A DNA stretch of 64,000 nt from an uncultured delta proteobacterium (GCA_963724765.1 CAVRVY010000004.1:1600001-1664000), one strand, 5' to 3'; positions 1-64,000 are shown, counted from the stretch's first letter. Program-made: numbers and translations. Notes: generated by a model from the sequence alone, not told the origin.

Positions 1-2
1 GC

Positions 3-1166
3 CTCCTTCATGATGTCTTCCATCTGATTTGCCACTTGCTCGGGGCTGCCCACAATTTGCGGCATTGCTACGCTAGCGCCGTAGATCTGACCGATTTGTC
101 GCAGGGTGAGTCTGACGTCGTGCATCTTTACTAGAGCATCAAACAGTCCTTGTGCACCCTGGATATCACCAATCTCGTCGACAGGTTTGTCCGGATCGAG
201 TTTCGACAAGTCATAGTTTGAGTGTCCCGACAGCAAGGCTAACCCGGCCTCAAACGGTACTCGGTCATTAATCGTCTTCTGTTGCGCAAGCGCTTCCTGC
301 TCACTTTGTCCGACGATTACCTGAATGCCGGCTAGTATCTTTAAATCTTTGGGACTTCTGCCAAACTTAAGGGTCCGCTCTTTAAGATCTTTCCCTACCT
401 GCTTCATTGCGCGAGATGTGTATTGAATTATAAATGCTGCTTCCGCATGTTTGGCGCAAAAGTCTCGACCCGCACCCGAGGCCCCGGCTTGAAACAGTAC
501 TGGGCGTACCTGTGGAGAAGGTATAACGCAAGAAAAGCCCGGGCACGAGAACCACTTGCCTTCATGATTGATCGGATGCACTTTTCTGGGATCGGCGAAG
601 ATTTGCTTCTCCTTATCCATCATCACCGCGTCGGCCTCCCAGCTATTCCACAACTTATTACACACCTCCATATACTCATCGGCGCGTTCGTATCGCACAT
701 CATGCGGGACCACCTCTTTTAGCCCCATGTTGCGAGCTTCGCCGACATGAAGGGAAGTGACAATGTTCCACCCGATACGTCCTTTAGTAAGGTGGTCTAA
801 CGTTGATAACTTTCTCACAGCCATATAAGGCGGATAATAAGTCACAGACAACGTGGATGCAAAACCCAAATGATCGGTGACTGCGGCCATCATAGGTATC
901 AAGAGCAGCGGGTCATGTACGGGGAATTGAATGGCGTGCCGCACCGCCACATCAGTATTTCCTCTGAAGTTTCCATATGCCGCCAACTGGTCCGCAAAGA
1001 ACACGGCATCGAATCGTCCGCGTTCCAACGTCTGAGCAATGTGCTGCCACACTTCAGGCTGAGCGTAATGGTAACCCACGTTATTTCTGGGGTGCGTCCA
1101 GGAGCCGATCGTATGATTCATGGGACTATTAATAACGAAACCCATAAGATGCATTAGCTTTTTCAT
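3..1166 (-). CDS. NtaA/DmoA/DszA-family FMN-dependent monooxygenase (3' end runs off the window)
   Basis: Absent from the ORF track because it has no stop in the window. Manual translation gives MKKLMHLMGFVINSPMNHTIGSWTHP...AQTLERGRFDAVFFAD...HDPLLLIPMMAAVTDHLG...TLDHLTKGRIGWNIVTS. RBS GAGG precedes the ATG at 1166. Confidence 0.9.
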   Translation of the reverse strand, partial: MKKLMHLMGFVINSPMNHTIGSWTHPRNNVGYHYAQPEVWQHIAQTLERGRFDAVFFADQLAAYGNFRGNTDVAVRHAIQFPVHDPLLLIPMMAAVTDHLGFASTLSVTYYPPYMAVRKLSTLDHLTKGRIGWNIVTSLHVGEARNMGLKEVVPHDVRYERADEYMEVCNKLWNSWEADAVMMDKEKQIFADPRKVHPINHEGKWFSCPGFSCVIPSPQVRPVLFQAGASGAGRDFCAKHAEAAFIIQYTSRAMKQVGKDLKERTLKFGRSPKDLKILAGIQVIVGQSEQEALAQQKTINDRVPFEAGLALLSGHSNYDLSKLDPDKPVDEIGDIQGAQGLFDALVKMHDVRLTLRQIGQIYGASVAMPQIVGSPEQVANQMEDIMKE

Positions 1167-1230
1167 ACGATCCTCTTTGACTAGGTATCGCCTAACAGTT
1201 TATTCAGACATCCGCTGCCTAATCTCCAAC

Positions 1231-2346
1231 TCAAGCGAGGTGATAGATACGAGCAGCATTGTGGCTTAGCACTCTGCGTTTCTGGTCCTCTGTGAGATCA
1301 TCGCGTGTCGCAACGATCTTGACCGAATCAGGTGTTTTTGCATCCCAGTGAGGATAATCGGACGCATACATAACGTGATCGGAACCCAGCCATTCCAGCA
1401 CTGACGGGAGCGTTGTTTCGTCCGGATCGCATGAGAAGATCAAGTTGGGGGACCGGGCCCAATCACTAGGCAAGCGCTTTAGCCGCGGAACGAGACTTGG
1501 CAATTTTTCATAGTGTTCATCCAATCTCTCGAACCAAAACGGAACCCACCCCACGCCGGACTCAAGGATTCCAATCACCAATTTCGGAAATCGGTCGAAC
1601 ACTCCTTCAGTAATGACACTCATCACGGCAATCATTTGCTCGAAAGGAAAAGCCACCATATGGCCATGAAAGAAGTTCATGAAGCGCTCGCGGCCTACGT
1701 AGTTGATTTGTCCCCCAGCATGTGGATGGATAAATATCGGTATGTTTAAGCGTTGAGCTTTTTCAAACACTGGATAGAAATGGGGATCGCCAGGATATAG
1801 GCGGCCTTGAGAATTGCTAGGCAATTCGGCACCCACAAAGCCCAGCCGCTCCACGCACCTTGTCAATTCACGCACCGCTTCTGGAATGTCTCGCGTGGGT
1901 AGCACCGCTACCGGCTTGAGCCGTGCACTATTCGCTGTGGCGTATTCGGCCACCCACGAGTTATAAGCGCGACATAGAGCAGCCTCCAGGCCTACGTCTG
2001 CACTCGGCAATATTCCGGACGATGGCCCCATGGTTACTGTGGCGAAAAGAATGGCGATATCGATTCCCTCTGCGTCCATATCTTTGAGCCGGGCATCGGG
2101 ATCAGAGCCGCCTTTGTATTTATCCGCTCTGGGTGCGCCGACGTAACCGCCCGGATGCCCTGCGCCTGGTCCGGGCGGAGCGGTCCAAAACCAGCCATCA
2201 ATTAACGTTCGCTCTATCCCCCGATTGTCGGTAACAAGACGTGGCGCAATGTCTCGGTAGGGTCCATCCAAAAACCGCGCCCAGGCCTCTATAGGTTCAG
2301 TCACGTGCCCATCGCCATCAATTACGTGATATCCGTATTTTCCCAT
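1231..2346 (-). CDS. Amidohydrolase_2 family metalloenzyme (decarboxylase/hydratase-like)
   Basis: Motifs VIDGDGHVTE, FIHP, ESGVGW and YASDYPHWD. Confidence 0.9.
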   Translation of the reverse strand: MGKYGYHVIDGDGHVTEPIEAWARFLDGPYRDIAPRLVTDNRGIERTLIDGWFWTAPPGPGAGHPGGYVGAPRADKYKGGSDPDARLKDMDAEGIDIAILFATVTMGPSSGILPSADVGLEAALCRAYNSWVAEYATANSARLKPVAVLPTRDIPEAVRELTRCVERLGFVGAELPSNSQGRLYPGDPHFYPVFEKAQRLNIPIFIHPHAGGQINYVGRERFMNFFHGHMVAFPFEQMIAVMSVITEGVFDRFPKLVIGILESGVGWVPFWFERLDEHYEKLPSLVPRLKRLPSDWARSPNLIFSCDPDETTLPSVLEWLGSDHVMYASDYPHWDAKTPDSVKIVATRDDLTEDQKRRVLSHNAARIYHLA

Positions 2347-2368
2347 AACGATGTCCCACTTTTGATTT

Positions 2369-3298
2369 CTAATCGTTCACTGCCGACTTGTGGCTGTGCT
2401 CTTTCGGTTCGAGTCGCGCTTCGACTTTTGCCGCCTCCTCGAAAAACGTCAGAATTGCAGTAAAATCCTGACCGCCGCGTCCGCGAGCGCGCATAACGTT
2501 GTATAGATTGCGTACGAGCGAGCTCAAGAACATAGGAACGCCGAGTTCTTCACCTGTAGCGAGTGCGAGACCAACATCTTTGCACATTAAATCCACTGTG
2601 AATCCTGGCGTCAGATCGCCCGCAAACGCCTTCTGAGGAAAAAAATGTTCCAGCAAATAACTATTCGAGGAACATCTTTTCATCACATCTAGGAGAGTTC
2701 CAAGGTTGGCGCCTGCCTTGACTCCCATAAGAGTGGCCTCCGCGATCCCGCCGGCAATCACGGCCACCATTGCGTTATTCACGAGCTTAAAGACCTGACC
2801 CATTCCAAGCTGCCCGCAATAAAATACGTCGGTACCCATTGCGTGCAGCGTATCTTTGTGACGGTCGAACACCGCCCGTGGACCGCCGACCATAATGGCA
2901 AGTGTGCCGCTGATCGCAGCACTCTGGCCGCGACTGACAGGAGCATCTAGCAAAGCCACGCCCTTCGCGCTGCATTCACTTGCTATCGCGCCATAGCTGT
3001 GCGGTCCTACAGTGCTCATGTCAATAAATGCACTGCCCTTTTTCAACGTGGCCAAGGCACCGTCGGATCCGAGAGCCGCCTCTACGAGCTCCTTGCCGGT
3101 CGGTAGCATTGTGATTACAGTTACAGCCTCTGAGGCAGCATCCGCTGGGCTGTGTGCTCTTCGTGCTCCCAACGCCACACACTCATGAATTCTCTCCGAC
3201 CGAATGTCATACACTGCCAGCCGACAACCCGACCTTATAAGATTAATCGCCATAGGCTGTCCCATCGCGCCCAGGCCTATAAACCCAATTGTGTCCAT
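2369..3298 (-). CDS. NAD(P)-dependent beta-hydroxyacid dehydrogenase (3-hydroxyisobutyrate DH / YihU-like)
   Basis: Rossmann motif GFIGLGAMG, substrate motif DAPVSRG, catalytic KLVNN, and FTVDLMCKD. Confidence 0.9.
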   Translation of the reverse strand: MDTIGFIGLGAMGQPMAINLIRSGCRLAVYDIRSERIHECVALGARRAHSPADAASEAVTVITMLPTGKELVEAALGSDGALATLKKGSAFIDMSTVGPHSYGAIASECSAKGVALLDAPVSRGQSAAISGTLAIMVGGPRAVFDRHKDTLHAMGTDVFYCGQLGMGQVFKLVNNAMVAVIAGGIAEATLMGVKAGANLGTLLDVMKRCSSNSYLLEHFFPQKAFAGDLTPGFTVDLMCKDVGLALATGEELGVPMFLSSLVRNLYNVMRARGRGGQDFTAILTFFEEAAKVEARLEPKEHSHKSAVND

Positions 3299-3367
3299 AT
3301 GTTTACATCGCCCTTAATGCACTTCTTCGTGAGTCACTGTTACCGGGATAGCCACACATTAGGCAAA

Positions 3368-3395
3368 GGAATCAACAATGAGATGTTCATTGCAA
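3368..3395 (-). promoter_or_regulatory. Weak variant of the island operator/-35 motif (5 nt longer) upstream of the dehydrogenase-amidohydrolase-NtaA unit
   Basis: + strand ggaatcaacaatgagatgttcattgcaa versus gaagtcaacaattttgattgcaa at 5618-5640. The minus strand gives TTGATT as a possible -35. Confidence 0.35.
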
Positions 3396-3525
3396 TGCGC
3401 CAAGAACTGCTTATGAGGCAGTTATGCACTGTACGCTATGTCGAGGCCTTGCATAGTAAGATTCACAACTGATACGGCCTCTGCCTTGGTGAACGCGGCC
3501 GCTCAAACCAATTCGGAAATAAGAC

Positions 3526-3942
3526 TCACTGGAATCCTTCTGTCTGTGGTATTTTGTCTTCGATTTCATACCACGGCACTTTGGACGTGACGAAGGCGTG
3601 CCGATAGACATCTTTCGGGTGACCCGGATGAGCTCCATTGTCGATAGTGCCCGTTGCTACGGCTATAAGTTCAGGGTGCTCGTCTAGATCGATCGTAACG
3701 GGACAGCCGCAGCTCTTGCAAAAGTGTCGATGCACCTTGGCAGAAGTACTATAAGTGCTAAGACCCTCCTTCTTCTCAAGCGTAAAGGCCGAGCGCGGAA
3801 AGATCGATAGCGTAACGAAAATCGCGCCATGGATCTTTCTACAGATCGAGCAGTGACAATGATGGGTATCGACCGCGGGGGCTGTAATAGCATATCGGAC
3901 GTTGCCACAGTGGCAGCCACCAGTCAGTCTAAAATCTGTCAT
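3526..3942 (-). CDS. GFA-family (glutathione-dependent formaldehyde-activating) Zn protein
   Basis: Motifs GGCHCGNVRY, CHCSICRK and RHFCKSCG. RBS AGGAGG. Confidence 0.9.
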   Translation of the reverse strand: MTDFRLTGGCHCGNVRYAITAPAVDTHHCHCSICRKIHGAIFVTLSIFPRSAFTLEKKEGLSTYSTSAKVHRHFCKSCGCPVTIDLDEHPELIAVATGTIDNGAHPGHPKDVYRHAFVTSKVPWYEIEDKIPQTEGFQ

Positions 3943-4102
3943 GAGTGTTCCCTCCTGAGCAGCCTAAACCGCTTTCGACTGCTGGATTCATGTCATTGTG
4001 TGGAAGTATATTCTGCTAATATGCCATCTCTTCGCGACGGTCGGGCATCTAGTCGTTCAATGGACGTATTTTAAGGGGATTGGCGCGTGGAATGTCCGCA
4101 CG

Positions 4103-5536
4103 TTACTCACAACTCCGTTCAAGCTCTTCAAAACGTTGGCGCACGAAGGTGTTGCGTTCCTCACCAACAAGGTCGTCTGCCTGGGTGGTGATGTCGATGA
4201 GTTTGCGACCGAGTTCACGTATAAGGCGCTTGTCCTCTTCGGCCGAGGCGCGGCGCCGGATTTGAAGGATTGTATTCTGGGTGTAGGTGTATGAGGGAAG
4301 CTGGTTCCGTGGTCTGCGATGCAGTGCCTCCGAACTAGCCGACTGGTTTGTGCCACGGATAGCTTCTCTCAACATCTTTCGGAACATATAGACGCCGATG
4401 TCGTTCGTTGTCGGATGCTCGAGAGCGTGAATCGCGATGGGCCGTTGACTCACGATAGCTTCCCAGTCGCCCGGAAGTCGCTGCTGTTGGTCATAAGGAC
4501 GGTTGCCAACTTGACCCTCGAGGAAATCGATGTCGTCCCAGCCGACTCGTTCTTCGCGTCCCTTTTGCAGCGGATCGACGGTCCGGCCAAACATTCGCCA
4601 GCCATAAACGATCGTGTTCGTGTCATCGACTGGCACATACCAGCGGGACATGTGCACGCGATGGAAGAGTCGTCGTTCGCGTCCGTTCTCAAACGTATAG
4701 GCATGGTGAGTGAGGTTCGGTAGGGCACATTCGTTGATCCGCCACCAGACGAGCTGATCGTTCATTCGCCGTCCGGCGACAAAAGCCATCGCGGTCCCTT
4801 CTCGCACTCCCACGTATTCGATCAGCGGCATTGTTCCGAACGAAGGTAGCGTTAGTGGAGTTGGATCAATTCCCGGCGGAAGCGCGCCGTCATATAGAGT
4901 AGCCGGCTGATGGAGAGTCGCAGTGTGCATCTGGTCAGCGATATTCTCCAGTATTTGCAGCCAATTGCATGGAAAGACATTTGAGAATGGGACCAGGCGC
5001 GTATCTTCGTACTTCTCAAATGCATCCGATTCTGGAAATGGAGGGACACTTTCTGACGGTCCCATGTACGCGAACACCAGCCCGTCGCGCTCGAACGCCG
5101 GATAAGCGCCCTGCGCGACGCTGCGTCTCAGCCGCTCGCCCCGGTCGGGCTCGATCGGCACGTCGAGCAGCGTGCCGTCAGTGTCGTAATGGAAGCCATG
5201 GTAGCAGCAGCGGATGCCACACTCTTGAATCACGCCGAATTCGAGCGAAGCGCCGCGATGGCAGCAATGGCGCGCGAGCACCCCGATTCGGCCGGTTCGG
5301 TCGCGGAAGGCGATTAGGTCCTCGCCCATGATGCGGATTTTGTGCGGAACGTTTTTGAGTTGGATAGACATGCACACTGGCTGCCAAAAGCGCCGAAAAT
5401 ATTCTCCCACTGAGGTGCCGGGCCCTACGTGCGTGATCTCTTCATCTTCCTTCGGCACGTCGCGCTTGTCATAGCCCCCGAAAGGTTTAGCTCCAGAAGT
5501 AACCTTCGGCTCGGGGCGCTGTATGCTCGTTGTCAA
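4103..5536 (-). CDS. Rieske non-heme iron oxygenase alpha subunit (phthalate dioxygenase/VanA/TsaM-like group)
   Basis: Rieske motif CCHRGASL...CCYHG and mononuclear Fe site ENIADQMH...LH. Start reassigned to TTG at 5536, which follows GGAGGAGG. Confidence 0.9.
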   Translation of the reverse strand: MTTSIQRPEPKVTSGAKPFGGYDKRDVPKEDEEITHVGPGTSVGEYFRRFWQPVCMSIQLKNVPHKIRIMGEDLIAFRDRTGRIGVLARHCCHRGASLEFGVIQECGIRCCYHGFHYDTDGTLLDVPIEPDRGERLRRSVAQGAYPAFERDGLVFAYMGPSESVPPFPESDAFEKYEDTRLVPFSNVFPCNWLQILENIADQMHTATLHQPATLYDGALPPGIDPTPLTLPSFGTMPLIEYVGVREGTAMAFVAGRRMNDQLVWWRINECALPNLTHHAYTFENGRERRLFHRVHMSRWYVPVDDTNTIVYGWRMFGRTVDPLQKGREERVGWDDIDFLEGQVGNRPYDQQQRLPGDWEAIVSQRPIAIHALEHPTTNDIGVYMFRKMLREAIRGTNQSASSEALHRRPRNQLPSYTYTQNTILQIRRRASAEEDKRLIRELGRKLIDITTQADDLVGEERNTFVRQRFEELERSCE

Positions 5537-5596
5537 TGTTCCTCCTCCAGAAATGACGAAGCTCGAACCGCTTGACTGCTGGACTCGTACATCCTC

Positions 5597-5640
5597 GGTA
5601 TATGACAACATAATTGCGAAGTCAACAATTTTGATTGCAA
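5597..5640 (-). promoter_or_regulatory. Sigma70-like promoter plus shared operator motif for the Rieske gene
   Basis: Minus strand TTGACT-17nt-TATACC. 5612-5637 is the exact reverse complement of 16702-16727. Confidence 0.75.
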
Positions 5641-5813
5641 GATACGAGAATATAATTTTATATAATTCCTGCAGGAAACGAGGTGAAGAAAGCGAGCCGA
5701 TGCGTTGTGGACAGTTTGCTGTCTAAAATGCGGGGGCCTTGACCACCGGTTCGACGTCAGTTCATCTGGAGTCAGGAACGGACGGCACGAGGCGGATGGG
5801 AGGTAAACGTGAG

Positions 5814-6734
5814 ATGCCAGCGCGACAAAAGCGAAGACGTAAAACGCGAAACCAGCAGGTTGAGACTCGGCGATCTGGACCCTTAAGCCGCGCGTTCTCG
5901 ATCATGGACGCCATGGTCGACGCAACCCGGCCTCTATCGTCGCTGGAAGTCGCGCAGCGGTGCGGCTTCGATCCCAGCACCACTCACCGGCTCCTGCAGA
6001 GTCTGGCGGTGGAAGGCTATCTGCTTCGTGATGACGGCACGAAACGCTATATAGCAAGCCCGAAGCTTCTATTCCCGCTTCCGCTCTATCATCCTTGGAA
6101 CGTGGTGCGCCGTGAAGCGAGCCCGACCTTATTAACGTTGCGCGAAGAGTTCGGCTTCACCACGGGATTGGTAGTCTTCTGTCTTAGGGAACGCGTTCTG
6201 CTCGAACTCGCCTTGGGCCGCGATCCGTTGAGCCCCGACTACCACACCTGGCTGTCCAGCCCCATCCATGCGTCTGGGTCCGGCAAGGTGTTGCTTATGG
6301 CGTCCGCGCCTGAGGAACGACCTCGGCTTCTTGGACCGGAACCATATCGTAAGTTCACTGAAAACACCGTCGTTAGCACCGATGCGCTCAATCGCGAACT
6401 CGCAGAGAGCGCGGCGCGCGGTTACGTCCTCGCATGCGACGACTACATCGAGGGGTTCCGAGTTGTTGCCGCACCTATACAGCCGGTTGCTAAGCCTGTT
6501 GTCGGCTGCCTGTTCTGCTCTGGCCGAAGCGCTACACTTTCGGATCAAGTAATTCCCAGTCTCGGACCTGCTCTCAAGAAGGCCGCGGGTTTTTTCTCGA
6601 TTGGTTCGCCCGCTCTGCAGGGGCTTGCCGACCTTGTCAGCGCCATGTCGCTCGGCCTCGTCTCGACGGCCATCGGTCGAGGTGGCGGTCGGGACGAAAC
6701 CACGGCGAGCCTCGAGTCTGATAAGTCGCAGTAG
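5814..6734 (+). CDS. IclR-family transcriptional regulator
   Basis: N-terminal HTH (LSSLEVAQRCGFDPSTTHRLLQSL) and effector-domain motifs HASGSGKVLL and RGY...VAAPI. Start uncertain (5796 or 5814). Confidence 0.9.
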   Translation: MPARQKRRRKTRNQQVETRRSGPLSRAFSIMDAMVDATRPLSSLEVAQRCGFDPSTTHRLLQSLAVEGYLLRDDGTKRYIASPKLLFPLPLYHPWNVVRREASPTLLTLREEFGFTTGLVVFCLRERVLLELALGRDPLSPDYHTWLSSPIHASGSGKVLLMASAPEERPRLLGPEPYRKFTENTVVSTDALNRELAESAARGYVLACDDYIEGFRVVAAPIQPVAKPVVGCLFCSGRSATLSDQVIPSLGPALKKAAGFFSIGSPALQGLADLVSAMSLGLVSTAIGRGGGRDETTASLESDKSQ

Positions 6735-7380
6735 GGTGATGCTTGTTTGTGAACGGGAGGCCTTTCAGGTGCTCAAGCTCTTCGCGTTCAGTTAGGAAAG
6801 ACCGTAGCACACCGCGACCTGCGGCCGAGCAGATGAGCCTGCAGCTAGGAATGAAAGGCGTCCGGTGTGCTCATTCTGAGCGCGTGGGATGGCCACTCGA
6901 GCGCGACGTCCGGTTGACGAATCCGCGCGCTTTGTGCACCAGCATGTGAAATCGAACAAGAGTGACACGAGAAACGCAGAAAGAAACTGCAAAGCGCTCA
7001 TAGACGCGCTTCGTCGCGAATCAAGAGCCAAGCGCAAAGTACATGATGACACTGCATTCAGTCCGGTAGCCGCTAGTCCCTGAGCAGCATGACGCTGACG
7101 AATAAGATGCGCGGACTCTTGGCCGAATGCGTGTGGTATTTACGCACGCAGCAGCAGCGCTGCGCCGAGCACTCGCAACGATCCTTGCAGACATGACATC
7201 CCGTTAAGCGTTCGACGAGGGCGAGTCCGATGACCATAGGAAGAACAAAGCGATGTTGTGTGCTATGGGCCGTGCTTATTCGCGTTGAGAAGTTCCACAT
7301 CCCGGCCGCCGCCTAAGAGGCGGGGTTGCGCGGATTGTCTGCCGAAGTGATGGCGAGCCGATCGGTAGGTCAATCGCTCG

Positions 7381-8328
7381 TTAGTTCAAATCACAACAGT
7401 CGCTCTGCCCCGACTCGCGCCAACGCAATAAACAATTGAGAATCGCGGCAGCCGCAAGGCGGGCTTCAGGAGGGTCCGTACGAGAGGTAACGACAAGCGG
7501 AACTTTAGCGCCCAATACAAGACCTGCAGCGGTAGCTCCCATGAGATGCACCATCAGTTTCGACAATGCGTTGCCAGTTTCGATATTGTGGACGACAAGG
7601 ACATCCGCGTTTCCTGCCACAGGCCCGTCGATTTCCTTCAACGTTGCCGCGCTTTTAGAAATGGCGTTGTCTAAGGCTAGTGGTCCCTGTATATCGCACG
7701 CGATCCTCATCTGCTGAATGCGCTGCATCACTTTCACGGCGTCCACCGAGGACGGCATACGCCGGCTGAGTTCTTCGGTCGCAGAAAGAAGTGCCACGCG
7801 CGGACGCGGGTTGCCGATGCAGTGAGCAAGCTCGACAGCATTTTGAACGATGTCGAGCTTTGTGTCCAGGTCCGGCGCGATATTCACCCCACTGTCCGTG
7901 ACGACGAGCTCGCGATCCACACCTGGTAGTGCCATGTAGTAAACATGCGACAATCTCCGCTTTGTCCGCAACCCCTTTCGGCGGTCGAGCACAGCACCGA
8001 TTAGCACACTAGTGTGAAGGTGCCCCTTCATTAACGCCTTCACTTCGCCGTTGCGGGCGAGCGCCACAGATATTTCGGCTGCCGCTGCATCATCTGTAGC
8101 TGCTACAATTCGGTAATTGGTAATATCCCAATGCATAGAACTCGCGATTCGCCGAACGACATCTGGATCGCCGACGAAGACAGGTTCCATGAAGCGGTGA
8201 TTCGTCGCAAGCCGCGCACCTTCGAGCACCACCTCCGCATTAGCTGCTACCACTGCAGTCAGTAATGGCGTGTCTGCGTTACTTGCCGCCAAAAGATGTG
8301 GTAAGAATCCGCGCCTCCGCTTTACCAT
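7381..8328 (-). CDS. pta: Phosphate acetyl/butyryltransferase (PTB-type Pta)
   Basis: Motifs LMKGHLHTS, TDSGVNIAP, QGPLALDNAIS, NIETGNALSK and VVTSRTD. Lies directly downstream of xsc. Start approximate. Confidence 0.85.
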   Translation of the reverse strand: MVKRRRGFLPHLLAASNADTPLLTAVVAANAEVVLEGARLATNHRFMEPVFVGDPDVVRRIASSMHWDITNYRIVAATDDAAAAEISVALARNGEVKALMKGHLHTSVLIGAVLDRRKGLRTKRRLSHVYYMALPGVDRELVVTDSGVNIAPDLDTKLDIVQNAVELAHCIGNPRPRVALLSATEELSRRMPSSVDAVKVMQRIQQMRIACDIQGPLALDNAISKSAATLKEIDGPVAGNADVLVVHNIETGNALSKLMVHLMGATAAGLVLGAKVPLVVTSRTDPPEARLAAAAILNCLLRWRESGQSDCCDLN

Positions 8329-8443
8329 CGTTACTGAACTCGCCTGACGCTCCAATGACGCGAAGCCACAGGTCTTATGACCGCAGAATTGACCGCTCCC
8401 AAGAGCAGCAAATCGGGTTGGTCGAGGCCCCGAGACGCTCTCT

Positions 8444-10153
8444 TCAATTCTGGTAACGTGGAAGTATCCGTTCGGGAATGCGCATAGCATCTCGTCGATA
8501 GGGTTCGGCCAATTCCTTATCGATCTGCATATCGATGACTACAGGCCGATCGGCCGCGAACGCGCCGCGCAACTTCGACGCGATCTCTTCCGGCCTTTCG
8601 ATCCTGATCCCCTCCGCGCCCATCTCGCTAGCGATCGCCGCGAAATTTGGGTTCTGAAGGTCGGTCCAGAAGAACCTCTTGTCGAAGTAGTCGTATTGGT
8701 TGCGTTTTTCAGCGCCGTACTGTGAATTGTTGAAAATCACGGTGACCAGGTTGATCTTTTCTGTGACCGTGGTCATGACCTCCTGCATCGACATACTCCA
8801 AGCGCCGTCGCCTACTAATGCGAGAACAGGCTCGGTAGGTAGCGCCACCTTCACCCCAAGCGCGGTCGAAAACCCCACGCCGATTCCGCCGAGACTCCCG
8901 TGGCCAAACCAACGTCGCGCCCTATCGAAATTAAAATAAGCGTTTGCGGTTCCGCTGACGTTTCCTACATCGGTAACGACGCACACATCCTTCGGAACCG
9001 CTTGAGCAATCTCTAGCAAGGCTCTTCGCGGGTGGATGGGCGAACCGTCGACGCGAGACATCGCCATGAGCTTGTCATGCCAGCTCTTCTTCTCTTCCGC
9101 GATGTGCTTGAGCCGCGCTTGGCGATCCACGTTTGGCTCTTCTCCCTTGGTAGCTGCAAGGAGTTGTCTGACAACGGCGCCGCAATCGCCGATCAGCCCG
9201 ACTTCCACTGACCGAAGCGCTCCGATTTCGAGTGGGTTGATCGAATTGTGAATGAGCTTCGCCATCCGTGGGAAGAAATCGAAATCGTATTGCGGGGTCG
9301 TGCCAAACGAATTCAGGCGGGTGCCCAGCGCGAGGACGCAATCGGCTTCCGACAAAAGCCGCATGGCAGCCGCCGAGCTTTGATAACCGATCGGGCCTAC
9401 TGCGAGCGGATGCGAAGCTGGGAATGCGTCATTGTGGAGCCAGACGCAAGCGACCGGCGCGGTGAAGCGGTCCGCTAACTCACCGATCGCATGGGCAGTC
9501 TCATTGTCGACCGCGCCAAGTCCGGCAAGAAACACGGGGGTTTTGGCTTCGAGAAGCACACGTGCGGCACGCTGAATCTCGTCTTCCGGCGCGCCACCAA
9601 AGCGTCCCTCGATACGATAATGTGCCGGCTCTAAAGGCTCTCCCTCGAATTTGCCGTAATAGAGGTCACGCGGGATATCGATCTGCGCTGGCCCGCGCAT
9701 TGCGATAGCCGCACGGAAGGCGCCGCGCACAGCCTCTGACATGCGGTCGGCACGATTAACTCGCGTCTGCCAAACGACGATTGGCTCGAAGAGCCGCATC
9801 TGGTCGATTTCTTGAAACGCACGTGTTCCCATGGTGCTACTGGTCACCGCCGGAGTAATCACGACCATAGGCGTATGATTGAGCAGGGCGCTCGCTACGC
9901 CTGTCACCAGATTGGTCACGCCGGGGCCGTTTTGGCCGATGCACAAGCCAGGGCGACCCGAAGCGCGCGCATACCCCTCGGCCATAAGAGCGGCGTTCTG
10001 CTCATGCCGGACTTGGATAAACCGCAGTCCCGCCCGCGGAAATATGTCGAGCGGATCCATAAACGCCGAGCCGACGATGCCGAAGATCGTGTCCACAGAT
10101 TCAAGGCGCAACGCCTCGACCAGAGCTTCGCTGCCCGTGATCATTTGGCTCAT
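8444..10153 (-). CDS. xsc: Sulfoacetaldehyde acetyltransferase (ThDP-dependent)
   Basis: Xsc-type segments FGIVGSAFMD, CIGQNGPG, GDGAWSMS, YGAEKRNQYDYFDKRF and C-terminal ELAEPYRRDAM. Adjacent to pta. Confidence 0.88.
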   Translation of the reverse strand: MSQMITGSEALVEALRLESVDTIFGIVGSAFMDPLDIFPRAGLRFIQVRHEQNAALMAEGYARASGRPGLCIGQNGPGVTNLVTGVASALLNHTPMVVITPAVTSSTMGTRAFQEIDQMRLFEPIVVWQTRVNRADRMSEAVRGAFRAAIAMRGPAQIDIPRDLYYGKFEGEPLEPAHYRIEGRFGGAPEDEIQRAARVLLEAKTPVFLAGLGAVDNETAHAIGELADRFTAPVACVWLHNDAFPASHPLAVGPIGYQSSAAAMRLLSEADCVLALGTRLNSFGTTPQYDFDFFPRMAKLIHNSINPLEIGALRSVEVGLIGDCGAVVRQLLAATKGEEPNVDRQARLKHIAEEKKSWHDKLMAMSRVDGSPIHPRRALLEIAQAVPKDVCVVTDVGNVSGTANAYFNFDRARRWFGHGSLGGIGVGFSTALGVKVALPTEPVLALVGDGAWSMSMQEVMTTVTEKINLVTVIFNNSQYGAEKRNQYDYFDKRFFWTDLQNPNFAAIASEMGAEGIRIERPEEIASKLRGAFAADRPVVIDMQIDKELAEPYRRDAMRIPERILPRYQN

Positions 10154-10203
10154 ATGACCCTCTCGCTCCTTACGATTTCAAGCTAAGGCGCGAACGAAGG
10201 ATA

Positions 10204-10270
10204 TATTTACAATAATTCGTGCGACTTGTAAAGGTTTAATATGGAATATCAACATTCTTATTTTGATTTT
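10204..10270 (-). promoter_or_regulatory. Putative xsc promoter with a weak operator variant
   Basis: Minus strand TTTACA-17nt-TAAATA. + strand tcaacattcttattttgatt resembles the shared motif with a 5-nt insertion. Confidence 0.45.
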
Positions 10271-10355
10271 TCCGATCACAAAGCGTGATGCACGCGAAAA
10301 GTACGAGGCGGAATGAGCTTTCCACCCCACATCACCATCGCTTTTAGCTCGGAAA

Positions 10356-11390
10356 TTAAAGATCCAAGACGAGCAATGACGATCGCGATCGCGCACAGCA
10401 GATCAACACGTATTCGCGTCGTTCGTGATCGTCCAGAAGATAATCGCGGTGTTCTGGCTCCCCTTCGAGGTAGCGCGTACGGCAAGTGCCACAGAGGCCG
10501 GTCTCACAGGAAGTCGCGACGTCGACGCCATGTTCGCGAAGAACCTGCACAATGGACTTATCGTCTGGAACGTTAAGGATGATACCAGAGCTTGCCAATT
10601 TGATGCGGAACCCTCGCCTGCCACCGGTGCTCGCACTTCCCTCTCGAGTCACCGTCTCAGCCGATAACGAGGTAAATAGCTCGAAGTGGACGTCGCTTTT
10701 CGGCCAATGAGTCGCCCCCGCACGCACGGCGGCGATGAATCCGGCGGGTCCACAAGCATAAAGATGAATTCCCGGGCGGTGCTCCGCAAGCAGGCGTCGA
10801 ATATTCAATCCATTCGCCGGCACACCACCGTCATAATGAAAGATGACGTTGTTGTGATCAGCTGCTAGGCTAGTGATCTCGCTCTTGAACGCTGTCCGCG
10901 CCGGGCTCCGCGTACAATAATGAAGCTGAAAAGCAGCGCCAGCGCGACGCAGTTGATAGATCATCGCCATCACAGGTGTAATCCCAATACCCCCGGCCAA
11001 GAGCAAGTGAAAGTTGGCGTCCTCATGAAGCGGAAAATTGTTGCGCGGCTGTGATATCGTCAGGATGCGTCCGACGTGGACGCGATCAAATATCGCTTTT
11101 GATCCGCCACGCCCGTCGGCTTCCCGCTGAACTGCGAACATATAGTGCGATCGCTCCATAGGGTCGTTGCAGAGCGAGTATTGGCGAACCCGGCCGTCGC
11201 GAAAAAAAACATCTATGTGCGAACCGGCGGTGAATGCGGGCAAATCCTTACCGTCCGGATCGACCACTTCATAGGCATTGATCCAGTCGGCCTGGTAAAT
11301 GATTGAGCGGACGCGCACCCGGAGGCGGTAAGCATCCGCTGATGCGGCTTGGATCGTAAGGTCGTCGGCGTGGTGATCCGAATTATTCAT
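10356..11390 (-). CDS. PDR/VanB-family oxygenase reductase (FMN, NAD, C-terminal 2Fe-2S)
   Basis: Motifs RQYSLCN, GRGGS, AGGIGITP, YACGP and CETGLCGTC...CC. Confidence 0.92.
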   Translation of the reverse strand: MNNSDHHADDLTIQAASADAYRLRVRVRSIIYQADWINAYEVVDPDGKDLPAFTAGSHIDVFFRDGRVRQYSLCNDPMERSHYMFAVQREADGRGGSKAIFDRVHVGRILTISQPRNNFPLHEDANFHLLLAGGIGITPVMAMIYQLRRAGAAFQLHYCTRSPARTAFKSEITSLAADHNNVIFHYDGGVPANGLNIRRLLAEHRPGIHLYACGPAGFIAAVRAGATHWPKSDVHFELFTSLSAETVTREGSASTGGRRGFRIKLASSGIILNVPDDKSIVQVLREHGVDVATSCETGLCGTCRTRYLEGEPEHRDYLLDDHERREYVLICCARSRSSLLVLDL

Positions 11391-11442
11391 AGCTCCGCCC
11401 GGCGTTGCTAAAGGCGTCAAAGGTGTGCATAATTCACAACAA

Positions 11443-11470
11443 TAATATTGAAATTAACAATTTTTGTTGC
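11443..11470 (-). promoter_or_regulatory. Copy of the shared operator motif upstream of the reductase
   Basis: taatattgaaattaacaatttttgttgc matches 5611-5638 at 21 of 28 positions. Confidence 0.6.
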
Positions 11471-12065
11471 GCGAATCAACATCACCAGGCGTTGATGGAA
11501 CATGCAAAAGGAGGGGGGAAGATAGCGGATTCAGCCGATCAGTGTCCGAACGCTCGATTTTCAAATGCGTGACCTGACCGAGGATTCTTGAGCCGGCGGA
11601 AGTGAGGAAGAATCGAGACAAGGATAACAGCTGGTACGTCAATGATCCGTTGCCTCCCGATAGCAGGAATATTGTGCGATTCGACTGTCACCAGCATCCC
11701 ATCGTCGTTTGGCTTTAGCGCCAGACTCCCGTGGGACGTCGCGCTATCCTGTTATAGGAGCAGGGCCCAGCGTATGGCCGATACTTCCCCAATCGGGTTG
11801 GGGCGATGGGAATTACCGACGTCGTCCGGCACCCGATCGTCTGAACGCTTTGGCCTCGGGGTTCGACGTGGTTACCGCGCGACCCTCCATTCGCATAGGG
11901 TAGGGATCCTCATTCTCGAAACATCGTGAAATCGAAGACCGCTTGCGGATGATGCTCGGCATTCGGCGCGTTCCTTTGAACCTCAAGATCTGGTCGCTGA
12001 CGAAACTCCGCAATAGATTGAAATTTGAGTAGCGACAGCCGTCGTTACTCGAGCACTGCGTTCGG

Positions 12066-14906
12066 TCATTTCCGTCGCGCGATGTAGAATGCTTCGGGCG
12101 CCGGGCGATAAACGCGCGCCAGCCAGAGCGGACGCCGCAGCCCGCCGGGACCAGGCGCCGCGCGCGTCATCTCGAGCCATCGGCGATATACCTCGTGCGA
12201 CTTGCGCGTGTCGACGAAGATGTCGCCGTAGCGATCCTGAGGTCCCGCCGTGGCGACCGTGACTTTCTGATGCCAGCAGTGCTGGCCACTTATCGGGTCG
12301 GGCTGCACAGGGAAGATCAGGTTCTGATGCACGCCGGCGTCCTGCCACCAGATGCGGCCCGAGTCCGGGTCGGCGCTCTTAAACGGCCGCACGCCATGCA
12401 CCTGGCGCATCATCCACGTGCCCTCCTCCTTATGGCTCAGCTCGACCAGTCCGCTCGACCATCGCTCTCCGCCTTCATCCTCCTTGAGCCGCCAGCGGCC
12501 GAGATGATGCGAGCAGGCGATCACGCCCGGCCGAATCGATTCGGTCACCCAGACCTTGTCGATGAAATAGCCAATCTCGGTCGCGACCCTCAGCAGGCCG
12601 CCGGTGTCGACGCCGAAGCGCCGCGCGTCCTGCGGATTCAGCCACAGCGGATTGCGATTGGATATTTCGTATAGCCACTTGGCATTGCCGGAGCGCGTAT
12701 GTACCAGCGTCGGGAGACGAAAAGTCGGCAGCAGCAGCATCTCGCCGCGCTCCCGATCGATATTGCTCCAGTGGACCTGGCTCCTTATGTAGGTGGGAAC
12801 CGAGTACTCGGGCCATTTCCAGTCTTTCAGCGTCTTCGAATAGAACTCCAGCTTGCGCGACGGCGTGGGAAAGCCGGCGCAGGCGCGGCCGTCGATCTCG
12901 ACTCCGACCGCAGCCCCGCCGCGCGTGATGACCTTGCTCGCCGGGTCGACCGCCGCGCCTTTCAGATCGTCCGCCGAGAGCGGTTTTTCGTGAACCCGGT
13001 AGGAGCCCTCTTCGATCAGGAAGGCGCCGTACTTGCGCATGTAGGCAAGCGGCGCGAGCCCTTCCTTGGCCGCCGCCGCGGGCAGGCCGGGCACGCTGTT
13101 CTCGAAGATCCAGCGATAGAAATCCTCGACCGTCAGCTTTTCGCCCGCGCGATACGGCGACTCGAAGTACTTGCGGATACCGAGCGCGCCGTCGGGATCG
13201 ATTCTCCATGACAGCTCGATCCAGAACTCGTCCTCCTCCCAGACCTCGCCCAGGCCGGCCTCGCGATGGGCCTCGTAGGTGAAGTTGAAACGCTTGCCCG
13301 CGCGCTCCAGCGCGACCCGCGCGACCGGCTGCCGAAAGCCAATCCATCGCGCGGCGTGAGTCTCCTGGCTCAGCAGGTCATGGCGCTCCGGCCCATGGCC
13401 CATCGGCAGCACATAGTCGGCGAATTGCGCGGTCTCGCTCCAGATCGGCGTAAGACAGGCGTGCTGTTCGATTTTGCTCTCGTCGGTGAGCGCCTCGATC
13501 CAGCTCATCCCGTCGGGATTGGTCCAGACGGGATTGTAGACGCGAGTGAAGTACGTGCTTACCTTGCCGCGGCCCTCTTTCAGAAAATGCGGGAGTAGAA
13601 AACTCATCTCGAAAAACGCGAGCGGGAACTCGCGCGGCCACATCAGCTCGTTCCACATTCGTGACGGCGGCGGCATCATCGGCGGCGCCGGCACGAACTT
13701 GTTGGCGGAGTTGGGCGCGGTGCCGCCGGGTGCATCGACCGCGCCCATCAGGACCACCAGCAGCTCGAGCGCGCGCGCCACCTGCCATCCGCCCAGGTTG
13801 CCCGCCGCCGCGTTACGCCAGACGTGGGTCGCGAGCGCCGCTCCGGCGCGTCCAATCTCGCGCGCGACCTCGACGATTACCTTGGCCGGCGCGCCCGACT
13901 CGCGCTCGGCGAACTCGGGTGTGTATTGGGCATAGACCTCGCCGAGGACATCCAGGAACGTGTCGAAGGTCTGCGGGCGTTCCGGATGCTCTTCGCGCAG
14001 AAACTCCTCCCAGTTGACCCATCGGCGCACGAACTCGCGGTCGTACAGCCGCTCGCGCAGGATCACCTGGCACATGGCCAGCAGCACCGCCGCCTCGCTG
14101 CCCGGCCACGTCGACAGCCACCAGTCGGCCTTGGTCGCGGTGTTCGAAAGCCGCGTATCGATCACGCAGACCCGGGCTCCGCGCTCCTTGGCCTCGATAA
14201 TCCGCTGCGCGTGCGGATTGAAATAGTGGCCAGCCTCGAGGTGCGAGCTGAGCAGGAGAATGAAGCGGGCGTTGGCGTGGTCGGGCGACGGCCGATCGGC
14301 GCCGTGCCAGAACGCGTAGCCGGTGCGCGCGCCCGCCGAGCACACGTTCGTATGGCTGTTGTGCCCGTCGATTCCCCAGGCGTGCAGGATGCGCTGATTG
14401 TAAATCAGTTCATGGCCGGGGCGGCCGACGTGGTAGAGAATCTCGTTGCGGCGGCCATCGACCAGCGCACAGCGGATTCGCCCGGCGAGATCATCGAGCG
14501 CGTCGTCCCACGTCACGCGCTCCCACTTGCCTTCGCCGCGCCGCCCCGCACGCCGCATCGGGTAGAGGATGCGCTCGGGATCGGTGACCTGGTTGATCGT
14601 CGCGGGGCCCTTGGCGCAGTTGCGGCCGCGGCTTCCCGGATGCACCGGGTTGCCTTCGAACTTGCGGATTGTGAAGTCGCGCTTGTTGACGTATCCGAGC
14701 AGGCCACATCCGGCTTCGCAGTTGAAGCAGACGGTTGGCACCAGCGTGTAGTGCTGCTCGACCTTGCGTGGCCACGCGGCCGGGTCGTACTCGACCCAGT
14801 CGTCCCATCGTTCGGCCGGGGGAAACGCACTCAGCCCGCCGGCCGGCGCCTCGAGTTCCATCGCCGCCGGATTGAGCGGTCTCAATTCCTCTTTTGCCGC
14901 AGCCAT
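12066..14906 (-). CDS. DMSO-reductase-superfamily molybdopterin oxidoreductase, catalytic subunit (no Tat signal)
   Basis: 4Fe-4S motif CFNCEAGC...CAKG, HTNVCS, and C-terminal HTRS...LWLNPQDA. No RRxFLK at the N-terminus. Confidence 0.88.
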   Translation of the reverse strand: MAAAKEELRPLNPAAMELEAPAGGLSAFPPAERWDDWVEYDPAAWPRKVEQHYTLVPTVCFNCEAGCGLLGYVNKRDFTIRKFEGNPVHPGSRGRNCAKGPATINQVTDPERILYPMRRAGRRGEGKWERVTWDDALDDLAGRIRCALVDGRRNEILYHVGRPGHELIYNQRILHAWGIDGHNSHTNVCSAGARTGYAFWHGADRPSPDHANARFILLLSSHLEAGHYFNPHAQRIIEAKERGARVCVIDTRLSNTATKADWWLSTWPGSEAAVLLAMCQVILRERLYDREFVRRWVNWEEFLREEHPERPQTFDTFLDVLGEVYAQYTPEFAERESGAPAKVIVEVAREIGRAGAALATHVWRNAAAGNLGGWQVARALELLVVLMGAVDAPGGTAPNSANKFVPAPPMMPPPSRMWNELMWPREFPLAFFEMSFLLPHFLKEGRGKVSTYFTRVYNPVWTNPDGMSWIEALTDESKIEQHACLTPIWSETAQFADYVLPMGHGPERHDLLSQETHAARWIGFRQPVARVALERAGKRFNFTYEAHREAGLGEVWEEDEFWIELSWRIDPDGALGIRKYFESPYRAGEKLTVEDFYRWIFENSVPGLPAAAAKEGLAPLAYMRKYGAFLIEEGSYRVHEKPLSADDLKGAAVDPASKVITRGGAAVGVEIDGRACAGFPTPSRKLEFYSKTLKDWKWPEYSVPTYIRSQVHWSNIDRERGEMLLLPTFRLPTLVHTRSGNAKWLYEISNRNPLWLNPQDARRFGVDTGGLLRVATEIGYFIDKVWVTESIRPGVIACSHHLGRWRLKEDEGGERWSSGLVELSHKEEGTWMMRQVHGVRPFKSADPDSGRIWWQDAGVHQNLIFPVQPDPISGQHCWHQKVTVATAGPQDRYGDIFVDTRKSHEVYRRWLEMTRAAPGPGGLRRPLWLARVYRPAPEAFYIARRK

Positions 14907-14915
14907 CGTCGGATA

Positions 14916-15887
14916 CTAACTGAGCGGCACGGCCTGGCCGGCCTCTATCCACAGGTTCTCGAAGACCCATAGGCCGGCCAACGCGAGCATCGCCGCGCCG
15001 GCCGCCGGCGCGCCACCGCCTGTGCGCAGCGTCGTGCCGAGCAGAATCAGTGGAACGATCGTGCCGATCAAAACCACTCCGATCCAGAAGCGAAAGCTCA
15101 GGTCCCCGCGCGAGATGAGATCGGCGGCGCGCCTGAAGTCCTCGCTCATGGCGGGCAGCGTCAGCTCGATCAGGATCATCGCCAGGCCGACCGTCAGCGC
15201 TGCGAGCAGAACTCGCGCGGTCGCAAGAATCGTGGCGGGCCCCGCGCTGAACACCACCGCGGCGATTATCAACAACGCCGCACCGCCGATCAGCGCCTGC
15301 ACCAGCAGATGCCAGATGAAGACCGGGCTCTGCCACAAATCGCGCGCCTTGGCTTGCGCGAACAGAAAAGCGGAGTAGCACGCGGAGCCGATCGCGAAAA
15401 CCGCCGTCGCGACCGTCAGCGCCGAGGGAACCGAACCGGCAAACCAGGCGCAGGCGAGCCACACCGTTGCATGCGCGCCGTAAATCATCAGGATGTACGT
15501 GCCCCAGACCAGCCACGAGCGAAAGTTGGGCCTGGTGATCAAGTAGTAGAAACGCCACGGCTGCTTGAGGTCGGCGATCAGCAGCAGGACGGTGATGCCG
15601 AGGAAAAGCAGCGCAAGGATTGGGCTGACGACCCCCAGCAGCATCCCTTCTTCGGCCCCGCGCCACATTCCGAGCACCAGCGCCGCGACCATCAGCACCC
15701 CCGCCGCGATCGATTTGGTCCACAGATACGCGGCCGGGATCGCCCCCCACGGCGCCGCATGCGGGACGTCGTAAACGATGCGCGCCGAGCCGGGCGCTGC
15801 GTCGCCGGCGCTGGCGCCGGTGGCGGGACGGCCGTCGCCGAGCGGATTATGGTCGGCCCACATCGAGCTGTGCTCCGGCCGCATCAT
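14916..15887 (-). CDS. NrfD/PsrC-type membrane anchor; probably the C-terminal part of a fused FeS-NrfD gene
   Basis: Motifs PWG...YLWTKSIAAG, LIADLKQPWRF, SWLVWG and YSAFLFAQAKARDLWQSP. Several hydrophobic helices. Confidence 0.8.
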   Translation of the reverse strand: MMRPEHSSMWADHNPLGDGRPATGASAGDAAPGSARIVYDVPHAAPWGAIPAAYLWTKSIAAGVLMVAALVLGMWRGAEEGMLLGVVSPILALLFLGITVLLLIADLKQPWRFYYLITRPNFRSWLVWGTYILMIYGAHATVWLACAWFAGSVPSALTVATAVFAIGSACYSAFLFAQAKARDLWQSPVFIWHLLVQALIGGAALLIIAAVVFSAGPATILATARVLLAALTVGLAMILIELTLPAMSEDFRRAADLISRGDLSFRFWIGVVLIGTIVPLILLGTTLRTGGGAPAAGAAMLALAGLWVFENLWIEAGQAVPLS

Positions 15888-16449
15888 CGAGGGTTGCAGC
15901 AGGTCGCCCTCGATGCCGACGTAAAAGAGCTTGGGCTGCGCGCACCTTGTGCGCCTTGCGCGTTGCGACCTTTCCGGTGGCGACGATACGGCTGACGCAG
16001 CTTTGCGGATCGTCGAGGTCGCCGGTCATGATTGCCTGCGTCGGACATACGACGACGCAGGCCGGTTCGAGATTGGCTTCGACGCGATGCGCGCAGAAGT
16101 TGCACTTGGCCGCGGTGCTGGTAGCTGGATCGATGTAAAGCGCGTCATAGGGACAGGCTTGCATGCAGGATTTGCATCCGATGCAACGGCTGTTGTCGAA
16201 ATCAACGATGCCGTTGTCGCGCTTGAACAGCGCGCTGGTTGGACAAATCTCGATGCATGGCGCCTGCTCGCAATGATTGCAGCGCATCACGCCGAAATGG
16301 CGGCTGGTGTCGGGAAAGGAGCCTTTCTCGATGTACTTGACCCAGGTGCGGAAAACGCCCACCGGGACCTTATGCTCGTCCTTGCAGGCAACCGTGCACG
16401 CATGGCATCCGATGCATCGGTCCTGGTCGATCACGAAGCCGTAACGCAC
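15847..16449 (-). CDS. DmsB/NrfC-type 4x[4Fe-4S] subunit; frameshifted near 15944 into the NrfD frame
   Basis: Motifs CIGCHACTVAC, CNHCEQAPC, CIGCKSCMQACP and KCNFC. Removing one base near 15944 gives a continuous ...RKAHKGAQPKLFYVGIEGDLLQPSMMRPEH. Confidence 0.85.
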   Translation of the reverse strand: MRYGFVIDQDRCIGCHACTVACKDEHKVPVGVFRTWVKYIEKGSFPDTSRHFGVMRCNHCEQAPCIEICPTSALFKRDNGIVDFDNSRCIGCKSCMQACPYDALYIDPATSTAAKCNFCAHRVEANLEPACVVVCPTQAIMTGDLDDPQSCVSRIVATGKVATRKAHKVRAAQALLRRHRGRPAATLDDAAGAQLDVGRP

Positions 16450-16698
16450 GTTGAGCCTACTTGAGCGTACATGGTTAGCCGCTTACCTGATCCGAAACGT
16501 TTTGCAAATCTGGCTCATTTGCGATCTGTCGGGGACCGCTACTGTTCTTATGGCCCGTTCAGGTGCAACCGCGTCGCCCGATTGCCGACAATGCCTAAGA
16601 AAACTTGTCGCGTCGACTTTTCAATAAGCGTCCACTGTCCACAGCTGGCGCGGAACGCCAATCTTTGTGCGATTATTCTAATATCAAAATATTGTTTC

Positions 16699-16742
16699 CT
16701 ACAATCAAAATTGTTGACTTCGCAATTCAACTATCGTAAAGA
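16699..16742 (+). promoter_or_regulatory. Promoter/operator motif upstream of amidohydrolase copy 1
   Basis: caatcaaaattgTTGACTtcgcaatt (16702-16727) is identical to the reverse complement of 5612-5637. TTGACT-17nt-TAAAGA. Confidence 0.72.
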
Positions 16743-16925
16743 AAAATATCGCTGATTTCACCGGACTGCAAACTCATCATTTGCCGGAGAAACAGCATCG
16801 GCGCTATGAGCCCAGCGCTCTCACGCGAAGGTAGGCGTATTATGCCGTTAAGGCTCGCTATTACTGGCACAATCTGCTCAAGGCTTTGGGATGAATCAGG
16901 GCCGTCACATCCACTGTGGCACATT

Positions 16926-18478
16926 ATGAGGCATTTTAGTTGGGTGAGATAGAACCGCATTTAAAACAATTCGAGCAACAGAGAACCATCAAGCAGAAGA
17001 GACAGGTAATTGTCATGGAGAAAGCCAAAACGAAGTCGCAGAAGGTACGGGAGAAGCTGACCCACCCTGTCATCGACTCCGATGGACATACGGTTGAATG
17101 TGAATCGGCGTTCCTGGAGTACCTCAAGGATGTTGGCGGCTCCGGAATGGTTGATCGCTACAAAGACACCGATATCTACGGGGCCTTTGTGGATGTTCGG
17201 GGCGATGGCTGGTACCACCTGAGTCCGGAAGATCGAATGTATGGTCGGGTTACGCGGCGAAATTGGTGGGTAGTGCCAGCAGAGAATACGTTGGATCGTG
17301 CGACCGCGAGCCTACCCAAGCTGCTGTACGAGCGCTTGCCGGAAACCGGTATCGACTTTGCCGTACTCTACACCACCCTCGGGTTGGCCTTCCCGAATAT
17401 TCCGAATGATGAACTCAGGCAAGTCTGCTGCCGAGCGCTAAACAGGTACAACTACGATATTTTCAAGGAATACTCCGACCGGCTGACGCCGTCTGCCGTT
17501 ATCCCGATGAATACTCCGCAGGAGGCGATTGCCGAACTGGAGTACGCGATCAAAGGGCTCGGGATGAAGTCGATCATGATGGCGAGCCATGCGCGGCGTC
17601 CGATCCCGATCGTGGCGGAAAAGTTCCCCGAAGCGGCGCGCTACGCGACCTGGATCGATAATTTCGTCATCGACAGCCTCTATGACTACGACCCTGTGTG
17701 GGCGAAGTGCGTCGAACTCAAAGTGTGTCCAACCCACCATTCAGGGACGATGGGTGTCGGCACGCGGGCCACGGTGACGAACTACATGTACAACCACATC
17801 GGGCACTTCGCGCAGGCTGGAGAGGGACTGGCAAAGGCGCTCTTCATGGGCGGTGTCACGCGGCGGTTCCCGACGCTAAAGTTCGCATTCCTCGAAGGCG
17901 GAGTGTCCTGGGGATGCAGTCTATACGCTGATCTGATCGGGCATTGGGAAAAGCGCAACGGCAAGCGGATCGAGACGTATAACCCAGCGAATCTCGACCG
18001 CGCACTCTATGTCGATCTGTTCAGGAAGTACGGCGGCAACAAGCTGGGCAAAGACACCATAATCGCAAGCTTGATGGAGAATTCGATACTCTACCGGAAC
18101 CTCGAAGATTCCTCGACGCTGCGCGACGAGTGGGCACCGGCGAAGATCGAGAGCTTGGAGGACTTCCGCGAGTTGTTCGTGAAGCCATTCTACTTCGGTT
18201 GCGAGGCTGACGACCCAACCAACGCCTGGGCATTCGACGCCAAACGCAACCCACTGCATTCGAAGCTAAAGCCAGTGTTCAGCTCGGATATCGGCCACTG
18301 GGACGTCCCCGATATTACCGAGGTAACCGAAGAAGCACACGAAATGGTCGAGCATGGCCTAATTAGCGAAGAAGATTTTCGCGAGTTTGTGTTCGTTAAT
18401 CCGACGCACCTGTGGACCGACATGAACCCAAACTTCTTCGACGGCACCGTAGTCGAACACGCGGTAAATAAACTCATG
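16926..18478 (+). repeat. Left arm of a ~1.5-kb inverted duplication (partner 24521-26075)
   Basis: Direct comparison of the ends, plus identical alternative-frame ORFs in both arms (17438..17740 = 25259..25561; 17921..18259 = 24740..25078). Confidence 0.95.
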
Positions 18479-18517
18479 GCCTTGGCTCCTCACAATGAGT
18501 CGAAGATCAATTTATAG
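16940..18517 (+). CDS. Amidohydrolase_2 family protein, copy 1
   Basis: Motifs HPVIDSDGHTVE, FLEGGVSW and FSSDIGHWD. Start is either TTG 16940 (GAGG 8 nt upstream) or ATG 17015. Confidence 0.88.
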   Translation: MGEIEPHLKQFEQQRTIKQKRQVIVMEKAKTKSQKVREKLTHPVIDSDGHTVECESAFLEYLKDVGGSGMVDRYKDTDIYGAFVDVRGDGWYHLSPEDRMYGRVTRRNWWVVPAENTLDRATASLPKLLYERLPETGIDFAVLYTTLGLAFPNIPNDELRQVCCRALNRYNYDIFKEYSDRLTPSAVIPMNTPQEAIAELEYAIKGLGMKSIMMASHARRPIPIVAEKFPEAARYATWIDNFVIDSLYDYDPVWAKCVELKVCPTHHSGTMGVGTRATVTNYMYNHIGHFAQAGEGLAKALFMGGVTRRFPTLKFAFLEGGVSWGCSLYADLIGHWEKRNGKRIETYNPANLDRALYVDLFRKYGGNKLGKDTIIASLMENSILYRNLEDSSTLRDEWAPAKIESLEDFRELFVKPFYFGCEADDPTNAWAFDAKRNPLHSKLKPVFSSDIGHWDVPDITEVTEEAHEMVEHGLISEEDFREFVFVNPTHLWTDMNPNFFDGTVVEHAVNKLMALAPHNESKINL

Positions 18518-18621
18518 CCGGCGGTAACGTGAACATTTATGGGTAAGCAGCGAGGTTCATCTAACGCCCGGATACAGTGTTTTCGATTCTGGTAGAAGAC
18601 AAAAAGCAGGAGTGATTCACC

Positions 18622-19482
18622 ATGGAATCGAAGCAACTCGACGTTCTCAATTCATATATCCACTACCGTGAAGAGGGATCAGGAGGCCCCATCGTCTTTC
18701 TCCACGGCAACCCCACGTCATCTTATCTTTGGCGCAACGTAATGCCGCATCTCTCTGACCAGGGGCGCTGCTTGGCTCCGGACCTGATAGGCTTCGGCCG
18801 CTCGGGTAAACCACCGATCGAGTACCGATTTGTCGACCATGCGCGGTACCTCGAGGCATGGTTCGAATCGATGGGGCTCAAGCGCGTTACCCTAGTCTTG
18901 CACGATTGGGGTGCCACGCTCGGCTGCGACTGGGCTCGACGCCATCCCGAGCGCGTCAGTGCGATTGCCTTTATGGAAGGCTTACTGCGTGAGTTTCGTT
19001 GGGACGAGTTTACCGACGAAGTGCAGATCATTTGGCCGATCAAAGACTGCCGCACTCCCGGGGTCGGTGAAAAGCTTATCATCGACGATAACCATTTCAT
19101 TGAAAAGATGTTGCCGGGTTGGACAATGCGAAAGCTCAGCGATGCTGAGATGAACGTTTATCGCGAACCATTTGTTAAGCCCGCGGACCGAAAGCCGATC
19201 TACCAATGGCCCAATGAAGTGCCGATCGAGGGAAGACCCGCCGACGTTGTGGCGGTTGTGGAAGAGAACCGGTCCTATCTAGGCTTGACTCTCGTACCGA
19301 AACTGCTGCTCACTTTCGAACCGGGTGTTTTGATAGGGCCCAAGGATGTTGAAAGGTACCGCGGCGAATTCGCCAATTTGGAGGTTCGCCCGGCTGGGAA
19401 GGGTTTGCACTACGTGCAAGAGGACGAACCGGAAACGATTGGCAGAGCGATAGCCGACTGGCGCAGACGCAAGCTCAGTTAG
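18622..19482 (+). CDS. dhaA: Haloalkane dehalogenase (HLD-II, DhaA-like)
   Basis: FLHGNPTSSYLWRN, nucleophile HDWG, acid FME, base GLHYVQED. RBS AGGAG. Confidence 0.88.
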   Translation: MESKQLDVLNSYIHYREEGSGGPIVFLHGNPTSSYLWRNVMPHLSDQGRCLAPDLIGFGRSGKPPIEYRFVDHARYLEAWFESMGLKRVTLVLHDWGATLGCDWARRHPERVSAIAFMEGLLREFRWDEFTDEVQIIWPIKDCRTPGVGEKLIIDDNHFIEKMLPGWTMRKLSDAEMNVYREPFVKPADRKPIYQWPNEVPIEGRPADVVAVVEENRSYLGLTLVPKLLLTFEPGVLIGPKDVERYRGEFANLEVRPAGKGLHYVQEDEPETIGRAIADWRRRKLS

Positions 19483-19945
19483 AGCTCTCAGCCGATATTG
19501 CTCTTCATGGCAGCATTGGACAGAGGCGTATAAAGTGTTCCCAGCCGATGATGACCTCAGTCATGGGCGCGTTCGCTCTCGACCAGCCGGTTTGGTGATA
19601 ACCTTAGGAAATGGCGCACCAAATCGGCGGGGCTTAAGTCATCGCAAGGTGAATCTACGCCGTGTCCTTCACCGAATCGCTGAGAAAACCCCCTCGACCA
19701 AATTGCCAGTCGAGGCAGTAATGGATAAACCTTGCAGGATCATCGCGACGATCCATCATTTTTTCAGAGTCAGTTGGTACCTGTGCACCAAACATAGACG
19801 ACCCGCTTGTCTTGGGCGCGACAATTCTCGCTGCGGGCTGCAAGCGGCGACGCTCGGTCGGCTTGCACCATTGCCAGGGGTGATATGGATTCATGATTGC
19901 CCCGCCGCGCTGTGGAGCAAAACTTGGAAGAGCAGCTAGGTCATT

Positions 19946-20788
19946 GTGGAGTTTATTCAATTGTTGAGATTGATATGCGCGCTCGTGGCACTCGCGATCA
20001 GCGCCGGCTTCGTTGGATCGCTTTCCGGCCAGGGCGGAGGAGTCTTCATTGTGCCGGCACTGGTCATCTTCATGCACGTGCCGATCGAGATCGCTATCGG
20101 CGCGAGCCTCATGGCCGTGGTGGCGACGAGTGCCGGCGCGAGCGTCGCATTCGTGCGCGATGGATGGACCAATCTCAGGGTGGCAATTGTATTGGAATGC
20201 GCTACCGTCACCGGAGCAGTCGCCGGGGCTTATCTGGTCGGATTCGCGCCGCCGGGTTTGCTCGAAGCCCTCTTCGCTATGGTGATGCTCCAATCGGCGT
20301 ACTTTTCACTCCACAAGAAGGACTCGACACCGCTCTCCGGCAGCGACCCGCTTTGCGTGCGGCTGGGCCTGGATGGTCGCTTCCCGGGCGATGACGGTGT
20401 CCCGGTGCATTATGGCGTGCGCAACCTGCGCGGCGGCGCGACCCTAATGGCGATCGCGGGGCTGATGTCGGGACTGCTGGGGATCGGTTCGGGGGCGCTT
20501 AAGGTGGTCGCCATGGACCATGTGATGCTCCTGCCGCTCAAAGTGTCGAGTGCTACGAGTAACTTCATGATAGGAGTCACGGCCGGAGCCGGTGCGCTGG
20601 TGTTTCTAGCTCGCGGCGCCGTGGCGCCGATGATTGCGGCTCCGGTAGCCGTAGGAGTAACCGCGGGAGCGATCGCGGGGAGCAAGCTCCTGCCCCGCGC
20701 GAACGTGAAATGGCTGCGAATGGGATTTGTGGTGATCCTCGTGATGATCGCAATCGAAATGGGTTGGAGAGCTGTCTTCGGAGTCTAA
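19946..20788 (+). CDS. TauE/SafE (TSUP) sulfite exporter family protein
   Basis: Motifs GSLSGQGGGVFIVP, SGLLGIGSG and KVSSATSNFMIGVT. Multiple transmembrane helices. Confidence 0.88.
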   Translation: MEFIQLLRLICALVALAISAGFVGSLSGQGGGVFIVPALVIFMHVPIEIAIGASLMAVVATSAGASVAFVRDGWTNLRVAIVLECATVTGAVAGAYLVGFAPPGLLEALFAMVMLQSAYFSLHKKDSTPLSGSDPLCVRLGLDGRFPGDDGVPVHYGVRNLRGGATLMAIAGLMSGLLGIGSGALKVVAMDHVMLLPLKVSSATSNFMIGVTAGAGALVFLARGAVAPMIAAPVAVGVTAGAIAGSKLLPRANVKWLRMGFVVILVMIAIEMGWRAVFGV

Positions 20789-21271
20789 TGGCGTGTCGGA
20801 AATAAAGTTGGCGATGCGGTGCGGTGCTGCAGTTGATCGACGAGCGGTATTGGTCAAGGTAAAGGGTTTTGCGCATAGGTTACGTTCGCCAGGCAATTGA
20901 TTATGGCGCGCTCCAGTTGGGCGACGCTGGCGAAGCCGCCGCCGCGAATCCCCTGTTAGACTGATGACCCCAAACCACAGCGCTCGACGGGTTGAGCCAC
21001 GAGGTGATGGAAGGGATAAAGGACAGATGGAAGCGAGGATGAGCGGCGAGACGCGTCTGCGCCTTGGATACCTTGTGAGCGTCGTAATTGTCGCTGATCA
21101 GACGACGTTCACGGCTGAATTAGGCGGGCAAGCGAATGGAGAACGTCGATGAGCCTCCTAGTGTCGGTAGCGCCGGTGGAAGGTTCATTCACCTTCCCGT
21201 CGGCCGGCATGCACATACACCCCACGCTGCATAGACGAACAAGCCCTACAGATATTTCCGGAACGTGACGA

Positions 21272-21679
21272 ATGGAAGAGCGCGCGCTACTGCTGATTGA
21301 CGAAGAAGAACGAATACTGCGCGTGTGGACGCCTGTCCTCCTGCGCACGATACTCATGGTCGCTGTAACCCTGCTGCTGCTAGCACTAGTACAGACGTTC
21401 CGGCGATCTTATGGTAACTATGCTGAGTCCCTCAGGTGGATCCAACAGACTGCGCCCGAGGCGCAGAAATCGCTCCCCTATCTCGCGGCGGGGGCATGTC
21501 ATGGCAGCCCGACCGCGATCGCCACGCTCGGGTTGATGGTTCTGACACTGGTGCCGCTTGTGCGTGTAGGCTTTTGCCTGCTTCTGTTTCTTAGGCAGCG
21601 GAATCGAGAATTCGTCATTTTTACTTCATATGTGCTGGCCGGACTAGCCATTGGCGTGATATTGGGAAAGATCGGCTAG
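21272..21679 (+). CDS. DUF1634-type membrane protein (usual TauE partner)
   Basis: LGLMVLTLVPLVRV motif, about three transmembrane segments, downstream of TauE. Confidence 0.75.
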   Translation: MEERALLLIDEEERILRVWTPVLLRTILMVAVTLLLLALVQTFRRSYGNYAESLRWIQQTAPEAQKSLPYLAAGACHGSPTAIATLGLMVLTLVPLVRVGFCLLLFLRQRNREFVIFTSYVLAGLAIGVILGKIG

Positions 21680-22418
21680 AGCCTAAGTAGGTTTTTTGCC
21701 CGTCAGGATCCTCACTGTGGGCGGACAGAGGACAGAGGCGCTCAACTTGCGCTGCGGTATCGCAATGACCAGAATGGCTGCATCAGATGCCAAGCAAACC
21801 ATTCGAGGATTTTCGCACCTGGGTCAAGAACATCGGGGAAGTCGACTTTCGCAACGCCAGCCGTCATTTCGGCGTGATTCGCTGCAATCGCCGCGACGCC
21901 GTGCTTCGCGTCGAGATCTGCCCAACAGCGCGCTTATCATCCGTGGATCCGGAACGCGTCTGATAGGAAGACGCCGGCGTCTATAGAACCTAACGTTCCC
22001 GGTTCAACCTGATCCGATAAACGGCGCCCGTTGCTATCATCGCAACGTTCGCATTGAGAAGCCCGCGCAGGATTACTCCGGCGACATAGTGGCCGATACA
22101 CGCAAAACGCACTCATCCTTCATTCGCTGGCTTGAAATGGCGCCAGGCACCGGTCCTGATAGGCTGCGCCATCCTCTGTGATCGCGCGTTTACACCGACG
22201 CCGCCCTTTACGTCCGGCGCTGGCGCGTCGTATTTCGAACCACCATTGCCGACAATGTCTGCCGCGGCATCGGCCCGGCCAGGCCGAGAACTCACGCTTG
22301 GTCTTGAAGCGGAGGCCTTTTGTCGATGGGTAACCGACCTCGAGTTGTACAGTTTTGGCAGCCGACAAGGGCAAATGAGAAAACTCATGCTCCGCCGCCG
22401 CGGCGGCCCCAATCTCCA

Positions 22419-23680
22419 TCAGACGATGTCTTCAAGTTCTTTCCCTTTCATCTCTGGGACGAGAAGTAGCACGATCGGTATACAGACGAAAGTGACGGCG
22501 GCGACGATCGCTACCGCCTGTCCGACCGATCCCAACAGCGCGGAGAGCCCCCCGACGATCGCGGGCGCCAGCGCCATGCCCGCGCGGCCGAGCAGATTGT
22601 TGACGACCGCGTTCCCAACACCTCGCACGTGAGTAGGAAACATCTCGCTGGTGATCGTGGCCGCGATCGGCCATAGGGCGTGCATCCCCAGAACCACAAT
22701 ATAGGCGATAGCGATCATCGGCCTAGATTCGGCGAGGAAGCAGACAATGGCGCTGACACCGCCCACGGCAAAAAACAGACAAGCGGTGAAACGGCGGCCT
22801 GCATAGTCCATCGCCGGCCCCGCCGTCGCATAGCCGATCACTGCAAGGATATAGCCTACGGTTAGTGTATGTCCGACCTGCGCGGGTGACCATCCTCGTT
22901 CATTTGTCGCGTAGTAGGCAAAGAAGAAGAGGCAACTCGCGCTCCAAGCGTTAACGGCAAACCAGATACAGGCGCCGGCGATAGCCCGCCGACGATATGC
23001 CGGCTCCAACACGACGCCTAAAGCCTTTAGGCCTGAAAGCAATGAGGAGACCGGCCGCGTGCGATTGCCGTGTTCGCGTCCCCAGCGCTGTGTTTCCTGA
23101 AGCCGGGACCAATAGAAAAGAAGGACCGGGATGAGAATGCCACCGACTAGGTAGAGCGCGCGCCAGCTGAGGCGGGTATCAACCACATGCGGAAAGATCG
23201 CTGACCTGACCACCCCCCCCCCAGCAGGCTGGCCGCGAACATCACGGTTATGGCCGCGCCTCGAAAGCGTGCTGGCATTTCCTCGGTCAGGATGATTGCA
23301 CCAACGCCGATCTCACTAACCATGAAGAGCCGGGCGACGAACTGACAGGCGACGAAGGCGTACAGGCCCACAGAGAGAGCACTCAAGACCGTAAAAATCG
23401 TATAGCCAGTGACGGCGCTAAGAAAGACTGGACGCCTTCCGCACCGGTCCGAAAGCTGTACCGGAATGAACGCCACGATCGTCCCGACATTTATCAGCCC
23501 CACGGCGAATCCAAGGGTCTTCGAATCCGCTCCGAAATCAGTTCCGAGATACGGCAGAGCCAGATTAATAATCAGAAGGTCATAGCCCTCGAACAGCGAC
23601 GCCACGCAGATGAAGAGGAGCAAATATTTCAGATAACGAACCGACAGCTCGACCATCTCTCCTTTGCCGGCTATCGACAC
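22419..23680 (-). pseudogene. MFS transporter (aromatic-acid/sugar type), split at a G10 tract (23213-23222)
   Basis: N-half (LFEGYD...SDRCGRRP...EEMPARFRG) and C-half (MDYAGRR...SEMFPTHVRG...PEMKGKELE) lie in different frames that join at the homopolymer. Confidence 0.8.
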
Positions 23681-23703
23681 GGATTAACTCGCAAATCGCG
23701 TTC

Positions 23704-24150
23704 CTACTGGTTGACGTTGGGCGCGAAGCGTTGCTCCGCGGAGATCGGCTCTGGAACCTTGGGCAGTTCTTTCGCCGGTTCGGGCGCATGACCGGCGACC
23801 CGAAACGGCACGTGATCGCCGGAATACATCACATGGTGATGCATCGAAGCAATGGTTTGCGGGCTCAGAACCAACGCTGGCGAGATAAACATGATAAACA
23901 TGGTGTGGTCATGCTGTTTGGTCCACTTTTCAGCTGATTCCAGACCATAGTGATGAGGAATATTAATTCCTTCTACATGGTAATGCGATGGAATAATCAC
24001 TTCGGTATCTATCTTATCCATCACAACGTCCGCCCACTTAGGACTGAGTATATAACTGTCGTCGCTTACAGCTAAGATCGCCACGCCGATCTTGCCGATA
24101 ATCTTCCAACGTTGGCGGCGTACACGCTCGACCACGTCTTCAGCGCACCG
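23704..24150 (-). pseudogene. C-terminal fragment of an MBL-fold hydrolase-like protein
   Basis: IGKIGVAILAVSDD...VIIPSHYH resembles an MBL C-terminus. No N-terminal HxHxDH. Contains a 9-bp tandem duplication (MFIMFI). Confidence 0.45.
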
Positions 24151-24499
24151 AGAGCCGTGGCTCCGCCGAGGAGTGATTTGGTCTGCTGAAGAAAATGCTT
24201 GCACTTGATCCGCCGCTAACGTACAAGGAATACGTGGTGGACTGGCGCCCTCTATTCGCGACTGCGGTAGCCTGCGCGTTAGTCGCCTATATGGCGCAGG
24301 ATCGCTCAGATCAGCTCACTCAACATGGCCGAGGTGGTCGCCCGCCTCTGCGCCAGTCCACTATTAAAGCCCTCCGCAGCGGGCCTCGCGCGTCACGAAA
24401 GGTATCCCAAGCCCATTCTTATCGCCGCTCGTGTAACCTCCGGTCATCTTGACGTCGTGCTTCTCACCAAAACGCGAGGCGAGCAGGACGCGGTTGCTG

Positions 24500-25984
24500 T
24501 TACTGATTCGTCTTGGATTTCATGAGTTTATTAACCGCGTGTTCGACTACAGTGCCGTCGAAGAAGTTTGGGTTCATGTCGGTCCACAGGTGCGTCGGAT
24601 TAACGAACACAAACTCGCGAAAATCTTCTTCGCTAATTAGGCCATGCTCGACCATTTCGTGTGCTTCTTCGGTTACCTCGGTAATATCGGGGACGTCCCA
24701 GTGGCCGATATCCGAGCTGAACACTGGCTTTAGCTTCGAATGCAGTGGGTTGCGTTTGGCGTCGAATGCCCAGGCGTTGGTTGGGTCGTCAGCCTCGCAA
24801 CCGAAGTAGAATGGCTTCACGAACAACTCGCGGAAGTCCTCCAAGCTCTCGATCTTCGCCGGTGCCCACTCGTCGCGCAGCGTCGAGGAATCTTCGAGGT
24901 TCCGGTAGAGTATCGAATTCTCCATCAAGCTTGCGATTATGGTGTCTTTGCCCAGCTTGTTGCCGCCGTACTTCCTGAACAGATCGACATAGAGTGCGCG
25001 GTCGAGATTCGCTGGGTTATACGTCTCGATCCGCTTGCCGTTGCGCTTTTCCCAATGCCCGATCAGATCAGCGTATAGACTGCATCCCCAGGACACTCCG
25101 CCTTCGAGGAATGCGAACTTTAGCGTCGGGAACCGCCGCGTGACACCGCCCATGAAGAGCGCCTTTGCCAGTCCCTCTCCAGCCTGCGCGAAGTGCCCGA
25201 TGTGGTCGTACATGTAGTTCGTCACCGTGGCCCGCGTGCCGACACCCATCGTCCCTGAATGGTGGGTTGGACACACTTTGAGTTCGACGCACTTCGCCCA
25301 CACAGGGTCGTAGTCATAGAGGCTGTCGATGACGAAATTATCGATCCAGGTCGCGTAGCGCGCCGCTTCGGGGAACTTTTCCGCCACGATCGGGATCGGA
25401 CGCCGCGCATGGCTCGCCATCATGATCGACTTCATCCCGAGCCCTTTGATCGCGTACTCCAGTTCGGCAATCGCCTCCTGCGGAGTATTCATCGGGATAA
25501 CGGCAGACGGCGTCAGCCGGTCGGAGTATTCCTTGAAAATATCGTAGTTGTACCTGTTTAGCGCTCGGCAGCAGACTTGCCTGAGTTCATCATTCGGAAT
25601 ATTCGGGAAGGCCAACCCGAGGGTGGTGTAGAGTACGGCAAAGTCGATACCGGTTTCCGGCAAGCGCTCGTATAGCAACTTTGGCAGGCTCGCGGTCGCT
25701 CGATCCAACGTATTCTTCGCCGGAAGTCCCCACCATGGCCGCCGCGTAACCCGACCATACATTCGGTCTTCCGGACTCAGGTGGTACCAGCCATCGCCCC
25801 GAACATCCACAAAGGCCCCGAAAATATCGGTGCGTCTGTAGCGATCAACCATTCCGGAGCCGCCAACATCCTTGAGGTACTCCAGGAACGCCGATTCACA
25901 TTCAACCGTATGTCCATCGGAGTCGATGACAGGGTGCGTCAGCTTCTCCCGTACCTTCTGCGACTTCGTTTTGGCTTTCTCCAT
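24500..25984 (-). CDS. Amidohydrolase_2 family protein, copy 2
   Basis: Near-identical to 17015..18517. Differs at YRRTDIF, RRPWWGLPAK, MYDHIG and the C-terminus. Confidence 0.88.
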   Translation of the reverse strand: MEKAKTKSQKVREKLTHPVIDSDGHTVECESAFLEYLKDVGGSGMVDRYRRTDIFGAFVDVRGDGWYHLSPEDRMYGRVTRRPWWGLPAKNTLDRATASLPKLLYERLPETGIDFAVLYTTLGLAFPNIPNDELRQVCCRALNRYNYDIFKEYSDRLTPSAVIPMNTPQEAIAELEYAIKGLGMKSIMMASHARRPIPIVAEKFPEAARYATWIDNFVIDSLYDYDPVWAKCVELKVCPTHHSGTMGVGTRATVTNYMYDHIGHFAQAGEGLAKALFMGGVTRRFPTLKFAFLEGGVSWGCSLYADLIGHWEKRNGKRIETYNPANLDRALYVDLFRKYGGNKLGKDTIIASLMENSILYRNLEDSSTLRDEWAPAKIESLEDFRELFVKPFYFGCEADDPTNAWAFDAKRNPLHSKLKPVFSSDIGHWDVPDITEVTEEAHEMVEHGLISEEDFREFVFVNPTHLWTDMNPNFFDGTVVEHAVNKLMKSKTNQ

Positions 25985-26075
25985 GACAATTACCCGTCTC
26001 TTCTGCTTGCTGGTTCTCTGTTGCTCGAACTGTTTTAATTGCGGCTCTATTTCGCCTAATTGAAATGCGCCTCAT
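24521..26075 (-). repeat. Right arm of the inverted duplication
   Basis: Reverse complement aligns to 16926-18478, including about 85 nt upstream of the ATG. Confidence 0.95.
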
Positions 26076-27223
26076 GCGCGCAGTCCCATATTTTTGAGCC
26101 GCGGGATAACCTTCGCTCGGAAAAACTCAATTCCGCGAAATGGATCGAAGAAAGTAATCAAGACACCTTCATAACCTAGTTCATAGAGTGCCTGAATAGT
26201 CTCCGCCTGCGTATCTGGATCCCCGATGCTCCAATAGCCGCTCAAGCCAAGAGCAATGTGGCGGAATTGTTCGTGCTGAAAGGACGTCTCTGGCTGCTGC
26301 GTCGCCCGGCCGAGGAAGCGCGATGCAGCCTCTTGATCTATTTGACTGTCGATCCAACTAAAGCGTGCCTGAGCCTCGGCATCTGTATCCCCTACAATGT
26401 TATAGGTGAAAGTCAGCAGACGCAGACGACGGCCATAGTGAGCTGCTCTCTCTCTAGCCTTACGGGCGATCTCTGCCAACGCCTGCAAGTCCGGGCCACT
26501 ACAGAACAGCCACTCGCAGTGTTTTGCCGCGAAATCTATGCCCGCCTCCGAATGCCCCGCGTTCACAAGGACTGGTCGTGGACGCCGCACGGGCTTTACT
26601 TTTACCAGGCCTCCTAGTGACCGATAGTACTTTCCAAAAAAATCCACTGGCTTCTCACTAGCCCAAAGCCATTTCATAAGAGTCACAAATTCGTCCGCCA
26701 TCGCATAGCGCTCATCATGGGGTACCCATTGTAGAGAGCCAGTGAACATAGCGTATTCTTCGGCGAACCAACCAGTGACTACATTCAGTCCCCAACGACC
26801 ATTCGAAAGATAATCTATCTGAGCTCCAAAGCGGGCAAAGTGCAAAGGATGAAAAGCATAGGTAACATGAGCGGTGGAAAACAATAAAATATTTGTGGTG
26901 AGCTGAGAGAGAGCAGCAGCGCTAGTAATGACGTCCAATTGCTCGTCATTAAATCCGATTTCACCTCCGTGGCCGACATATCGGCCGAATGGCACTTCGA
27001 AATCGAAGCCTGCTCTTTCAGCATTCTGTACGAGCTGTGAAGCCTCAGGCCATTGCCAGTAGTCCCTGTATCGCTTCGGTTCGGTGAGCACGGCCTTAGA
27101 GATCGTGGCTCCGCATGAGACATTCCATGCGAAAAGACCAAGAAGTATTTTGTTGGAGTTCCTGATTTCCGGCTGTCCGCCCGGATCGAATGGTCCCTGG
27201 AAAATATCTACACTAACAGACAT
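26072..27223 (-). CDS. LLM-class (luciferase-like) flavin monooxygenase, SsuD/RutA/SfnG-like
   Basis: Motifs AERAGFDF, LSNGRWGLNVVTGW, HDERYAMADEF and NAGHSEAGIDFAAKH. RBS AAGGAG before ATG 27223. Confidence 0.9.
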   Translation of the reverse strand: MSVSVDIFQGPFDPGGQPEIRNSNKILLGLFAWNVSCGATISKAVLTEPKRYRDYWQWPEASQLVQNAERAGFDFEVPFGRYVGHGGEIGFNDEQLDVITSAAALSQLTTNILLFSTAHVTYAFHPLHFARFGAQIDYLSNGRWGLNVVTGWFAEEYAMFTGSLQWVPHDERYAMADEFVTLMKWLWASEKPVDFFGKYYRSLGGLVKVKPVRRPRPVLVNAGHSEAGIDFAAKHCEWLFCSGPDLQALAEIARKARERAAHYGRRLRLLTFTYNIVGDTDAEAQARFSWIDSQIDQEAASRFLGRATQQPETSFQHEQFRHIALGLSGYWSIGDPDTQAETIQALYELGYEGVLITFFDPFRGIEFFRAKVIPRLKNMGLRA

Positions 27224-27593
27224 TTTTCTCTCCTTCCGCAGAATGCGACAAAGTCGCTTGGAGCTGACAGCGCCGATGTCCGTCGAACAGCGCCGCATCC
27301 ACGCGAGATGGGCGATCGTTCTCCTGAGTCATCCCCTTAGGCACACTGGGCCAATGCTGGGCCTTGCCGGGCCGCAGTGTTACGGGCACGATCGCAATCG
27401 TCTCCGGCATTTGCCTACGGCTCACTCATCGGTTTCACGAGGCATGTCAGGTCAATTGCGCTCTCTACCTATGAATGACGGAAATAGGAGAGCAGGCCAT
27501 CAGGACTCTGCAGTTCCACTCTGTCACGCCTAGGCGACACATTACCTAAATTAAACGTTGCTGAGCGTCTGTCTTCGCTGGCGGCTTTGGTTT

Positions 27594-28166
27594 CTAGCGG
27601 CGGCGCGCCGCTAGCGGTTCAGGTCCGAGTCCAGCCCCAGCTATCGTCCGAAGCCGCAGGACTGTCGTAACCAAAGCGGTGAGATCGTCGCGAGCCTGTC
27701 CCGAGACTTCACCGCTCTCGAAGTCAGTTGAAGACAGATACACGCTGGTTGGTGCAACAAGTGCCCCGAACCAGGCAAGAACGTTACGCAGATGCCAATC
27801 CACTCCGAGATAATGGTGATACGTAGCGCCCATGGCGATTATACCGCAGGGTTTATAGCGTAATGCTTCGACAGGAACGTTGTCGAGCAGGTTTTTGAGT
27901 ACTCCGGAAAATGAACCGCGGTACACGGGGCTCGCAAAAATGACGGCTTCAGCGTGCGCGATTCTGCCCACGACTGTGGCTGTGTCATCGCCGAATTGTT
28001 CGGGCGCTCGACCGTCAGCAAAGGAAATTCTAAAGTCGCCCAAGTTCAAAGCGGAAGCCTCGAGGTCTGGTTCCAAGTTCCGCGCCGCGCTGATCGCAAA
28101 CTGTAGAGCCTTTAGCGATCGTCCCGGCGGAGTCACGCTTCCGAGTATCCCGATGATGTTTCTCAT
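27594..28166 (-). CDS. NADPH-dependent FMN reductase (SsuE/MsuE-like)
   Basis: Motifs ILGSVTPPGRS and FASPVYRGSFSGVLKNLLD. Start taken at ATG 28166. Confidence 0.88.
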   Translation of the reverse strand: MRNIIGILGSVTPPGRSLKALQFAISAARNLEPDLEASALNLGDFRISFADGRAPEQFGDDTATVVGRIAHAEAVIFASPVYRGSFSGVLKNLLDNVPVEALRYKPCGIIAMGATYHHYLGVDWHLRNVLAWFGALVAPTSVYLSSTDFESGEVSGQARDDLTALVTTVLRLRTIAGAGLGPEPLAARRR

Positions 28167-28220
28167 GTAAAAAGCCCTCTTTAGACCGAGCGTCAAATTT
28201 TTTCCTGGCCTGGACACTCA

Positions 28221-28340
28221 TCATCTACGTAAGCCCATCGGTCGCAAGATCGGCAGAACCTCTTCACGCGTTACCTTCAGACCTTCTCCAGCCGGCTCGC
28301 AAACGGCGCATAGACGAGCGCCCATCCGGGCTAGGGTTTG
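28221..28340 (-). pseudogene. C-terminal remnant of a second LLM monooxygenase
   Basis: Manual translation QTLARMG...EGLKVTREEVLPILRPMGLRR* aligns to the end of 26072..27223 (RGIEFFRAKVIPRLKNMGLRA*). Confidence 0.55.
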
Positions 28341-28345
28341 AGCGC

Positions 28346-28783
28346 TCATACATCACTGTCCTTATCTACCCTTTTGCTAACAAGGGCCAAACGATCCCGT
28401 GGTATCGCTCGACCTTTTCCAGGCACTACAGGCCATCTACGAAGCTGCGCTCGATTCGCTGGTCTAGTTCCGGCTTCAATCGCGAAAGGCCGTATTGCCC
28501 ACGATAGATTGCGCTGTATCTTTGCGGTCTTCCTAACAATCAAAAAGCTAGTACCGTTCGGCGGATTCTGACCAATCGGCCAGATGAGAACCCCCCCGTT
28601 CGGATAGCCACCACAAATCTCCGGCGTACCATCGATTGAGTAGCCGGTACCGAGGACGGCCTTGATACCGTCGCTACGAACGATCAGCAGGTCCGCCGGG
28701 TCCGTGAAGTGAAAAGGGATCGGCCATTCCCGCGTCAAACCATCGGATGTATAGCTCAGGCATACCTGTGTTTCGTTCACCAT
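28346..28783 (-). CDS. Small protein resembling the N-terminal anchor domain of T7-like phage tail fibres; possibly frameshifted near 28470
   Basis: LSYTSDGLTREWPIPFHFTDPADLLIV...LGTGYSIDG...GGVLIW...PPNGTSFLIVRKT matches the family pattern as I recall it. RBS AGGAG before ATG 28783. Confidence 0.55.
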   Translation of the reverse strand: MVNETQVCLSYTSDGLTREWPIPFHFTDPADLLIVRSDGIKAVLGTGYSIDGTPEICGGYPNGGVLIWPIGQNPPNGTSFLIVRKTAKIQRNLSWAIRPFAIEAGTRPANRAQLRRWPVVPGKGRAIPRDRLALVSKRVDKDSDV

Positions 28784-28976
28784 AGAGACACTCCTGGGCT
28801 TGACTCCTATGCTCACGCCGGGACGCGCCTGCTGAAGCTCCGTGATTTACGCGGTCGGGATCGTGGAACATCCTGCGTTGGCTCAGCGTGCGTGGCTCGG
28901 CGATGGTCGGCCTCTCGCTGGTCACAAAGCTCTGTTGACTCCGATAAAGCTTCAAGCTCTCACATTTATAATATCA

Positions 28977-29019
28977 TTTTAAGACAAAATTATCACGAAA
29001 TCAAGAATTATGATTGCAA
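28977..29019 (-). promoter_or_regulatory. Sigma70 promoter with the shared operator motif, facing the tail-fibre-like ORF / ssuE / LLM unit
   Basis: Minus strand TTGATT-17nt-TAAAAT. 28990-29019 matches 5611-5640 at 24 of 30 positions. Confidence 0.75.
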
Positions 29020-29070
29020 AAAAGCATCGAGCGAAAACTTCCATGATCTGCGGGTTCACGGTGCTCTGCG

Positions 29071-29135
29071 TGTTCCCCGTCAGCACAAGTTGGACAGTTC
29101 GAGGCGAACTGTCCAACTTGTGCTGACGGGGAACA
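29071..29135. repeat. Perfect 31-bp inverted repeat with a 3-nt loop (TGT...ACA ends)
   Basis: tgttccccgtcagcacaagttggacagttcg-agg-cgaactgtccaacttgtgctgacggggaaca. Confidence 0.97.
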
Positions 29136-29374
29136 GCTTGTTCGATGAGATCACCACCAGAAAGGCGAGCTCTCTTGCTGAGATCGCTGCACGCGAGGGG
29201 CTCGCCGTGCGCTATGTGGGTCGCTTGATCCGCTTGGCTTTCCTGGCGCCGGATATCGTGGAGGCCATTGTGGAGGGTCGGCAGCCGGCCGACCTTACTG
29301 CAGAAACAGTCACCCGGCGCATCGAGCTGCCGCTCGAACGGCACTCGCAGAGGGCCGCTCTGAACATTCAGTAA
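29136..29374 (+). pseudogene. C-terminal remnant of a large serine recombinase-family protein
   Basis: EIAAREGLAVRYVGRLIRLAFLAPDIVEAIVEGRQP is homologous to 61643..61858. Confidence 0.75.
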
Positions 29375-29437
29375 CCCAGGCATCGGCACCGAATTCCTCG
29401 CCCACAGAGAGAAAATCGAAGTTACGCGGCATGTCTC

Positions 29438-30053
29438 TGGCCTGCCCGATCTTTTGTACCAGTCGAAGTGTTAGTCTAGGTCGCTGCATTTGCCAATGAA
29501 GTGGGTTCACGACTTTCCACCGTCGCCGGTGCCGGCGGACGGTGGCCGAGCGCGGAGTGCGGTCGCCGCGTGTTGTAGTGCACCCGCCATCTCTCGGTCA
29601 GTACCTGCGCCTCTCTCAGTGAGTAGAAGATCTCCCCGTCGAGCAGCTCGTCTCTGAGTTCGCTGTTGAATGACTCGCAGTAGCCATTCTCCCAGGGACT
29701 GCCCGGCGATGTACAGCGGCCTGGTGCCCAGTCCACCCAACCATTTGCGCAACGCCCGGGCGATGAACTCGGGGCCGTTGTCCGAGCGAATGTGCGCGGG
29801 CACACCGCGCCAGAGCATCGCATCGGCCAGTGTGTCAATAACGTCGAGCGAGTTGAGCCGGCGCCCGACCCTGATTGCCAGACTCTCGCGGGTGTATTCG
29901 TCGATCAGGGTCAGCATTCTAAGTGCCCGTCCGTCGTGGGTCACCGCACTCACGAAGTCATAGCTCCAGATGTGATTGGGCCGCTCCGGCCGCAGCCGCA
30001 CGCACGAACCGTCGTTGAGCCACAACCTTCCCCGCGGCTTCTGTTTCGCTGGC
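29438..30053 (-). mobile_element. IS3-family remnant (3' part of orfB plus right end), frameshifted and truncated by the next IS
   Basis: Motifs WSYDF, RSDNGPEF, PGSPWENGYCESFN and YNTRRPHSALG. A terminal IR-like TGGCCTGCCC starts at 29438. Confidence 0.85.
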
Positions 30054-31149
30054 TGTGCCTCCCGAAAACCTCATCCTGGATGACGCGCGGGTCAGCGTAT
30101 GGTAATGAAGCGGCCGATGGTCGCGTTTCTGACCCAGCTGCTGCTTGCTATACGGTCGCGGTTCACGGGGCGCGCGCGGCTTGAGGCCGAGAATCTCATC
30201 CTGCGCCAACAGCTGGTAGTTCTACGGCGCAAGTCCCCGACGCGCGTGAGACTGTGGAACATCGATCGCTTGCTGTTGGTATGGCTGTATCGACTGTACC
30301 CCTCGCTCCTGGACGCGATCATCATCGTCCAGCCGGAGACCGTGCTCCGCTGGCACCGACGTGGTTTCCGCGCCTACTGGCGCTGGAAGTCCGGCCGCGT
30401 CGGCGGCCGTCCACGGATTGATTCCGAGATGCGAGCGCTGATCCGGCGCATGAGCCGCGAGAACCCGCTGTGGGGCGCACCGCGGATCCACGGCGAATTG
30501 TTGATGCTTGGAATCGAGGTCGCTGAATCAACCGTCGGCAGGTATATGGTCCGGCGCCGCCGACCACCGTCCCAAGGTTGGAAGACTTTCTTGCGCAATC
30601 ACGTTGGCGGCATCGCTTCGCTGGATCTGTTCGTCGTACCCACGATCTCGTTCAAGCTGCTCTACGGCTTGGTGATCCTGCGTCACGCCCGCAGGCGACT
30701 AGTCGCGATCAGCGTCACTACCAATCCGACTGCCGAGTGGATCGCTGGGCAGGTGACTGACGCTTTCCCCTGGGACGAAACGCCAAGTCACCTGATTCGC
30801 GACCGCGACAGGGCATTCGGTCCAGCCTACACCCAGCGCATTCGGGCAATGGGGATCCGCGATCATCCGACCGCGCCGCATTCACCGTGGCAGAACGGCC
30901 ACGTCGAGCGCCTCATCGGCTCGATTCGGCGCGAAAGCCTCGATCACTTGGTGGTGTTCGACGAAGCGCAGTTGCGTCGCGTTCTGAAGAATTACGCTTC
31001 TTATTACAATCGGGTCCGAACGCATCTCTCATTGGACCAGAATGCGCCGGATTTTCGACGCCCACAGAAGCTCGGCCCCATCGCAGCCATCTCAATTCTG
31101 GGTGGGCTGCACCACCAATATGTAAGGGTTTAGATTTTGACTAAGCACA
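30054..31149 (+). mobile_element. IS with an integrase-core (rve) DDE transposase and TGT...ACA ends (IS481-like)
   Basis: Left end TGTGCCTCCCGAAAACCT; right end (reverse complement) TGTGCTTAGTCAAAATCT. No target-site duplication visible. Confidence 0.8.
30099..31133 (+). CDS. Integrase-core-domain transposase
   Basis: Motifs WGAPRIHGEL, IRDRD, SPWQNGHVERLIGSIRRE and LGGLHHQY. Confidence 0.9.
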   Translation: MVMKRPMVAFLTQLLLAIRSRFTGRARLEAENLILRQQLVVLRRKSPTRVRLWNIDRLLLVWLYRLYPSLLDAIIIVQPETVLRWHRRGFRAYWRWKSGRVGGRPRIDSEMRALIRRMSRENPLWGAPRIHGELLMLGIEVAESTVGRYMVRRRRPPSQGWKTFLRNHVGGIASLDLFVVPTISFKLLYGLVILRHARRRLVAISVTTNPTAEWIAGQVTDAFPWDETPSHLIRDRDRAFGPAYTQRIRAMGIRDHPTAPHSPWQNGHVERLIGSIRRESLDHLVVFDEAQLRRVLKNYASYYNRVRTHLSLDQNAPDFRRPQKLGPIAAISILGGLHHQYVRV

Positions 31150-31566
31150 GCCGTGGGAGCGCTTTGTTATGGTGTCAGCATCGTCCTCGACGTGAAGGCG
31201 CTTCGTGTGCTCGGTGCGGCGCGAGAATCCGCGTACTTTGCGACCGCGCCGTTCGTCGGTGCGCTCCTGTCGATTGTCGTCTTTGGCGAACACCCCAAGC
31301 CGTCGGAACTCGCGGGCACAACGCTCATGATCATCGGAGTGGCGATCTTAGTCCGAGCGAGACATGGTCATCTCCATTCGCACGAGATCATGCTTCATGA
31401 GCATCTGCACGTTCACGACGAACATCATCAGCACCAACACGAAGGAGTGTTTTCCGAACCGCATTCGCATCCGCACGAACATTCCGGCCCGATCCATGAG
31501 CACCAGCACGTTTCGGATATGCACCATCGGCACAGCCATAGAATCTCGGATTCTCGATCAGCATAG
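31150..31566 (+). pseudogene. 5'-truncated DMT/EamA transporter with a His-rich C-terminal tail
   Basis: ALRVLGAARESAYFATAPFVG followed by HxH repeats. Begins exactly at the right end of the IS. Confidence 0.78.
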
Positions 31567-31915
31567 AGAAAGTTCGAGCGATCGGTTAGGGTACGCCGCG
31601 ATGCGGCGATTTCTGGCCGGCGCTAGCTGGCTAAAAGCACAACGTTCTTGCGACCCACATTTTCGCGGTCGAGTATATTCGATCGCACTACGGCACCATC
31701 TGAGAAGAGGACAACTTTACCTGGCTGTTCACCCTCATTGTGTAGTCCCATCTATTCTATCGCCGGCTTCAAACAGTTGTATCCGCCGCATCGGCGTCAG
31801 GGTTCAGCCCCGGTCGTCGGGCCCAAACCTTGCGGACGGCGGACGTTTGGTTTACAAGGCGAGTTGAAATCAGAGAGCAAAATAGAAATCCCGATTTAAT
31901 TGCGAGGTAAAGAAA

Positions 31916-32494
31916 TTGTCCCAACCCCAGCATATCTGTGCTCTTCACTTGCCTGAGCTTCGACGGGAAAATCTCAAACCCGACATCCAAAAATATTTCG
32001 CCAAGTGCGAAGAGAAGCTGGGCTTCGTGCCCAACGTGCTGCGCGCTTACAGCTTCAACTCGGACAAGCTGGCCAATTTCATGACGATGTATAACGAGCT
32101 GATGCTTGGGCCGTCGGGATTGAGCAAGCTCGAGCGTGAAATGATAGCGGTTGTGGCCTCATCCATCAACCATTGTTTCTACTGCCTGACTGCCCATGGC
32201 GCCGCCGTGCGCCAGCTTTCGGGCGATCCCAAACTGGGCGAGCTGATGGTGATGAACTATCGTGCCGCCGAGCTTGCAACGCGACAGCGCGCGATGTTGG
32301 ACTTCGCCGCCAAGCTCACCGAGACTCCAGACAGAATCGTCGAGACCGATCGCCAGGCTCTGCGCGACGCTGGCTTTAGCGATGCCGATATCTGGGACAT
32401 CGCCGCGGTGACCTCATTCTTCAATATGTCCAACAGGATGGCGGTGGCGACGGACATGATGCCCAACCCCGAGTACCACAGCCAGGCTCGCTAG
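31916..32494 (+). CDS. AhpD/CMD-like peroxidase-related protein
   Basis: Motifs LGFVPNV, EREMIAVVASSINHCFYCLTAHG and FFNMSNR. Confidence 0.9.
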   Translation: MSQPQHICALHLPELRRENLKPDIQKYFAKCEEKLGFVPNVLRAYSFNSDKLANFMTMYNELMLGPSGLSKLEREMIAVVASSINHCFYCLTAHGAAVRQLSGDPKLGELMVMNYRAAELATRQRAMLDFAAKLTETPDRIVETDRQALRDAGFSDADIWDIAAVTSFFNMSNRMAVATDMMPNPEYHSQAR

Positions 32495-32538
32495 GGGCGA
32501 CGTTCGCGGTTAACGTAAAGACGCAATCATCGAGGAGA

Positions 32539-32991
32539 TTGAGTAAGCAAATGCGCGAACTGACGCTCGAAGAGATCCGCAAGATGCTACAGGCGGCGAA
32601 TCGCAAGGCGAATGAAGTGGGCAAGCCGAGCACGATCGCGATCGTCGATTTCGGCGGCCATCTGCGCGGCCTGGAGCGGCCCGAGGGCGGGCGAATCGCC
32701 AACGTCGATATTGCAATCAAGAAGGCTTGGACCGCGATCGCGTTCAAGCGGCCCACCGAGAGGGTACGGGCGATCATGATGCCCGACGCTATCGCCTACG
32801 GCCTGCAGCATACCGACTCGCGCATCTGCATCGTGTCGGGCGGCCTGCCGATCGTGGAGAAGGGAGAATTCTTGGGAGCCGTGGGCGCCAGCGGCGGCAC
32901 CATAGAGGAAGATATCGCCTGTTGTGTCGAAGCGCTCAAGGCGTGCGGCTTCGCCACCGAGTTCGCCGACCCGCTCAAGGCAAAGAAATAG
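32539..32991 (+). CDS. GlcG/HbpS-family heme-binding protein
   Basis: Motifs IAIVDFGGHL, AIKKAWTA and GGLPI...GAVGASGG. Confidence 0.9.
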   Translation: MSKQMRELTLEEIRKMLQAANRKANEVGKPSTIAIVDFGGHLRGLERPEGGRIANVDIAIKKAWTAIAFKRPTERVRAIMMPDAIAYGLQHTDSRICIVSGGLPIVEKGEFLGAVGASGGTIEEDIACCVEALKACGFATEFADPLKAKK

Positions 32992-33162
32992 CAGCCTTCG
33001 CAAAAACACGGACGCGCGCGCGACCGTCGCGGCGCGGCGCCTGATGTGTTAGGAACTTGGGTTATGCTTGGTCTTTGTGGTGGTCCAAGCGCTCATCCTG
33101 CGACTGGGCAAGAGCATCACCGCACGAACGGGTCCTAACATCAGCGCAAAGGCTAGTATGCG

Positions 33163-34395
33163 ATGGCGACCGCAACCGTAAAGGGCTCCTTCCTCGCGGC
33201 GGCGCGGCAGTTCAGCGAGAATCTTTACCACTGCTCGCGTTGCAACTACTGCGTCGAGGCGTCGTGGGAGGAAAAGGGGCTGCGCCACGTATGCCCCACC
33301 CTGCTCCATCATAGCCCGGCGCTAAGCTACTCGGGTAAAGGTTATCTCGCGACGGCGCGCACGCTAGCCGACGGCGAAGAACTCTCCGCGGTCACGGTAG
33401 CGGCGCGGCTCTTTGCCTGCACCACCTGTGGCAATTGCGAGGAAGCCTGTCCAATCGGACTGCAGCCGGCGCAACTCGTTAAGGCGCTGCGCGCCGACCT
33501 GGTCGATCACGGCCTTGCCCCCGACAGCGCTCTCGAGCTCGCAAGCAACATCGCCAGCACTGGCAATCCGGATGGCCTGCCCGCCGCTGAGCGTTGCGCA
33601 TGGGCCGGCGAGCTTCAGACTGACTCCGGCTCCGCGCCGGAATTTCTATATTTGCCCGGCTGCGCCGCTTGCTACGGCAAACCGGCCGAAGCGCGCGCCA
33701 CGGTGGCCCTGCTGACCGCCGCCGGGGTGCGCGTCGCGATGCTCGCAGGCGATCGCGATCGATGCTGCGGCGCGCCGCTGTTCGAAACCGGCCAGCTCGC
33801 CGCGGGCCGTCGGCAGGGAATCGAGCTGCTCGAAGCGATCCGCGACTCGGGCTTGTCGGCAGTGCTGACCTCGGGCGCGGAATGTCTCGAGAGCCTCCGT
33901 CACCACTATTCGCAACATCTGCAAGCGGGCGAAGCGGTTGCCGCGATGCATCCGCTGGAGCTGCTCGCCGATCGAGTTAGCACCCAGCGCCTGAAATTAG
34001 TCGCGCGTAAGGATTCGCCACCGCCGTCCGCGGTTGCGATGCTGGATAGCTGCCATCTCAGCAAGAAGGGACACGGCGGCCTGGCTGAGACCGGATACCC
34101 ACGGCTCGCTCGCACGATTCTCTCGGCGCTCGGATGCCGAGTCGTGCCGGATGAGTCGGCCGCGCGCTTTGCGCTTTGTTGCGGCGCAGCGGGCGGCATG
34201 GCGCAGATCCATCCGGACTCGGCGCGGCGGATGGCGCTGGGGAAACTCGAATCGTTGCGCGAGCTGGGAGCCGGCGCGATCGTCTCGGCGAGTCCGCTCT
34301 GCGCGAGTCACCTCGAACAGTCGCGCGACGGTGGCACAACCCCGGTTTACGGCCTGTGCGAGTTCATCATGACTCATTTCGAAGCGCGCGGGTAA
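33163..34395 (+). CDS. Fe-S oxidoreductase with CCG domains (GlcF/HdrD-like)
   Basis: CSRCNYC, CTTCGNCEEACP and two CCG motifs. Confidence 0.85.
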   Translation: MATATVKGSFLAAARQFSENLYHCSRCNYCVEASWEEKGLRHVCPTLLHHSPALSYSGKGYLATARTLADGEELSAVTVAARLFACTTCGNCEEACPIGLQPAQLVKALRADLVDHGLAPDSALELASNIASTGNPDGLPAAERCAWAGELQTDSGSAPEFLYLPGCAACYGKPAEARATVALLTAAGVRVAMLAGDRDRCCGAPLFETGQLAAGRRQGIELLEAIRDSGLSAVLTSGAECLESLRHHYSQHLQAGEAVAAMHPLELLADRVSTQRLKLVARKDSPPPSAVAMLDSCHLSKKGHGGLAETGYPRLARTILSALGCRVVPDESAARFALCCGAAGGMAQIHPDSARRMALGKLESLRELGAGAIVSASPLCASHLEQSRDGGTTPVYGLCEFIMTHFEARG

Positions 34396-34403
34396 ATCGA
34401 ATC

Positions 34404-35798
34404 ATGGAGAAGCGTTCACTCGCCAACGAACTCGCGGGCACTTCCGCGGTGGTGCTCGAAGATCAGATCGATCTGCTCAACTATCGGCGCGACGCCTCGG
34501 TCTGTGCGGCTGGCGATCCGGCCGCCGCGGTCCTGGTCAGCAGTGCGGACGAGATCGTGCGAGTGGTCAAGGCGGCCCGCGAAGCCGATCAGCCAATATA
34601 TATCCGGGGCGCCGGATCGACGTACGCTGGTGGCGCCAACCCGACCCGCGGTGGCGTCGTGATCGACGTTTCGCCGATGAACCGGATTGTCGAGATCGAC
34701 CGCGGCCGCGGCCTAGTGATTGTCGAGCCGGGCGTGACTTACGGCGAACTGCTCGCGGTGCTCGGGCGCGACGGTCTGACGGTCGGTATCGTGCCGCTTA
34801 CGGGAGCGGCGGGAACTATCGGTGGCGCCATAGCCTCGCATGGACTTGGAACCGGGTCGCCGAAATATCAGAGCACGGGTGACGAGGTCGCGGGCCTCGA
34901 GGTCATTTTACCCGACGGCGAACTGCTCAGGACCGGCAGCGCGGCACTGGCCGGCGCGGGCTTCTTTCATCGCTATGCGATCGGCCCCGACCTGACTGGG
35001 CTTTTCCTGGGCGCCAACGGCACGCTGGGTGTCATTACGAAACTGGCGCTGTGGGTCCATCCGCTGCCGCCCCATCAGGAAACCCTGACGCTGGGCTTTT
35101 CCGATTACGCGGCGGGCGCGCGCTTCACCGCTCATGCGCAACTGCACGAAATGTTTCGCAACGTCTGGTACGGCGCCGGTTATGAGGACAAGGCAGTGGC
35201 CGCGCGAGTCAGCACGGCACGTCCCGATCTCGACGGGAACTCGATGCCGGGTTTTTGTCTCGGCCTCGACGTCCGGGGCGATCCACGGGAGGTTGCTGCC
35301 GATCGCCTGCGCCTTATCGACCAGGCCAGCCGTTTCGCGGGCGGCGAATTCGCGCCCTTCGACGAAATCTTCTTCAGCAAGCTCAGGCGCGATTTCAGCT
35401 TCTGGTACGGCTACGCGGGTTATTTCTCGCGCTCGATGTGCGCTCTACTGATGACCTCGATGCCGACTGAGACGTCGCCCCGCTTTTTCGCGCTGGTCGA
35501 TCGCATGCGCGCACTGCATTCCGATTTCGTCTGGGCCGGCGGGACCGTGCTCTGCCGGCGTGGCGTTCATGGCGCGGTGATAATGTTCTACGACGAACAG
35601 CATCAATGGCCCGCCGCGCAGGCCGCCGCATCCGCCACCTGCGCCGAGTTGCTGGCGATCGGCTGCGTTCCTTACAAGGTCGGCAAGATGTGGGCGCCCC
35701 TGATGGATCGATTCGGCAGCTACTACCGGACGCTGCGCACACTCAAACGGAGCCTCGACCCAAAGTCGCTGTTCTGTCCCGATAACCTCGCGCTTTGA
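34404..35798 (+). CDS. FAD-linked oxidase (VAO/PCMH/GlcD fold)
   Basis: Motifs RGAGST, VEPGVT, GTIGG, GANGTLGVIT and C-terminal LKRSLDP. Start at ATG 34404. Confidence 0.85.
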   Translation: MEKRSLANELAGTSAVVLEDQIDLLNYRRDASVCAAGDPAAAVLVSSADEIVRVVKAAREADQPIYIRGAGSTYAGGANPTRGGVVIDVSPMNRIVEIDRGRGLVIVEPGVTYGELLAVLGRDGLTVGIVPLTGAAGTIGGAIASHGLGTGSPKYQSTGDEVAGLEVILPDGELLRTGSAALAGAGFFHRYAIGPDLTGLFLGANGTLGVITKLALWVHPLPPHQETLTLGFSDYAAGARFTAHAQLHEMFRNVWYGAGYEDKAVAARVSTARPDLDGNSMPGFCLGLDVRGDPREVAADRLRLIDQASRFAGGEFAPFDEIFFSKLRRDFSFWYGYAGYFSRSMCALLMTSMPTETSPRFFALVDRMRALHSDFVWAGGTVLCRRGVHGAVIMFYDEQHQWPAAQAAASATCAELLAIGCVPYKVGKMWAPLMDRFGSYYRTLRTLKRSLDPKSLFCPDNLAL

Positions 35799-35836
35799 GC
35801 CGGCGATGCGGAACATAACAGTCAAATAGCAAACGC

Positions 35837-36730
35837 TCAGTCCGTTTCGATAGGCAGCGAATCATCCCTCGCCCACTCGCCCATCGAGCCGTCATACAGT
35901 GTGAGATTCTGATATCCGAGTTGGTACAACATGAACAAATCGACTGTGGCTGAAATCCCTCCTCCGCAGTAACAGATCACTTTCTTCGATTTCTCAACAC
36001 CGGTCGCATCGAACTTTGTGCGCGCGTCGGCCAATGGCACGAACGCTTTGGTCTTGGAATCGAGCAAGGTTGCCGCCGGCACATTCACACTGCCCGGAAC
36101 CCGGCCGGGACGACCGTAACGGCTGGGGCTTTTACCGCAATGCAAATCAGGCGATAACGCGTTGACAATGATCGTGCGTGAATCCCCGAGCGCCGCTCGC
36201 ACCCGCTCTTTACCGACGAACAACTCGGCACGATGGCGTGCAATGAATTTGGCCGCTGGATACGCGCAAGGCTCGGTCGAAACCGGGCGACCTTCCGCCC
36301 GCCATTTCTCCCACCCGCCATCCAGGACCGCCGCGTTGTCGAACCCGAACGCCCGCAGCATCCACCAGACACGCGTCGCCCACATGATATTGCCCGCACT
36401 GTACAGAACGACCCTGGCGCCTTCACCGACGCCGTGCCGCGACATGATTGCCGCGAACTGGTCGGGGGATGGCAGCATGAACCGCAACTTCGTGGTTTTG
36501 TCCGACAGCTCCCCCTGGATGTCGAGAAACCCCGCACCCGGGATATGCCCTGCGTCATAGTCCGCCTTCCCGCTGACGATGCGATAAGGAATATCGGTGC
36601 CGGGTTCGGCAGGCTGCAAATGCGTCGTGCAATCGAAGATGCGCAAGTTGGTATCGCCGCGATGCGCCTCGAGCCAATCGGTCTGCACCAGCGCATTGGG
36701 ATCGCGGTATGCAATAGTTTCCTCTGGCAT
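35837..36730 (-). CDS. Two-domain sulfurtransferase (rhodanese/SseA-like)
   Basis: Motifs GHIPGA, LDGG, active-site YCGGGISAT and LYDGSMGEW. Confidence 0.9.
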   Translation of the reverse strand: MPEETIAYRDPNALVQTDWLEAHRGDTNLRIFDCTTHLQPAEPGTDIPYRIVSGKADYDAGHIPGAGFLDIQGELSDKTTKLRFMLPSPDQFAAIMSRHGVGEGARVVLYSAGNIMWATRVWWMLRAFGFDNAAVLDGGWEKWRAEGRPVSTEPCAYPAAKFIARHRAELFVGKERVRAALGDSRTIIVNALSPDLHCGKSPSRYGRPGRVPGSVNVPAATLLDSKTKAFVPLADARTKFDATGVEKSKKVICYCGGGISATVDLFMLYQLGYQNLTLYDGSMGEWARDDSLPIETD

Positions 36731-36780
36731 GTTGCTACTCCTGATCGACGTTAAGCGTGCTGCTCCGCGAGGCCGCTTGT

Positions 36781-37758
36781 TCAGAACGTATAGCGTTTGC
36801 CGACGGCCAACGGGTCTATCGCGCCATCTCCGAAAGCGTTGGCAAGCGCGTTGACCGCTCGCCAGCCGGTGCAATGGCCGGCGGCGATGGTGCGTGGCTC
36901 CAATTCCGACAGGGCTGCAACCGTCTCAGGGATGATTTCCTCGTTGGCGCCGGAAAGATGGAAACCGCCCATCACCGCGTGGATCTGCGTATCGGGAGCG
37001 CACTCGCGAGCATGCTTCAATACGTTTACCACTCCGGCGTGCGAGCATGCCGTAAACACTATCAGCCCTTTTCCCTCGACTTTTACCATCAAGAACCGCT
37101 CGTCCATCAGCAGCGGGTCGGGCATCCAATTCCCGTCCGCGTTCTTTTGATAATGCGCCGGCAGGCCGCGTTCGAACGGCGTCACCCGCGGAATTTCGCC
37201 ACTGAGATAAAACATGTCGTCGAGAAAGACCTGCAACTCTCCGGTGCAGGTGACCTGCGCGCCGTGCGCCGTCAAAGCCTCGATACCTGGTACGTCCTTC
37301 ATGGGCATCAAATCGCCGTTCGGCAGTCGACGGGCCCGTGAGCGGAACATCCCAGGATGTGCATAGTACGGGATCGACCGGCCTCCATTGTGGCTACGAA
37401 CAAGGTCGAGCGCCTTCAGCATTCCTCCTGCATGATCCCAGTGTCCGTGGGACAGCACGACGCTCTCGACGATGCTCAGATCAACGCCGAGCCGCCCGGC
37501 ATTGCGCTCGAACGCATATTCCTCCGGTCCGCTGTCGAAAAGAACCGTGTGCCGGCGCGCCCCCCGGGTAGCCGTTATAAGGAGGGAAAGCCCGTGACAG
37601 GCGCAGCAAAGCGAGTCACCGGATAGTTCCCGCATCCCGTGCCGCTCCAGGTAGCCAAACTCGGATTCCGCATGGGCGGGAATGGACGAAAGACTATCCG
37701 TCGCATTATCGACCAGAACCTGAATTTCGATCTCGTCAACCAACGCCAGACTTCCCAT
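36781..37758 (-). CDS. MBL-fold metallo-hydrolase
   Basis: Motifs LSHGHWDHAGG, TACSHAG, GGFHL and GHCTG. Confidence 0.88.
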   Translation of the reverse strand: MGSLALVDEIEIQVLVDNATDSLSSIPAHAESEFGYLERHGMRELSGDSLCCACHGLSLLITATRGARRHTVLFDSGPEEYAFERNAGRLGVDLSIVESVVLSHGHWDHAGGMLKALDLVRSHNGGRSIPYYAHPGMFRSRARRLPNGDLMPMKDVPGIEALTAHGAQVTCTGELQVFLDDMFYLSGEIPRVTPFERGLPAHYQKNADGNWMPDPLLMDERFLMVKVEGKGLIVFTACSHAGVVNVLKHARECAPDTQIHAVMGGFHLSGANEEIIPETVAALSELEPRTIAAGHCTGWRAVNALANAFGDGAIDPLAVGKRYTF

Positions 37759-37896
37759 TACTACCTCTTCACATGGAATTTGGCTCGGTTCGATGCTCGC
37801 GTCACAGTAACCTCGCTTTTCGTACGCTCAAGAGCTTTGGGAAGTTGTTCCCCCGAGAGCCAGACCGCCCTCGCCAGTCTTAGCTTCCTTGTCCAA

Positions 37897-38475
37897 TTAA
37901 GCCGCGATCATGTGCCAACAGCCTTGCACTACTTCGTCAAACTGCGCGCTCAACTTCTTCCGCCGCCCCGAGCGAAGCCACGCCACTCCGACCGCGCACA
38001 ATGCGCCGTTTAGCATATCCGCAAGTAGATCGGGGCTTCCGATCCGTATCTCTCCCTGGGCCTGCCCTGCCTTGATGAACGTGGTAAGCACGCGCCGGGC
38101 GCTCACGATCTCCGGGGGAAGGCTCTGCATGAACCGCACTTCGTTCTTGCAGAAATATACAAAAGCCTCGCCATGATCCGTCACGGCCGCGAACTCGTGA
38201 CGAACAATCCGACGTAGCTTGTCCAGACTCCCACCCGGTCCGCTGACGATTTGCTGAAGCTCCCGGCAGTGCCACCCATACCAACTCGCAAAAATTTCGC
38301 GGGCGAGTTCATCCTTGCCCGCAAAGTGACGGTATATGGCCGCTTCTCGTACCCCAGCCGCCTGAGCTATCTCCCGCATGCTGGCCACATCGATTCCTTT
38401 CTCGGCAAAGAGCAAAGTTGCGGCCCGTACGATCACCGGCCGCTTGGTGCCGGGTTTCTTTTCAAGGATGTCCAT
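37897..38475 (-). CDS. TetR/AcrR-family regulator
   Basis: HTH FAEKGIDVASMREIAQAAGVREAAIYRHFAGKDEL. Confidence 0.92.
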   Translation of the reverse strand: MDILEKKPGTKRPVIVRAATLLFAEKGIDVASMREIAQAAGVREAAIYRHFAGKDELAREIFASWYGWHCRELQQIVSGPGGSLDKLRRIVRHEFAAVTDHGEAFVYFCKNEVRFMQSLPPEIVSARRVLTTFIKAGQAQGEIRIGSPDLLADMLNGALCAVGVAWLRSGRRKKLSAQFDEVVQGCWHMIAA

Positions 38476-38554
38476 TGTGAATGAACGGACTAAAGGGTGT
38501 CGCCAGATAGCTCAATCACAACAGTACCTGCGATCGTCGGATTATTCAGGTTTC

Positions 38555-39946
38555 CTATCGTCCCTGACGGCGAATCGCGTCTAGGGTGCAGAACTGGTCG
38601 TATAATTTCGGGTTGTCGATGCTGGATACTAAACCGCCGGAGATTTCCGGGACTATTCCCATGCGCGACATCCGTCCGCTTTTCATATCATACATATGCA
38701 TGTTTAGATAACTGGCCCAGAAGCTGTCTGGCATCCCCGCGGGCCACTGCATTCCAGGCTTCTTCACCGCGTAATCATAAAACCACTCGGACTGGTGGAA
38801 CGGCTTGCCCTCTCGGTCATACGTGACAATCAGCGGCACGATGCCCGTGCGTGCATCGAACCAGCTGCGCTTCTTGCTATAGGGGCAGTTCAGATAGCCC
38901 ACCGGCTTCATCTCGACCACATAACCTTCGGGTACCAATTCCATAAAGGTTCGAAAGTACTTCTTGCCATTCTTTCCGCCGACCAGGGGCACCTCCCAGT
39001 TCGGGTATCCGAAATGACAGTTGCCGTGCGTGGCGGCCAAAAATGGTCCTTGACCAATGATTTTGAAGTCGCCCCAGGTATAAACAGGATCGCCCGCGCC
39101 GGCGGAGTCACTGGTGAACCACGCGGCGCCCGGCATGGCCGTCTCGAACCGTGAGCTATCGGGAACCGATCTAATTCGCTTCGTTTGTGGCGAGTACGCG
39201 TTCGCGGTCGGTAGCTTATGTTGGTCGTAGGCCCAGATTTCGAGCGACGCGCTTCCGTTCAGGTCCTGCGGAGCAGTCATAAACAGACTGTTTATTCGTA
39301 ACTCGGTCTCGTGGCCTGGCAGATAGGGTTTCGGGTCTAGCGTTATGCGTCCAACGGTTCTATACCCGACGAAGATGTAGTCGTAAGTATAGTTGACGTC
39401 GCCGTCCGCGGTGGTCTCCCACTCCCGGGAGGCATACGCCACACTGTCATAATACAATGTGGATGAAGTGAGCGCGTTCTGAAGTAGCAATTCTTGCGCC
39501 GTCTTTGCCTCTGGAAAGGGATCGCCGCCGATCCATGGTTTGCCTTCCTTGGTCCAGACGTTGCCGTCGGGGCCGATCTTATGAACCCCCTTGTTGCGCA
39601 CAGTCGCTTCCACGTACGAGGGAGCACAAAGTCTCGTCACGTCGGTCTCGGTCGCGATCAGATCTATGGTCCGTTTGTCGTATTTGACCTGCCAGTAGGC
39701 AACCTCATCGAGTATATCTTTGACCAGATCCACATTATCCGCATTAAGTACGTCGCTCGCCTTGAGCTTGCCCTTGGTGTAGGCCTCGATCGAAAGCAAC
39801 TCCTGCGGGTAAGCTGCCGCGCAGTCGCCGTTGCGACCAATGACGTCGAACAATGGCGCGAGCAGTCCCGCTGCCGCCACGCCCTTGGCGAGCTGCCCCA
39901 TGAAATGACGCCTAGTCCATCCCTCTCCGTACTTCATCACGCGCAT
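38555..39946 (-). CDS. DUF1329-type exported protein with a twin-arginine signal
   Basis: TRRHFM signal, WIGGDPFPE, YSPQTKRIR and YSKKRSWFDAR. Start at ATG 39946. Confidence 0.7.
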   Translation of the reverse strand: MRVMKYGEGWTRRHFMGQLAKGVAAAGLLAPLFDVIGRNGDCAAAYPQELLSIEAYTKGKLKASDVLNADNVDLVKDILDEVAYWQVKYDKRTIDLIATETDVTRLCAPSYVEATVRNKGVHKIGPDGNVWTKEGKPWIGGDPFPEAKTAQELLLQNALTSSTLYYDSVAYASREWETTADGDVNYTYDYIFVGYRTVGRITLDPKPYLPGHETELRINSLFMTAPQDLNGSASLEIWAYDQHKLPTANAYSPQTKRIRSVPDSSRFETAMPGAAWFTSDSAGAGDPVYTWGDFKIIGQGPFLAATHGNCHFGYPNWEVPLVGGKNGKKYFRTFMELVPEGYVVEMKPVGYLNCPYSKKRSWFDARTGIVPLIVTYDREGKPFHQSEWFYDYAVKKPGMQWPAGMPDSFWASYLNMHMYDMKSGRMSRMGIVPEISGGLVSSIDNPKLYDQFCTLDAIRRQGR

Positions 39947-40471
39947 TCGGTTTAGCTTCTCCCGCGAATTTAATCGCTTCAGACTGCGCCGGGCAGCCGC
40001 GATCCATACGACGGCGGCCCGGCGAATTTGAACCAGCCTATATGTTCGTTGACTCCCGTGACTCAGACCAGCGGATTTCTGCCCGCCGATTGGCATGGTG
40101 GCGATAAATCGCCGCCATCGAGGGTCGCGGCTCACTCGGTCCTGGTTATCGGTGCAAGGATGCCCCTGTGAGCGGTCGACCACTAACAAGTTTTGCCAAA
40201 AGCGTCAACCAAGGACGGCGCCTAGCCCCGCTTGACGTGATCTGAATCGAAGGAGAAGGGGAATACCTTCAAACCTGAGCAGCGCTCACTTTGCATTCGG
40301 AATCGAGTTGCTGCAGGTCTTTCTGACTCAGCCACCGCCAAGGCTGGTAAGCGGGATTACCACCGTTTCGAACAAAGTGATCGCCAGTGGCGAAAAACTC
40401 CCTCGCTCGATACGGCGACAGGTTCTGCCGAACGGACCAAACCGGCACCGGGTGTGGCGCTTCGGACGAAC

Positions 40472-41299
40472 CTAAATGGAACGGCAGACGATCTCGGCTG
40501 GCGCGATCAGGCCCCGTTCGAGGTTCCCGATCATGTTTGCGATTTTCCGGGGCGCGTCCACACCCATGAGGATGTGCAGGCCGACAGGAGGCCGACCGCT
40601 CTGTGCGGCCTGGTCGCGTATTCGCTGGAAGAACGCGCTCGCGAAATCCCGGCGGCTGCGCTCCTTCGAAATCTCGAAACCCGCGGCCGCGAGCAGGTGA
40701 CGGTAGTCGGCGGCGGTTGCGACAAAGCTGGTTTCGGCGCTCGACGCCCACGGCACGGGATAGGTTAACGCACCGTCGCGCTCGCGCATCACATCGTAGA
40801 TACCGAACACGCCTCCCGGGGCCAGGACTCTGCGGAGCTCGGCGAACAGCCGGGCTTTGTCCTCGATGTTCATGCCGACATGAATCATGTACGCGCCGTC
40901 GAACGCTCCGGACGCGAAGGGGAGCGAAAGTGCGCTGCCGTGTTTGTACGAGACAGACGCGCGAAGACAGACTCGCCGCGCCAGCGCCTCGGCGACCGCG
41001 ACATATTCTTCCGTCAGGTCGACGCCCGTGACCCGACATCCGTGGTTCTGCGCGAAATAGCGCGACGCGCCGCCAAGACCGGAACCGATGTCGAGTAGGC
41101 GCATGCCGGGCCGCGCGTCCAACTGCTCAGCGAAATCGATCGTCGCCTGCCGTCCGCCGATATGAAACTCGTCGACTGGGGCGAGATCGGAGGGGTTGAG
41201 ACGATCGAGATCCTTGCCTGCGGCGGACAGCGCGTCGAGGATCGTCCGCTCGAGCGACCCGTGGGTGTAGTGCTGCGCAACGCTTTGTTCGACGCTCAT
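40472..41299 (-). CDS. Class I SAM-dependent methyltransferase (sarcosine/dimethylglycine N-methyltransferase-like)
   Basis: Motifs DEFHIGG, LDIGSGLGG and HVGMNIEDK. Confidence 0.88.
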   Translation of the reverse strand: MSVEQSVAQHYTHGSLERTILDALSAAGKDLDRLNPSDLAPVDEFHIGGRQATIDFAEQLDARPGMRLLDIGSGLGGASRYFAQNHGCRVTGVDLTEEYVAVAEALARRVCLRASVSYKHGSALSLPFASGAFDGAYMIHVGMNIEDKARLFAELRRVLAPGGVFGIYDVMRERDGALTYPVPWASSAETSFVATAADYRHLLAAAGFEISKERSRRDFASAFFQRIRDQAAQSGRPPVGLHILMGVDAPRKIANMIGNLERGLIAPAEIVCRSI

Positions 41300-41428
41300 C
41301 GCTGTACCTCTTCCTACGTTGACACTCCGTCCTTGCGGGGTTCAAGAGTGCCTGAAACACTTCTCCTCGGTTGGACTGACGCCAGGATATCGGATGCTAG
41401 GTAATTGTTGCCGCAGTTGATGGGCCCT

Positions 41429-42322
41429 TCATCTGTGGAGCGTGGCAGCTCCTACGTGGATGAGGACTTCGGTAACGCCTCCGACTTGATCGCGAATCCG
41501 ACGCTCGACTTCCTCGGCAAGCCGGTGGCTTTGAGCGACCGTCATGTCGGGATCGACGGTGATATGGAGGTCGACCCTCACCATTCCTCCGATCCCCCGA
41601 CTACGTACCTGGTGGCAACCGTTCACTCCGGCCACGCTACACGCCACTTTGGCGATTTCTTCTATGTCCCCGACCGCGGCATCCGCGAGAACGCGCGAAG
41701 CGCCCCGGACAATCCGCGACGCTGTCCAAGCAATGATTGCCGCGACGATCACCGAAACCACCGGATCGACGACGGGAAATCCCAATCGCACGCCCACCAA
41801 GCCGGCGAGCACCGCACCCGAAACGAGTGTATCGCTGCGGATTCGCGCAGCGTCGGCTTGCAGCAGGGTGCTGGCCAATGCCCGGGCGGATCGGCCTTCC
41901 CAGATAGCCAGCCCGACCGTAACAAGGATAGAGGTAACTACTATCGCGAAGCTAAGCCCGGTGACCCGGGGCACCTCGTGAGAGTGGAAACGCGTCCACG
42001 CATCATCCAAGATTCCCCACACCGCTGCCAGCATAAGAACGGCGATGCCCATCGCTGCAAGCAGTTCATATCGCTCATAACCGTAGGGATGTGACGCATC
42101 AGCGGGTCGAGCCGCGAGATGGATACCGGCCAATCCGACAATTCCGCCAGCGGCGTGAAGAGTGGAATGAAGTCCATCGGAAATCATTCCGATGCTGCCG
42201 GTAAAGTACCCATAGCCCCCTTTTGCGAGCGCCATCAGCAGGTCCAGCATAAGGACGACAATGAGAACACGGCGGATGCTCTTGTGCCTTCGCGCCTGAG
42301 GTAAGTTTACCGCTACAACCAT
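41429..42322 (-). CDS. Cation diffusion facilitator (FieF-like) transporter
   Basis: Motifs SDGLHS, HPYGYERYE, LQADA and C-terminal VDLHITVD...LIHV. Confidence 0.88.
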   Translation of the reverse strand: MVVAVNLPQARRHKSIRRVLIVVLMLDLLMALAKGGYGYFTGSIGMISDGLHSTLHAAGGIVGLAGIHLAARPADASHPYGYERYELLAAMGIAVLMLAAVWGILDDAWTRFHSHEVPRVTGLSFAIVVTSILVTVGLAIWEGRSARALASTLLQADAARIRSDTLVSGAVLAGLVGVRLGFPVVDPVVSVIVAAIIAWTASRIVRGASRVLADAAVGDIEEIAKVACSVAGVNGCHQVRSRGIGGMVRVDLHITVDPDMTVAQSHRLAEEVERRIRDQVGGVTEVLIHVGAATLHR

Positions 42323-42342
42323 GACGCCAGTCGTCAATAAGA

Positions 42343-43074
42343 TTACGCTTTCTTGGTGGCCTGCATCGCGATAAACGCCGCCCCGAAGGTCGTGACACCG
42401 CCCAAGAGTGGGTCGAGTGGCTTCATTGCGCGTGCGGCCAGATGGCAGTACGGGTAATAGACCGACCCACGGAGCCGATCTACGTGGAAGCCGGCGACGA
42501 TCGCGGCCGTGCGCAGTTCGTGCGCGGTCGTGAAACGCGCGTGTCTCCAGAATTCGTTGCCCAACCAAGCCCGAATCCGTCGGGAAGCCGCCCACGTGCT
42601 CCATCTACCCAGCCCGCCTATGACAAGGCGGCCGCCGGGTTTGAGTACGCGGGCCATTTCCTCCACAGCACGGGATCTCTGTTCCACAAAGCAAAGAACC
42701 GTTACCGCCGTCACCACATCAAAGCTTCGATCGCGGAACGGAAGATGCTCGGCGCGGCTGAGTAAATAGCTCATTCCATCCCGCTCCGCTATTGTCCGCG
42801 CGGTCGCCTTCGCGATCATGTCCGGGTCAGGGTCGCAGCCAACGACGAATGATGCACCCCTGCGGTGGAATTCGGCCGCCAGCGCCCCGTCCCCGCAACC
42901 GACATCCAACACGGACTTGCCGAATAGAGACCCGGCCAGATCCAGAACCAGTTCATGTTCCAGTGACTCGGTGATAGCGCCGAGTGTGGACGCACGCCAC
43001 TCGGCATAGATGTCGGGACCAACTTCGCCAGCTCTATTCGAGGTACGCGTTTTGGCCAAGGCGTCTGCTGCCAC
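42343..43074 (-). CDS. Class I SAM-dependent methyltransferase
   Basis: Motifs LDVGCGDG, AEHLPFRDRSFDVV and RVLKPGG. Confidence 0.88.
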   Translation of the reverse strand: MAADALAKTRTSNRAGEVGPDIYAEWRASTLGAITESLEHELVLDLAGSLFGKSVLDVGCGDGALAAEFHRRGASFVVGCDPDPDMIAKATARTIAERDGMSYLLSRAEHLPFRDRSFDVVTAVTVLCFVEQRSRAVEEMARVLKPGGRLVIGGLGRWSTWAASRRIRAWLGNEFWRHARFTTAHELRTAAIVAGFHVDRLRGSVYYPYCHLAARAMKPLDPLLGGVTTFGAAFIAMQATKKA

Positions 43075-43081
43075 TGAGGGA

Positions 43082-43331
43082 TCAGCTCGAGACCGGGCAG
43101 GCGTTGGAAATCGTAATGGTCATGACCACTTGGCCAGTAGTTGCAGCCTTGGCGAACGCCTCGGCTAGTGCGGCGAACATGATGCCGCTTGCCCCTGTTA
43201 CAGTGGTGCTCATTGGCCCGACTTGCGGAGTCAGTCCATGTTCCTCAAGGGCACTACGCACGGACTCGACGGTCGGCCCGAGGTGCTCTTGCCGTTAGTG
43301 GATAGACACTGATTTGTGCGCTTGTTGTCAT
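43082..43331 (-). pseudogene. YkoF/thiamine-binding-domain small protein with a +1 frameshift near 43295 (not in the ORF track)
   Basis: Repaired translation MTTSAQISVYPL-RQEHLGPTVESVRSALEEHGLTPQVGPMSTTVTG...VVMTITISNACPVSS*. RBS AAGGAG. Span is 250 nt (83 codons + 1). Confidence 0.75.
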
Positions 43332-43461
43332 GTATTGGAGTCTCCTTGTCGGGTAGGCCCTCGCGCGGAAAATTGATTCGTGCCGCGAAGGCCCGGCGGA
43401 CGATGATTCTGAAGCATTATTTTTGCGCGTACCGGGCTCATCCCAGAGAGTCGGAAAGCCG

Positions 43462-44214
43462 TCATGATTTGGCCAGGCTCAGAAAGAACAGGCCGCCGGC
43501 GATGGCTACGATGACGGGGCCGGAAGGACGGTGCGTCAAAGCAGCTATCCAACTGCCCAAGAGCGTGGAGGCGAGCGCAGTTCCGATCGCAATCGCGAAC
43601 ATGCCGTCGATACTTCGGGCCAGACGCTTCGCAACTGTCGCGGGGATGATGATGAGCGAGCCCATGAGCAGCACCCCGAGATAACGCATTCCTAGCGCAA
43701 CAGTCACCGCAAAGGCGACCAGAAACGATAATTGCAGGCTCTTGACGCCGATGCCCGAAGCGATCGCGACCTCAGTCGAGACCAGCGATACGAGCAGGCG
43801 ATCTCGTGCCTGGAGAATAAACGCGATCACCGAAAGGGCGGCGCCCAGCGCGAATACCGTTTCCGCGGTCGTCATGCTGCCCGGCGCCCCGAACAAGGCG
43901 TCGATAAGTTCTTCGCCCGTGGCAGTGAGGCTGCCGATCGCAAGCGCAACGGAAAACACGACTCCCGTGATCGCTTCGGTCGACAGTTTTGTCTTGCCCT
44001 CGATTGCCCAAATCAGCACGCTGCCCGCCAGCAGCGCGACCAGCGCACCGATCAACGGGTTGAGTCTGAACATGAGAGCGAGACCGATTCCCGGCAAAGC
44101 GACGTGCGAGAAGGCATCGGCGGCCAGCGTCATCCTCCGCATCACCGCGAAGCAGCCCACCAGCCCGGCCGCAATCGCCATTGCGCCGCACACGATTAGC
44201 GCCTTAACGTCCAT
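43462..44214 (-). CDS. Metal ABC transporter permease (ZnuB/MntB-like)
   Basis: Motifs RRMTLAADAFSHVALPG and GVLLMGSLIIIP. Confidence 0.9.
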   Translation of the reverse strand: MDVKALIVCGAMAIAAGLVGCFAVMRRMTLAADAFSHVALPGIGLALMFRLNPLIGALVALLAGSVLIWAIEGKTKLSTEAITGVVFSVALAIGSLTATGEELIDALFGAPGSMTTAETVFALGAALSVIAFILQARDRLLVSLVSTEVAIASGIGVKSLQLSFLVAFAVTVALGMRYLGVLLMGSLIIIPATVAKRLARSIDGMFAIAIGTALASTLLGSWIAALTHRPSGPVIVAIAGGLFFLSLAKS

Positions 44215-44962
44215 GGTCGTCGTGAAGGTGGAAACTGATGGGCCTACCGTAGATTTCCAATAACCGCTCGGGCGTGAGGACCACCTGCGGCGGCCCTAGA
44301 CAGCTGCGTTCTCGAGCGAGGCACAAAACGCTGGAGGCGTAACGGTACACGACGCTCAGGTCATGTGAGATGAGAAAGGTCGTAACACCCTCGTCTTGCT
44401 GGAGTCGGCGGATGGCTTCACTGAGCGCTTGTTGGCCGGGAGCATCAACGCCTGCGGCCGGCTCGTCGAGAAGAAGCACATTGGGCGTGCCGATCAAGGC
44501 AAACGCGACCAACAGGCGCTGAAACTGCCCTCCTGACATGCTTCCGATCGGTTGAACCAACATCTCTTCCCGCAGATCCACGCGCTCCAGGGCGTGAAGT
44601 GCGTCTTCCTTTCGCGCTCGCGCGATCGTCAGCTTGGCGCGCAGCAGGTCTCTTCCGGTTATCGGGAGATCCCGCTCGATATCGAGTTTCTGCGGCACGT
44701 AGCCGAACCGTGTTCCCGGAGCCCAGCGAATCGTTCCTTCGTACGCTATCGCGCCGATGAGCGCGCGGAACAGCACCGTTTTGCCGCAGCCGTTCGGACC
44801 AATGACCGCAAGAGAAGCCCCACGGGCGACGGTGAAACTGAGGTCCGCGAGGATCACCGTGTGGTCGAAACGGACGGTTAGGCGATTCACCTCGAGGACT
44901 GAATCGCCAAAGGCCGCCTCTTGGTCGGGCATCGGGAGCTCTGGAATCTCAGTCGGCATCAA
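44204..44962 (-). CDS. Metal ABC transporter ATPase (ZnuC-like)
   Basis: Motifs GPNGCGKT, YVPQK, MSGGQFQR, LLLDEP and SHDL. Confidence 0.92.
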   Translation of the reverse strand: MMPTEIPELPMPDQEAAFGDSVLEVNRLTVRFDHTVILADLSFTVARGASLAVIGPNGCGKTVLFRALIGAIAYEGTIRWAPGTRFGYVPQKLDIERDLPITGRDLLRAKLTIARARKEDALHALERVDLREEMLVQPIGSMSGGQFQRLLVAFALIGTPNVLLLDEPAAGVDAPGQQALSEAIRRLQQDEGVTTFLISHDLSVVYRYASSVLCLARERSCLGPPQVVLTPERLLEIYGRPISFHLHDDHGR

Positions 44963-45195
44963 ATTCAGTCCGACGATGGTAGCGGTTTCGCTTCCTTGAT
45001 CTTCATCGGCGAGTTACCGGATAGTTCCTGCATCCCGTGCCACTCCAGATGAGCGAACTCCGACTCCGCATGGGTTCCTCGCATGGAATTTAGGACCGCT
45101 CAATACTTGAACCCTGCTCTCCGCGTGCACAGACAGGAACCGACGATGGAGACTAATCTTCGATTCGTTGGAGTTCATGTCTACGCCGGGAAACT

Positions 45196-45943
45196 TTACC
45201 CATGCGCGACGGGTTCGAATTCGAGAAAGTCTTGATACGGGAGAAATTTGTGTTTGCGCACCATGTCGTACCCGGCTTTGCTGAATTGGTCTATCATTTG
45301 TTCGCGCGAAATTTTCATCCGCTTCGGGGGGCCCTCCCGGTGCGTCCTTCTTGAAATCGACTACTGCGATGCGGCCTCCGGGCTTGAGTGCCGGAGCAAG
45401 CTTGCGCAGATAGGCGACCCGGTCATCGACATGATGAAGTGTGTCGCAGAAAAAGATGACGTCGGCTGAGTTCGGAGAAAGTTCCGGGTCATCCGCCTTA
45501 ACCACCCGCGCATGATAGTTTTGAAGGCCGAGTTTCTTGGCGTCTGCCTTCATGTAGTCGACCATCCCCGGTTCGACATCGAGTCCGATAACGGCGCCTG
45601 AGGGGCCGACGGCCTTGGCGAACCTGCGCGTAAAATAGCCGGTCCCGGCGCCTATATCGATCACCGTCTGGCCGGGTTTCAGGTCGAGCGCCCGCACTAC
45701 CTCGTCGGGCTTTTGCCATTTGGCGCGATCCGCCGATTCAAATACGCCTGCCCAATGCGCCACATCGCCAAAGCCATGGTGCGCCGTGGGCGCGTGCTCC
45801 TGGGCCAGTGGGGCGTGCGCAAGCAGAAGGACCGCCATCAGCGTGATAACAAATGAAACGGACTTCGCCACTCGAACGGCGATAGATAGGCTGGGCCGTT
45901 TCGGCGGCAACGGACAGAGGTTGATCTTTATCTCGACTATCAT
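45196..45943 (-). pseudogene. SAM-methyltransferase-fold protein with an apparent signal peptide; +1 frameshift near 45337
   Basis: Hydrophobic LMAVLLLAHAPLAQ, WQKPDEV and DIGAGTGYF. Repaired C-terminus EGPPKRMKISREQ...FLPYQDFLEFEPVAHG* ends at 45196. Confidence 0.78.
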
Positions 45944-46584
45944 GCGGCGCGCGCAACGAAAGAGTAGTGATATTTGAACATACGCTCACCGTCGATCCGC
46001 AAACCCATCTGCTCCATTCGCTCACGCGCTTCCGCGGCGCTATAAACATGGTCCCGCGGAGGACCTACCGGCCGTTCGACTCCTGCGTTCCAGTCAACTA
46101 CAAGCACGGTTCCGCTCGGCTTGAGCAGGCCAGCCATCGCACGTAGCGCCTCATCGCCAACCTCGTGCAGGACGTTGAGCGCGAGGACGCGATCGGCCGT
46201 TCCATTGAGCTTCGTGATTTCATCGGTGTGAACCGCGCGGAGATTTGAGAGCTTTCGTGCTGCAGGCTTCGCACGGAGCAGAGCGAGCATCTCCTGCTGT
46301 TCGTCAAGTGCAATCACCTCCAGGTCGGGCCGCGATCGTGCGAGCTCGATCGCGTAGGTCCCGGTGCCGGTGCCGAAATCCACGACACGGCCGCCGGCCG
46401 GCGCCGCCAGCATCTCGAAGACCTCTTCCGGCGGTAGGTGCCCGAAGCGCGACGGGTCGTCGAGCAGCGCCGCCCGAGCCGGGTCGAAGCGCTCGGGCTG
46501 ACGGGCGCCATGCCGATCGTCATCGCCATGTGCCCCGTGGTGATGTCCGGCGTGACGATGCGGGTCGTAACGGTTCTTTTCCAT
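45940..46584 (-). CDS. Class I SAM-dependent methyltransferase with a His-rich N-terminus
   Basis: HRHAGHHHGAHGDDDRHG, VDFGTGTG, NVLHEV and GPP. RBS GGAGG before ATG 46584. ATGA overlap with the next gene. Confidence 0.85.
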   Translation of the reverse strand: MEKNRYDPHRHAGHHHGAHGDDDRHGARQPERFDPARAALLDDPSRFGHLPPEEVFEMLAAPAGGRVVDFGTGTGTYAIELARSRPDLEVIALDEQQEMLALLRAKPAARKLSNLRAVHTDEITKLNGTADRVLALNVLHEVGDEALRAMAGLLKPSGTVLVVDWNAGVERPVGPPRDHVYSAAEARERMEQMGLRIDGERMFKYHYSFVARAA

Positions 46585-46884
46585 GAGGAATCCTCCGCGC
46601 AGGATAATCGCAACTTGCCGTGGGCTGCTGATCAAAGATAGGGCCGCGCCGACTTCGACGGCAAGGGTTCTATTGAGATCTCTACCTTCTACTGGCATCT
46701 AGTTCCATGCGGGACCGATGCCCGTGGTTGCGTCGAGCAAGATCACACCTTCGCGAGCGCGAAGAGCCGGCACTCACCGGAAGCGGTGGGACACACTCTT
46801 AGTGAGCTTCCATGTTGCAGCGCGTGAGCGAAAAAGAGATTGATTAGACGAAAGGACCGCGCGCGCGAGCATAGTGACGTTGGT

Positions 46885-47559
46885 ATGAAACCCGAACCGG
46901 ATGACAAAGCCGCACCGCGGGAGACACGCTTTCTCGTATATAGCTCGCGACTGATACGGGGCCTTCTTACACTCGGATTTGTGAACGTCCTGCTGATTGT
47001 CGCCGCCGCGCGAATGGCCTATTTCCCGACGGATCTGTTCCTCGCTCGTGTCTTGCAGTCCCTGGCGTTTCTTCCTTTAAGCTGGGCTAGTTGGATAACG
47101 GCGACTGCTGATAAGCCGTGGTGCTTCGCCCTACTCGTTCTGGTCGTGGTGGCTGCATGGCTGCTCTGCGGATGGCGGGCGGCCTTGGTCGCCCTTCCGG
47201 TGTTTTTCGGGCTCTGGCTCTTCGGTATCTGGTTGAGTCCCCTGATTGCGCAACCCCGGCCCTCGCCTGAACTCATTCAGGTTGTTGGTCATCCAAAGGG
47301 ATACGCTTTTCCATCGATATTCGGCCTGGTCTATGTAGCGACGTTCGGATATCTCGGGCTATTGGTTGGAACGCAATGTCGCGGCACTTTGCGGGTTCTC
47401 ATCCCGCTGGTAGCGGTATCGGTTCTTCTGATTGGGGCGTGTGCGCGGATCGTTTTGGGCGCTCACTGGCCAAGCGACTTGTGGGTCGCCTATCTCATCG
47501 GCCTGTTATGGATCTCCGCGCTTCTCCCGTTCTCTCGGCGGGAATCTGGACAGAGGTGA
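46885..47559 (+). CDS. PAP2-family membrane phosphatase
   Basis: Motifs QPRP, YAFPS and ARIVLGAHWPSD. Confidence 0.8.
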   Translation: MKPEPDDKAAPRETRFLVYSSRLIRGLLTLGFVNVLLIVAAARMAYFPTDLFLARVLQSLAFLPLSWASWITATADKPWCFALLVLVVVAAWLLCGWRAALVALPVFFGLWLFGIWLSPLIAQPRPSPELIQVVGHPKGYAFPSIFGLVYVATFGYLGLLVGTQCRGTLRVLIPLVAVSVLLIGACARIVLGAHWPSDLWVAYLIGLLWISALLPFSRRESGQR

Positions 47560-47697
47560 TGAATGCGAGCCGCGCCTCGGCCGCTGTCAAGCGTCGAACC
47601 TCCGGAGTTTGGCTGCCGCCATGTTCAAGGTCCAAGCTTGGTCGAGGACGTTCGTTGTGCCGAAAGCAAAGGCTAGTCAATCCCTGGGGGTGTCTGA

Positions 47698-50045
47698 ATG
47701 GGCGATTCTGTCAGCCAGTCGCCTGTGACGACGCCGTCGCGTGGCCTGACTAGCGAGGAAGCTCGTTGGCGTCTTCTTGAGTCTGGCCCCAACGCCGTAA
47801 TCGAGCAGAAGTCACATCTGATCCTGGCGCTGCTCGGAAAGGTCTGGGCTCCGGTGCCGTGGATGCTCGAGGCGACGATTGTTCTCGAACTTGCCTTGGG
47901 CAAGTTCGTGGAGGGTATCGTCATTGCGGTGCTGCTGGTGTCCAATGCCTCGCTGGGTCTTTTCCAGGAAACCCGCGCGCGCAGCGCTGTGGAGCTGCTG
48001 CAGAAGCGGCTTGCTGTGCGGGCGAGGGTTCTGCGTGACGACGTATGGGCGTGATTTCAGCAGAGGAGCTCGTTCCGGGTGATTTCGTTCACTTGCAAAT
48101 GGGCGACTTAGTACCAGCCGACATTGGCATCCGCGAGGGAGAGGTCTTAATTGATCAATCAGCGCTTACCGGTGAGTCGGTACCGATCGAGGCAAATCAG
48201 GGCAAGACTGCTTACGCCGGCTCATTAGTTAAGCGTGGCGAGGCCAGCGGTGAGGTCACGGCTACTGGCCAGCGAACCTTTTTTGGAAAGACCGCCGAAC
48301 TGGTGCGTTCGGCCAAGACCGCCAGCCACCTGGAGAGCATCATCTTCGCCATCGTGAAGTACTTGGTGGCGATGGACACCGCGCTGGCGGTGGGAGTCTT
48401 CCTATACGCCGTGCTCGTGGGAATGCCTCTCGCCGAGACGCTTCCTTTCGTTCTGATTCTGCTCGTGGCTTCGGTTCCGGTCGCGCTGCCGGCCACCTTC
48501 ACGTTGGCAACCGCCCTGGGCGCGGTGGAATTGGCCAAGCGCGGCGTGCTGGTCACGCGTCTGTCGGCGATCGAGGAAGCGGCGGCGATGGACATGCTGT
48601 GTAGCGACAAGACCGGAACGATAACTCAGAATCGGCTGTCGCTGGCTGCGTTGCACCCCTACCCACCGTTCAGCGAGCAGGACCTGCTGCGGTTTGCGGC
48701 ATTTGCGAGCGACGAAGCAGGCCAAGACCCAATCGACCTCGCGGTTCTAGCTCGCGCGAAAGCCGAAGGCGCGCTCTCGACACCGGCTCAACGTGTCAAG
48801 TTCGTTCCGTTCGAGCCAGGAACCAAACTTGCCGAAGCAACGGTTGCTCAGAGCGGCAGGGAATTGCGCGCGCTGAAGGGCGCACCTCAGGCAGTCGCCG
48901 CCCGAGTCGGCCGCACTGCCGACATAGACATCGACGTCGAGCGACTCGCGGCGGGAGGTTACCGCGTCCTCGCCGTGGCGGGCGGACCCGAAGGCGCAAT
49001 CCGTCTGATTGGACTCCTCGCGCTTCAGGATTTGCCACGCGAGGACTCCAAGTCTTTGGTGACCAGCCTCAACAAAATGGGTGTCCGCGTCGCGATGGTT
49101 ACCGGAGACGGGCTCGTGACGGCTCGCGCAGTGGCTGCGCAAGTCGGTATCGCGGGTCGTGCCTGCTCGTCGCAGGATCTGCGCGAGAATATCGATCAAA
49201 CGCTCGATTGCGCAGTGTTCGCCGGTGTCTTCCCGGAAGACAAGTTTCGTCTAGTTCGGGCCTTGCAGCAGGCTGGGCATGTCGTTGGCATGACAGGAGA
49301 TGGCGTCAACGATGCTCCCGCTTTGAAACAGGCGGAAGTCGGAATCGCGGTCGCCAGCGCCACCGACGTGGCGAAGGCCTCTGCGAGCCTGGTTCTCACC
49401 AATCCCGGGCTCACCGACACGCTGGCCGCCGTCGAGACCAGCCGGCGAATCTATCAGCGCATGCTGACTTATACGCTGAACAAGATCATCAAGACCGTCG
49501 AGATCGGACTATTCCTCAGCATCGGTGTGATTCTTACGCGCGATTTCATCATCACGCCGCTGCTGATTGTAATGCTGTTATTCACCAACGATTTCGTGAC
49601 CATGTCGATTGCGACCGATCACGTATCCGCTTCACCAATGCCCGATCGCTGGCACATTCGAACATTGATTCTGACTGGAATGAGCCTCGGCAGTCTGATC
49701 CTGCTTCTGTCCTTCGGGCTGTTTTTCTATGGGCGCGATTTTCTTCGCCTGCCGCTTCCTCAGCTGCAGACGCTGGTCTTCGTGACGCTCGTGTTCACGG
49801 GTCAGGGGATGGTCTATCTCGTGCGCGAGCGCCGCCACCTTTGGGATTCTGCTCCGAGCCGATGGATGATTCTTAGTTCCATTGTGGATGTGAGCGTGGT
49901 CTGCTTCCTATCGACCCGTGGAATTCTGATGGCGCCTCTCCCGGATTCCCTGATCGGGTCAGTGATGTTGGCATGTGTCCTTTACCTGATCGCATTGGAC
50001 TTTCTGAAAGTCCCAATTTTGCGGCGTCTAACGTATACGTCGTAA
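47698..50045 (+). pseudogene. Plasma-membrane-type H+ P-type ATPase (type IIIA), split by a 1-nt deletion near 48047
   Basis: PVPWMLE in the first ORF; DQSALTGES, PVALPA, CSDKTGT, TGDGVNDAPALK and TNDF in the second. Adding one G gives RDDVWGVISAEELVPGD. Confidence 0.85.
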
Positions 50046-50119
50046 GGTCTATCCACAGCGCAAGCGCGTCCCGGGCGCTCACTCGAATTCGCTTGGTCGC
50101 ACTCGTTAAAGAGGACCAG

Positions 50120-50608
50120 ATGCCCCAGTTCAAGAGAATTCTCTGTCCGGTCGACTTCGACCCGAACTCACTCCAGGCGCTTCAGCTCGCGTCCGAGCTG
50201 GCGCAAGAACGCAATGCAACTCTCCATCTGCTCCACGTAGTTGCGATGCCTCCCGGACCGGAGGTGGCGCTACCCTTCGGTAAGATGGAGACCGCCGCGC
50301 GAAGCAGGCTTGAGCGGCACGCACGCCAGATAGTCAATGGCAACGCCAGCTACGAAGTCGAAGTCTTGATGGGCGATCCGGCGGTCGAGATTCTTCAAGC
50401 CGCGAAACGACTGCGCGCCAACCTGATCGTAATGGCGACGCACGGCCGAAAGGGATTCCGTCATCTCATTCTTGGAAGCGTGGCTGAACATGTCGTCCGG
50501 GAAGCGCCGTGCCCGGTGCTCACGGTCAAACCGAAAACGCCAGTGGCGAAATCATCAGCGAGCCGGCCAGTGAAAAAGCGGCCGGCTGGAACGAGTGGCT
50601 ATTCTTAA
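50120..50608 (+). CDS. Universal stress protein
   Basis: Motifs ILCPVDF and LIVMATHGRKG...GSVAEHVVREAPCPVLTV. Confidence 0.92.
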   Translation: MPQFKRILCPVDFDPNSLQALQLASELAQERNATLHLLHVVAMPPGPEVALPFGKMETAARSRLERHARQIVNGNASYEVEVLMGDPAVEILQAAKRLRANLIVMATHGRKGFRHLILGSVAEHVVREAPCPVLTVKPKTPVAKSSASRPVKKRPAGTSGYS

Positions 50609-50619
50609 AAGCTGCACGA

Positions 50620-51054
50620 TCAGCCAGACACGATTTCCGGCTCAAGGCGAACCGGCGTGGACAGAGAGGCCGAAATAAGGCACGCCTTCTCACTTTTCTC
50701 AAGGACGCGCAACGCCCTCGCGCGATCCGCGCCGGCCGGCAACGTCAGACGCGGATGTAGGACGATCTGAGTAAAACGCGTCGCTCCGTCTTTGCGGTCA
50801 ACCGTGCCTTCCCCTGAGATCTCCAATGAGGTGAACTCCAGCTTTGAAGCTTGCGCCACAGCTCTGAACGTGAAGAGCAAGCAAGTCTCGACGGCGGCCA
50901 TCAGAAATTGTTCGGGGCTCCATGCATCGCCCGGTCCGTCGAAGTCCGCCGGTGGAGCCGTGCGCAGTTCGACTACGCCAGCGGCTGCTACCTCGGCATA
51001 GCCTTCGGCCCCGCCGGTGAGTCGCGCCGTGTAGACATGGGGCAATGGCTTCAT
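50620..51054 (-). CDS. OsmC-family protein
   Basis: Motifs WSPEQFLMAAVETC and EKACLISASL. Confidence 0.88.
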   Translation of the reverse strand: MKPLPHVYTARLTGGAEGYAEVAAAGVVELRTAPPADFDGPGDAWSPEQFLMAAVETCLLFTFRAVAQASKLEFTSLEISGEGTVDRKDGATRFTQIVLHPRLTLPAGADRARALRVLEKSEKACLISASLSTPVRLEPEIVSG

Positions 51055-51090
51055 CGCATTTTCCTCCAATGATCCGAGCACAGCACCCGA

Positions 51091-52128
51091 TTAGCCGATC
51101 CAGCCGAGCAGAATCGCGCCGAGCGTTGCGCTGCCCATCAGCACCCAGAGCAAAAATCCCTGAATCAACGGCCGGTGGCCGACCACCTGGAGAGCCTCGC
51201 GGCTCAGTCCCGAACCAATCAGAAACAGCGTAACGACCAATGAACGCTGTGCGCCGACGAACACGCCATGAGCTGAGGGCTTGAGCGCCGGAATCCAGGT
51301 GACGATCGCCGCGGCCGCGAGAAATCCCAGAATGAACCATGGCCGCTTGGCCTTGCCCGCACCCTTTGCGTCGCGTCCGCGGTTCCAGACCATCCCGATG
51401 ACCAGCGTAACCGGTACGATCCAGAGCGCTCGCGTCAGCTTGATAGTCGTGGCGATCTCCAACGCGCGAGCGCCATATTGCATCGCCGCCCCGACCACCG
51501 AGCTCGTATCGTGAATCGCGAGCGCGCTCCACACCCCGAACTGGACCTGGCCGAGGCCAAAGTGACGGCCCAGCGGCGGGAAAATGAACAGCGCAACCGC
51601 GTTGAGAAAAAACACCGTTGCGAGCGCCACCGAAACGTCATGATGCTTGGCGTGGATTGCCGGGGCGACCGCGGCGATCGCGCTTCCGCCGCAAATCGCG
51701 GTTCCTACCGTCACCAGCAGCGAGGTATCCCGCTCAGTGCGCAGCAACCAGCCCATCGTCAGACCGATGCTCATCGTCAGCGTGATCCCGATTACCGTAT
51801 AGAAGAAGCCGTACGCGCCCGCCCGGCCTACTTCAACGAGGTTCATACCGGCGCCGAGCCCGATCACTGAAAGTTGCAGCAGCGGTGTGATCACGCGCGC
51901 CGTGGTTAGCGGATACGGGTTGCCGACGGTCAGGGCCAGAGCTATCCCCGCCATCAAGGCGATCCCGGGCGAGACGAACGGCAGCAGCGATGCGCAAGCG
52001 ACGATCGGAAATGCGAGGCGCAGCGTCAGGCTCGCGGGATTCGCCGAACCGAACTCGTCGTGCCAGCTCATCGGGATCGCCGGTGTGTCAGCGGTCGTCG
52101 CGATCGATTCCTGGGAAGCAGGCGTCAT
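51091..52128 (-). CDS. YeiH / putative sulfate exporter family transporter
   Basis: Motifs GTAICGGSAIAA, AIHDTSSVVGA and KLTRALW. Confidence 0.9.
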   Translation of the reverse strand: MTPASQESIATTADTPAIPMSWHDEFGSANPASLTLRLAFPIVACASLLPFVSPGIALMAGIALALTVGNPYPLTTARVITPLLQLSVIGLGAGMNLVEVGRAGAYGFFYTVIGITLTMSIGLTMGWLLRTERDTSLLVTVGTAICGGSAIAAVAPAIHAKHHDVSVALATVFFLNAVALFIFPPLGRHFGLGQVQFGVWSALAIHDTSSVVGAAMQYGARALEIATTIKLTRALWIVPVTLVIGMVWNRGRDAKGAGKAKRPWFILGFLAAAAIVTWIPALKPSAHGVFVGAQRSLVVTLFLIGSGLSREALQVVGHRPLIQGFLLWVLMGSATLGAILLGWIG

Positions 52129-52133
52129 AAAAG

Positions 52134-52517
52134 TCAACCTCGCGTCCGCGCCTTGAGCGCGCCAACCTGGGCTTCGAGGCGATCGTGGAGCCGCGAGCAA
52201 ATCATCTCGCAGAGTTCGAAAACCATCGCATCCGCAATCGAGTAATAAGCGCTGTTGCCTTGCGGCCGGCGTTTGAGCAACCCCGCGTCCTGCAGGACCT
52301 TCAGGTGCTTGCTGACGTTGGGCTGCGTCGTTCCGACACGCTCGGCGAGCGCTGAGACGCTCTGTTCGCCGTTTTCCAGCTGCTGCAAAATCCGCAGGCG
52401 CAGCGGCTCGCCCATTGCCCGAAAACGCGCCGCGACCAACTCGAGCGCTTCCCAGGTCAGCATCGGGCGCGGCCGCTTTGAACCACGCCGGACGTTGGCT
52501 TGAATGCTTGCGTCCAT
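52134..52517 (-). CDS. ArsR/SmtB-family regulator (probable persulfide sensor)
   Basis: Motifs EPLRLRIL, QPNVSKHLKVL and C-terminal CEMIC. Divergent from the persulfide dioxygenase gene. Confidence 0.88.
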   Translation of the reverse strand: MDASIQANVRRGSKRPRPMLTWEALELVAARFRAMGEPLRLRILQQLENGEQSVSALAERVGTTQPNVSKHLKVLQDAGLLKRRPQGNSAYYSIADAMVFELCEMICSRLHDRLEAQVGALKARTRG

Positions 52518-52606
52518 TCCTATTTAGTTATATTCATATGCAGGTAGAGTCAAGCCGCAACCGCGACGCGGCTCGACCGAAGCGGAGCCGCGGGAGGAAT
52601 CAGATC

Positions 52607-53644
52607 ATGTTTTGTCGAGAATTGAACCGGGGTAAATGCAAGACCTACCTGCTGGCCTGCGAACGGACGAGGCACGCGGTGTTGATCGATCCGTTGAAGG
52701 AAAATACGAGCCGTTATATCGCGGTCGCCGTCTACCACGGCCTTCGGCTCGACTACGTGATCGACACCCATACCCACGCGGACCATCGCAGCGGCACCTT
52801 CGACCTCGCCGATCTGACCGATGCGAAAGTCGTGATGGAGCGTCACGCGCCCGCCCCTCACGTAGCCATTCACGTGACCCGCGGCGACGTGCTCGAAGTG
52901 GGCGACCTGCGGCTGAAAGTGCTGTACACGCCCGGGCATACTCCGGATGGAATCAGCCTCATTGTCGATGGGCGGGTGTTCACTGGAGACACGCTGCTGA
53001 TCGGCGGCACCGGTCGCGCGGACTTTCCCGGCGGCGACGCCGGTAAGCAATACGACGCCATCACCAACGCGCTGTTCACGTTGCCGGACGACACTCTGGT
53101 CTTTCCGGCCCACGACTATCGCGGCAATCATCATTCAACGATCGGTCAGGAGAAGGCCTCCAATCCACGCGTCGCCGGTCATACACGCGCGGAATACATA
53201 GACATCATGAAGAATCTCGGTCTGGCGCTGCCCGACAAGATCCAGGAAGCGCTGCAGGCCAATCAATCCGCGATCGACGATGATTCCCTGAAGTTCCCCG
53301 ACCTGACTCAATTGAGCGCGATTCGGCAAATTTCCGCCTCTGAACTGGGGGATCGGCTAAAGGCTGGAAACGCTCCCATCATCATCGACGTGCGTGAGCA
53401 GGACGAGTATCACGACGAACTCGGCCACCTTCGTGGCAGCCAGCTGATTCCGCTCCGGGTGCTGCCTGGCAGAGCGGCTGAGCTCGACAGCCTCAAGAGC
53501 AGCGAAATCGTCGTGATTTGCCGGTCGGGAGTTCGCAGCACCACGGCCGCCGCAATTTTGACCGCACTCGGCTTCGAGAACGTGAGCAATCTTAAAGGCG
53601 GGATGCTCGAGTGGAACGAGGCAGGTCTGCCGGTCGAGCGTTGA
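52607..53644 (+). CDS. Persulfide dioxygenase (ETHE1-like MBL) fused to a rhodanese domain
   Basis: [18 protein letters not shown] and PAHDY. C-terminal IDVRE...CRSGVRS...LKGGMLEW. Confidence 0.9.
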
Positions 53645-53724
53645 TTATTTCGCCTTTAGCCGCCGCCTGGGCCACGCCCCGCTCGACGGAGACCGGCCTG
53701 CGGCAACATACGGAGAAGTCTCTG

Positions 53725-54156
53725 ATGCACAATTTCACACCTTTCGCTTCATTGTTGGGTGGCATGCTTATCGGTCTCAGCGCGTCGGCGATGCTGCTGT
53801 TGGACGGCAAAATCGCCGGTATCAGCGGCATCCTGGCCGGGGTGCTCAAGCCCGTTACAGGCGACACGCTCTGGCGGATTTGCTTCCTTGGAGGCTTGTT
53901 CGCGGGCGGGCTGCTACTCAGGATTTTACTGCCTGGCGCCTTCGACTTCGGCATCATTCGCCCGCTCCCGCTGCTGACTAGTGCGGGTCTACTGGTCGGA
54001 TTCGGTACCCGTCTCGGCAGTGGATGCACCAGCGGTCACGGAGTGTGCGGTATAAGCCGCCTCTCACCACGTTCGCTCGTCGCCACGGCGACTTTCATCT
54101 TCACGGGAGCCCTGGTGGTTTATTTGATAAATCACCTGATGGGAGGTTCACTATGA
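53725..54156 (+). CDS. YeeE/YedE sulfur-compound transporter
   Basis: Motifs GKIAGISG and [12 protein letters not shown]. Confidence 0.9.
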
Positions 54157-54620
54157 AAGCGTTGCTGACCTCCTTCGTCTCGGGAACGGTGTTCGCGCTC
54201 GGTCTGGGAATCTCCGGGATGACCCGGCCGGTAAAGGTGATCGGCTTCCTGGACTTTTTTGGCGCCTGGGACGCCAGCCTGGCCTTCGTCATGCTCGGCG
54301 CGATCGCGGTTTACTTCGTGGCGTATCGCTGGAGCAGAAAAATGCCGTCACCATTGTTGGCGCCGGACTTTTCGCTGCCAAAGCGCAGCGATTTGGATGC
54401 CAAGCTGATTTTGGGCGCCGCCATTTTCGGCGTGGGCTGGGGACTCGGCGGCTTCTGTCCCGGTCCCGCGCTCACCTCGCTCGCTTCCGGCGCGCTCCCC
54501 GTTTTCATTTTCGTCGTTGCGATGGGGATTGGGATGTACCTTCATACCTGGGTGACCGAATTGGGCGCGACAGCCTCAGGCTGGTCGATCTCTTCGGCGA
54601 AAGGCGCCCAGGATGCATAA
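54153..54620 (+). CDS. YeeE/YedE-family (DUF6691-type) transporter
   Basis: Motifs GLGISGM, FLD...WD and [11 protein letters not shown]. Confidence 0.9.
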
Positions 54621-55899
54621 ACGGAGCAGGGCCGTGGACAGAAGTAAATCGCTGGACGCGAGCTTGACCGGGACTGATGGCTCGGGTTGGTTTCCACGTC
54701 GAAGCTTTTTGAAAATGGCAGCCAGTGGCATCGCCGGCGGAATCTTTAGTGGGAGCCTACCGGCGTTCGCCGCGAAGCTGATCCAGATGCCGTTTGAGAA
54801 TGGCGGTCAGAAGCTCGTCCGCTTTCCGCAGAAGGGCGAGATGATCCTGCTGCGTGAGCGCCCGCCTCTGCTCGAAACCCCTTTCGAGGTTTTCGACCAA
54901 GGCGTTTTCACGCCCAATGACCAGTTCTTTGTCCGATGGCATCTGTCGGTAATTCCGAACTCGATCGACGTGGACACCTTCCGCCTGCGGGTGCACGGCC
55001 ACGTGCGCACCCCTACTGAATTCACGCTCAAGGAAATTCTGCACCAACCCAACCAGGTCGAGCTTGCTGCCGTGAACCAATGTTCCGGCAACAGTCGCGG
55101 CTTCTCGTCGCCGCGCGTGCCGGGTGGCGAGTGGGGCAACGGCGCTATGGGCAACGCCCTGTGGACCGGGATTACGTTGAGGTCGCTGCTCGCTCGTGTG
55201 GGCGTGCTGCCCGGCGCCGTACAAGTGCGCTTTCGCGGTCTCGATTTTGGTGAAACGCCGGAAACTCCCGTTTTCATGAAATCGCTCGCCATCGATCACG
55301 CGATGGACGGAGAGGTCATGGTGGCCTATGGGATGAACGGCGCACAGTTTCCGCTGCTCAACGGCTTTCCGCTGCGGCTCATCGTGCCGGGCTGGTATTC
55401 CACATACTGGGTCAAGATGCTCAGTCACATCGAGGTGCTCGATAAGCCCGATGATAACTACTGGATGCACACCGCTTATCTGATTCCGGACACTCCGGGC
55501 GCCACGATGGTACCGGACGCGAAGGGCGTCAAAATGGTTCCGATCAACCGATTGGTGCCGCGTTCTTTCATCACCAACCTTCGTGACAACGCGACGGTGC
55601 GGCTCGGCGTGCCTATCGAGGTGCGCGGCATCGCTTTGGGGGGCGACACCGGGGTCAAGAATGTCGCGTTTTCCGCCGACGGCGGAACGCGCTGGCGGAA
55701 CGCAGCTCTGGGCAAGGATTACGGGCGCTACAGCTTTCGCCGCTGGCACACGAGCTTCGTGCTCAAACAGCCCGGCACCTACAAATTAATGGTAAACGCA
55801 ACTAACAGGAATAGTGTGTCGCAGCCCGTTACCGCGCCCTGGAATCCCGGGGGCTATATGCGCAACGTGGTCGAGCAGGTCACGGTACGTACCGCTTAG
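54613..55899 (+). CDS. sorA: Sulfite:cytochrome c oxidoreductase molybdopterin subunit (SorA-like)
   Basis: Tat signal PRRSFLK, FFVRWH, NQCSGNSR, LNGFPLRLIVPGWY and WNPGGYMRN. Confidence 0.85.
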   Translation: MHKRSRAVDRSKSLDASLTGTDGSGWFPRRSFLKMAASGIAGGIFSGSLPAFAAKLIQMPFENGGQKLVRFPQKGEMILLRERPPLLETPFEVFDQGVFTPNDQFFVRWHLSVIPNSIDVDTFRLRVHGHVRTPTEFTLKEILHQPNQVELAAVNQCSGNSRGFSSPRVPGGEWGNGAMGNALWTGITLRSLLARVGVLPGAVQVRFRGLDFGETPETPVFMKSLAIDHAMDGEVMVAYGMNGAQFPLLNGFPLRLIVPGWYSTYWVKMLSHIEVLDKPDDNYWMHTAYLIPDTPGATMVPDAKGVKMVPINRLVPRSFITNLRDNATVRLGVPIEVRGIALGGDTGVKNVAFSADGGTRWRNAALGKDYGRYSFRRWHTSFVLKQPGTYKLMVNATNRNSVSQPVTAPWNPGGYMRNVVEQVTVRTA

Positions 55900-55910
55900 A
55901 GGAACGGGCA

Positions 55911-56297
55911 ATGGCACAAATCCGGCACCGCATAGTCCTGGCTACTTTCCTGGTAGGCCTGTCTGCGCCGCTCGCTCACGGCGTCGCGCTAGCGCTAAGC
56001 CCCGCGGCGCCGAGCCGGCATCGCGCGATCAAATTGACGTCGCAAAAGATCGCACTGCCCTTCGGTAATCAGGTCTTCGCAGGAGGCGACGCCGCCAACC
56101 TCACCAATTCCCGCTGCCTGTTGTGTCATTCAAAAGACATGATTGACGCGCAGCCGCCGTTGACCCTCGAGACCTGGAAGAAGGAAATCGACAAGATGCG
56201 TGCGGCGTACGGTTGTCCGCTGCGTGCCGACCAGACTGCCGGCATCGCGAAATTCGTTTCGCAGGCGATCAGCGCGCCCGCTGCCGGCGGCGATTAG
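55911..56297 (+). CDS. sorB: Monoheme cytochrome c (SorB-like)
   Basis: Signal peptide, CLLCH heme motif, QPPL...W...KM...YG. Follows sorA. Confidence 0.78.
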   Translation: MAQIRHRIVLATFLVGLSAPLAHGVALALSPAAPSRHRAIKLTSQKIALPFGNQVFAGGDAANLTNSRCLLCHSKDMIDAQPPLTLETWKKEIDKMRAAYGCPLRADQTAGIAKFVSQAISAPAAGGD

Positions 56298-56421
56298 CAC
56301 CCCGCGTCTTAGCGGCGGGGCGAGCGGCCGCGCCTCCCTGCTGCTAGCGCGACGCCCTCCAGTTTACACCGCCGCAAGTCGCGATGCGCTTCATCGCCGT
56401 TGACCGCGACTATTCGACTGT

Positions 56422-56491
56422 GTTAACGATCGTTCACTCACTTTGGCTGGGTTAACGATCGCCCTATTTTACATTGATTGATTGAACGGAC
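56422..56491. promoter_or_regulatory. Palindromic/direct-repeat operator candidates
   Basis: GTTAACGATCG occurs at 56422 and 56451. GTTAACGATCGTTCAC is a near-perfect palindrome. Confidence 0.5.
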
Positions 56492-56544
56492 GGCGAAGCA
56501 TGCAGCCAGCGAGCCGACCCGAATCAAAGGAGAGTGGTGTTCTA

Positions 56545-56913
56545 ATGAAACGAGTAATAAGCGCGGTGCTGTTTGGTTTCATCATGGTTGTCCTTGTTTC
56601 CAGGATTGCGGTCGCCCAACCAGCCTCACAGCCTTCCGCTGGAGGTGCGCAGCAATCTGTCGGTGCCGCCAGCGGTCACGGTTCGATGATGGGCGACGGA
56701 ATGGGTATGGGCGGTATGAGTGGGATGAGCGGAATGGGCGGGATGAGTGGAATGAGCGGAATGATGGGAATGGGAATGATGCCGATGATGACGCAAATGA
56801 TGAAACAGGATCCCAAGCTGATGGGACGCATGATGGAGCTTCACGGTGAGATGATGCGTACGATGGGTGACGCTCTGATCAAGCGCGGCAAGGAATTGCA
56901 GCAGGGCAAATGA
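56545..56913 (+). CDS. Secreted Met/Gly-rich small protein (possible soft-metal binder)
   Basis: Signal peptide, GGMSGMSGM repeats, Met-rich helix. RBS AAGGAG. Confidence 0.7.
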   Translation: MKRVISAVLFGFIMVVLVSRIAVAQPASQPSAGGAQQSVGAASGHGSMMGDGMGMGGMSGMSGMGGMSGMSGMMGMGMMPMMTQMMKQDPKLMGRMMELHGEMMRTMGDALIKRGKELQQGK

Positions 56914-57231
56914 TGCCGTCGGTTCCGCTTTGAGTCGCGCCCAGAGCTCGCGGAATGTCGCGGGGCTTCTTCCAAACGATGGTGCTTGTGCGAGCGGTCT
57001 CGTTGGGGGGTTGCCGGTGCGCGTCGACAAGTAGTTCGGGCGAATGTGGCCTAGGCCTCTAATAACCTTCATCCTCTGGTTTGTCGCGAACAATCGCGAA
57101 TTGAGGGCGCAGCTTGAGAGCAATTGCGCCGCCGATGGCCTGTCGGACCGTCTATCCGCCGCCCTCCGGCTACCGCTCGATGATCGCCGACGCTTTTTCA
57201 CTATGTTGAACTGAACAGGCACTGTGGCCGA

Positions 57232-58476
57232 ATGCTTGACCAAGAAGCAATGCAGATCGCTCGGAAACGGCTTAGCGCAGAGAGCTCGAGGCGCCATCAT
57301 TTCTTCCACACAGAACTGCAACGCGTTCAGAACGAACTTGCGACCAAAGGACTGGGACGATCCGGCGCGCTGATTCAGGCCGTTGCCGATGTGTGCGCGA
57401 AAGAGATCGAGGACGCGACCAATCAACTTTGGGAGGTTGTCGGTGCTCTGCTTCGGGAGGGCAATGGCGTCCCCTCGCCTGAAGCGGTTAGGACGCTTCA
57501 CGGCCAGATTGATGAACTATGGGTTCCTTACTGCTCTGCTGGTCCAGAAAGGGAGTTTGAAGCGATTTGCCAGCGTGACAGCGTCAGCCCATCGGTGAAG
57601 AGTGCGACCCATTTCTACGATCGAAGTGTCAGCGCGCGCATGCGGATCCAGTCCCAGGTCGAAGAGTTCATGCGCTCGGCACGCAACCGGCTCTCGCCTG
57701 ACACCAGTCCAAGCCATGAGGGCCGCAATCCTAAAGTGTTTCTGAGTCATGCCGCCTCAGACGAACACATCGCGTTGCTATTGAAGGCAGAGGTCGAGCG
57801 ACGCCTGCCGGGCGTCAAAGTATTCTGTTCAAGTGATCCCGCGGACCTGCCGCCGGGCACCAAGTGGTCCCCGGAAATTCAACAAGCCCTGCAAGAGTCG
57901 GCTATGCTGATCTTTGTTGCGTCGGATCGTGGCCTGCAAAGGCCGTGGGTTTGGTTCGAGTGTGGAACGTTCTGGTTTAGCGAGAAGAAGATCATGCCGC
58001 TTTGCCTCGGAGAAGTTAGGAAGAACGCCCTTCGCCCGCCTCTCTCGGAGTTGCAGGCGATCAATGGCGACGAATCCAGCGACTTGAAGACCGGCTTTGA
58101 CGTCATCGCCGCAGCCACTGGCTCAACCGTTTCTGACGCCTCAGATCTAAACAACCTTTCCGAAAAGCTGGGGCAGTTGGATCGCGAAGCGGCCGCTGTT
58201 TTGAATGCGTCGTCTGGATGGCTCGGGGCCGGGTGGAAAGGAAGATTTCTGGCTTATGATGGTCCTTACGAGCGTTTGAAGGAGATCGGAGATCGCAATT
58301 TCGAAACCTCCATGCAGGAGGCTCTTCAGGCTGTAGGTTACAATGTCGCCCTCTACGAGAAGAACAACTTCGCGGCAATGGGCGACGCCAACCATTTCGT
58401 CCAGTTGACCGACAGAAAATCATGGAGATGTCGCATCGTCAGAGGTACTGCATACCTGGTCGCAACGCCGATCTAA
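57232..58476 (+). CDS. TIR-domain-containing protein
   Basis: KVFLSHAASDE...PPGTKWSPEIQQALQES...SDRGLQRPWVWFECG, with the conserved Glu present. Confidence 0.82.
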   Translation: MLDQEAMQIARKRLSAESSRRHHFFHTELQRVQNELATKGLGRSGALIQAVADVCAKEIEDATNQLWEVVGALLREGNGVPSPEAVRTLHGQIDELWVPYCSAGPEREFEAICQRDSVSPSVKSATHFYDRSVSARMRIQSQVEEFMRSARNRLSPDTSPSHEGRNPKVFLSHAASDEHIALLLKAEVERRLPGVKVFCSSDPADLPPGTKWSPEIQQALQESAMLIFVASDRGLQRPWVWFECGTFWFSEKKIMPLCLGEVRKNALRPPLSELQAINGDESSDLKTGFDVIAAATGSTVSDASDLNNLSEKLGQLDREAAAVLNASSGWLGAGWKGRFLAYDGPYERLKEIGDRNFETSMQEALQAVGYNVALYEKNNFAAMGDANHFVQLTDRKSWRCRIVRGTAYLVATPI

Positions 58477-58510
58477 CGCTCCACGCTGAGCCGCATCCCG
58501 ATTGCTCAGT

Positions 58511-58690
58511 TGTGCCTCCCGAAAACCTTATCCGGGATGACGGTCGGGTGGGCGTATGGTAATGAAGCGGCCGATGGTCGCGTTTCTGAGCCAGCTGCTG
58601 CTTGCTATCCGGTCGCGGTTCACAGGGCGTGCGCGGCTTGAGGCCGAAAATCTCCTGTCGCTACCGAAAACCTCGTTCCGGATGACGGAG
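58511..58690 (+). mobile_element. Left-end fragment of the 30054 IS, interrupted by a second related IS end at 58656
   Basis: TGTGCCTCCCGAAAACCT plus about the first 33 transposase codons, then TGTCGCTACCGAAAACCT. Confidence 0.8.
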
Positions 58691-58918
58691 TGCGATAGCT
58701 GTGCTCTGCTCGTTGCACGATCCCGACTAAAGTCGCTATATCCATACCGAAGGTTATTTCTCAGAGCGGCATCCGGAAACACCACCTTCAGACCGTCTTG
58801 CGACAATTACGGTCGGCGGACTGGTCGATCGCATTCGTCGCGCGCGAGCACTGCAGACAAACGGCATCTTTGGGTTCGCTTTGGGGGAGCAGCGCCAAAA
58901 GGCCCCAGGTCCCGCGAC

Positions 58919-59225
58919 TTAGCACCCCCAGGCGAACTCGAGAAGCGGGTTGCTCTCGCTCAGGTAGTGGACCTCGATCTGATGTTTCCCCGAGCAACCG
59001 GCGGTCGCCCTCTTTCACCAGCTTGTCGCGGTAATAACCAGCCACCCAGTACGGTTTGCTTGTCGCCTTGGGAACCGCATCCGCGCTCAGATAACACTGC
59101 ACGGTCGCTTCGTTGCCTGAACCTCGATGACGGGATTGCTCACACAGTGCCGCAGATAATCCACGGTGGCGTGCCATTGCCGGTGGTAGTTCGCGTACCA
59201 TTCGCGGATCGCGGCGCGGAAGTAG
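58919..59225 (-). pseudogene. SnoaL/NTF2-like domain remnant
   Basis: RAAIREWY...LRHCVSNPVIEVQ and GNEATVQCYL...AGYYRDKLVKEGDR lie in adjacent frames. Confidence 0.6.
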
Positions 59226-59313
59226 AGGATGTGCGCGTGCCTTTCAATCGCCCAGCGCTTACCATGTTCGTTCGGGTCGCGTAGATTCGCGGTGTCACCA
59301 CGCGGAGGTCCCA

Positions 59314-60467
59314 ATGGCGGCGGAGCGCAAGGGTGCGATCGAAATCTTCAAAGTGGCCGGCATCCAGGTCGCCATCGACTATTCCTGGCTGATCATCTTC
59401 GCGCTAATCCTTTGGTCACTGTCCTCGGGATATTCCCCGCGAAGTATCCCGGCTATTCGACCGGCAGTTACTGGCTGGTGGGACTGGTTGCGACCATCCT
59501 GCTCTTTGGCTCGGTGCTCGCGCACGAGCTGTGCCACGCGGCGATGGGGAACCGACTCGGCGAGGAGGTGCACCGGATCACGCTGTTCATCTTCGGCGGA
59601 ATGGCGGAACTGGAGCACGAGCCCAGCAGCGGGATCGATGAGCTCAAGATCGCCGCGGTGGGTCCGCTCAGCTCGCTGGTGATGGCGGCAATCTTTTGGC
59701 TGATCGCGCGCGGGGTCGGCGCGGCTCCGGCGATGGCGCTGTGGGGAGCGGTCTTCTCCTATCTCGCCTTCATCAATCTCGCGCTCGCACTGTTCAACCT
59801 GCTGCCCGGATTTCCGCTCGACGGGGGGCGCCTGCTGCGCGCGGCGTTGTGGATGCACTGGGGCGATCTGGGCCGCGCGACCGCGGCAGCGGCCGACTGG
59901 GGCAACACGATCGCGTGGGGACTGATCGCGTTGGGCGCGCTGGAAATCTTCGGGGGCGGGCTGATCGGTGGGCTGTGGCTGATATTCATCGGGCTGTTCC
60001 TGCGCAGCGCCGCATCATCGGGCTACCAGAACATGATCGTCAAGCAGGTGCTGTCAGGCGCGCGCGTGCGCGAGATTATGGTGCGCGATCCGATCGTGCT
60101 CGGCCCCGAAGAAACGGTAGCCGGTGCCGTCGAGAACTATTTCCTGCGCTGCGGTTTCGGCGGCTTTCCGGTTGCGGCGGATGGAAAAGTACTGGGCGTG
60201 GTGACACTTGCGCAGGTGCGCGAGTGTCCTGCGTCCGAGCGCGCGAGCAGGCGCATCAGCGAGGTTATGCGGCGCGCCGACCGGACAATCGAGATTGCTC
60301 CCGGTGCCGGCGTCATCGATGCGATCCGGCAGATGGCGGCTGCGGATATCGGACGGCTGCTGGTCGTCGACCAGGGCAAGCTGGTTGGCCTCATCACGCG
60401 CACCGGCGTGACGCGCTACGTGCAGACCAAAACGCAGCTCTCCGCGCCCGCCGGCACCGCCGATTAA
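59314..60467 (+). pseudogene. Site-2 protease (M50) with CBS domains, split by a 1-nt deletion near 59434
   Basis: IDYSWLII in the first frame; HELCH, FNLLPGFPLDGGR and a CBS pair in the second. Adding a T gives SGYFPAKYP. Confidence 0.85.
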
Positions 60468-60507
60468 CGAGTCCGGCCGAGCACGGGACCCGTACAAAGA
60501 CGGCCGA

Positions 60508-60757
60508 ATGGAATGCTTCGTTTACATTCTCGGTAGTTTCAGCACAGACGGATATTGAACCCACGTCGGCTGGACCAACGATCTGGATCGACGTCTTGCC
60601 CAGCGCAATGCCGGCACCGGCGCGCGCTCAACGCGGGGGCGGGTTTGTGTCTTGCTGTTATGCCGAGCAGCACGCGACGCGCCGCGAAGCGATGAGCCGA
60701 GAGTGGCACCTGAAACGTGACCGGACGCTGCGCAAGCGGCTCGCGCAAGGCGGTTGA
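60508..60757 (+). pseudogene. GIY-YIG nuclease (YhbQ-like) pseudogene
   Basis: MECFVYIL...GY*THVGWTNDLDRRLAQRNAGTGARSTRGR...YAEQHATRREAMSREWHLK. In-frame TGA at 60556 plus a +1 frameshift. Confidence 0.75.
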
Positions 60758-60939
60758 CGCAATGATTTGCGAGCAAGAAGTGCAGCCTGCTCGGCCGCAG
60801 TTTGAGGCGGCTGTGCCGACCGTCACGTTAAGGCGAAGGACCAGAGCCGGGTGCTGTCCGACTAGATTAGGACAGTACCCCGAATCCGCTTGACCTTGGG
60901 CCTGGGGGCCCGGGTGGAGTATAAAAAGAAGACCAAACC

Positions 60940-61269
60940 GTGTTTAGCCGACTTCTCAGAATGCAATTGATGGGTCCGCTGCAGATACGCGGGCTGATAA
61001 TGTTTCTGCCGCAGTTCGTCCGCGTGTTCTACCGCCTGATGCACGACGCGCGTGTCTCCGTGCTGGCCAAGGCGGTGCCGTTGCTGGGCGTGCTCGCGTT
61101 GATTTCGCCACCGCTGCTGGAACTCGACTTCATCCCCATCATCGGCGAACTCGACTGGATCCTAGTCGGTTTCATCTGCCTCAAAATCTTCATCTGGCTG
61201 TGCCCGCCCGACGTGGTGCGCGAGCACGTGAGCAACGTCGCGCGCGGCGTCCAGCGCCAGGGAGCCTGA
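60940..61269 (+). CDS. YkvA/DUF1232-like membrane protein
   Basis: RLMHDARVSVLAK...LISP...DFIPIIGELD...FIWLCPPDVVREH. Confidence 0.75.
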   Translation: MFSRLLRMQLMGPLQIRGLIMFLPQFVRVFYRLMHDARVSVLAKAVPLLGVLALISPPLLELDFIPIIGELDWILVGFICLKIFIWLCPPDVVREHVSNVARGVQRQGA

Positions 61270-61357
61270 TCGATTCGACCACGTTCGGACGATCAGGGCA
61301 ACTCGTCTCAGCGTCGCAAACTATAACACGACGCTGTCGTCTGACAGTTTAGAAACC

Positions 61358-61391
61358 GGTACCGGCAGTTCGAATTCACTTCGCTCCGCTA
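61358..61391 (+). other. Degenerate tRNA(Ser)-like 3' end; candidate att-site remnant
   Basis: ggtaccggcagttcgaattcacttcgctccgcta resembles a T-arm plus acceptor 3' strand. No 5' half. Lies ~250 nt from the recombinase 3' end. Confidence 0.45.
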
Positions 61392-61642
61392 CGGAGTCTA
61401 GGGTGTCGTACTTCTCCAACGAAACCGATCAAATTAGCGCGTTTGCGGCCCTTGCATGCTGGCGAAGTGCACCGGAGAGGGCTGAGCGATGGTTGAGTAG
61501 GCGAATGGGTCGGATTCTCTCCATCGCAGGAAGAGGCGGTGGACTTCGGCGATTTATAGGTGGCGCAGAAGTTCGTCAATGCGATGGGTTTGGAAAACAG
61601 AAGTACCGCAACACTCCAGGAAGTGGTCCCTGTGCGGCGTAG

Positions 61643-62570
61643 CTAACAGGCAGGATTTGCGAAGCCGAGCAGTTTTTCTTGCGCTTGCCAACTTAGCGGA
61701 AAATCGCCGCGGCCGGTCGACAGAAACTGAGCGGTGAGTTCCGGCGGCTGGCGCCCCTCGGCAATTCTTTCGACGATCGCGGGCGCGAGGAAAGCCAAGC
61801 GAATCATTCGACTGACGTAGCGCTTACCGACACCCTCCCGCTTACCAATTTCAACCATCGAAACCGAACGACCCGATACTAGATCGTCAAACCAACGGTG
61901 GGCCCGCGCGTTGCCTTCAGGATCGTCGAATCAATCCTCGGCGATGAACCGGAGCCTCCGTCGATGACGAGCCGCATCTCAATTCCGCGCCGTCTCACTC
62001 GCAGCGGTATCTGACGGGTGAGCGATAAGTGGGTCGTGGCACTCGCCGCCGGTTTTCCGGAAGTCCGGATCGGCAATCTGATTGAGAGTCGAATACCATC
62101 CTGGTGCAACTCCGCTCGATCGACCAGCGATTTTAATGCCGTCGATGCCTCAGCCTCTGATCGAAGGCGCGTGCTCCATTCCGCGGCGGTCGCAAAGATC
62201 GAAGTGATGTCATGCGCGTCAAGTCCAGCCTCATCGACGTCGGCCACAATTGCTGTGCGTTCGTCGAGAATCTTGGCGACGGCGGCGGCCAGGTTGCGTT
62301 CGATCTCCAAAGCAGGAACACGCCAAGTCTGTCCAGACTTACGTGCGGTTCCTTTCATCAAACTGCGCGAGACGTAGTATCGATACCGACGATTGCCCTT
62401 GACTGCGTGACTCGGTGTCAGCCGTTCACCTCTTTCGTCGAACAGCTTGCCGATCAGCGGACTGGAGATCGATCCGCTCGGCTTTCCATCGGCCCGAACC
62501 CCATGGAGGCGCAGAAGTTCCTGGGTTCTGTTCCAAACTGAACGTTCAACGATCGGCTGATGCTGGCCCG
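61643..62570 (-). pseudogene. 5'-truncated, frameshifted large serine recombinase
   Basis: GQHQPIVERSVW...SPLIGKLFDERGERLTPSHAVKGNRRYRYYVS...LKA-ARAHRWFDDL...RLAFLAP. Catalytic N-terminus missing. Confidence 0.8.
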
Positions 62571-62702
62571 CAAGACCTCTTCTTGGTCGAGGCCTGGCTC
62601 CAAAATGAGCACGGCATGAACTCGCTCCAGGCCGACGACCGCCGAATCGCGGACTCCGGGGAGCCGATTCAGCACCAGCTCGACGTCTTCAGGAAACACC
62701 AA
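62571..62702 (-). pseudogene. Fragment of an AMP-binding (acyl-CoA synthetase) C-terminal domain
   Basis: VFPEDVELVLNRLPGVRDSAVVG...VHAVLIL, abutting the recombinase remnant. Confidence 0.6.
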
Positions 62703-62826
62703 TCACCGCAGACCGCACAGTTCGCTGGGCTATAGATCACCCGCTCCCGAGGCCATCTTGCCCTTGCCATCAACCCAGCTCTCTCTGTAGTGCTGGATCG
62801 CCAACCGGGGTCAGGTCAATACGCTG

Positions 62827-63240
62827 TTATTGCTTCGAATTCTTCCCGTTCACTCGCTCATAGACCCCGCGGCTCTTTCGCTTCACCATCTTCGCATCAA
62901 TCCAACGCGTAATGGCCGCGAAGACCTCGGAGGGCCGCTTATCCTTGGTCATAGGCACGGCACGGATATGCGAGGCCTTGAACTGCTTAGGCAGTTTCTC
63001 CAACACAGCTTGCCAATTGATTCGACCGGCGCCTTTTCCTGATACGCCACGCTCCGACCGGCTAGCAGGAGCACTTCGCTGTCCAGCGAACGCGGCGAGT
63101 TTAACCTCGTCATCTCGCAGCCGCCGCAGTGCTGACTCTTTGGCGCGGATCTCCTGAGCTAAGCTTTTCAAGACTTGGCGCGCCTTACCTTGAACCTGAC
63201 GAAGTGCGGAGCTGACTTGAGTAGCGGGACCACGTGGCAT
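62827..63240 (-). CDS. Hypothetical basic protein (coiled coil plus possible winged helix)
   Basis: Strong RBS AGGAGG, heptad-like N-terminus, C-terminal ...KRKSRGVYER. Confidence 0.6.
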   Translation of the reverse strand: MPRGPATQVSSALRQVQGKARQVLKSLAQEIRAKESALRRLRDDEVKLAAFAGQRSAPASRSERGVSGKGAGRINWQAVLEKLPKQFKASHIRAVPMTKDKRPSEVFAAITRWIDAKMVKRKSRGVYERVNGKNSKQ

Positions 63241-63419
63241 TCGGTTGGTTCCTCCTGTAGCAGAAAATAGCGATCCAAATGTATTCGGCGAACCTACAGC
63301 GGCTACTGGTCAGGTGCAAGCGTGGCACGAGGCTCGCTGAGAGCTATGGTTGGTTCCCCGAGGCATCCCGCGCGTCCTACTGGTTCGGGTTGAAAGTGTT
63401 CGCGTTGCTCTAGCTTCGA

Positions 63420-63668
63420 CTAGGTCGAATTGCGTCTTTGTCTGCGGAGTTGCTTGAGTATGTCCCGGACTGCGCACAGATAACCAAAGTGCCAGTAAAT
63501 GCGTTCTGACGTGTCCTCATCCAGATATCGCCGCTTCAATTGGCATTCGTCCCTATGTCTTGAGAGCCATTTCCGCAAATCCCCAAATTCGCATCTCATC
63601 GCTCTCTCATGCCCATATTCATCAAACAGATTCCATCGCGCCGACTTATTTTTTGTAACGATTTCCAT
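63420..63668 (-). CDS. Hypothetical protein
   Basis: 82-aa ORF with ATG start and protein-like composition (ERIYWHFGYLCAVRDIL). Confidence 0.45.
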   Translation of the reverse strand: MEIVTKNKSARWNLFDEYGHERAMRCEFGDLRKWLSRHRDECQLKRRYLDEDTSERIYWHFGYLCAVRDILKQLRRQRRNST

Positions 63669-64000
63669 GACTTACTACTCGGAAATGATTCAAATATATG
63701 CCATGCTCAAAACGTGGTCGGAATCTGACTCCTTGCGGAGTTCCTGTGCCGCTAACTCCATCAGTGTGTAACGCGGTTTGGTGCCCTGAGCGCGGCCCGA
63801 CGCCGCCTATCTGTCCACTCGGCGATCCGCCGCCGCCTAACCTTAAAGGCGTGGCGCAAGCGAAAGTACTAAAAATTCAAAGCCGCCCAATAGCCCTTTG
63901 TCGCGGCGATCAGCGATGCGCTCTCATGTATAGTAACGAGGCGATTGTTAGCCGCTTTGCAACAAGTCGATGAGTGATCCCGTCGGCCGCACGAGATTCA

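Follow-up and report, generated by a model that had tools for sequence, protein, structure and literature searches.

The pairing of a Rieske oxygenase gene with the gene of a divergent sulfoacetaldehyde acetyltransferase (Xsc') points to an undescribed oxygen-dependent breakdown of a small organosulfonate, which most likely proceeds via isethionate first. Both genes are located in a stretch of 64,000 nucleotides from an uncultured delta proteobacterium (CAVRVY010000004.1:1600001-1664000, the window), in whose first 29 kb the original prediction had recognized a candidate organosulfonate island. Profile searches of the open reading frames recovered all genes named there at the expected positions, including Rieske oxygenase, IclR regulator, Pta, Xsc, reductase, haloalkane dehalogenase (HLD), TauE, DUF1634, MFS transporter and the LLM flavin monooxygenases. 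As one pathway or conserved unit the 29 kb did not hold, for the peripheral genes were present in none of 48 related loci. The conserved core comprises the Rieske oxygenase, its reductase, the IclR regulator and the divergent Xsc, which Pta often joins.

Conserved linkage and a shared motif

The core recurs in about ten unrelated lineages, with the gene order shuffled between hosts. Among 23 Xsc' loci of GTDB genomes, 10 held a Rieske orthologue and an eleventh the reductase at the contig end; xsc was found in 4 of 25 Rieske loci, 16 of which are shorter than 7 kb. The expected conservation of synteny between xsc and the Rieske gene was thus observed. The best 120 Rieske and best 120 Xsc matches had apparently 17 genomes in common, as judged by indirect matching, and in Acidiphilium sp. 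AL the two accessions are two apart. In locus L046 no xsc was present within 10 kb. We found no paper linking this Rieske oxygenase with Xsc.

The promoter motif claimed to be common to several units is real: an identical 26-mer, a predicted promoter or operator, is located upstream of the Rieske gene (5612..5637, minus strand; 4 mismatches in L036) and of the amidohydrolase gene AH2 (16702..16727, plus strand), and none of 100 shuffles had two matches. Degenerate copies lie upstream of the reductase-xsc-pta unit (11444..11469, minus strand, 7 mismatches) and at 28991-29016 (minus strand, 6 mismatches); elsewhere in the 5.4 Mb genome just three further sites had 7 mismatches or fewer. The flavin genes LLM2 and FMN reductase are possibly under the same regulator as the motif-bearing units. 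Linkage across lineages in shuffled order, together with this motif, argues against a chance pairing of Rieske and xsc. The IclR regulator gene (5739..6734, plus strand; PF09339/PF01614) is divergent from the Rieske gene, and its orthologues (46-77% identity) are next to the Rieske gene in L012, L023-L025, L036-L040 and L057.

Oxygenase, acetyltransferase and dehydrogenase

The Rieske non-heme iron oxygenase (4103..5536, minus strand) belongs to the PDO/MdpJ subfamily, with the [2Fe-2S] ligands, the bridging Asp, the 2-His-1-Asp iron site and a PDR-type reductase as partner; the ligands were invariant in 90 of 90 homologues. Translation likely starts at TTG 5536 (477 aa) and not at ATG 5611, because a ribosome binding site precedes 5536 and the motif overlaps the ATG. 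The core reductase (10356..11420, minus strand) is of the PDR/VanB-type FMN-[2Fe-2S] architecture according to its domain profiles. The best plasmid match of both was the Rieske/reductase pair of Methylibium PM1 (47.7% and 51.4% identity), whose gene order fits Mpe_B0555/B0554, the tert-butanol (TBA) hydroxylase pair, and whose neighbouring beta-hydroxyacid dehydrogenase (beta-HAD) fits B0561 in Table 7 of PMC4517660, the locus tags being assigned by order. By sequence comparison, the TBA hydroxylase MdpJ (48%), rather than an aromatic dioxygenase, appears as the closest Rieske enzyme of known function that we found, and three of the best 120 Rieske homologues listed carry the JGI label tert-butyl alcohol monooxygenase. 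The MdpJ/MdpK system likewise combines a PDO-subfamily Rieske protein with a PDR-type reductase and a beta-HAD nearby. An MdpJ orthologue was ruled out by the 47.7% identity, compared with 81% between the TBA hydroxylases of PM1 and T29 as given in PMC4517660, and by different neighbours: the island enzyme is linked to xsc and lacks the 2-hydroxyisobutyrate genes of the MdpJ context.

Pocket positions were mapped by profile alignment to phthalate dioxygenase, not by superposed coordinates. Four Arg and Gly312 are common to MdpJ, the aromatic stacking residues are lost and His278 is added; Gln202, His278, His295 and Tyr300 occupy positions where MdpJ has His, Asn, Ala and Gln. The structure model (pLDDT 93.9) had phthalate 4,5-dioxygenase (PDB 7v25) as top fold match at a TM of ~0.6 and ~27% identity. 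This function was not supported, since of the pocket Arg207, Arg244, Ser179, Phe278 and Phe280 only the Arg244 position, plus Arg231, is retained.

Xsc' (8444..10153, minus strand), the sole Xsc of this genome, resembles the canonical enzymes of taurine (TauXY) and sulfoacetate (SauS) clusters in its three ThDP domains (N, M and C), a PRK07525 score above the cut-off (674.7 > 620) and the adjacent pta. It differs in an identity of just 38-42% to annotated plasmid Xsc proteins, in a clade of its own and in a score below the cut-off of the equivalog TIGR03457 (642.1 < 676.4), as found for all five other scored members of the subgroup. Of 228 columns invariant in five annotated plasmid Xsc it retains 127, and it shares 33 residues with Xsc that four acetolactate-synthase-like proteins lack. 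In the tree it falls, tentatively, into a 32-row Xsc group apart from such proteins (SH-aLRT 86, with a long-branch warning). The context of Xsc' is one of C2 sulfonates: pta is adjacent (7381..8490, minus strand; phosphate acetyl/butyryltransferase, PRK08190/PRK11890 type; orthologues in three each of the 23 Xsc and 25 Rieske loci), TRAP-GMC-IclR loci occur among the homologues, and the nested member L016 is accompanied by above-cut-off TauA, an omega-aminotransferase and alanine dehydrogenase. Judged by gene context, Xsc' is predicted to be a true Xsc; it could act on a different aldehyde, because a canonical xsc coexists in three of five module genomes.

In agreement with the original prediction, genes of the tpa, tauXY, iseJ and sauST families were absent among the open reading frames of 1-32 kb. 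Genome-wide this stood for TauXY, IseJ and SauS, of which no orthologue was found, whereas class III aminotransferases with ~33% identity to Tpa-like proteins exist. An above-cut-off SsuD was found neither in this genome nor in five of five module genomes.

All 14 loci holding both Rieske and xsc carry an alcohol dehydrogenase gene. Twelve encode a GMC enzyme with 38-42% identity to the one adjoining xsc-pta in Caballeronia; in the other two, as in the window, a beta-HAD gene follows the Rieske gene (2369..3298, minus strand; 74% in L036), an arrangement of this organism and one sister organism. IseJ is a flavin isethionate dehydrogenase that works with Xsc (PMC6453916), and most homologous loci resemble the IseJ-Xsc-Pta pathway in their GMC dehydrogenase, IclR, transporter and xsc, but have a Rieske oxygenase added upstream and a separate Xsc subgroup. 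The IseJ pathway proper was rejected for this organism, which has the beta-HAD in place of an IseJ-type GMC: the best match in the genome scored 25-30 bits, versus 376-450 among the cluster GMCs. The GMC enzyme may be an older isethionate module, not acting on the Rieske product, because it also stands beside Xsc' in 6 of the 12 loci that have neither the Rieske nor the reductase gene. The beta-HAD had been described as YihU-like. Arg123, a Gly in GarR, HIBADH and Hgd, and Asn174 are kept, but Ser178 of YihU is replaced by Val and the score is below the equivalog cut-off (243 < 348 bits), so a YihU sulfolactaldehyde reductase was rejected; YihU itself uses Arg123 by the backbone only. We propose an NAD-linked isethionate dehydrogenase standing in for the GMC enzyme.

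Accessory and inserted genes

The NtaA/DmoA-family FMN monooxygenase LLM1 (1..1166, minus strand; 440 aa; TIGR03860, 517 bits > 279.7) runs past the 5' end of the window to C4:1599844. With orthologues in L036 (86%) and, directly after the Rieske gene, in L038 (72% over 50 aa), it is predicted to be a lineage-level accessory. Two further accessories are the Amidohydrolase_2 genes AH1 (1231..2346, minus strand; PF04909; 85% in L036/L037) and, at lineage level, AH2 (16940..18517, plus strand; 85% in L036, divergent there from the reductase gene). The three amidohydrolases initially counted do exist, but two of them are AH2 and its inverted copy (24500..25984, minus strand; 97.6% nucleotide identity over 1555 nt). 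Between these copies lies a patchwork (18622..24204) of HLD (above the PRK03592 cut-off), TauE, DUF1634, the remnant of another Mo-enzyme copy (21799-22217), an MFS gene broken at a G10 run, possibly by an assembly indel, and an unknown reading frame. LLM2 (SfnG-like) and an FMN reductase (26072..28217, minus strand) remained below all equivalog cut-offs (SfnG 173 < 383, SsuD 93 < 518, SsuE/MsuE 97 < 212 and 70 < 164); thus the supposed SsuE-like protein is an FMN reductase below both the SsuE and MsuE thresholds. The GFA-family gene (3526..3942, minus strand; PF04828), HLD, TauE/DUF1634 of the window, MFS, LLM2 and FMN reductase are the peripheral genes missing from the 48 loci, which removes the basis for haloethanesulfonates as substrate and for a hydrolytic cleavage.

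The first list had not included a 4.4 kb block of Mo-bisPGD enzyme and 4Fe-4S/NrfD partner (12066-16449, minus strand), a second copy of a genus-core gene (94.5% nucleotide identity to C3:1401642-1406007; enzyme present in 15 of 16 same-genus genomes) with a GC3 of 0.70-0.85 versus 0.53-0.66 in the core. Members of the family are encoded 8 kb away from xsc in Halomarina and next to DsrE/TusA in Rhodococcus RHA1. The enzyme, an insertion in the island, is a candidate oxidoreductase for sulfite or sulfane sulfur. The island also reaches ~6.5 kb beyond the left edge of the window, where genes for a sulfite-oxidase-family Mo protein, a DUF1329 protein, EtfBA and, scoring below cut-off, an SfnB/DszC-like flavoprotein are located.

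Predicted pathway and alternatives

Gene identities, conserved linkage, the shared motif and the unsuccessful search for canonical feeders are observations; substrate and activities of the following pathway are predicted. The Rieske oxygenase with its reductase would hydroxylate the methyl group beside the sulfur-bearing carbon, most simply of ethanesulfonate to isethionate, on the model of MdpJ, which acts beside the C-OH carbon of tert-butanol. An alcohol dehydrogenase, for which most hosts would use the IseJ-like GMC flavoprotein and this organism the beta-HAD, would form sulfoacetaldehyde, from which acetyl phosphate and sulfite would arise by Xsc and acetyl-CoA by Pta, as established for the family. 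Oxidation of the sulfite would fall to the sulfite-oxidase-family protein together with EtfBA, and possibly to the inserted Mo-bisPGD enzyme as well; other hosts would export it by TauE. The weakest step is the origin of the sulfonate: ethyl thioethers, sulfones or sulfinates are probably converted to it in this lineage by the NtaA-type monooxygenase and the SfnB/DszC-like flavoprotein. We put forward this route from ethanesulfonate or a similar alkyl-sulfur compound tentatively, with slightly less than even confidence. A C-H hydroxylation yielding an alcohol is favoured because of the invariable alcohol dehydrogenase and the MdpJ-like Rieske protein, evidence that points away from the Good's buffers and xenobiotic metabolites once considered; the identity to MdpJ does not fix the reaction type. 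Of the originally proposed oxygenolytic or hydrolytic cleavage of a complex C2 sulfonate, the non-canonical, oxygen-dependent feeder is retained. SsuD/MsuD and TauD also release sulfite from alkanesulfonates with O2, by a single hydroxylation step at the alpha carbon, whereas the route put forward here attacks the beta carbon and conserves acetyl phosphate; alpha-hydroxylation is simpler, and we know of no role of ethanesulfonate as an abundant natural substrate.

Possible, although less likely, is a hydroxylation of the heteroatom-bearing carbon of a C2 sulfonate that collapses directly to sulfoacetaldehyde or isethionate, with GMC or beta-HAD as parallel isethionate entry or rescue. Coenzyme M, methyl-CoM, oxidized forms, ethane-1,2-disulfonate, N-alkyltaurines and isethionate ethers are conceivable substrates, so that the coenzyme M thioethers and N-substituted taurines of the original prediction persist as the main rival. 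Coenzyme M derivatives would fit the neighbouring thioether-oxidizing enzyme types and the origin of the sequencing runs containing island DNA (peat, soil, freshwater sediment), and a pocket so rich in Arg would be suited to a dianion. The related Rieske enzymes NdmA and DdmC dealkylate, but these demethylases are far more distant (E ~1e-12 to 1e-9) than MdpJ (4e-128); the GFA gene following the Rieske gene here is not conserved, and a sarcosine/dimethylglycine-dehydrogenase-like gene in the Xsc' loci L020 and L021 is the likelier N-methyltaurine route. Direct collapse also leaves the constant alcohol dehydrogenase and the swap of its family unexplained.

A desaturation of ethanesulfonate to vinylsulfonate, or action on an unrelated small aliphatic compound with a distant Tpa from another part of the genome feeding xsc, is improbable. 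Literature titles attribute a desaturase function to MdpJ, the class III aminotransferases are available, and the pocket residues recur in a marine sister clade whose gene context differs, xsc being missing from 4 of 4 loci > 7 kb, which also counts against the favoured hydroxylation; yet the module has no conserved hydratase, and the linkage and motif speak against coincidence. Very improbable are ethyl sulfones or sulfinates as substrates, with Xsc' shifted to eliminate sulfinate from sulfonylacetaldehyde and flavin enzymes finishing the sulfinate. The divergence of Xsc', the coexisting canonical xsc and the SfnB-like and SfnG-like genes of the island would agree with it, but the tree shows Rieske-linked and Rieske-less Xsc' intermingled, one of them from a taurine cluster, and no more than two columns, both weak, were specific to the Rieske-linked proteins. 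Sulfite and a substrate that carries a charge are instead indicated by the anion-type ABC system, whose binding protein resembles NMT1/TauA-type anion binders, by TauE and by the sulfite-oxidase-family gene.

With somewhat better than even confidence, the MdpJ-like Rieske proteins would represent a mobile, uncharacterised family of > 1000 members that initiates an undescribed aerobic breakdown of sulfonates by way of a dedicated Xsc subgroup, either hydroxylating alkanesulfonates at the beta carbon or attacking coenzyme M derivatives or ethanedisulfonate. In this peat and soil lineage the route would be extended upstream by thioether-oxidizing flavin enzymes and would employ a new NAD-dependent beta-HAD isethionate dehydrogenase.

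Conserved linkage of a Rieske oxygenase with a divergent Xsc

The feeder module, consisting of a Rieske oxygenase, a PDR-type reductase, an IclR regulator and a divergent Xsc (Xsc'), often with Pta, is conserved and mobile and lies within a larger patchwork. The Xsc scan of GTDB genomes yielded 28 loci, 23 after five acetolactate-synthase-like ones (27-29 %) were set aside; the Rieske scan of metagenomes yielded 25, 16 of them shorter than 7 kb. A Rieske orthologue was present in 10 of the 23 Xsc loci and xsc in 4 of the 25 Rieske loci. The nine longer Rieske loci comprised these four, four from a marine sister clade whose gene neighbours differ, and one (L046) without xsc within 10 kb. Merging of near-identical loci left about ten lineages, affiliated to Alpha- and Betaproteobacteria, Myxococcota and the lineage of the window, with varying gene order. 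By indirect matching, 17 assemblies were apparently common to the best 120 Rieske and the best 120 Xsc matches, and in Acidiphilium sp. AL the two genes are two accessions apart. Two loci of one organism (L036/L037) resembled the left part of the window at 69-88 % in all genes but one, without GFA and the molybdenum block. A search for the Rieske gene elsewhere in five genomes with Rieske-less Xsc', performed without positive control, was negative. Literature searches, with most subscription papers out of reach, returned no description of a Rieske-Xsc link; PMC13436972 was discarded as precedent, its Rieske protein being that of cytochrome b6f.

The original prediction treated the left 29 kb as one organosulfonate island. 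Co-occurrence with xsc held for the Rieske oxygenase, but the haloalkane dehalogenase (HLD) and the FMN monooxygenase LLM2, as well as GFA, the window's TauE/DUF1634, the MFS transporter and the FMN reductase, were absent from all 48 related loci (many short, flanks of at most 10 kb) and were rejected as pathway members. Consequently, the predicted haloethanesulfonate and hydrolytic routes to sulfoacetaldehyde were dropped. A propionyl-CoA carboxylase beside the module in L024/L025 is confined to one lineage and was not accepted as a member. A sister clade of the Rieske oxygenase (L048-L053, L055, L056; 55-56 %, same pocket residues) is accompanied by genes for an ADP-forming acyl-CoA synthetase, by parts of a biotin carboxylase and by thiolase/OB-fold genes. 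Synthetases resembling this one border Xsc' in L018 and L021, a hint of a pathway for longer sulfonates.

Among the same-family genomes searched, none of 36 had xsc and none of 164 a Rieske orthologue, thus vertical inheritance of the island was rejected. One of 24 other genomes of the class had an xsc match (45 %). The closest homologues among the matches listed, labelled Candidatus Binataceae, shared 81 % (Rieske) and 88 % (Xsc). The island's xsc is the only one of its genome. Three of five module genomes have a canonical xsc in addition. Xsc' scored above the subfamily and below the equivalog cut-off. In a quick tree, which carries a long-branch warning, the Xsc' clade was separate from five annotated plasmid Xsc proteins, and Rieske-linked and Rieske-less members were interleaved. 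One nested member is located beside above-cut-off TauA, an omega-aminotransferase and alanine dehydrogenase, a context that argues for cleavage of sulfoacetaldehyde by Xsc' in the ordinary way (for Xsc chemistry and the SauT/SauS route, see PMC10413351). A solved Xsc structure was not found. The resemblance of Pta to Ptb was rejected as an indication of a longer acyl group, because the same type adjoins canonical xsc in another genome, G064. Further observations concern the surroundings of xsc. A sarcosine/dimethylglycine-dehydrogenase-like gene immediately upstream of Xsc' (L020:15-2156; L021:7281-9917) is a candidate N-methyltaurine dehydrogenase. The proximity of thiG (L012:7841-8758; L007:103-1096, there with thiS) suggests that cofactor supply travels with Xsc. 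An archaeal C2-sulfonate cluster is present on a haloarchaeal plasmid (L072:8757-15903), where xsc and pta are joined by genes for a SauS-like dehydrogenase (54 %), an Fe-ADH and a CoA transferase.

Proposed routes to sulfoacetaldehyde

We tentatively favor a route in which terminal hydroxylation would turn ethanesulfonate or a close analogue into isethionate; its oxidation would yield sulfoacetaldehyde for cleavage by Xsc, with the Pta step and sulfite oxidation last. The structure model of the Rieske oxygenase (pLDDT 93.9) had phthalate dioxygenase (PDO) as closest fold, at about 27 % identity. The closest plasmid match was a pair of Methylibium petroleiphilum PM1 (Rieske 47.7 %, reductase 51.4 %), which by gene order fits Mpe_B0555/B0554. 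Table 7 of PMC4517660 lists these as tert-butyl alcohol hydroxylase and reductase, and B0561 as dehydrogenase for the hydroxylase product. Pocket residues were mapped by alignment onto the PDO pocket as given in PMC8649396. The Rieske family has Arg256, Arg266, Arg298 and Arg314 in common with MdpJ, the tert-butanol hydroxylase of PM1, whereas Phe278/Phe280 of the PDO pocket are absent; His278 was present in 90 of 90 rows (two distant rows of 92 left out). As predicted from sequence, the pocket would suit a small aliphatic anion. In the Rieske tree MdpJ formed a long branch and did not fall within the Xsc-linked group, an unsure placement.

For the alcohol step, an IseJ-like GMC oxidoreductase was encoded in 12 of 14 loci having both Rieske and xsc. 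Six compared were 38-42 % identical to the GMC of a Caballeronia xsc-pta-IclR cluster, which by its context would be IseJ (role stated in PMC6453916). In the window and the two GMC-less loci, a beta-hydroxyacid dehydrogenase (beta-HAD) directly follows the Rieske gene. Its Arg123, kept in 31 of 34 homologues, aligns with Arg123 of YihU, where carboxylate-specific relatives have Gly. PMC8006165 describes a YihU pocket in which Arg123 takes part through its backbone, along with Asn174 and Ser178; Ser178 is Val in the window's beta-HAD, so the support from this likeness is partial. Two beta-HAD homologues apparently share assemblies with Rieske homologues (indirect matching). The GMC also accompanies Xsc' without Rieske, which weakens the alcohol-step argument.

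Direct dealkylation of coenzyme M derivatives, ethanedisulfonate or N-alkyltaurines by the Rieske enzyme is a rather unlikely alternative to hydroxylation of ethanesulfonate. Desaturation, or a role unrelated to Xsc, appears improbable, and a sulfone or sulfinate version of the pathway more improbable still. Canonical feeders were sought in the genome with TauXY, IseJ and SauS references from annotated plasmid clusters. Only distant matches were obtained (41-57, 25-30 and 29 bits, respectively; TauX/TauY pairs score 116-549, cluster GMCs among themselves 376-450), and we infer for a SauT-like match the layout of succinyl-CoA synthetase. The proposal of non-canonical feeding agrees with this result, but aminotransferases about 33 % identical to Tpa-like proteins keep Tpa a possible feeder.

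Island structure and possible sulfite handling

All ORFs named in the original prediction were present in the window (G000:C4:1600001-1664000), each fitting its family. The three amidohydrolase genes exist too, but two are a single gene plus its inverted duplicate. The proposed common promoter motif is real: an exact 26-mer precedes the Rieske and amidohydrolase AH2 genes (0 of 100 shuffles matched). Weaker copies lie at 11444 and 28991, and the rest of the 5.4-Mb genome has only three sites of similar quality. Left of the window the island extends over genes for a sulfite-oxidase-family protein, for EtfBA and for an SfnB/DszC-like flavoprotein, none of which reached its equivalog cut-off. A sulfite-oxidase-family gene together with etfBA was also seen in L039, and a TauE in six loci. 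Among the sequencing runs listed for this DNA, none was of RNA, and atlas searches yielded nothing beyond generic names. IS elements occupy 29.5-31.1 kb of the window. Remnants of an AH2-HLD pair, now decayed, lie 9 kb beyond the left end of the window (G000:C4:1591122-1591855; L003:9122-9855) and indicate that the island was duplicated and decayed repeatedly. At 29071-29380, a perfect 31-nt inverted repeat adjoins a repeated recombinase-like remnant, present at three further genome sites. Two ORFs (23704-24204 and 28346-28816) had no Pfam match, the latter resembling by eye a phage tail-fibre N-terminus. Other genes with a link to sulfur, likewise recognised by eye, lie at 31916-40189 and 52415-55899: a rhodanese, a FAD/CCG oxidase pair, a persulfide-dioxygenase-rhodanese fusion, a YeeE/YedE pair and a SorA-like protein.

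A Mo-bisPGD/FeS/NrfD block (12066-16449) had been missed in the original prediction. Mo-bisPGD genes with a fused 4Fe-4S/NrfD partner were located there and, as a remnant, at 21799-22217, and in L072:19486-24513, L073:7675-12865 and L075:6093-10844. Its gene occurs in 15 of 16 genomes of the genus, and the block is a second copy of it. Misassembly was rejected: both ends are bridged by single contigs of two other runs, thus the insertion looks real. The 2.4-kb identity to the copy on contig C3 and the FeS/NrfD frameshift may perhaps be polishing errors. In Halomarina a family member is 8 kb away from xsc, and in Rhodococcus RHA1 one adjoins DsrE/TusA/rhodanese genes, contexts that make a role in sulfite handling plausible; another is near a metal-sensitive regulator in Thermomicrobium. 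The family, core in the genus, is a candidate Soe-like sulfite oxidoreductase.

Implications for organosulfur metabolism

Feeders reported for Xsc in the literature available to us are dehydrogenases, transaminases and CoA ligases. If the proposed route is true, the Rieske oxygenase would provide an oxygen-dependent entry by C-H activation, and more organosulfur compounds would reach Xsc. In ethanedisulfonate degradation an oxygenase has long been suspected; the Rieske enzyme would be a candidate for it, and likewise for an enzyme acting on coenzyme M under aerobic conditions. This can be put to direct test, since carriers exist in culture, namely Acidiphilium sp. AL and several strains of Bordetella bronchiseptica. 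A large family whose present labels are 'tert-butyl alcohol monooxygenase' or 'ring-hydroxylating dioxygenase' would gain a function, and the relabelling would affect the fuel-oxygenate and aromatic degradation potential read from metagenomes.
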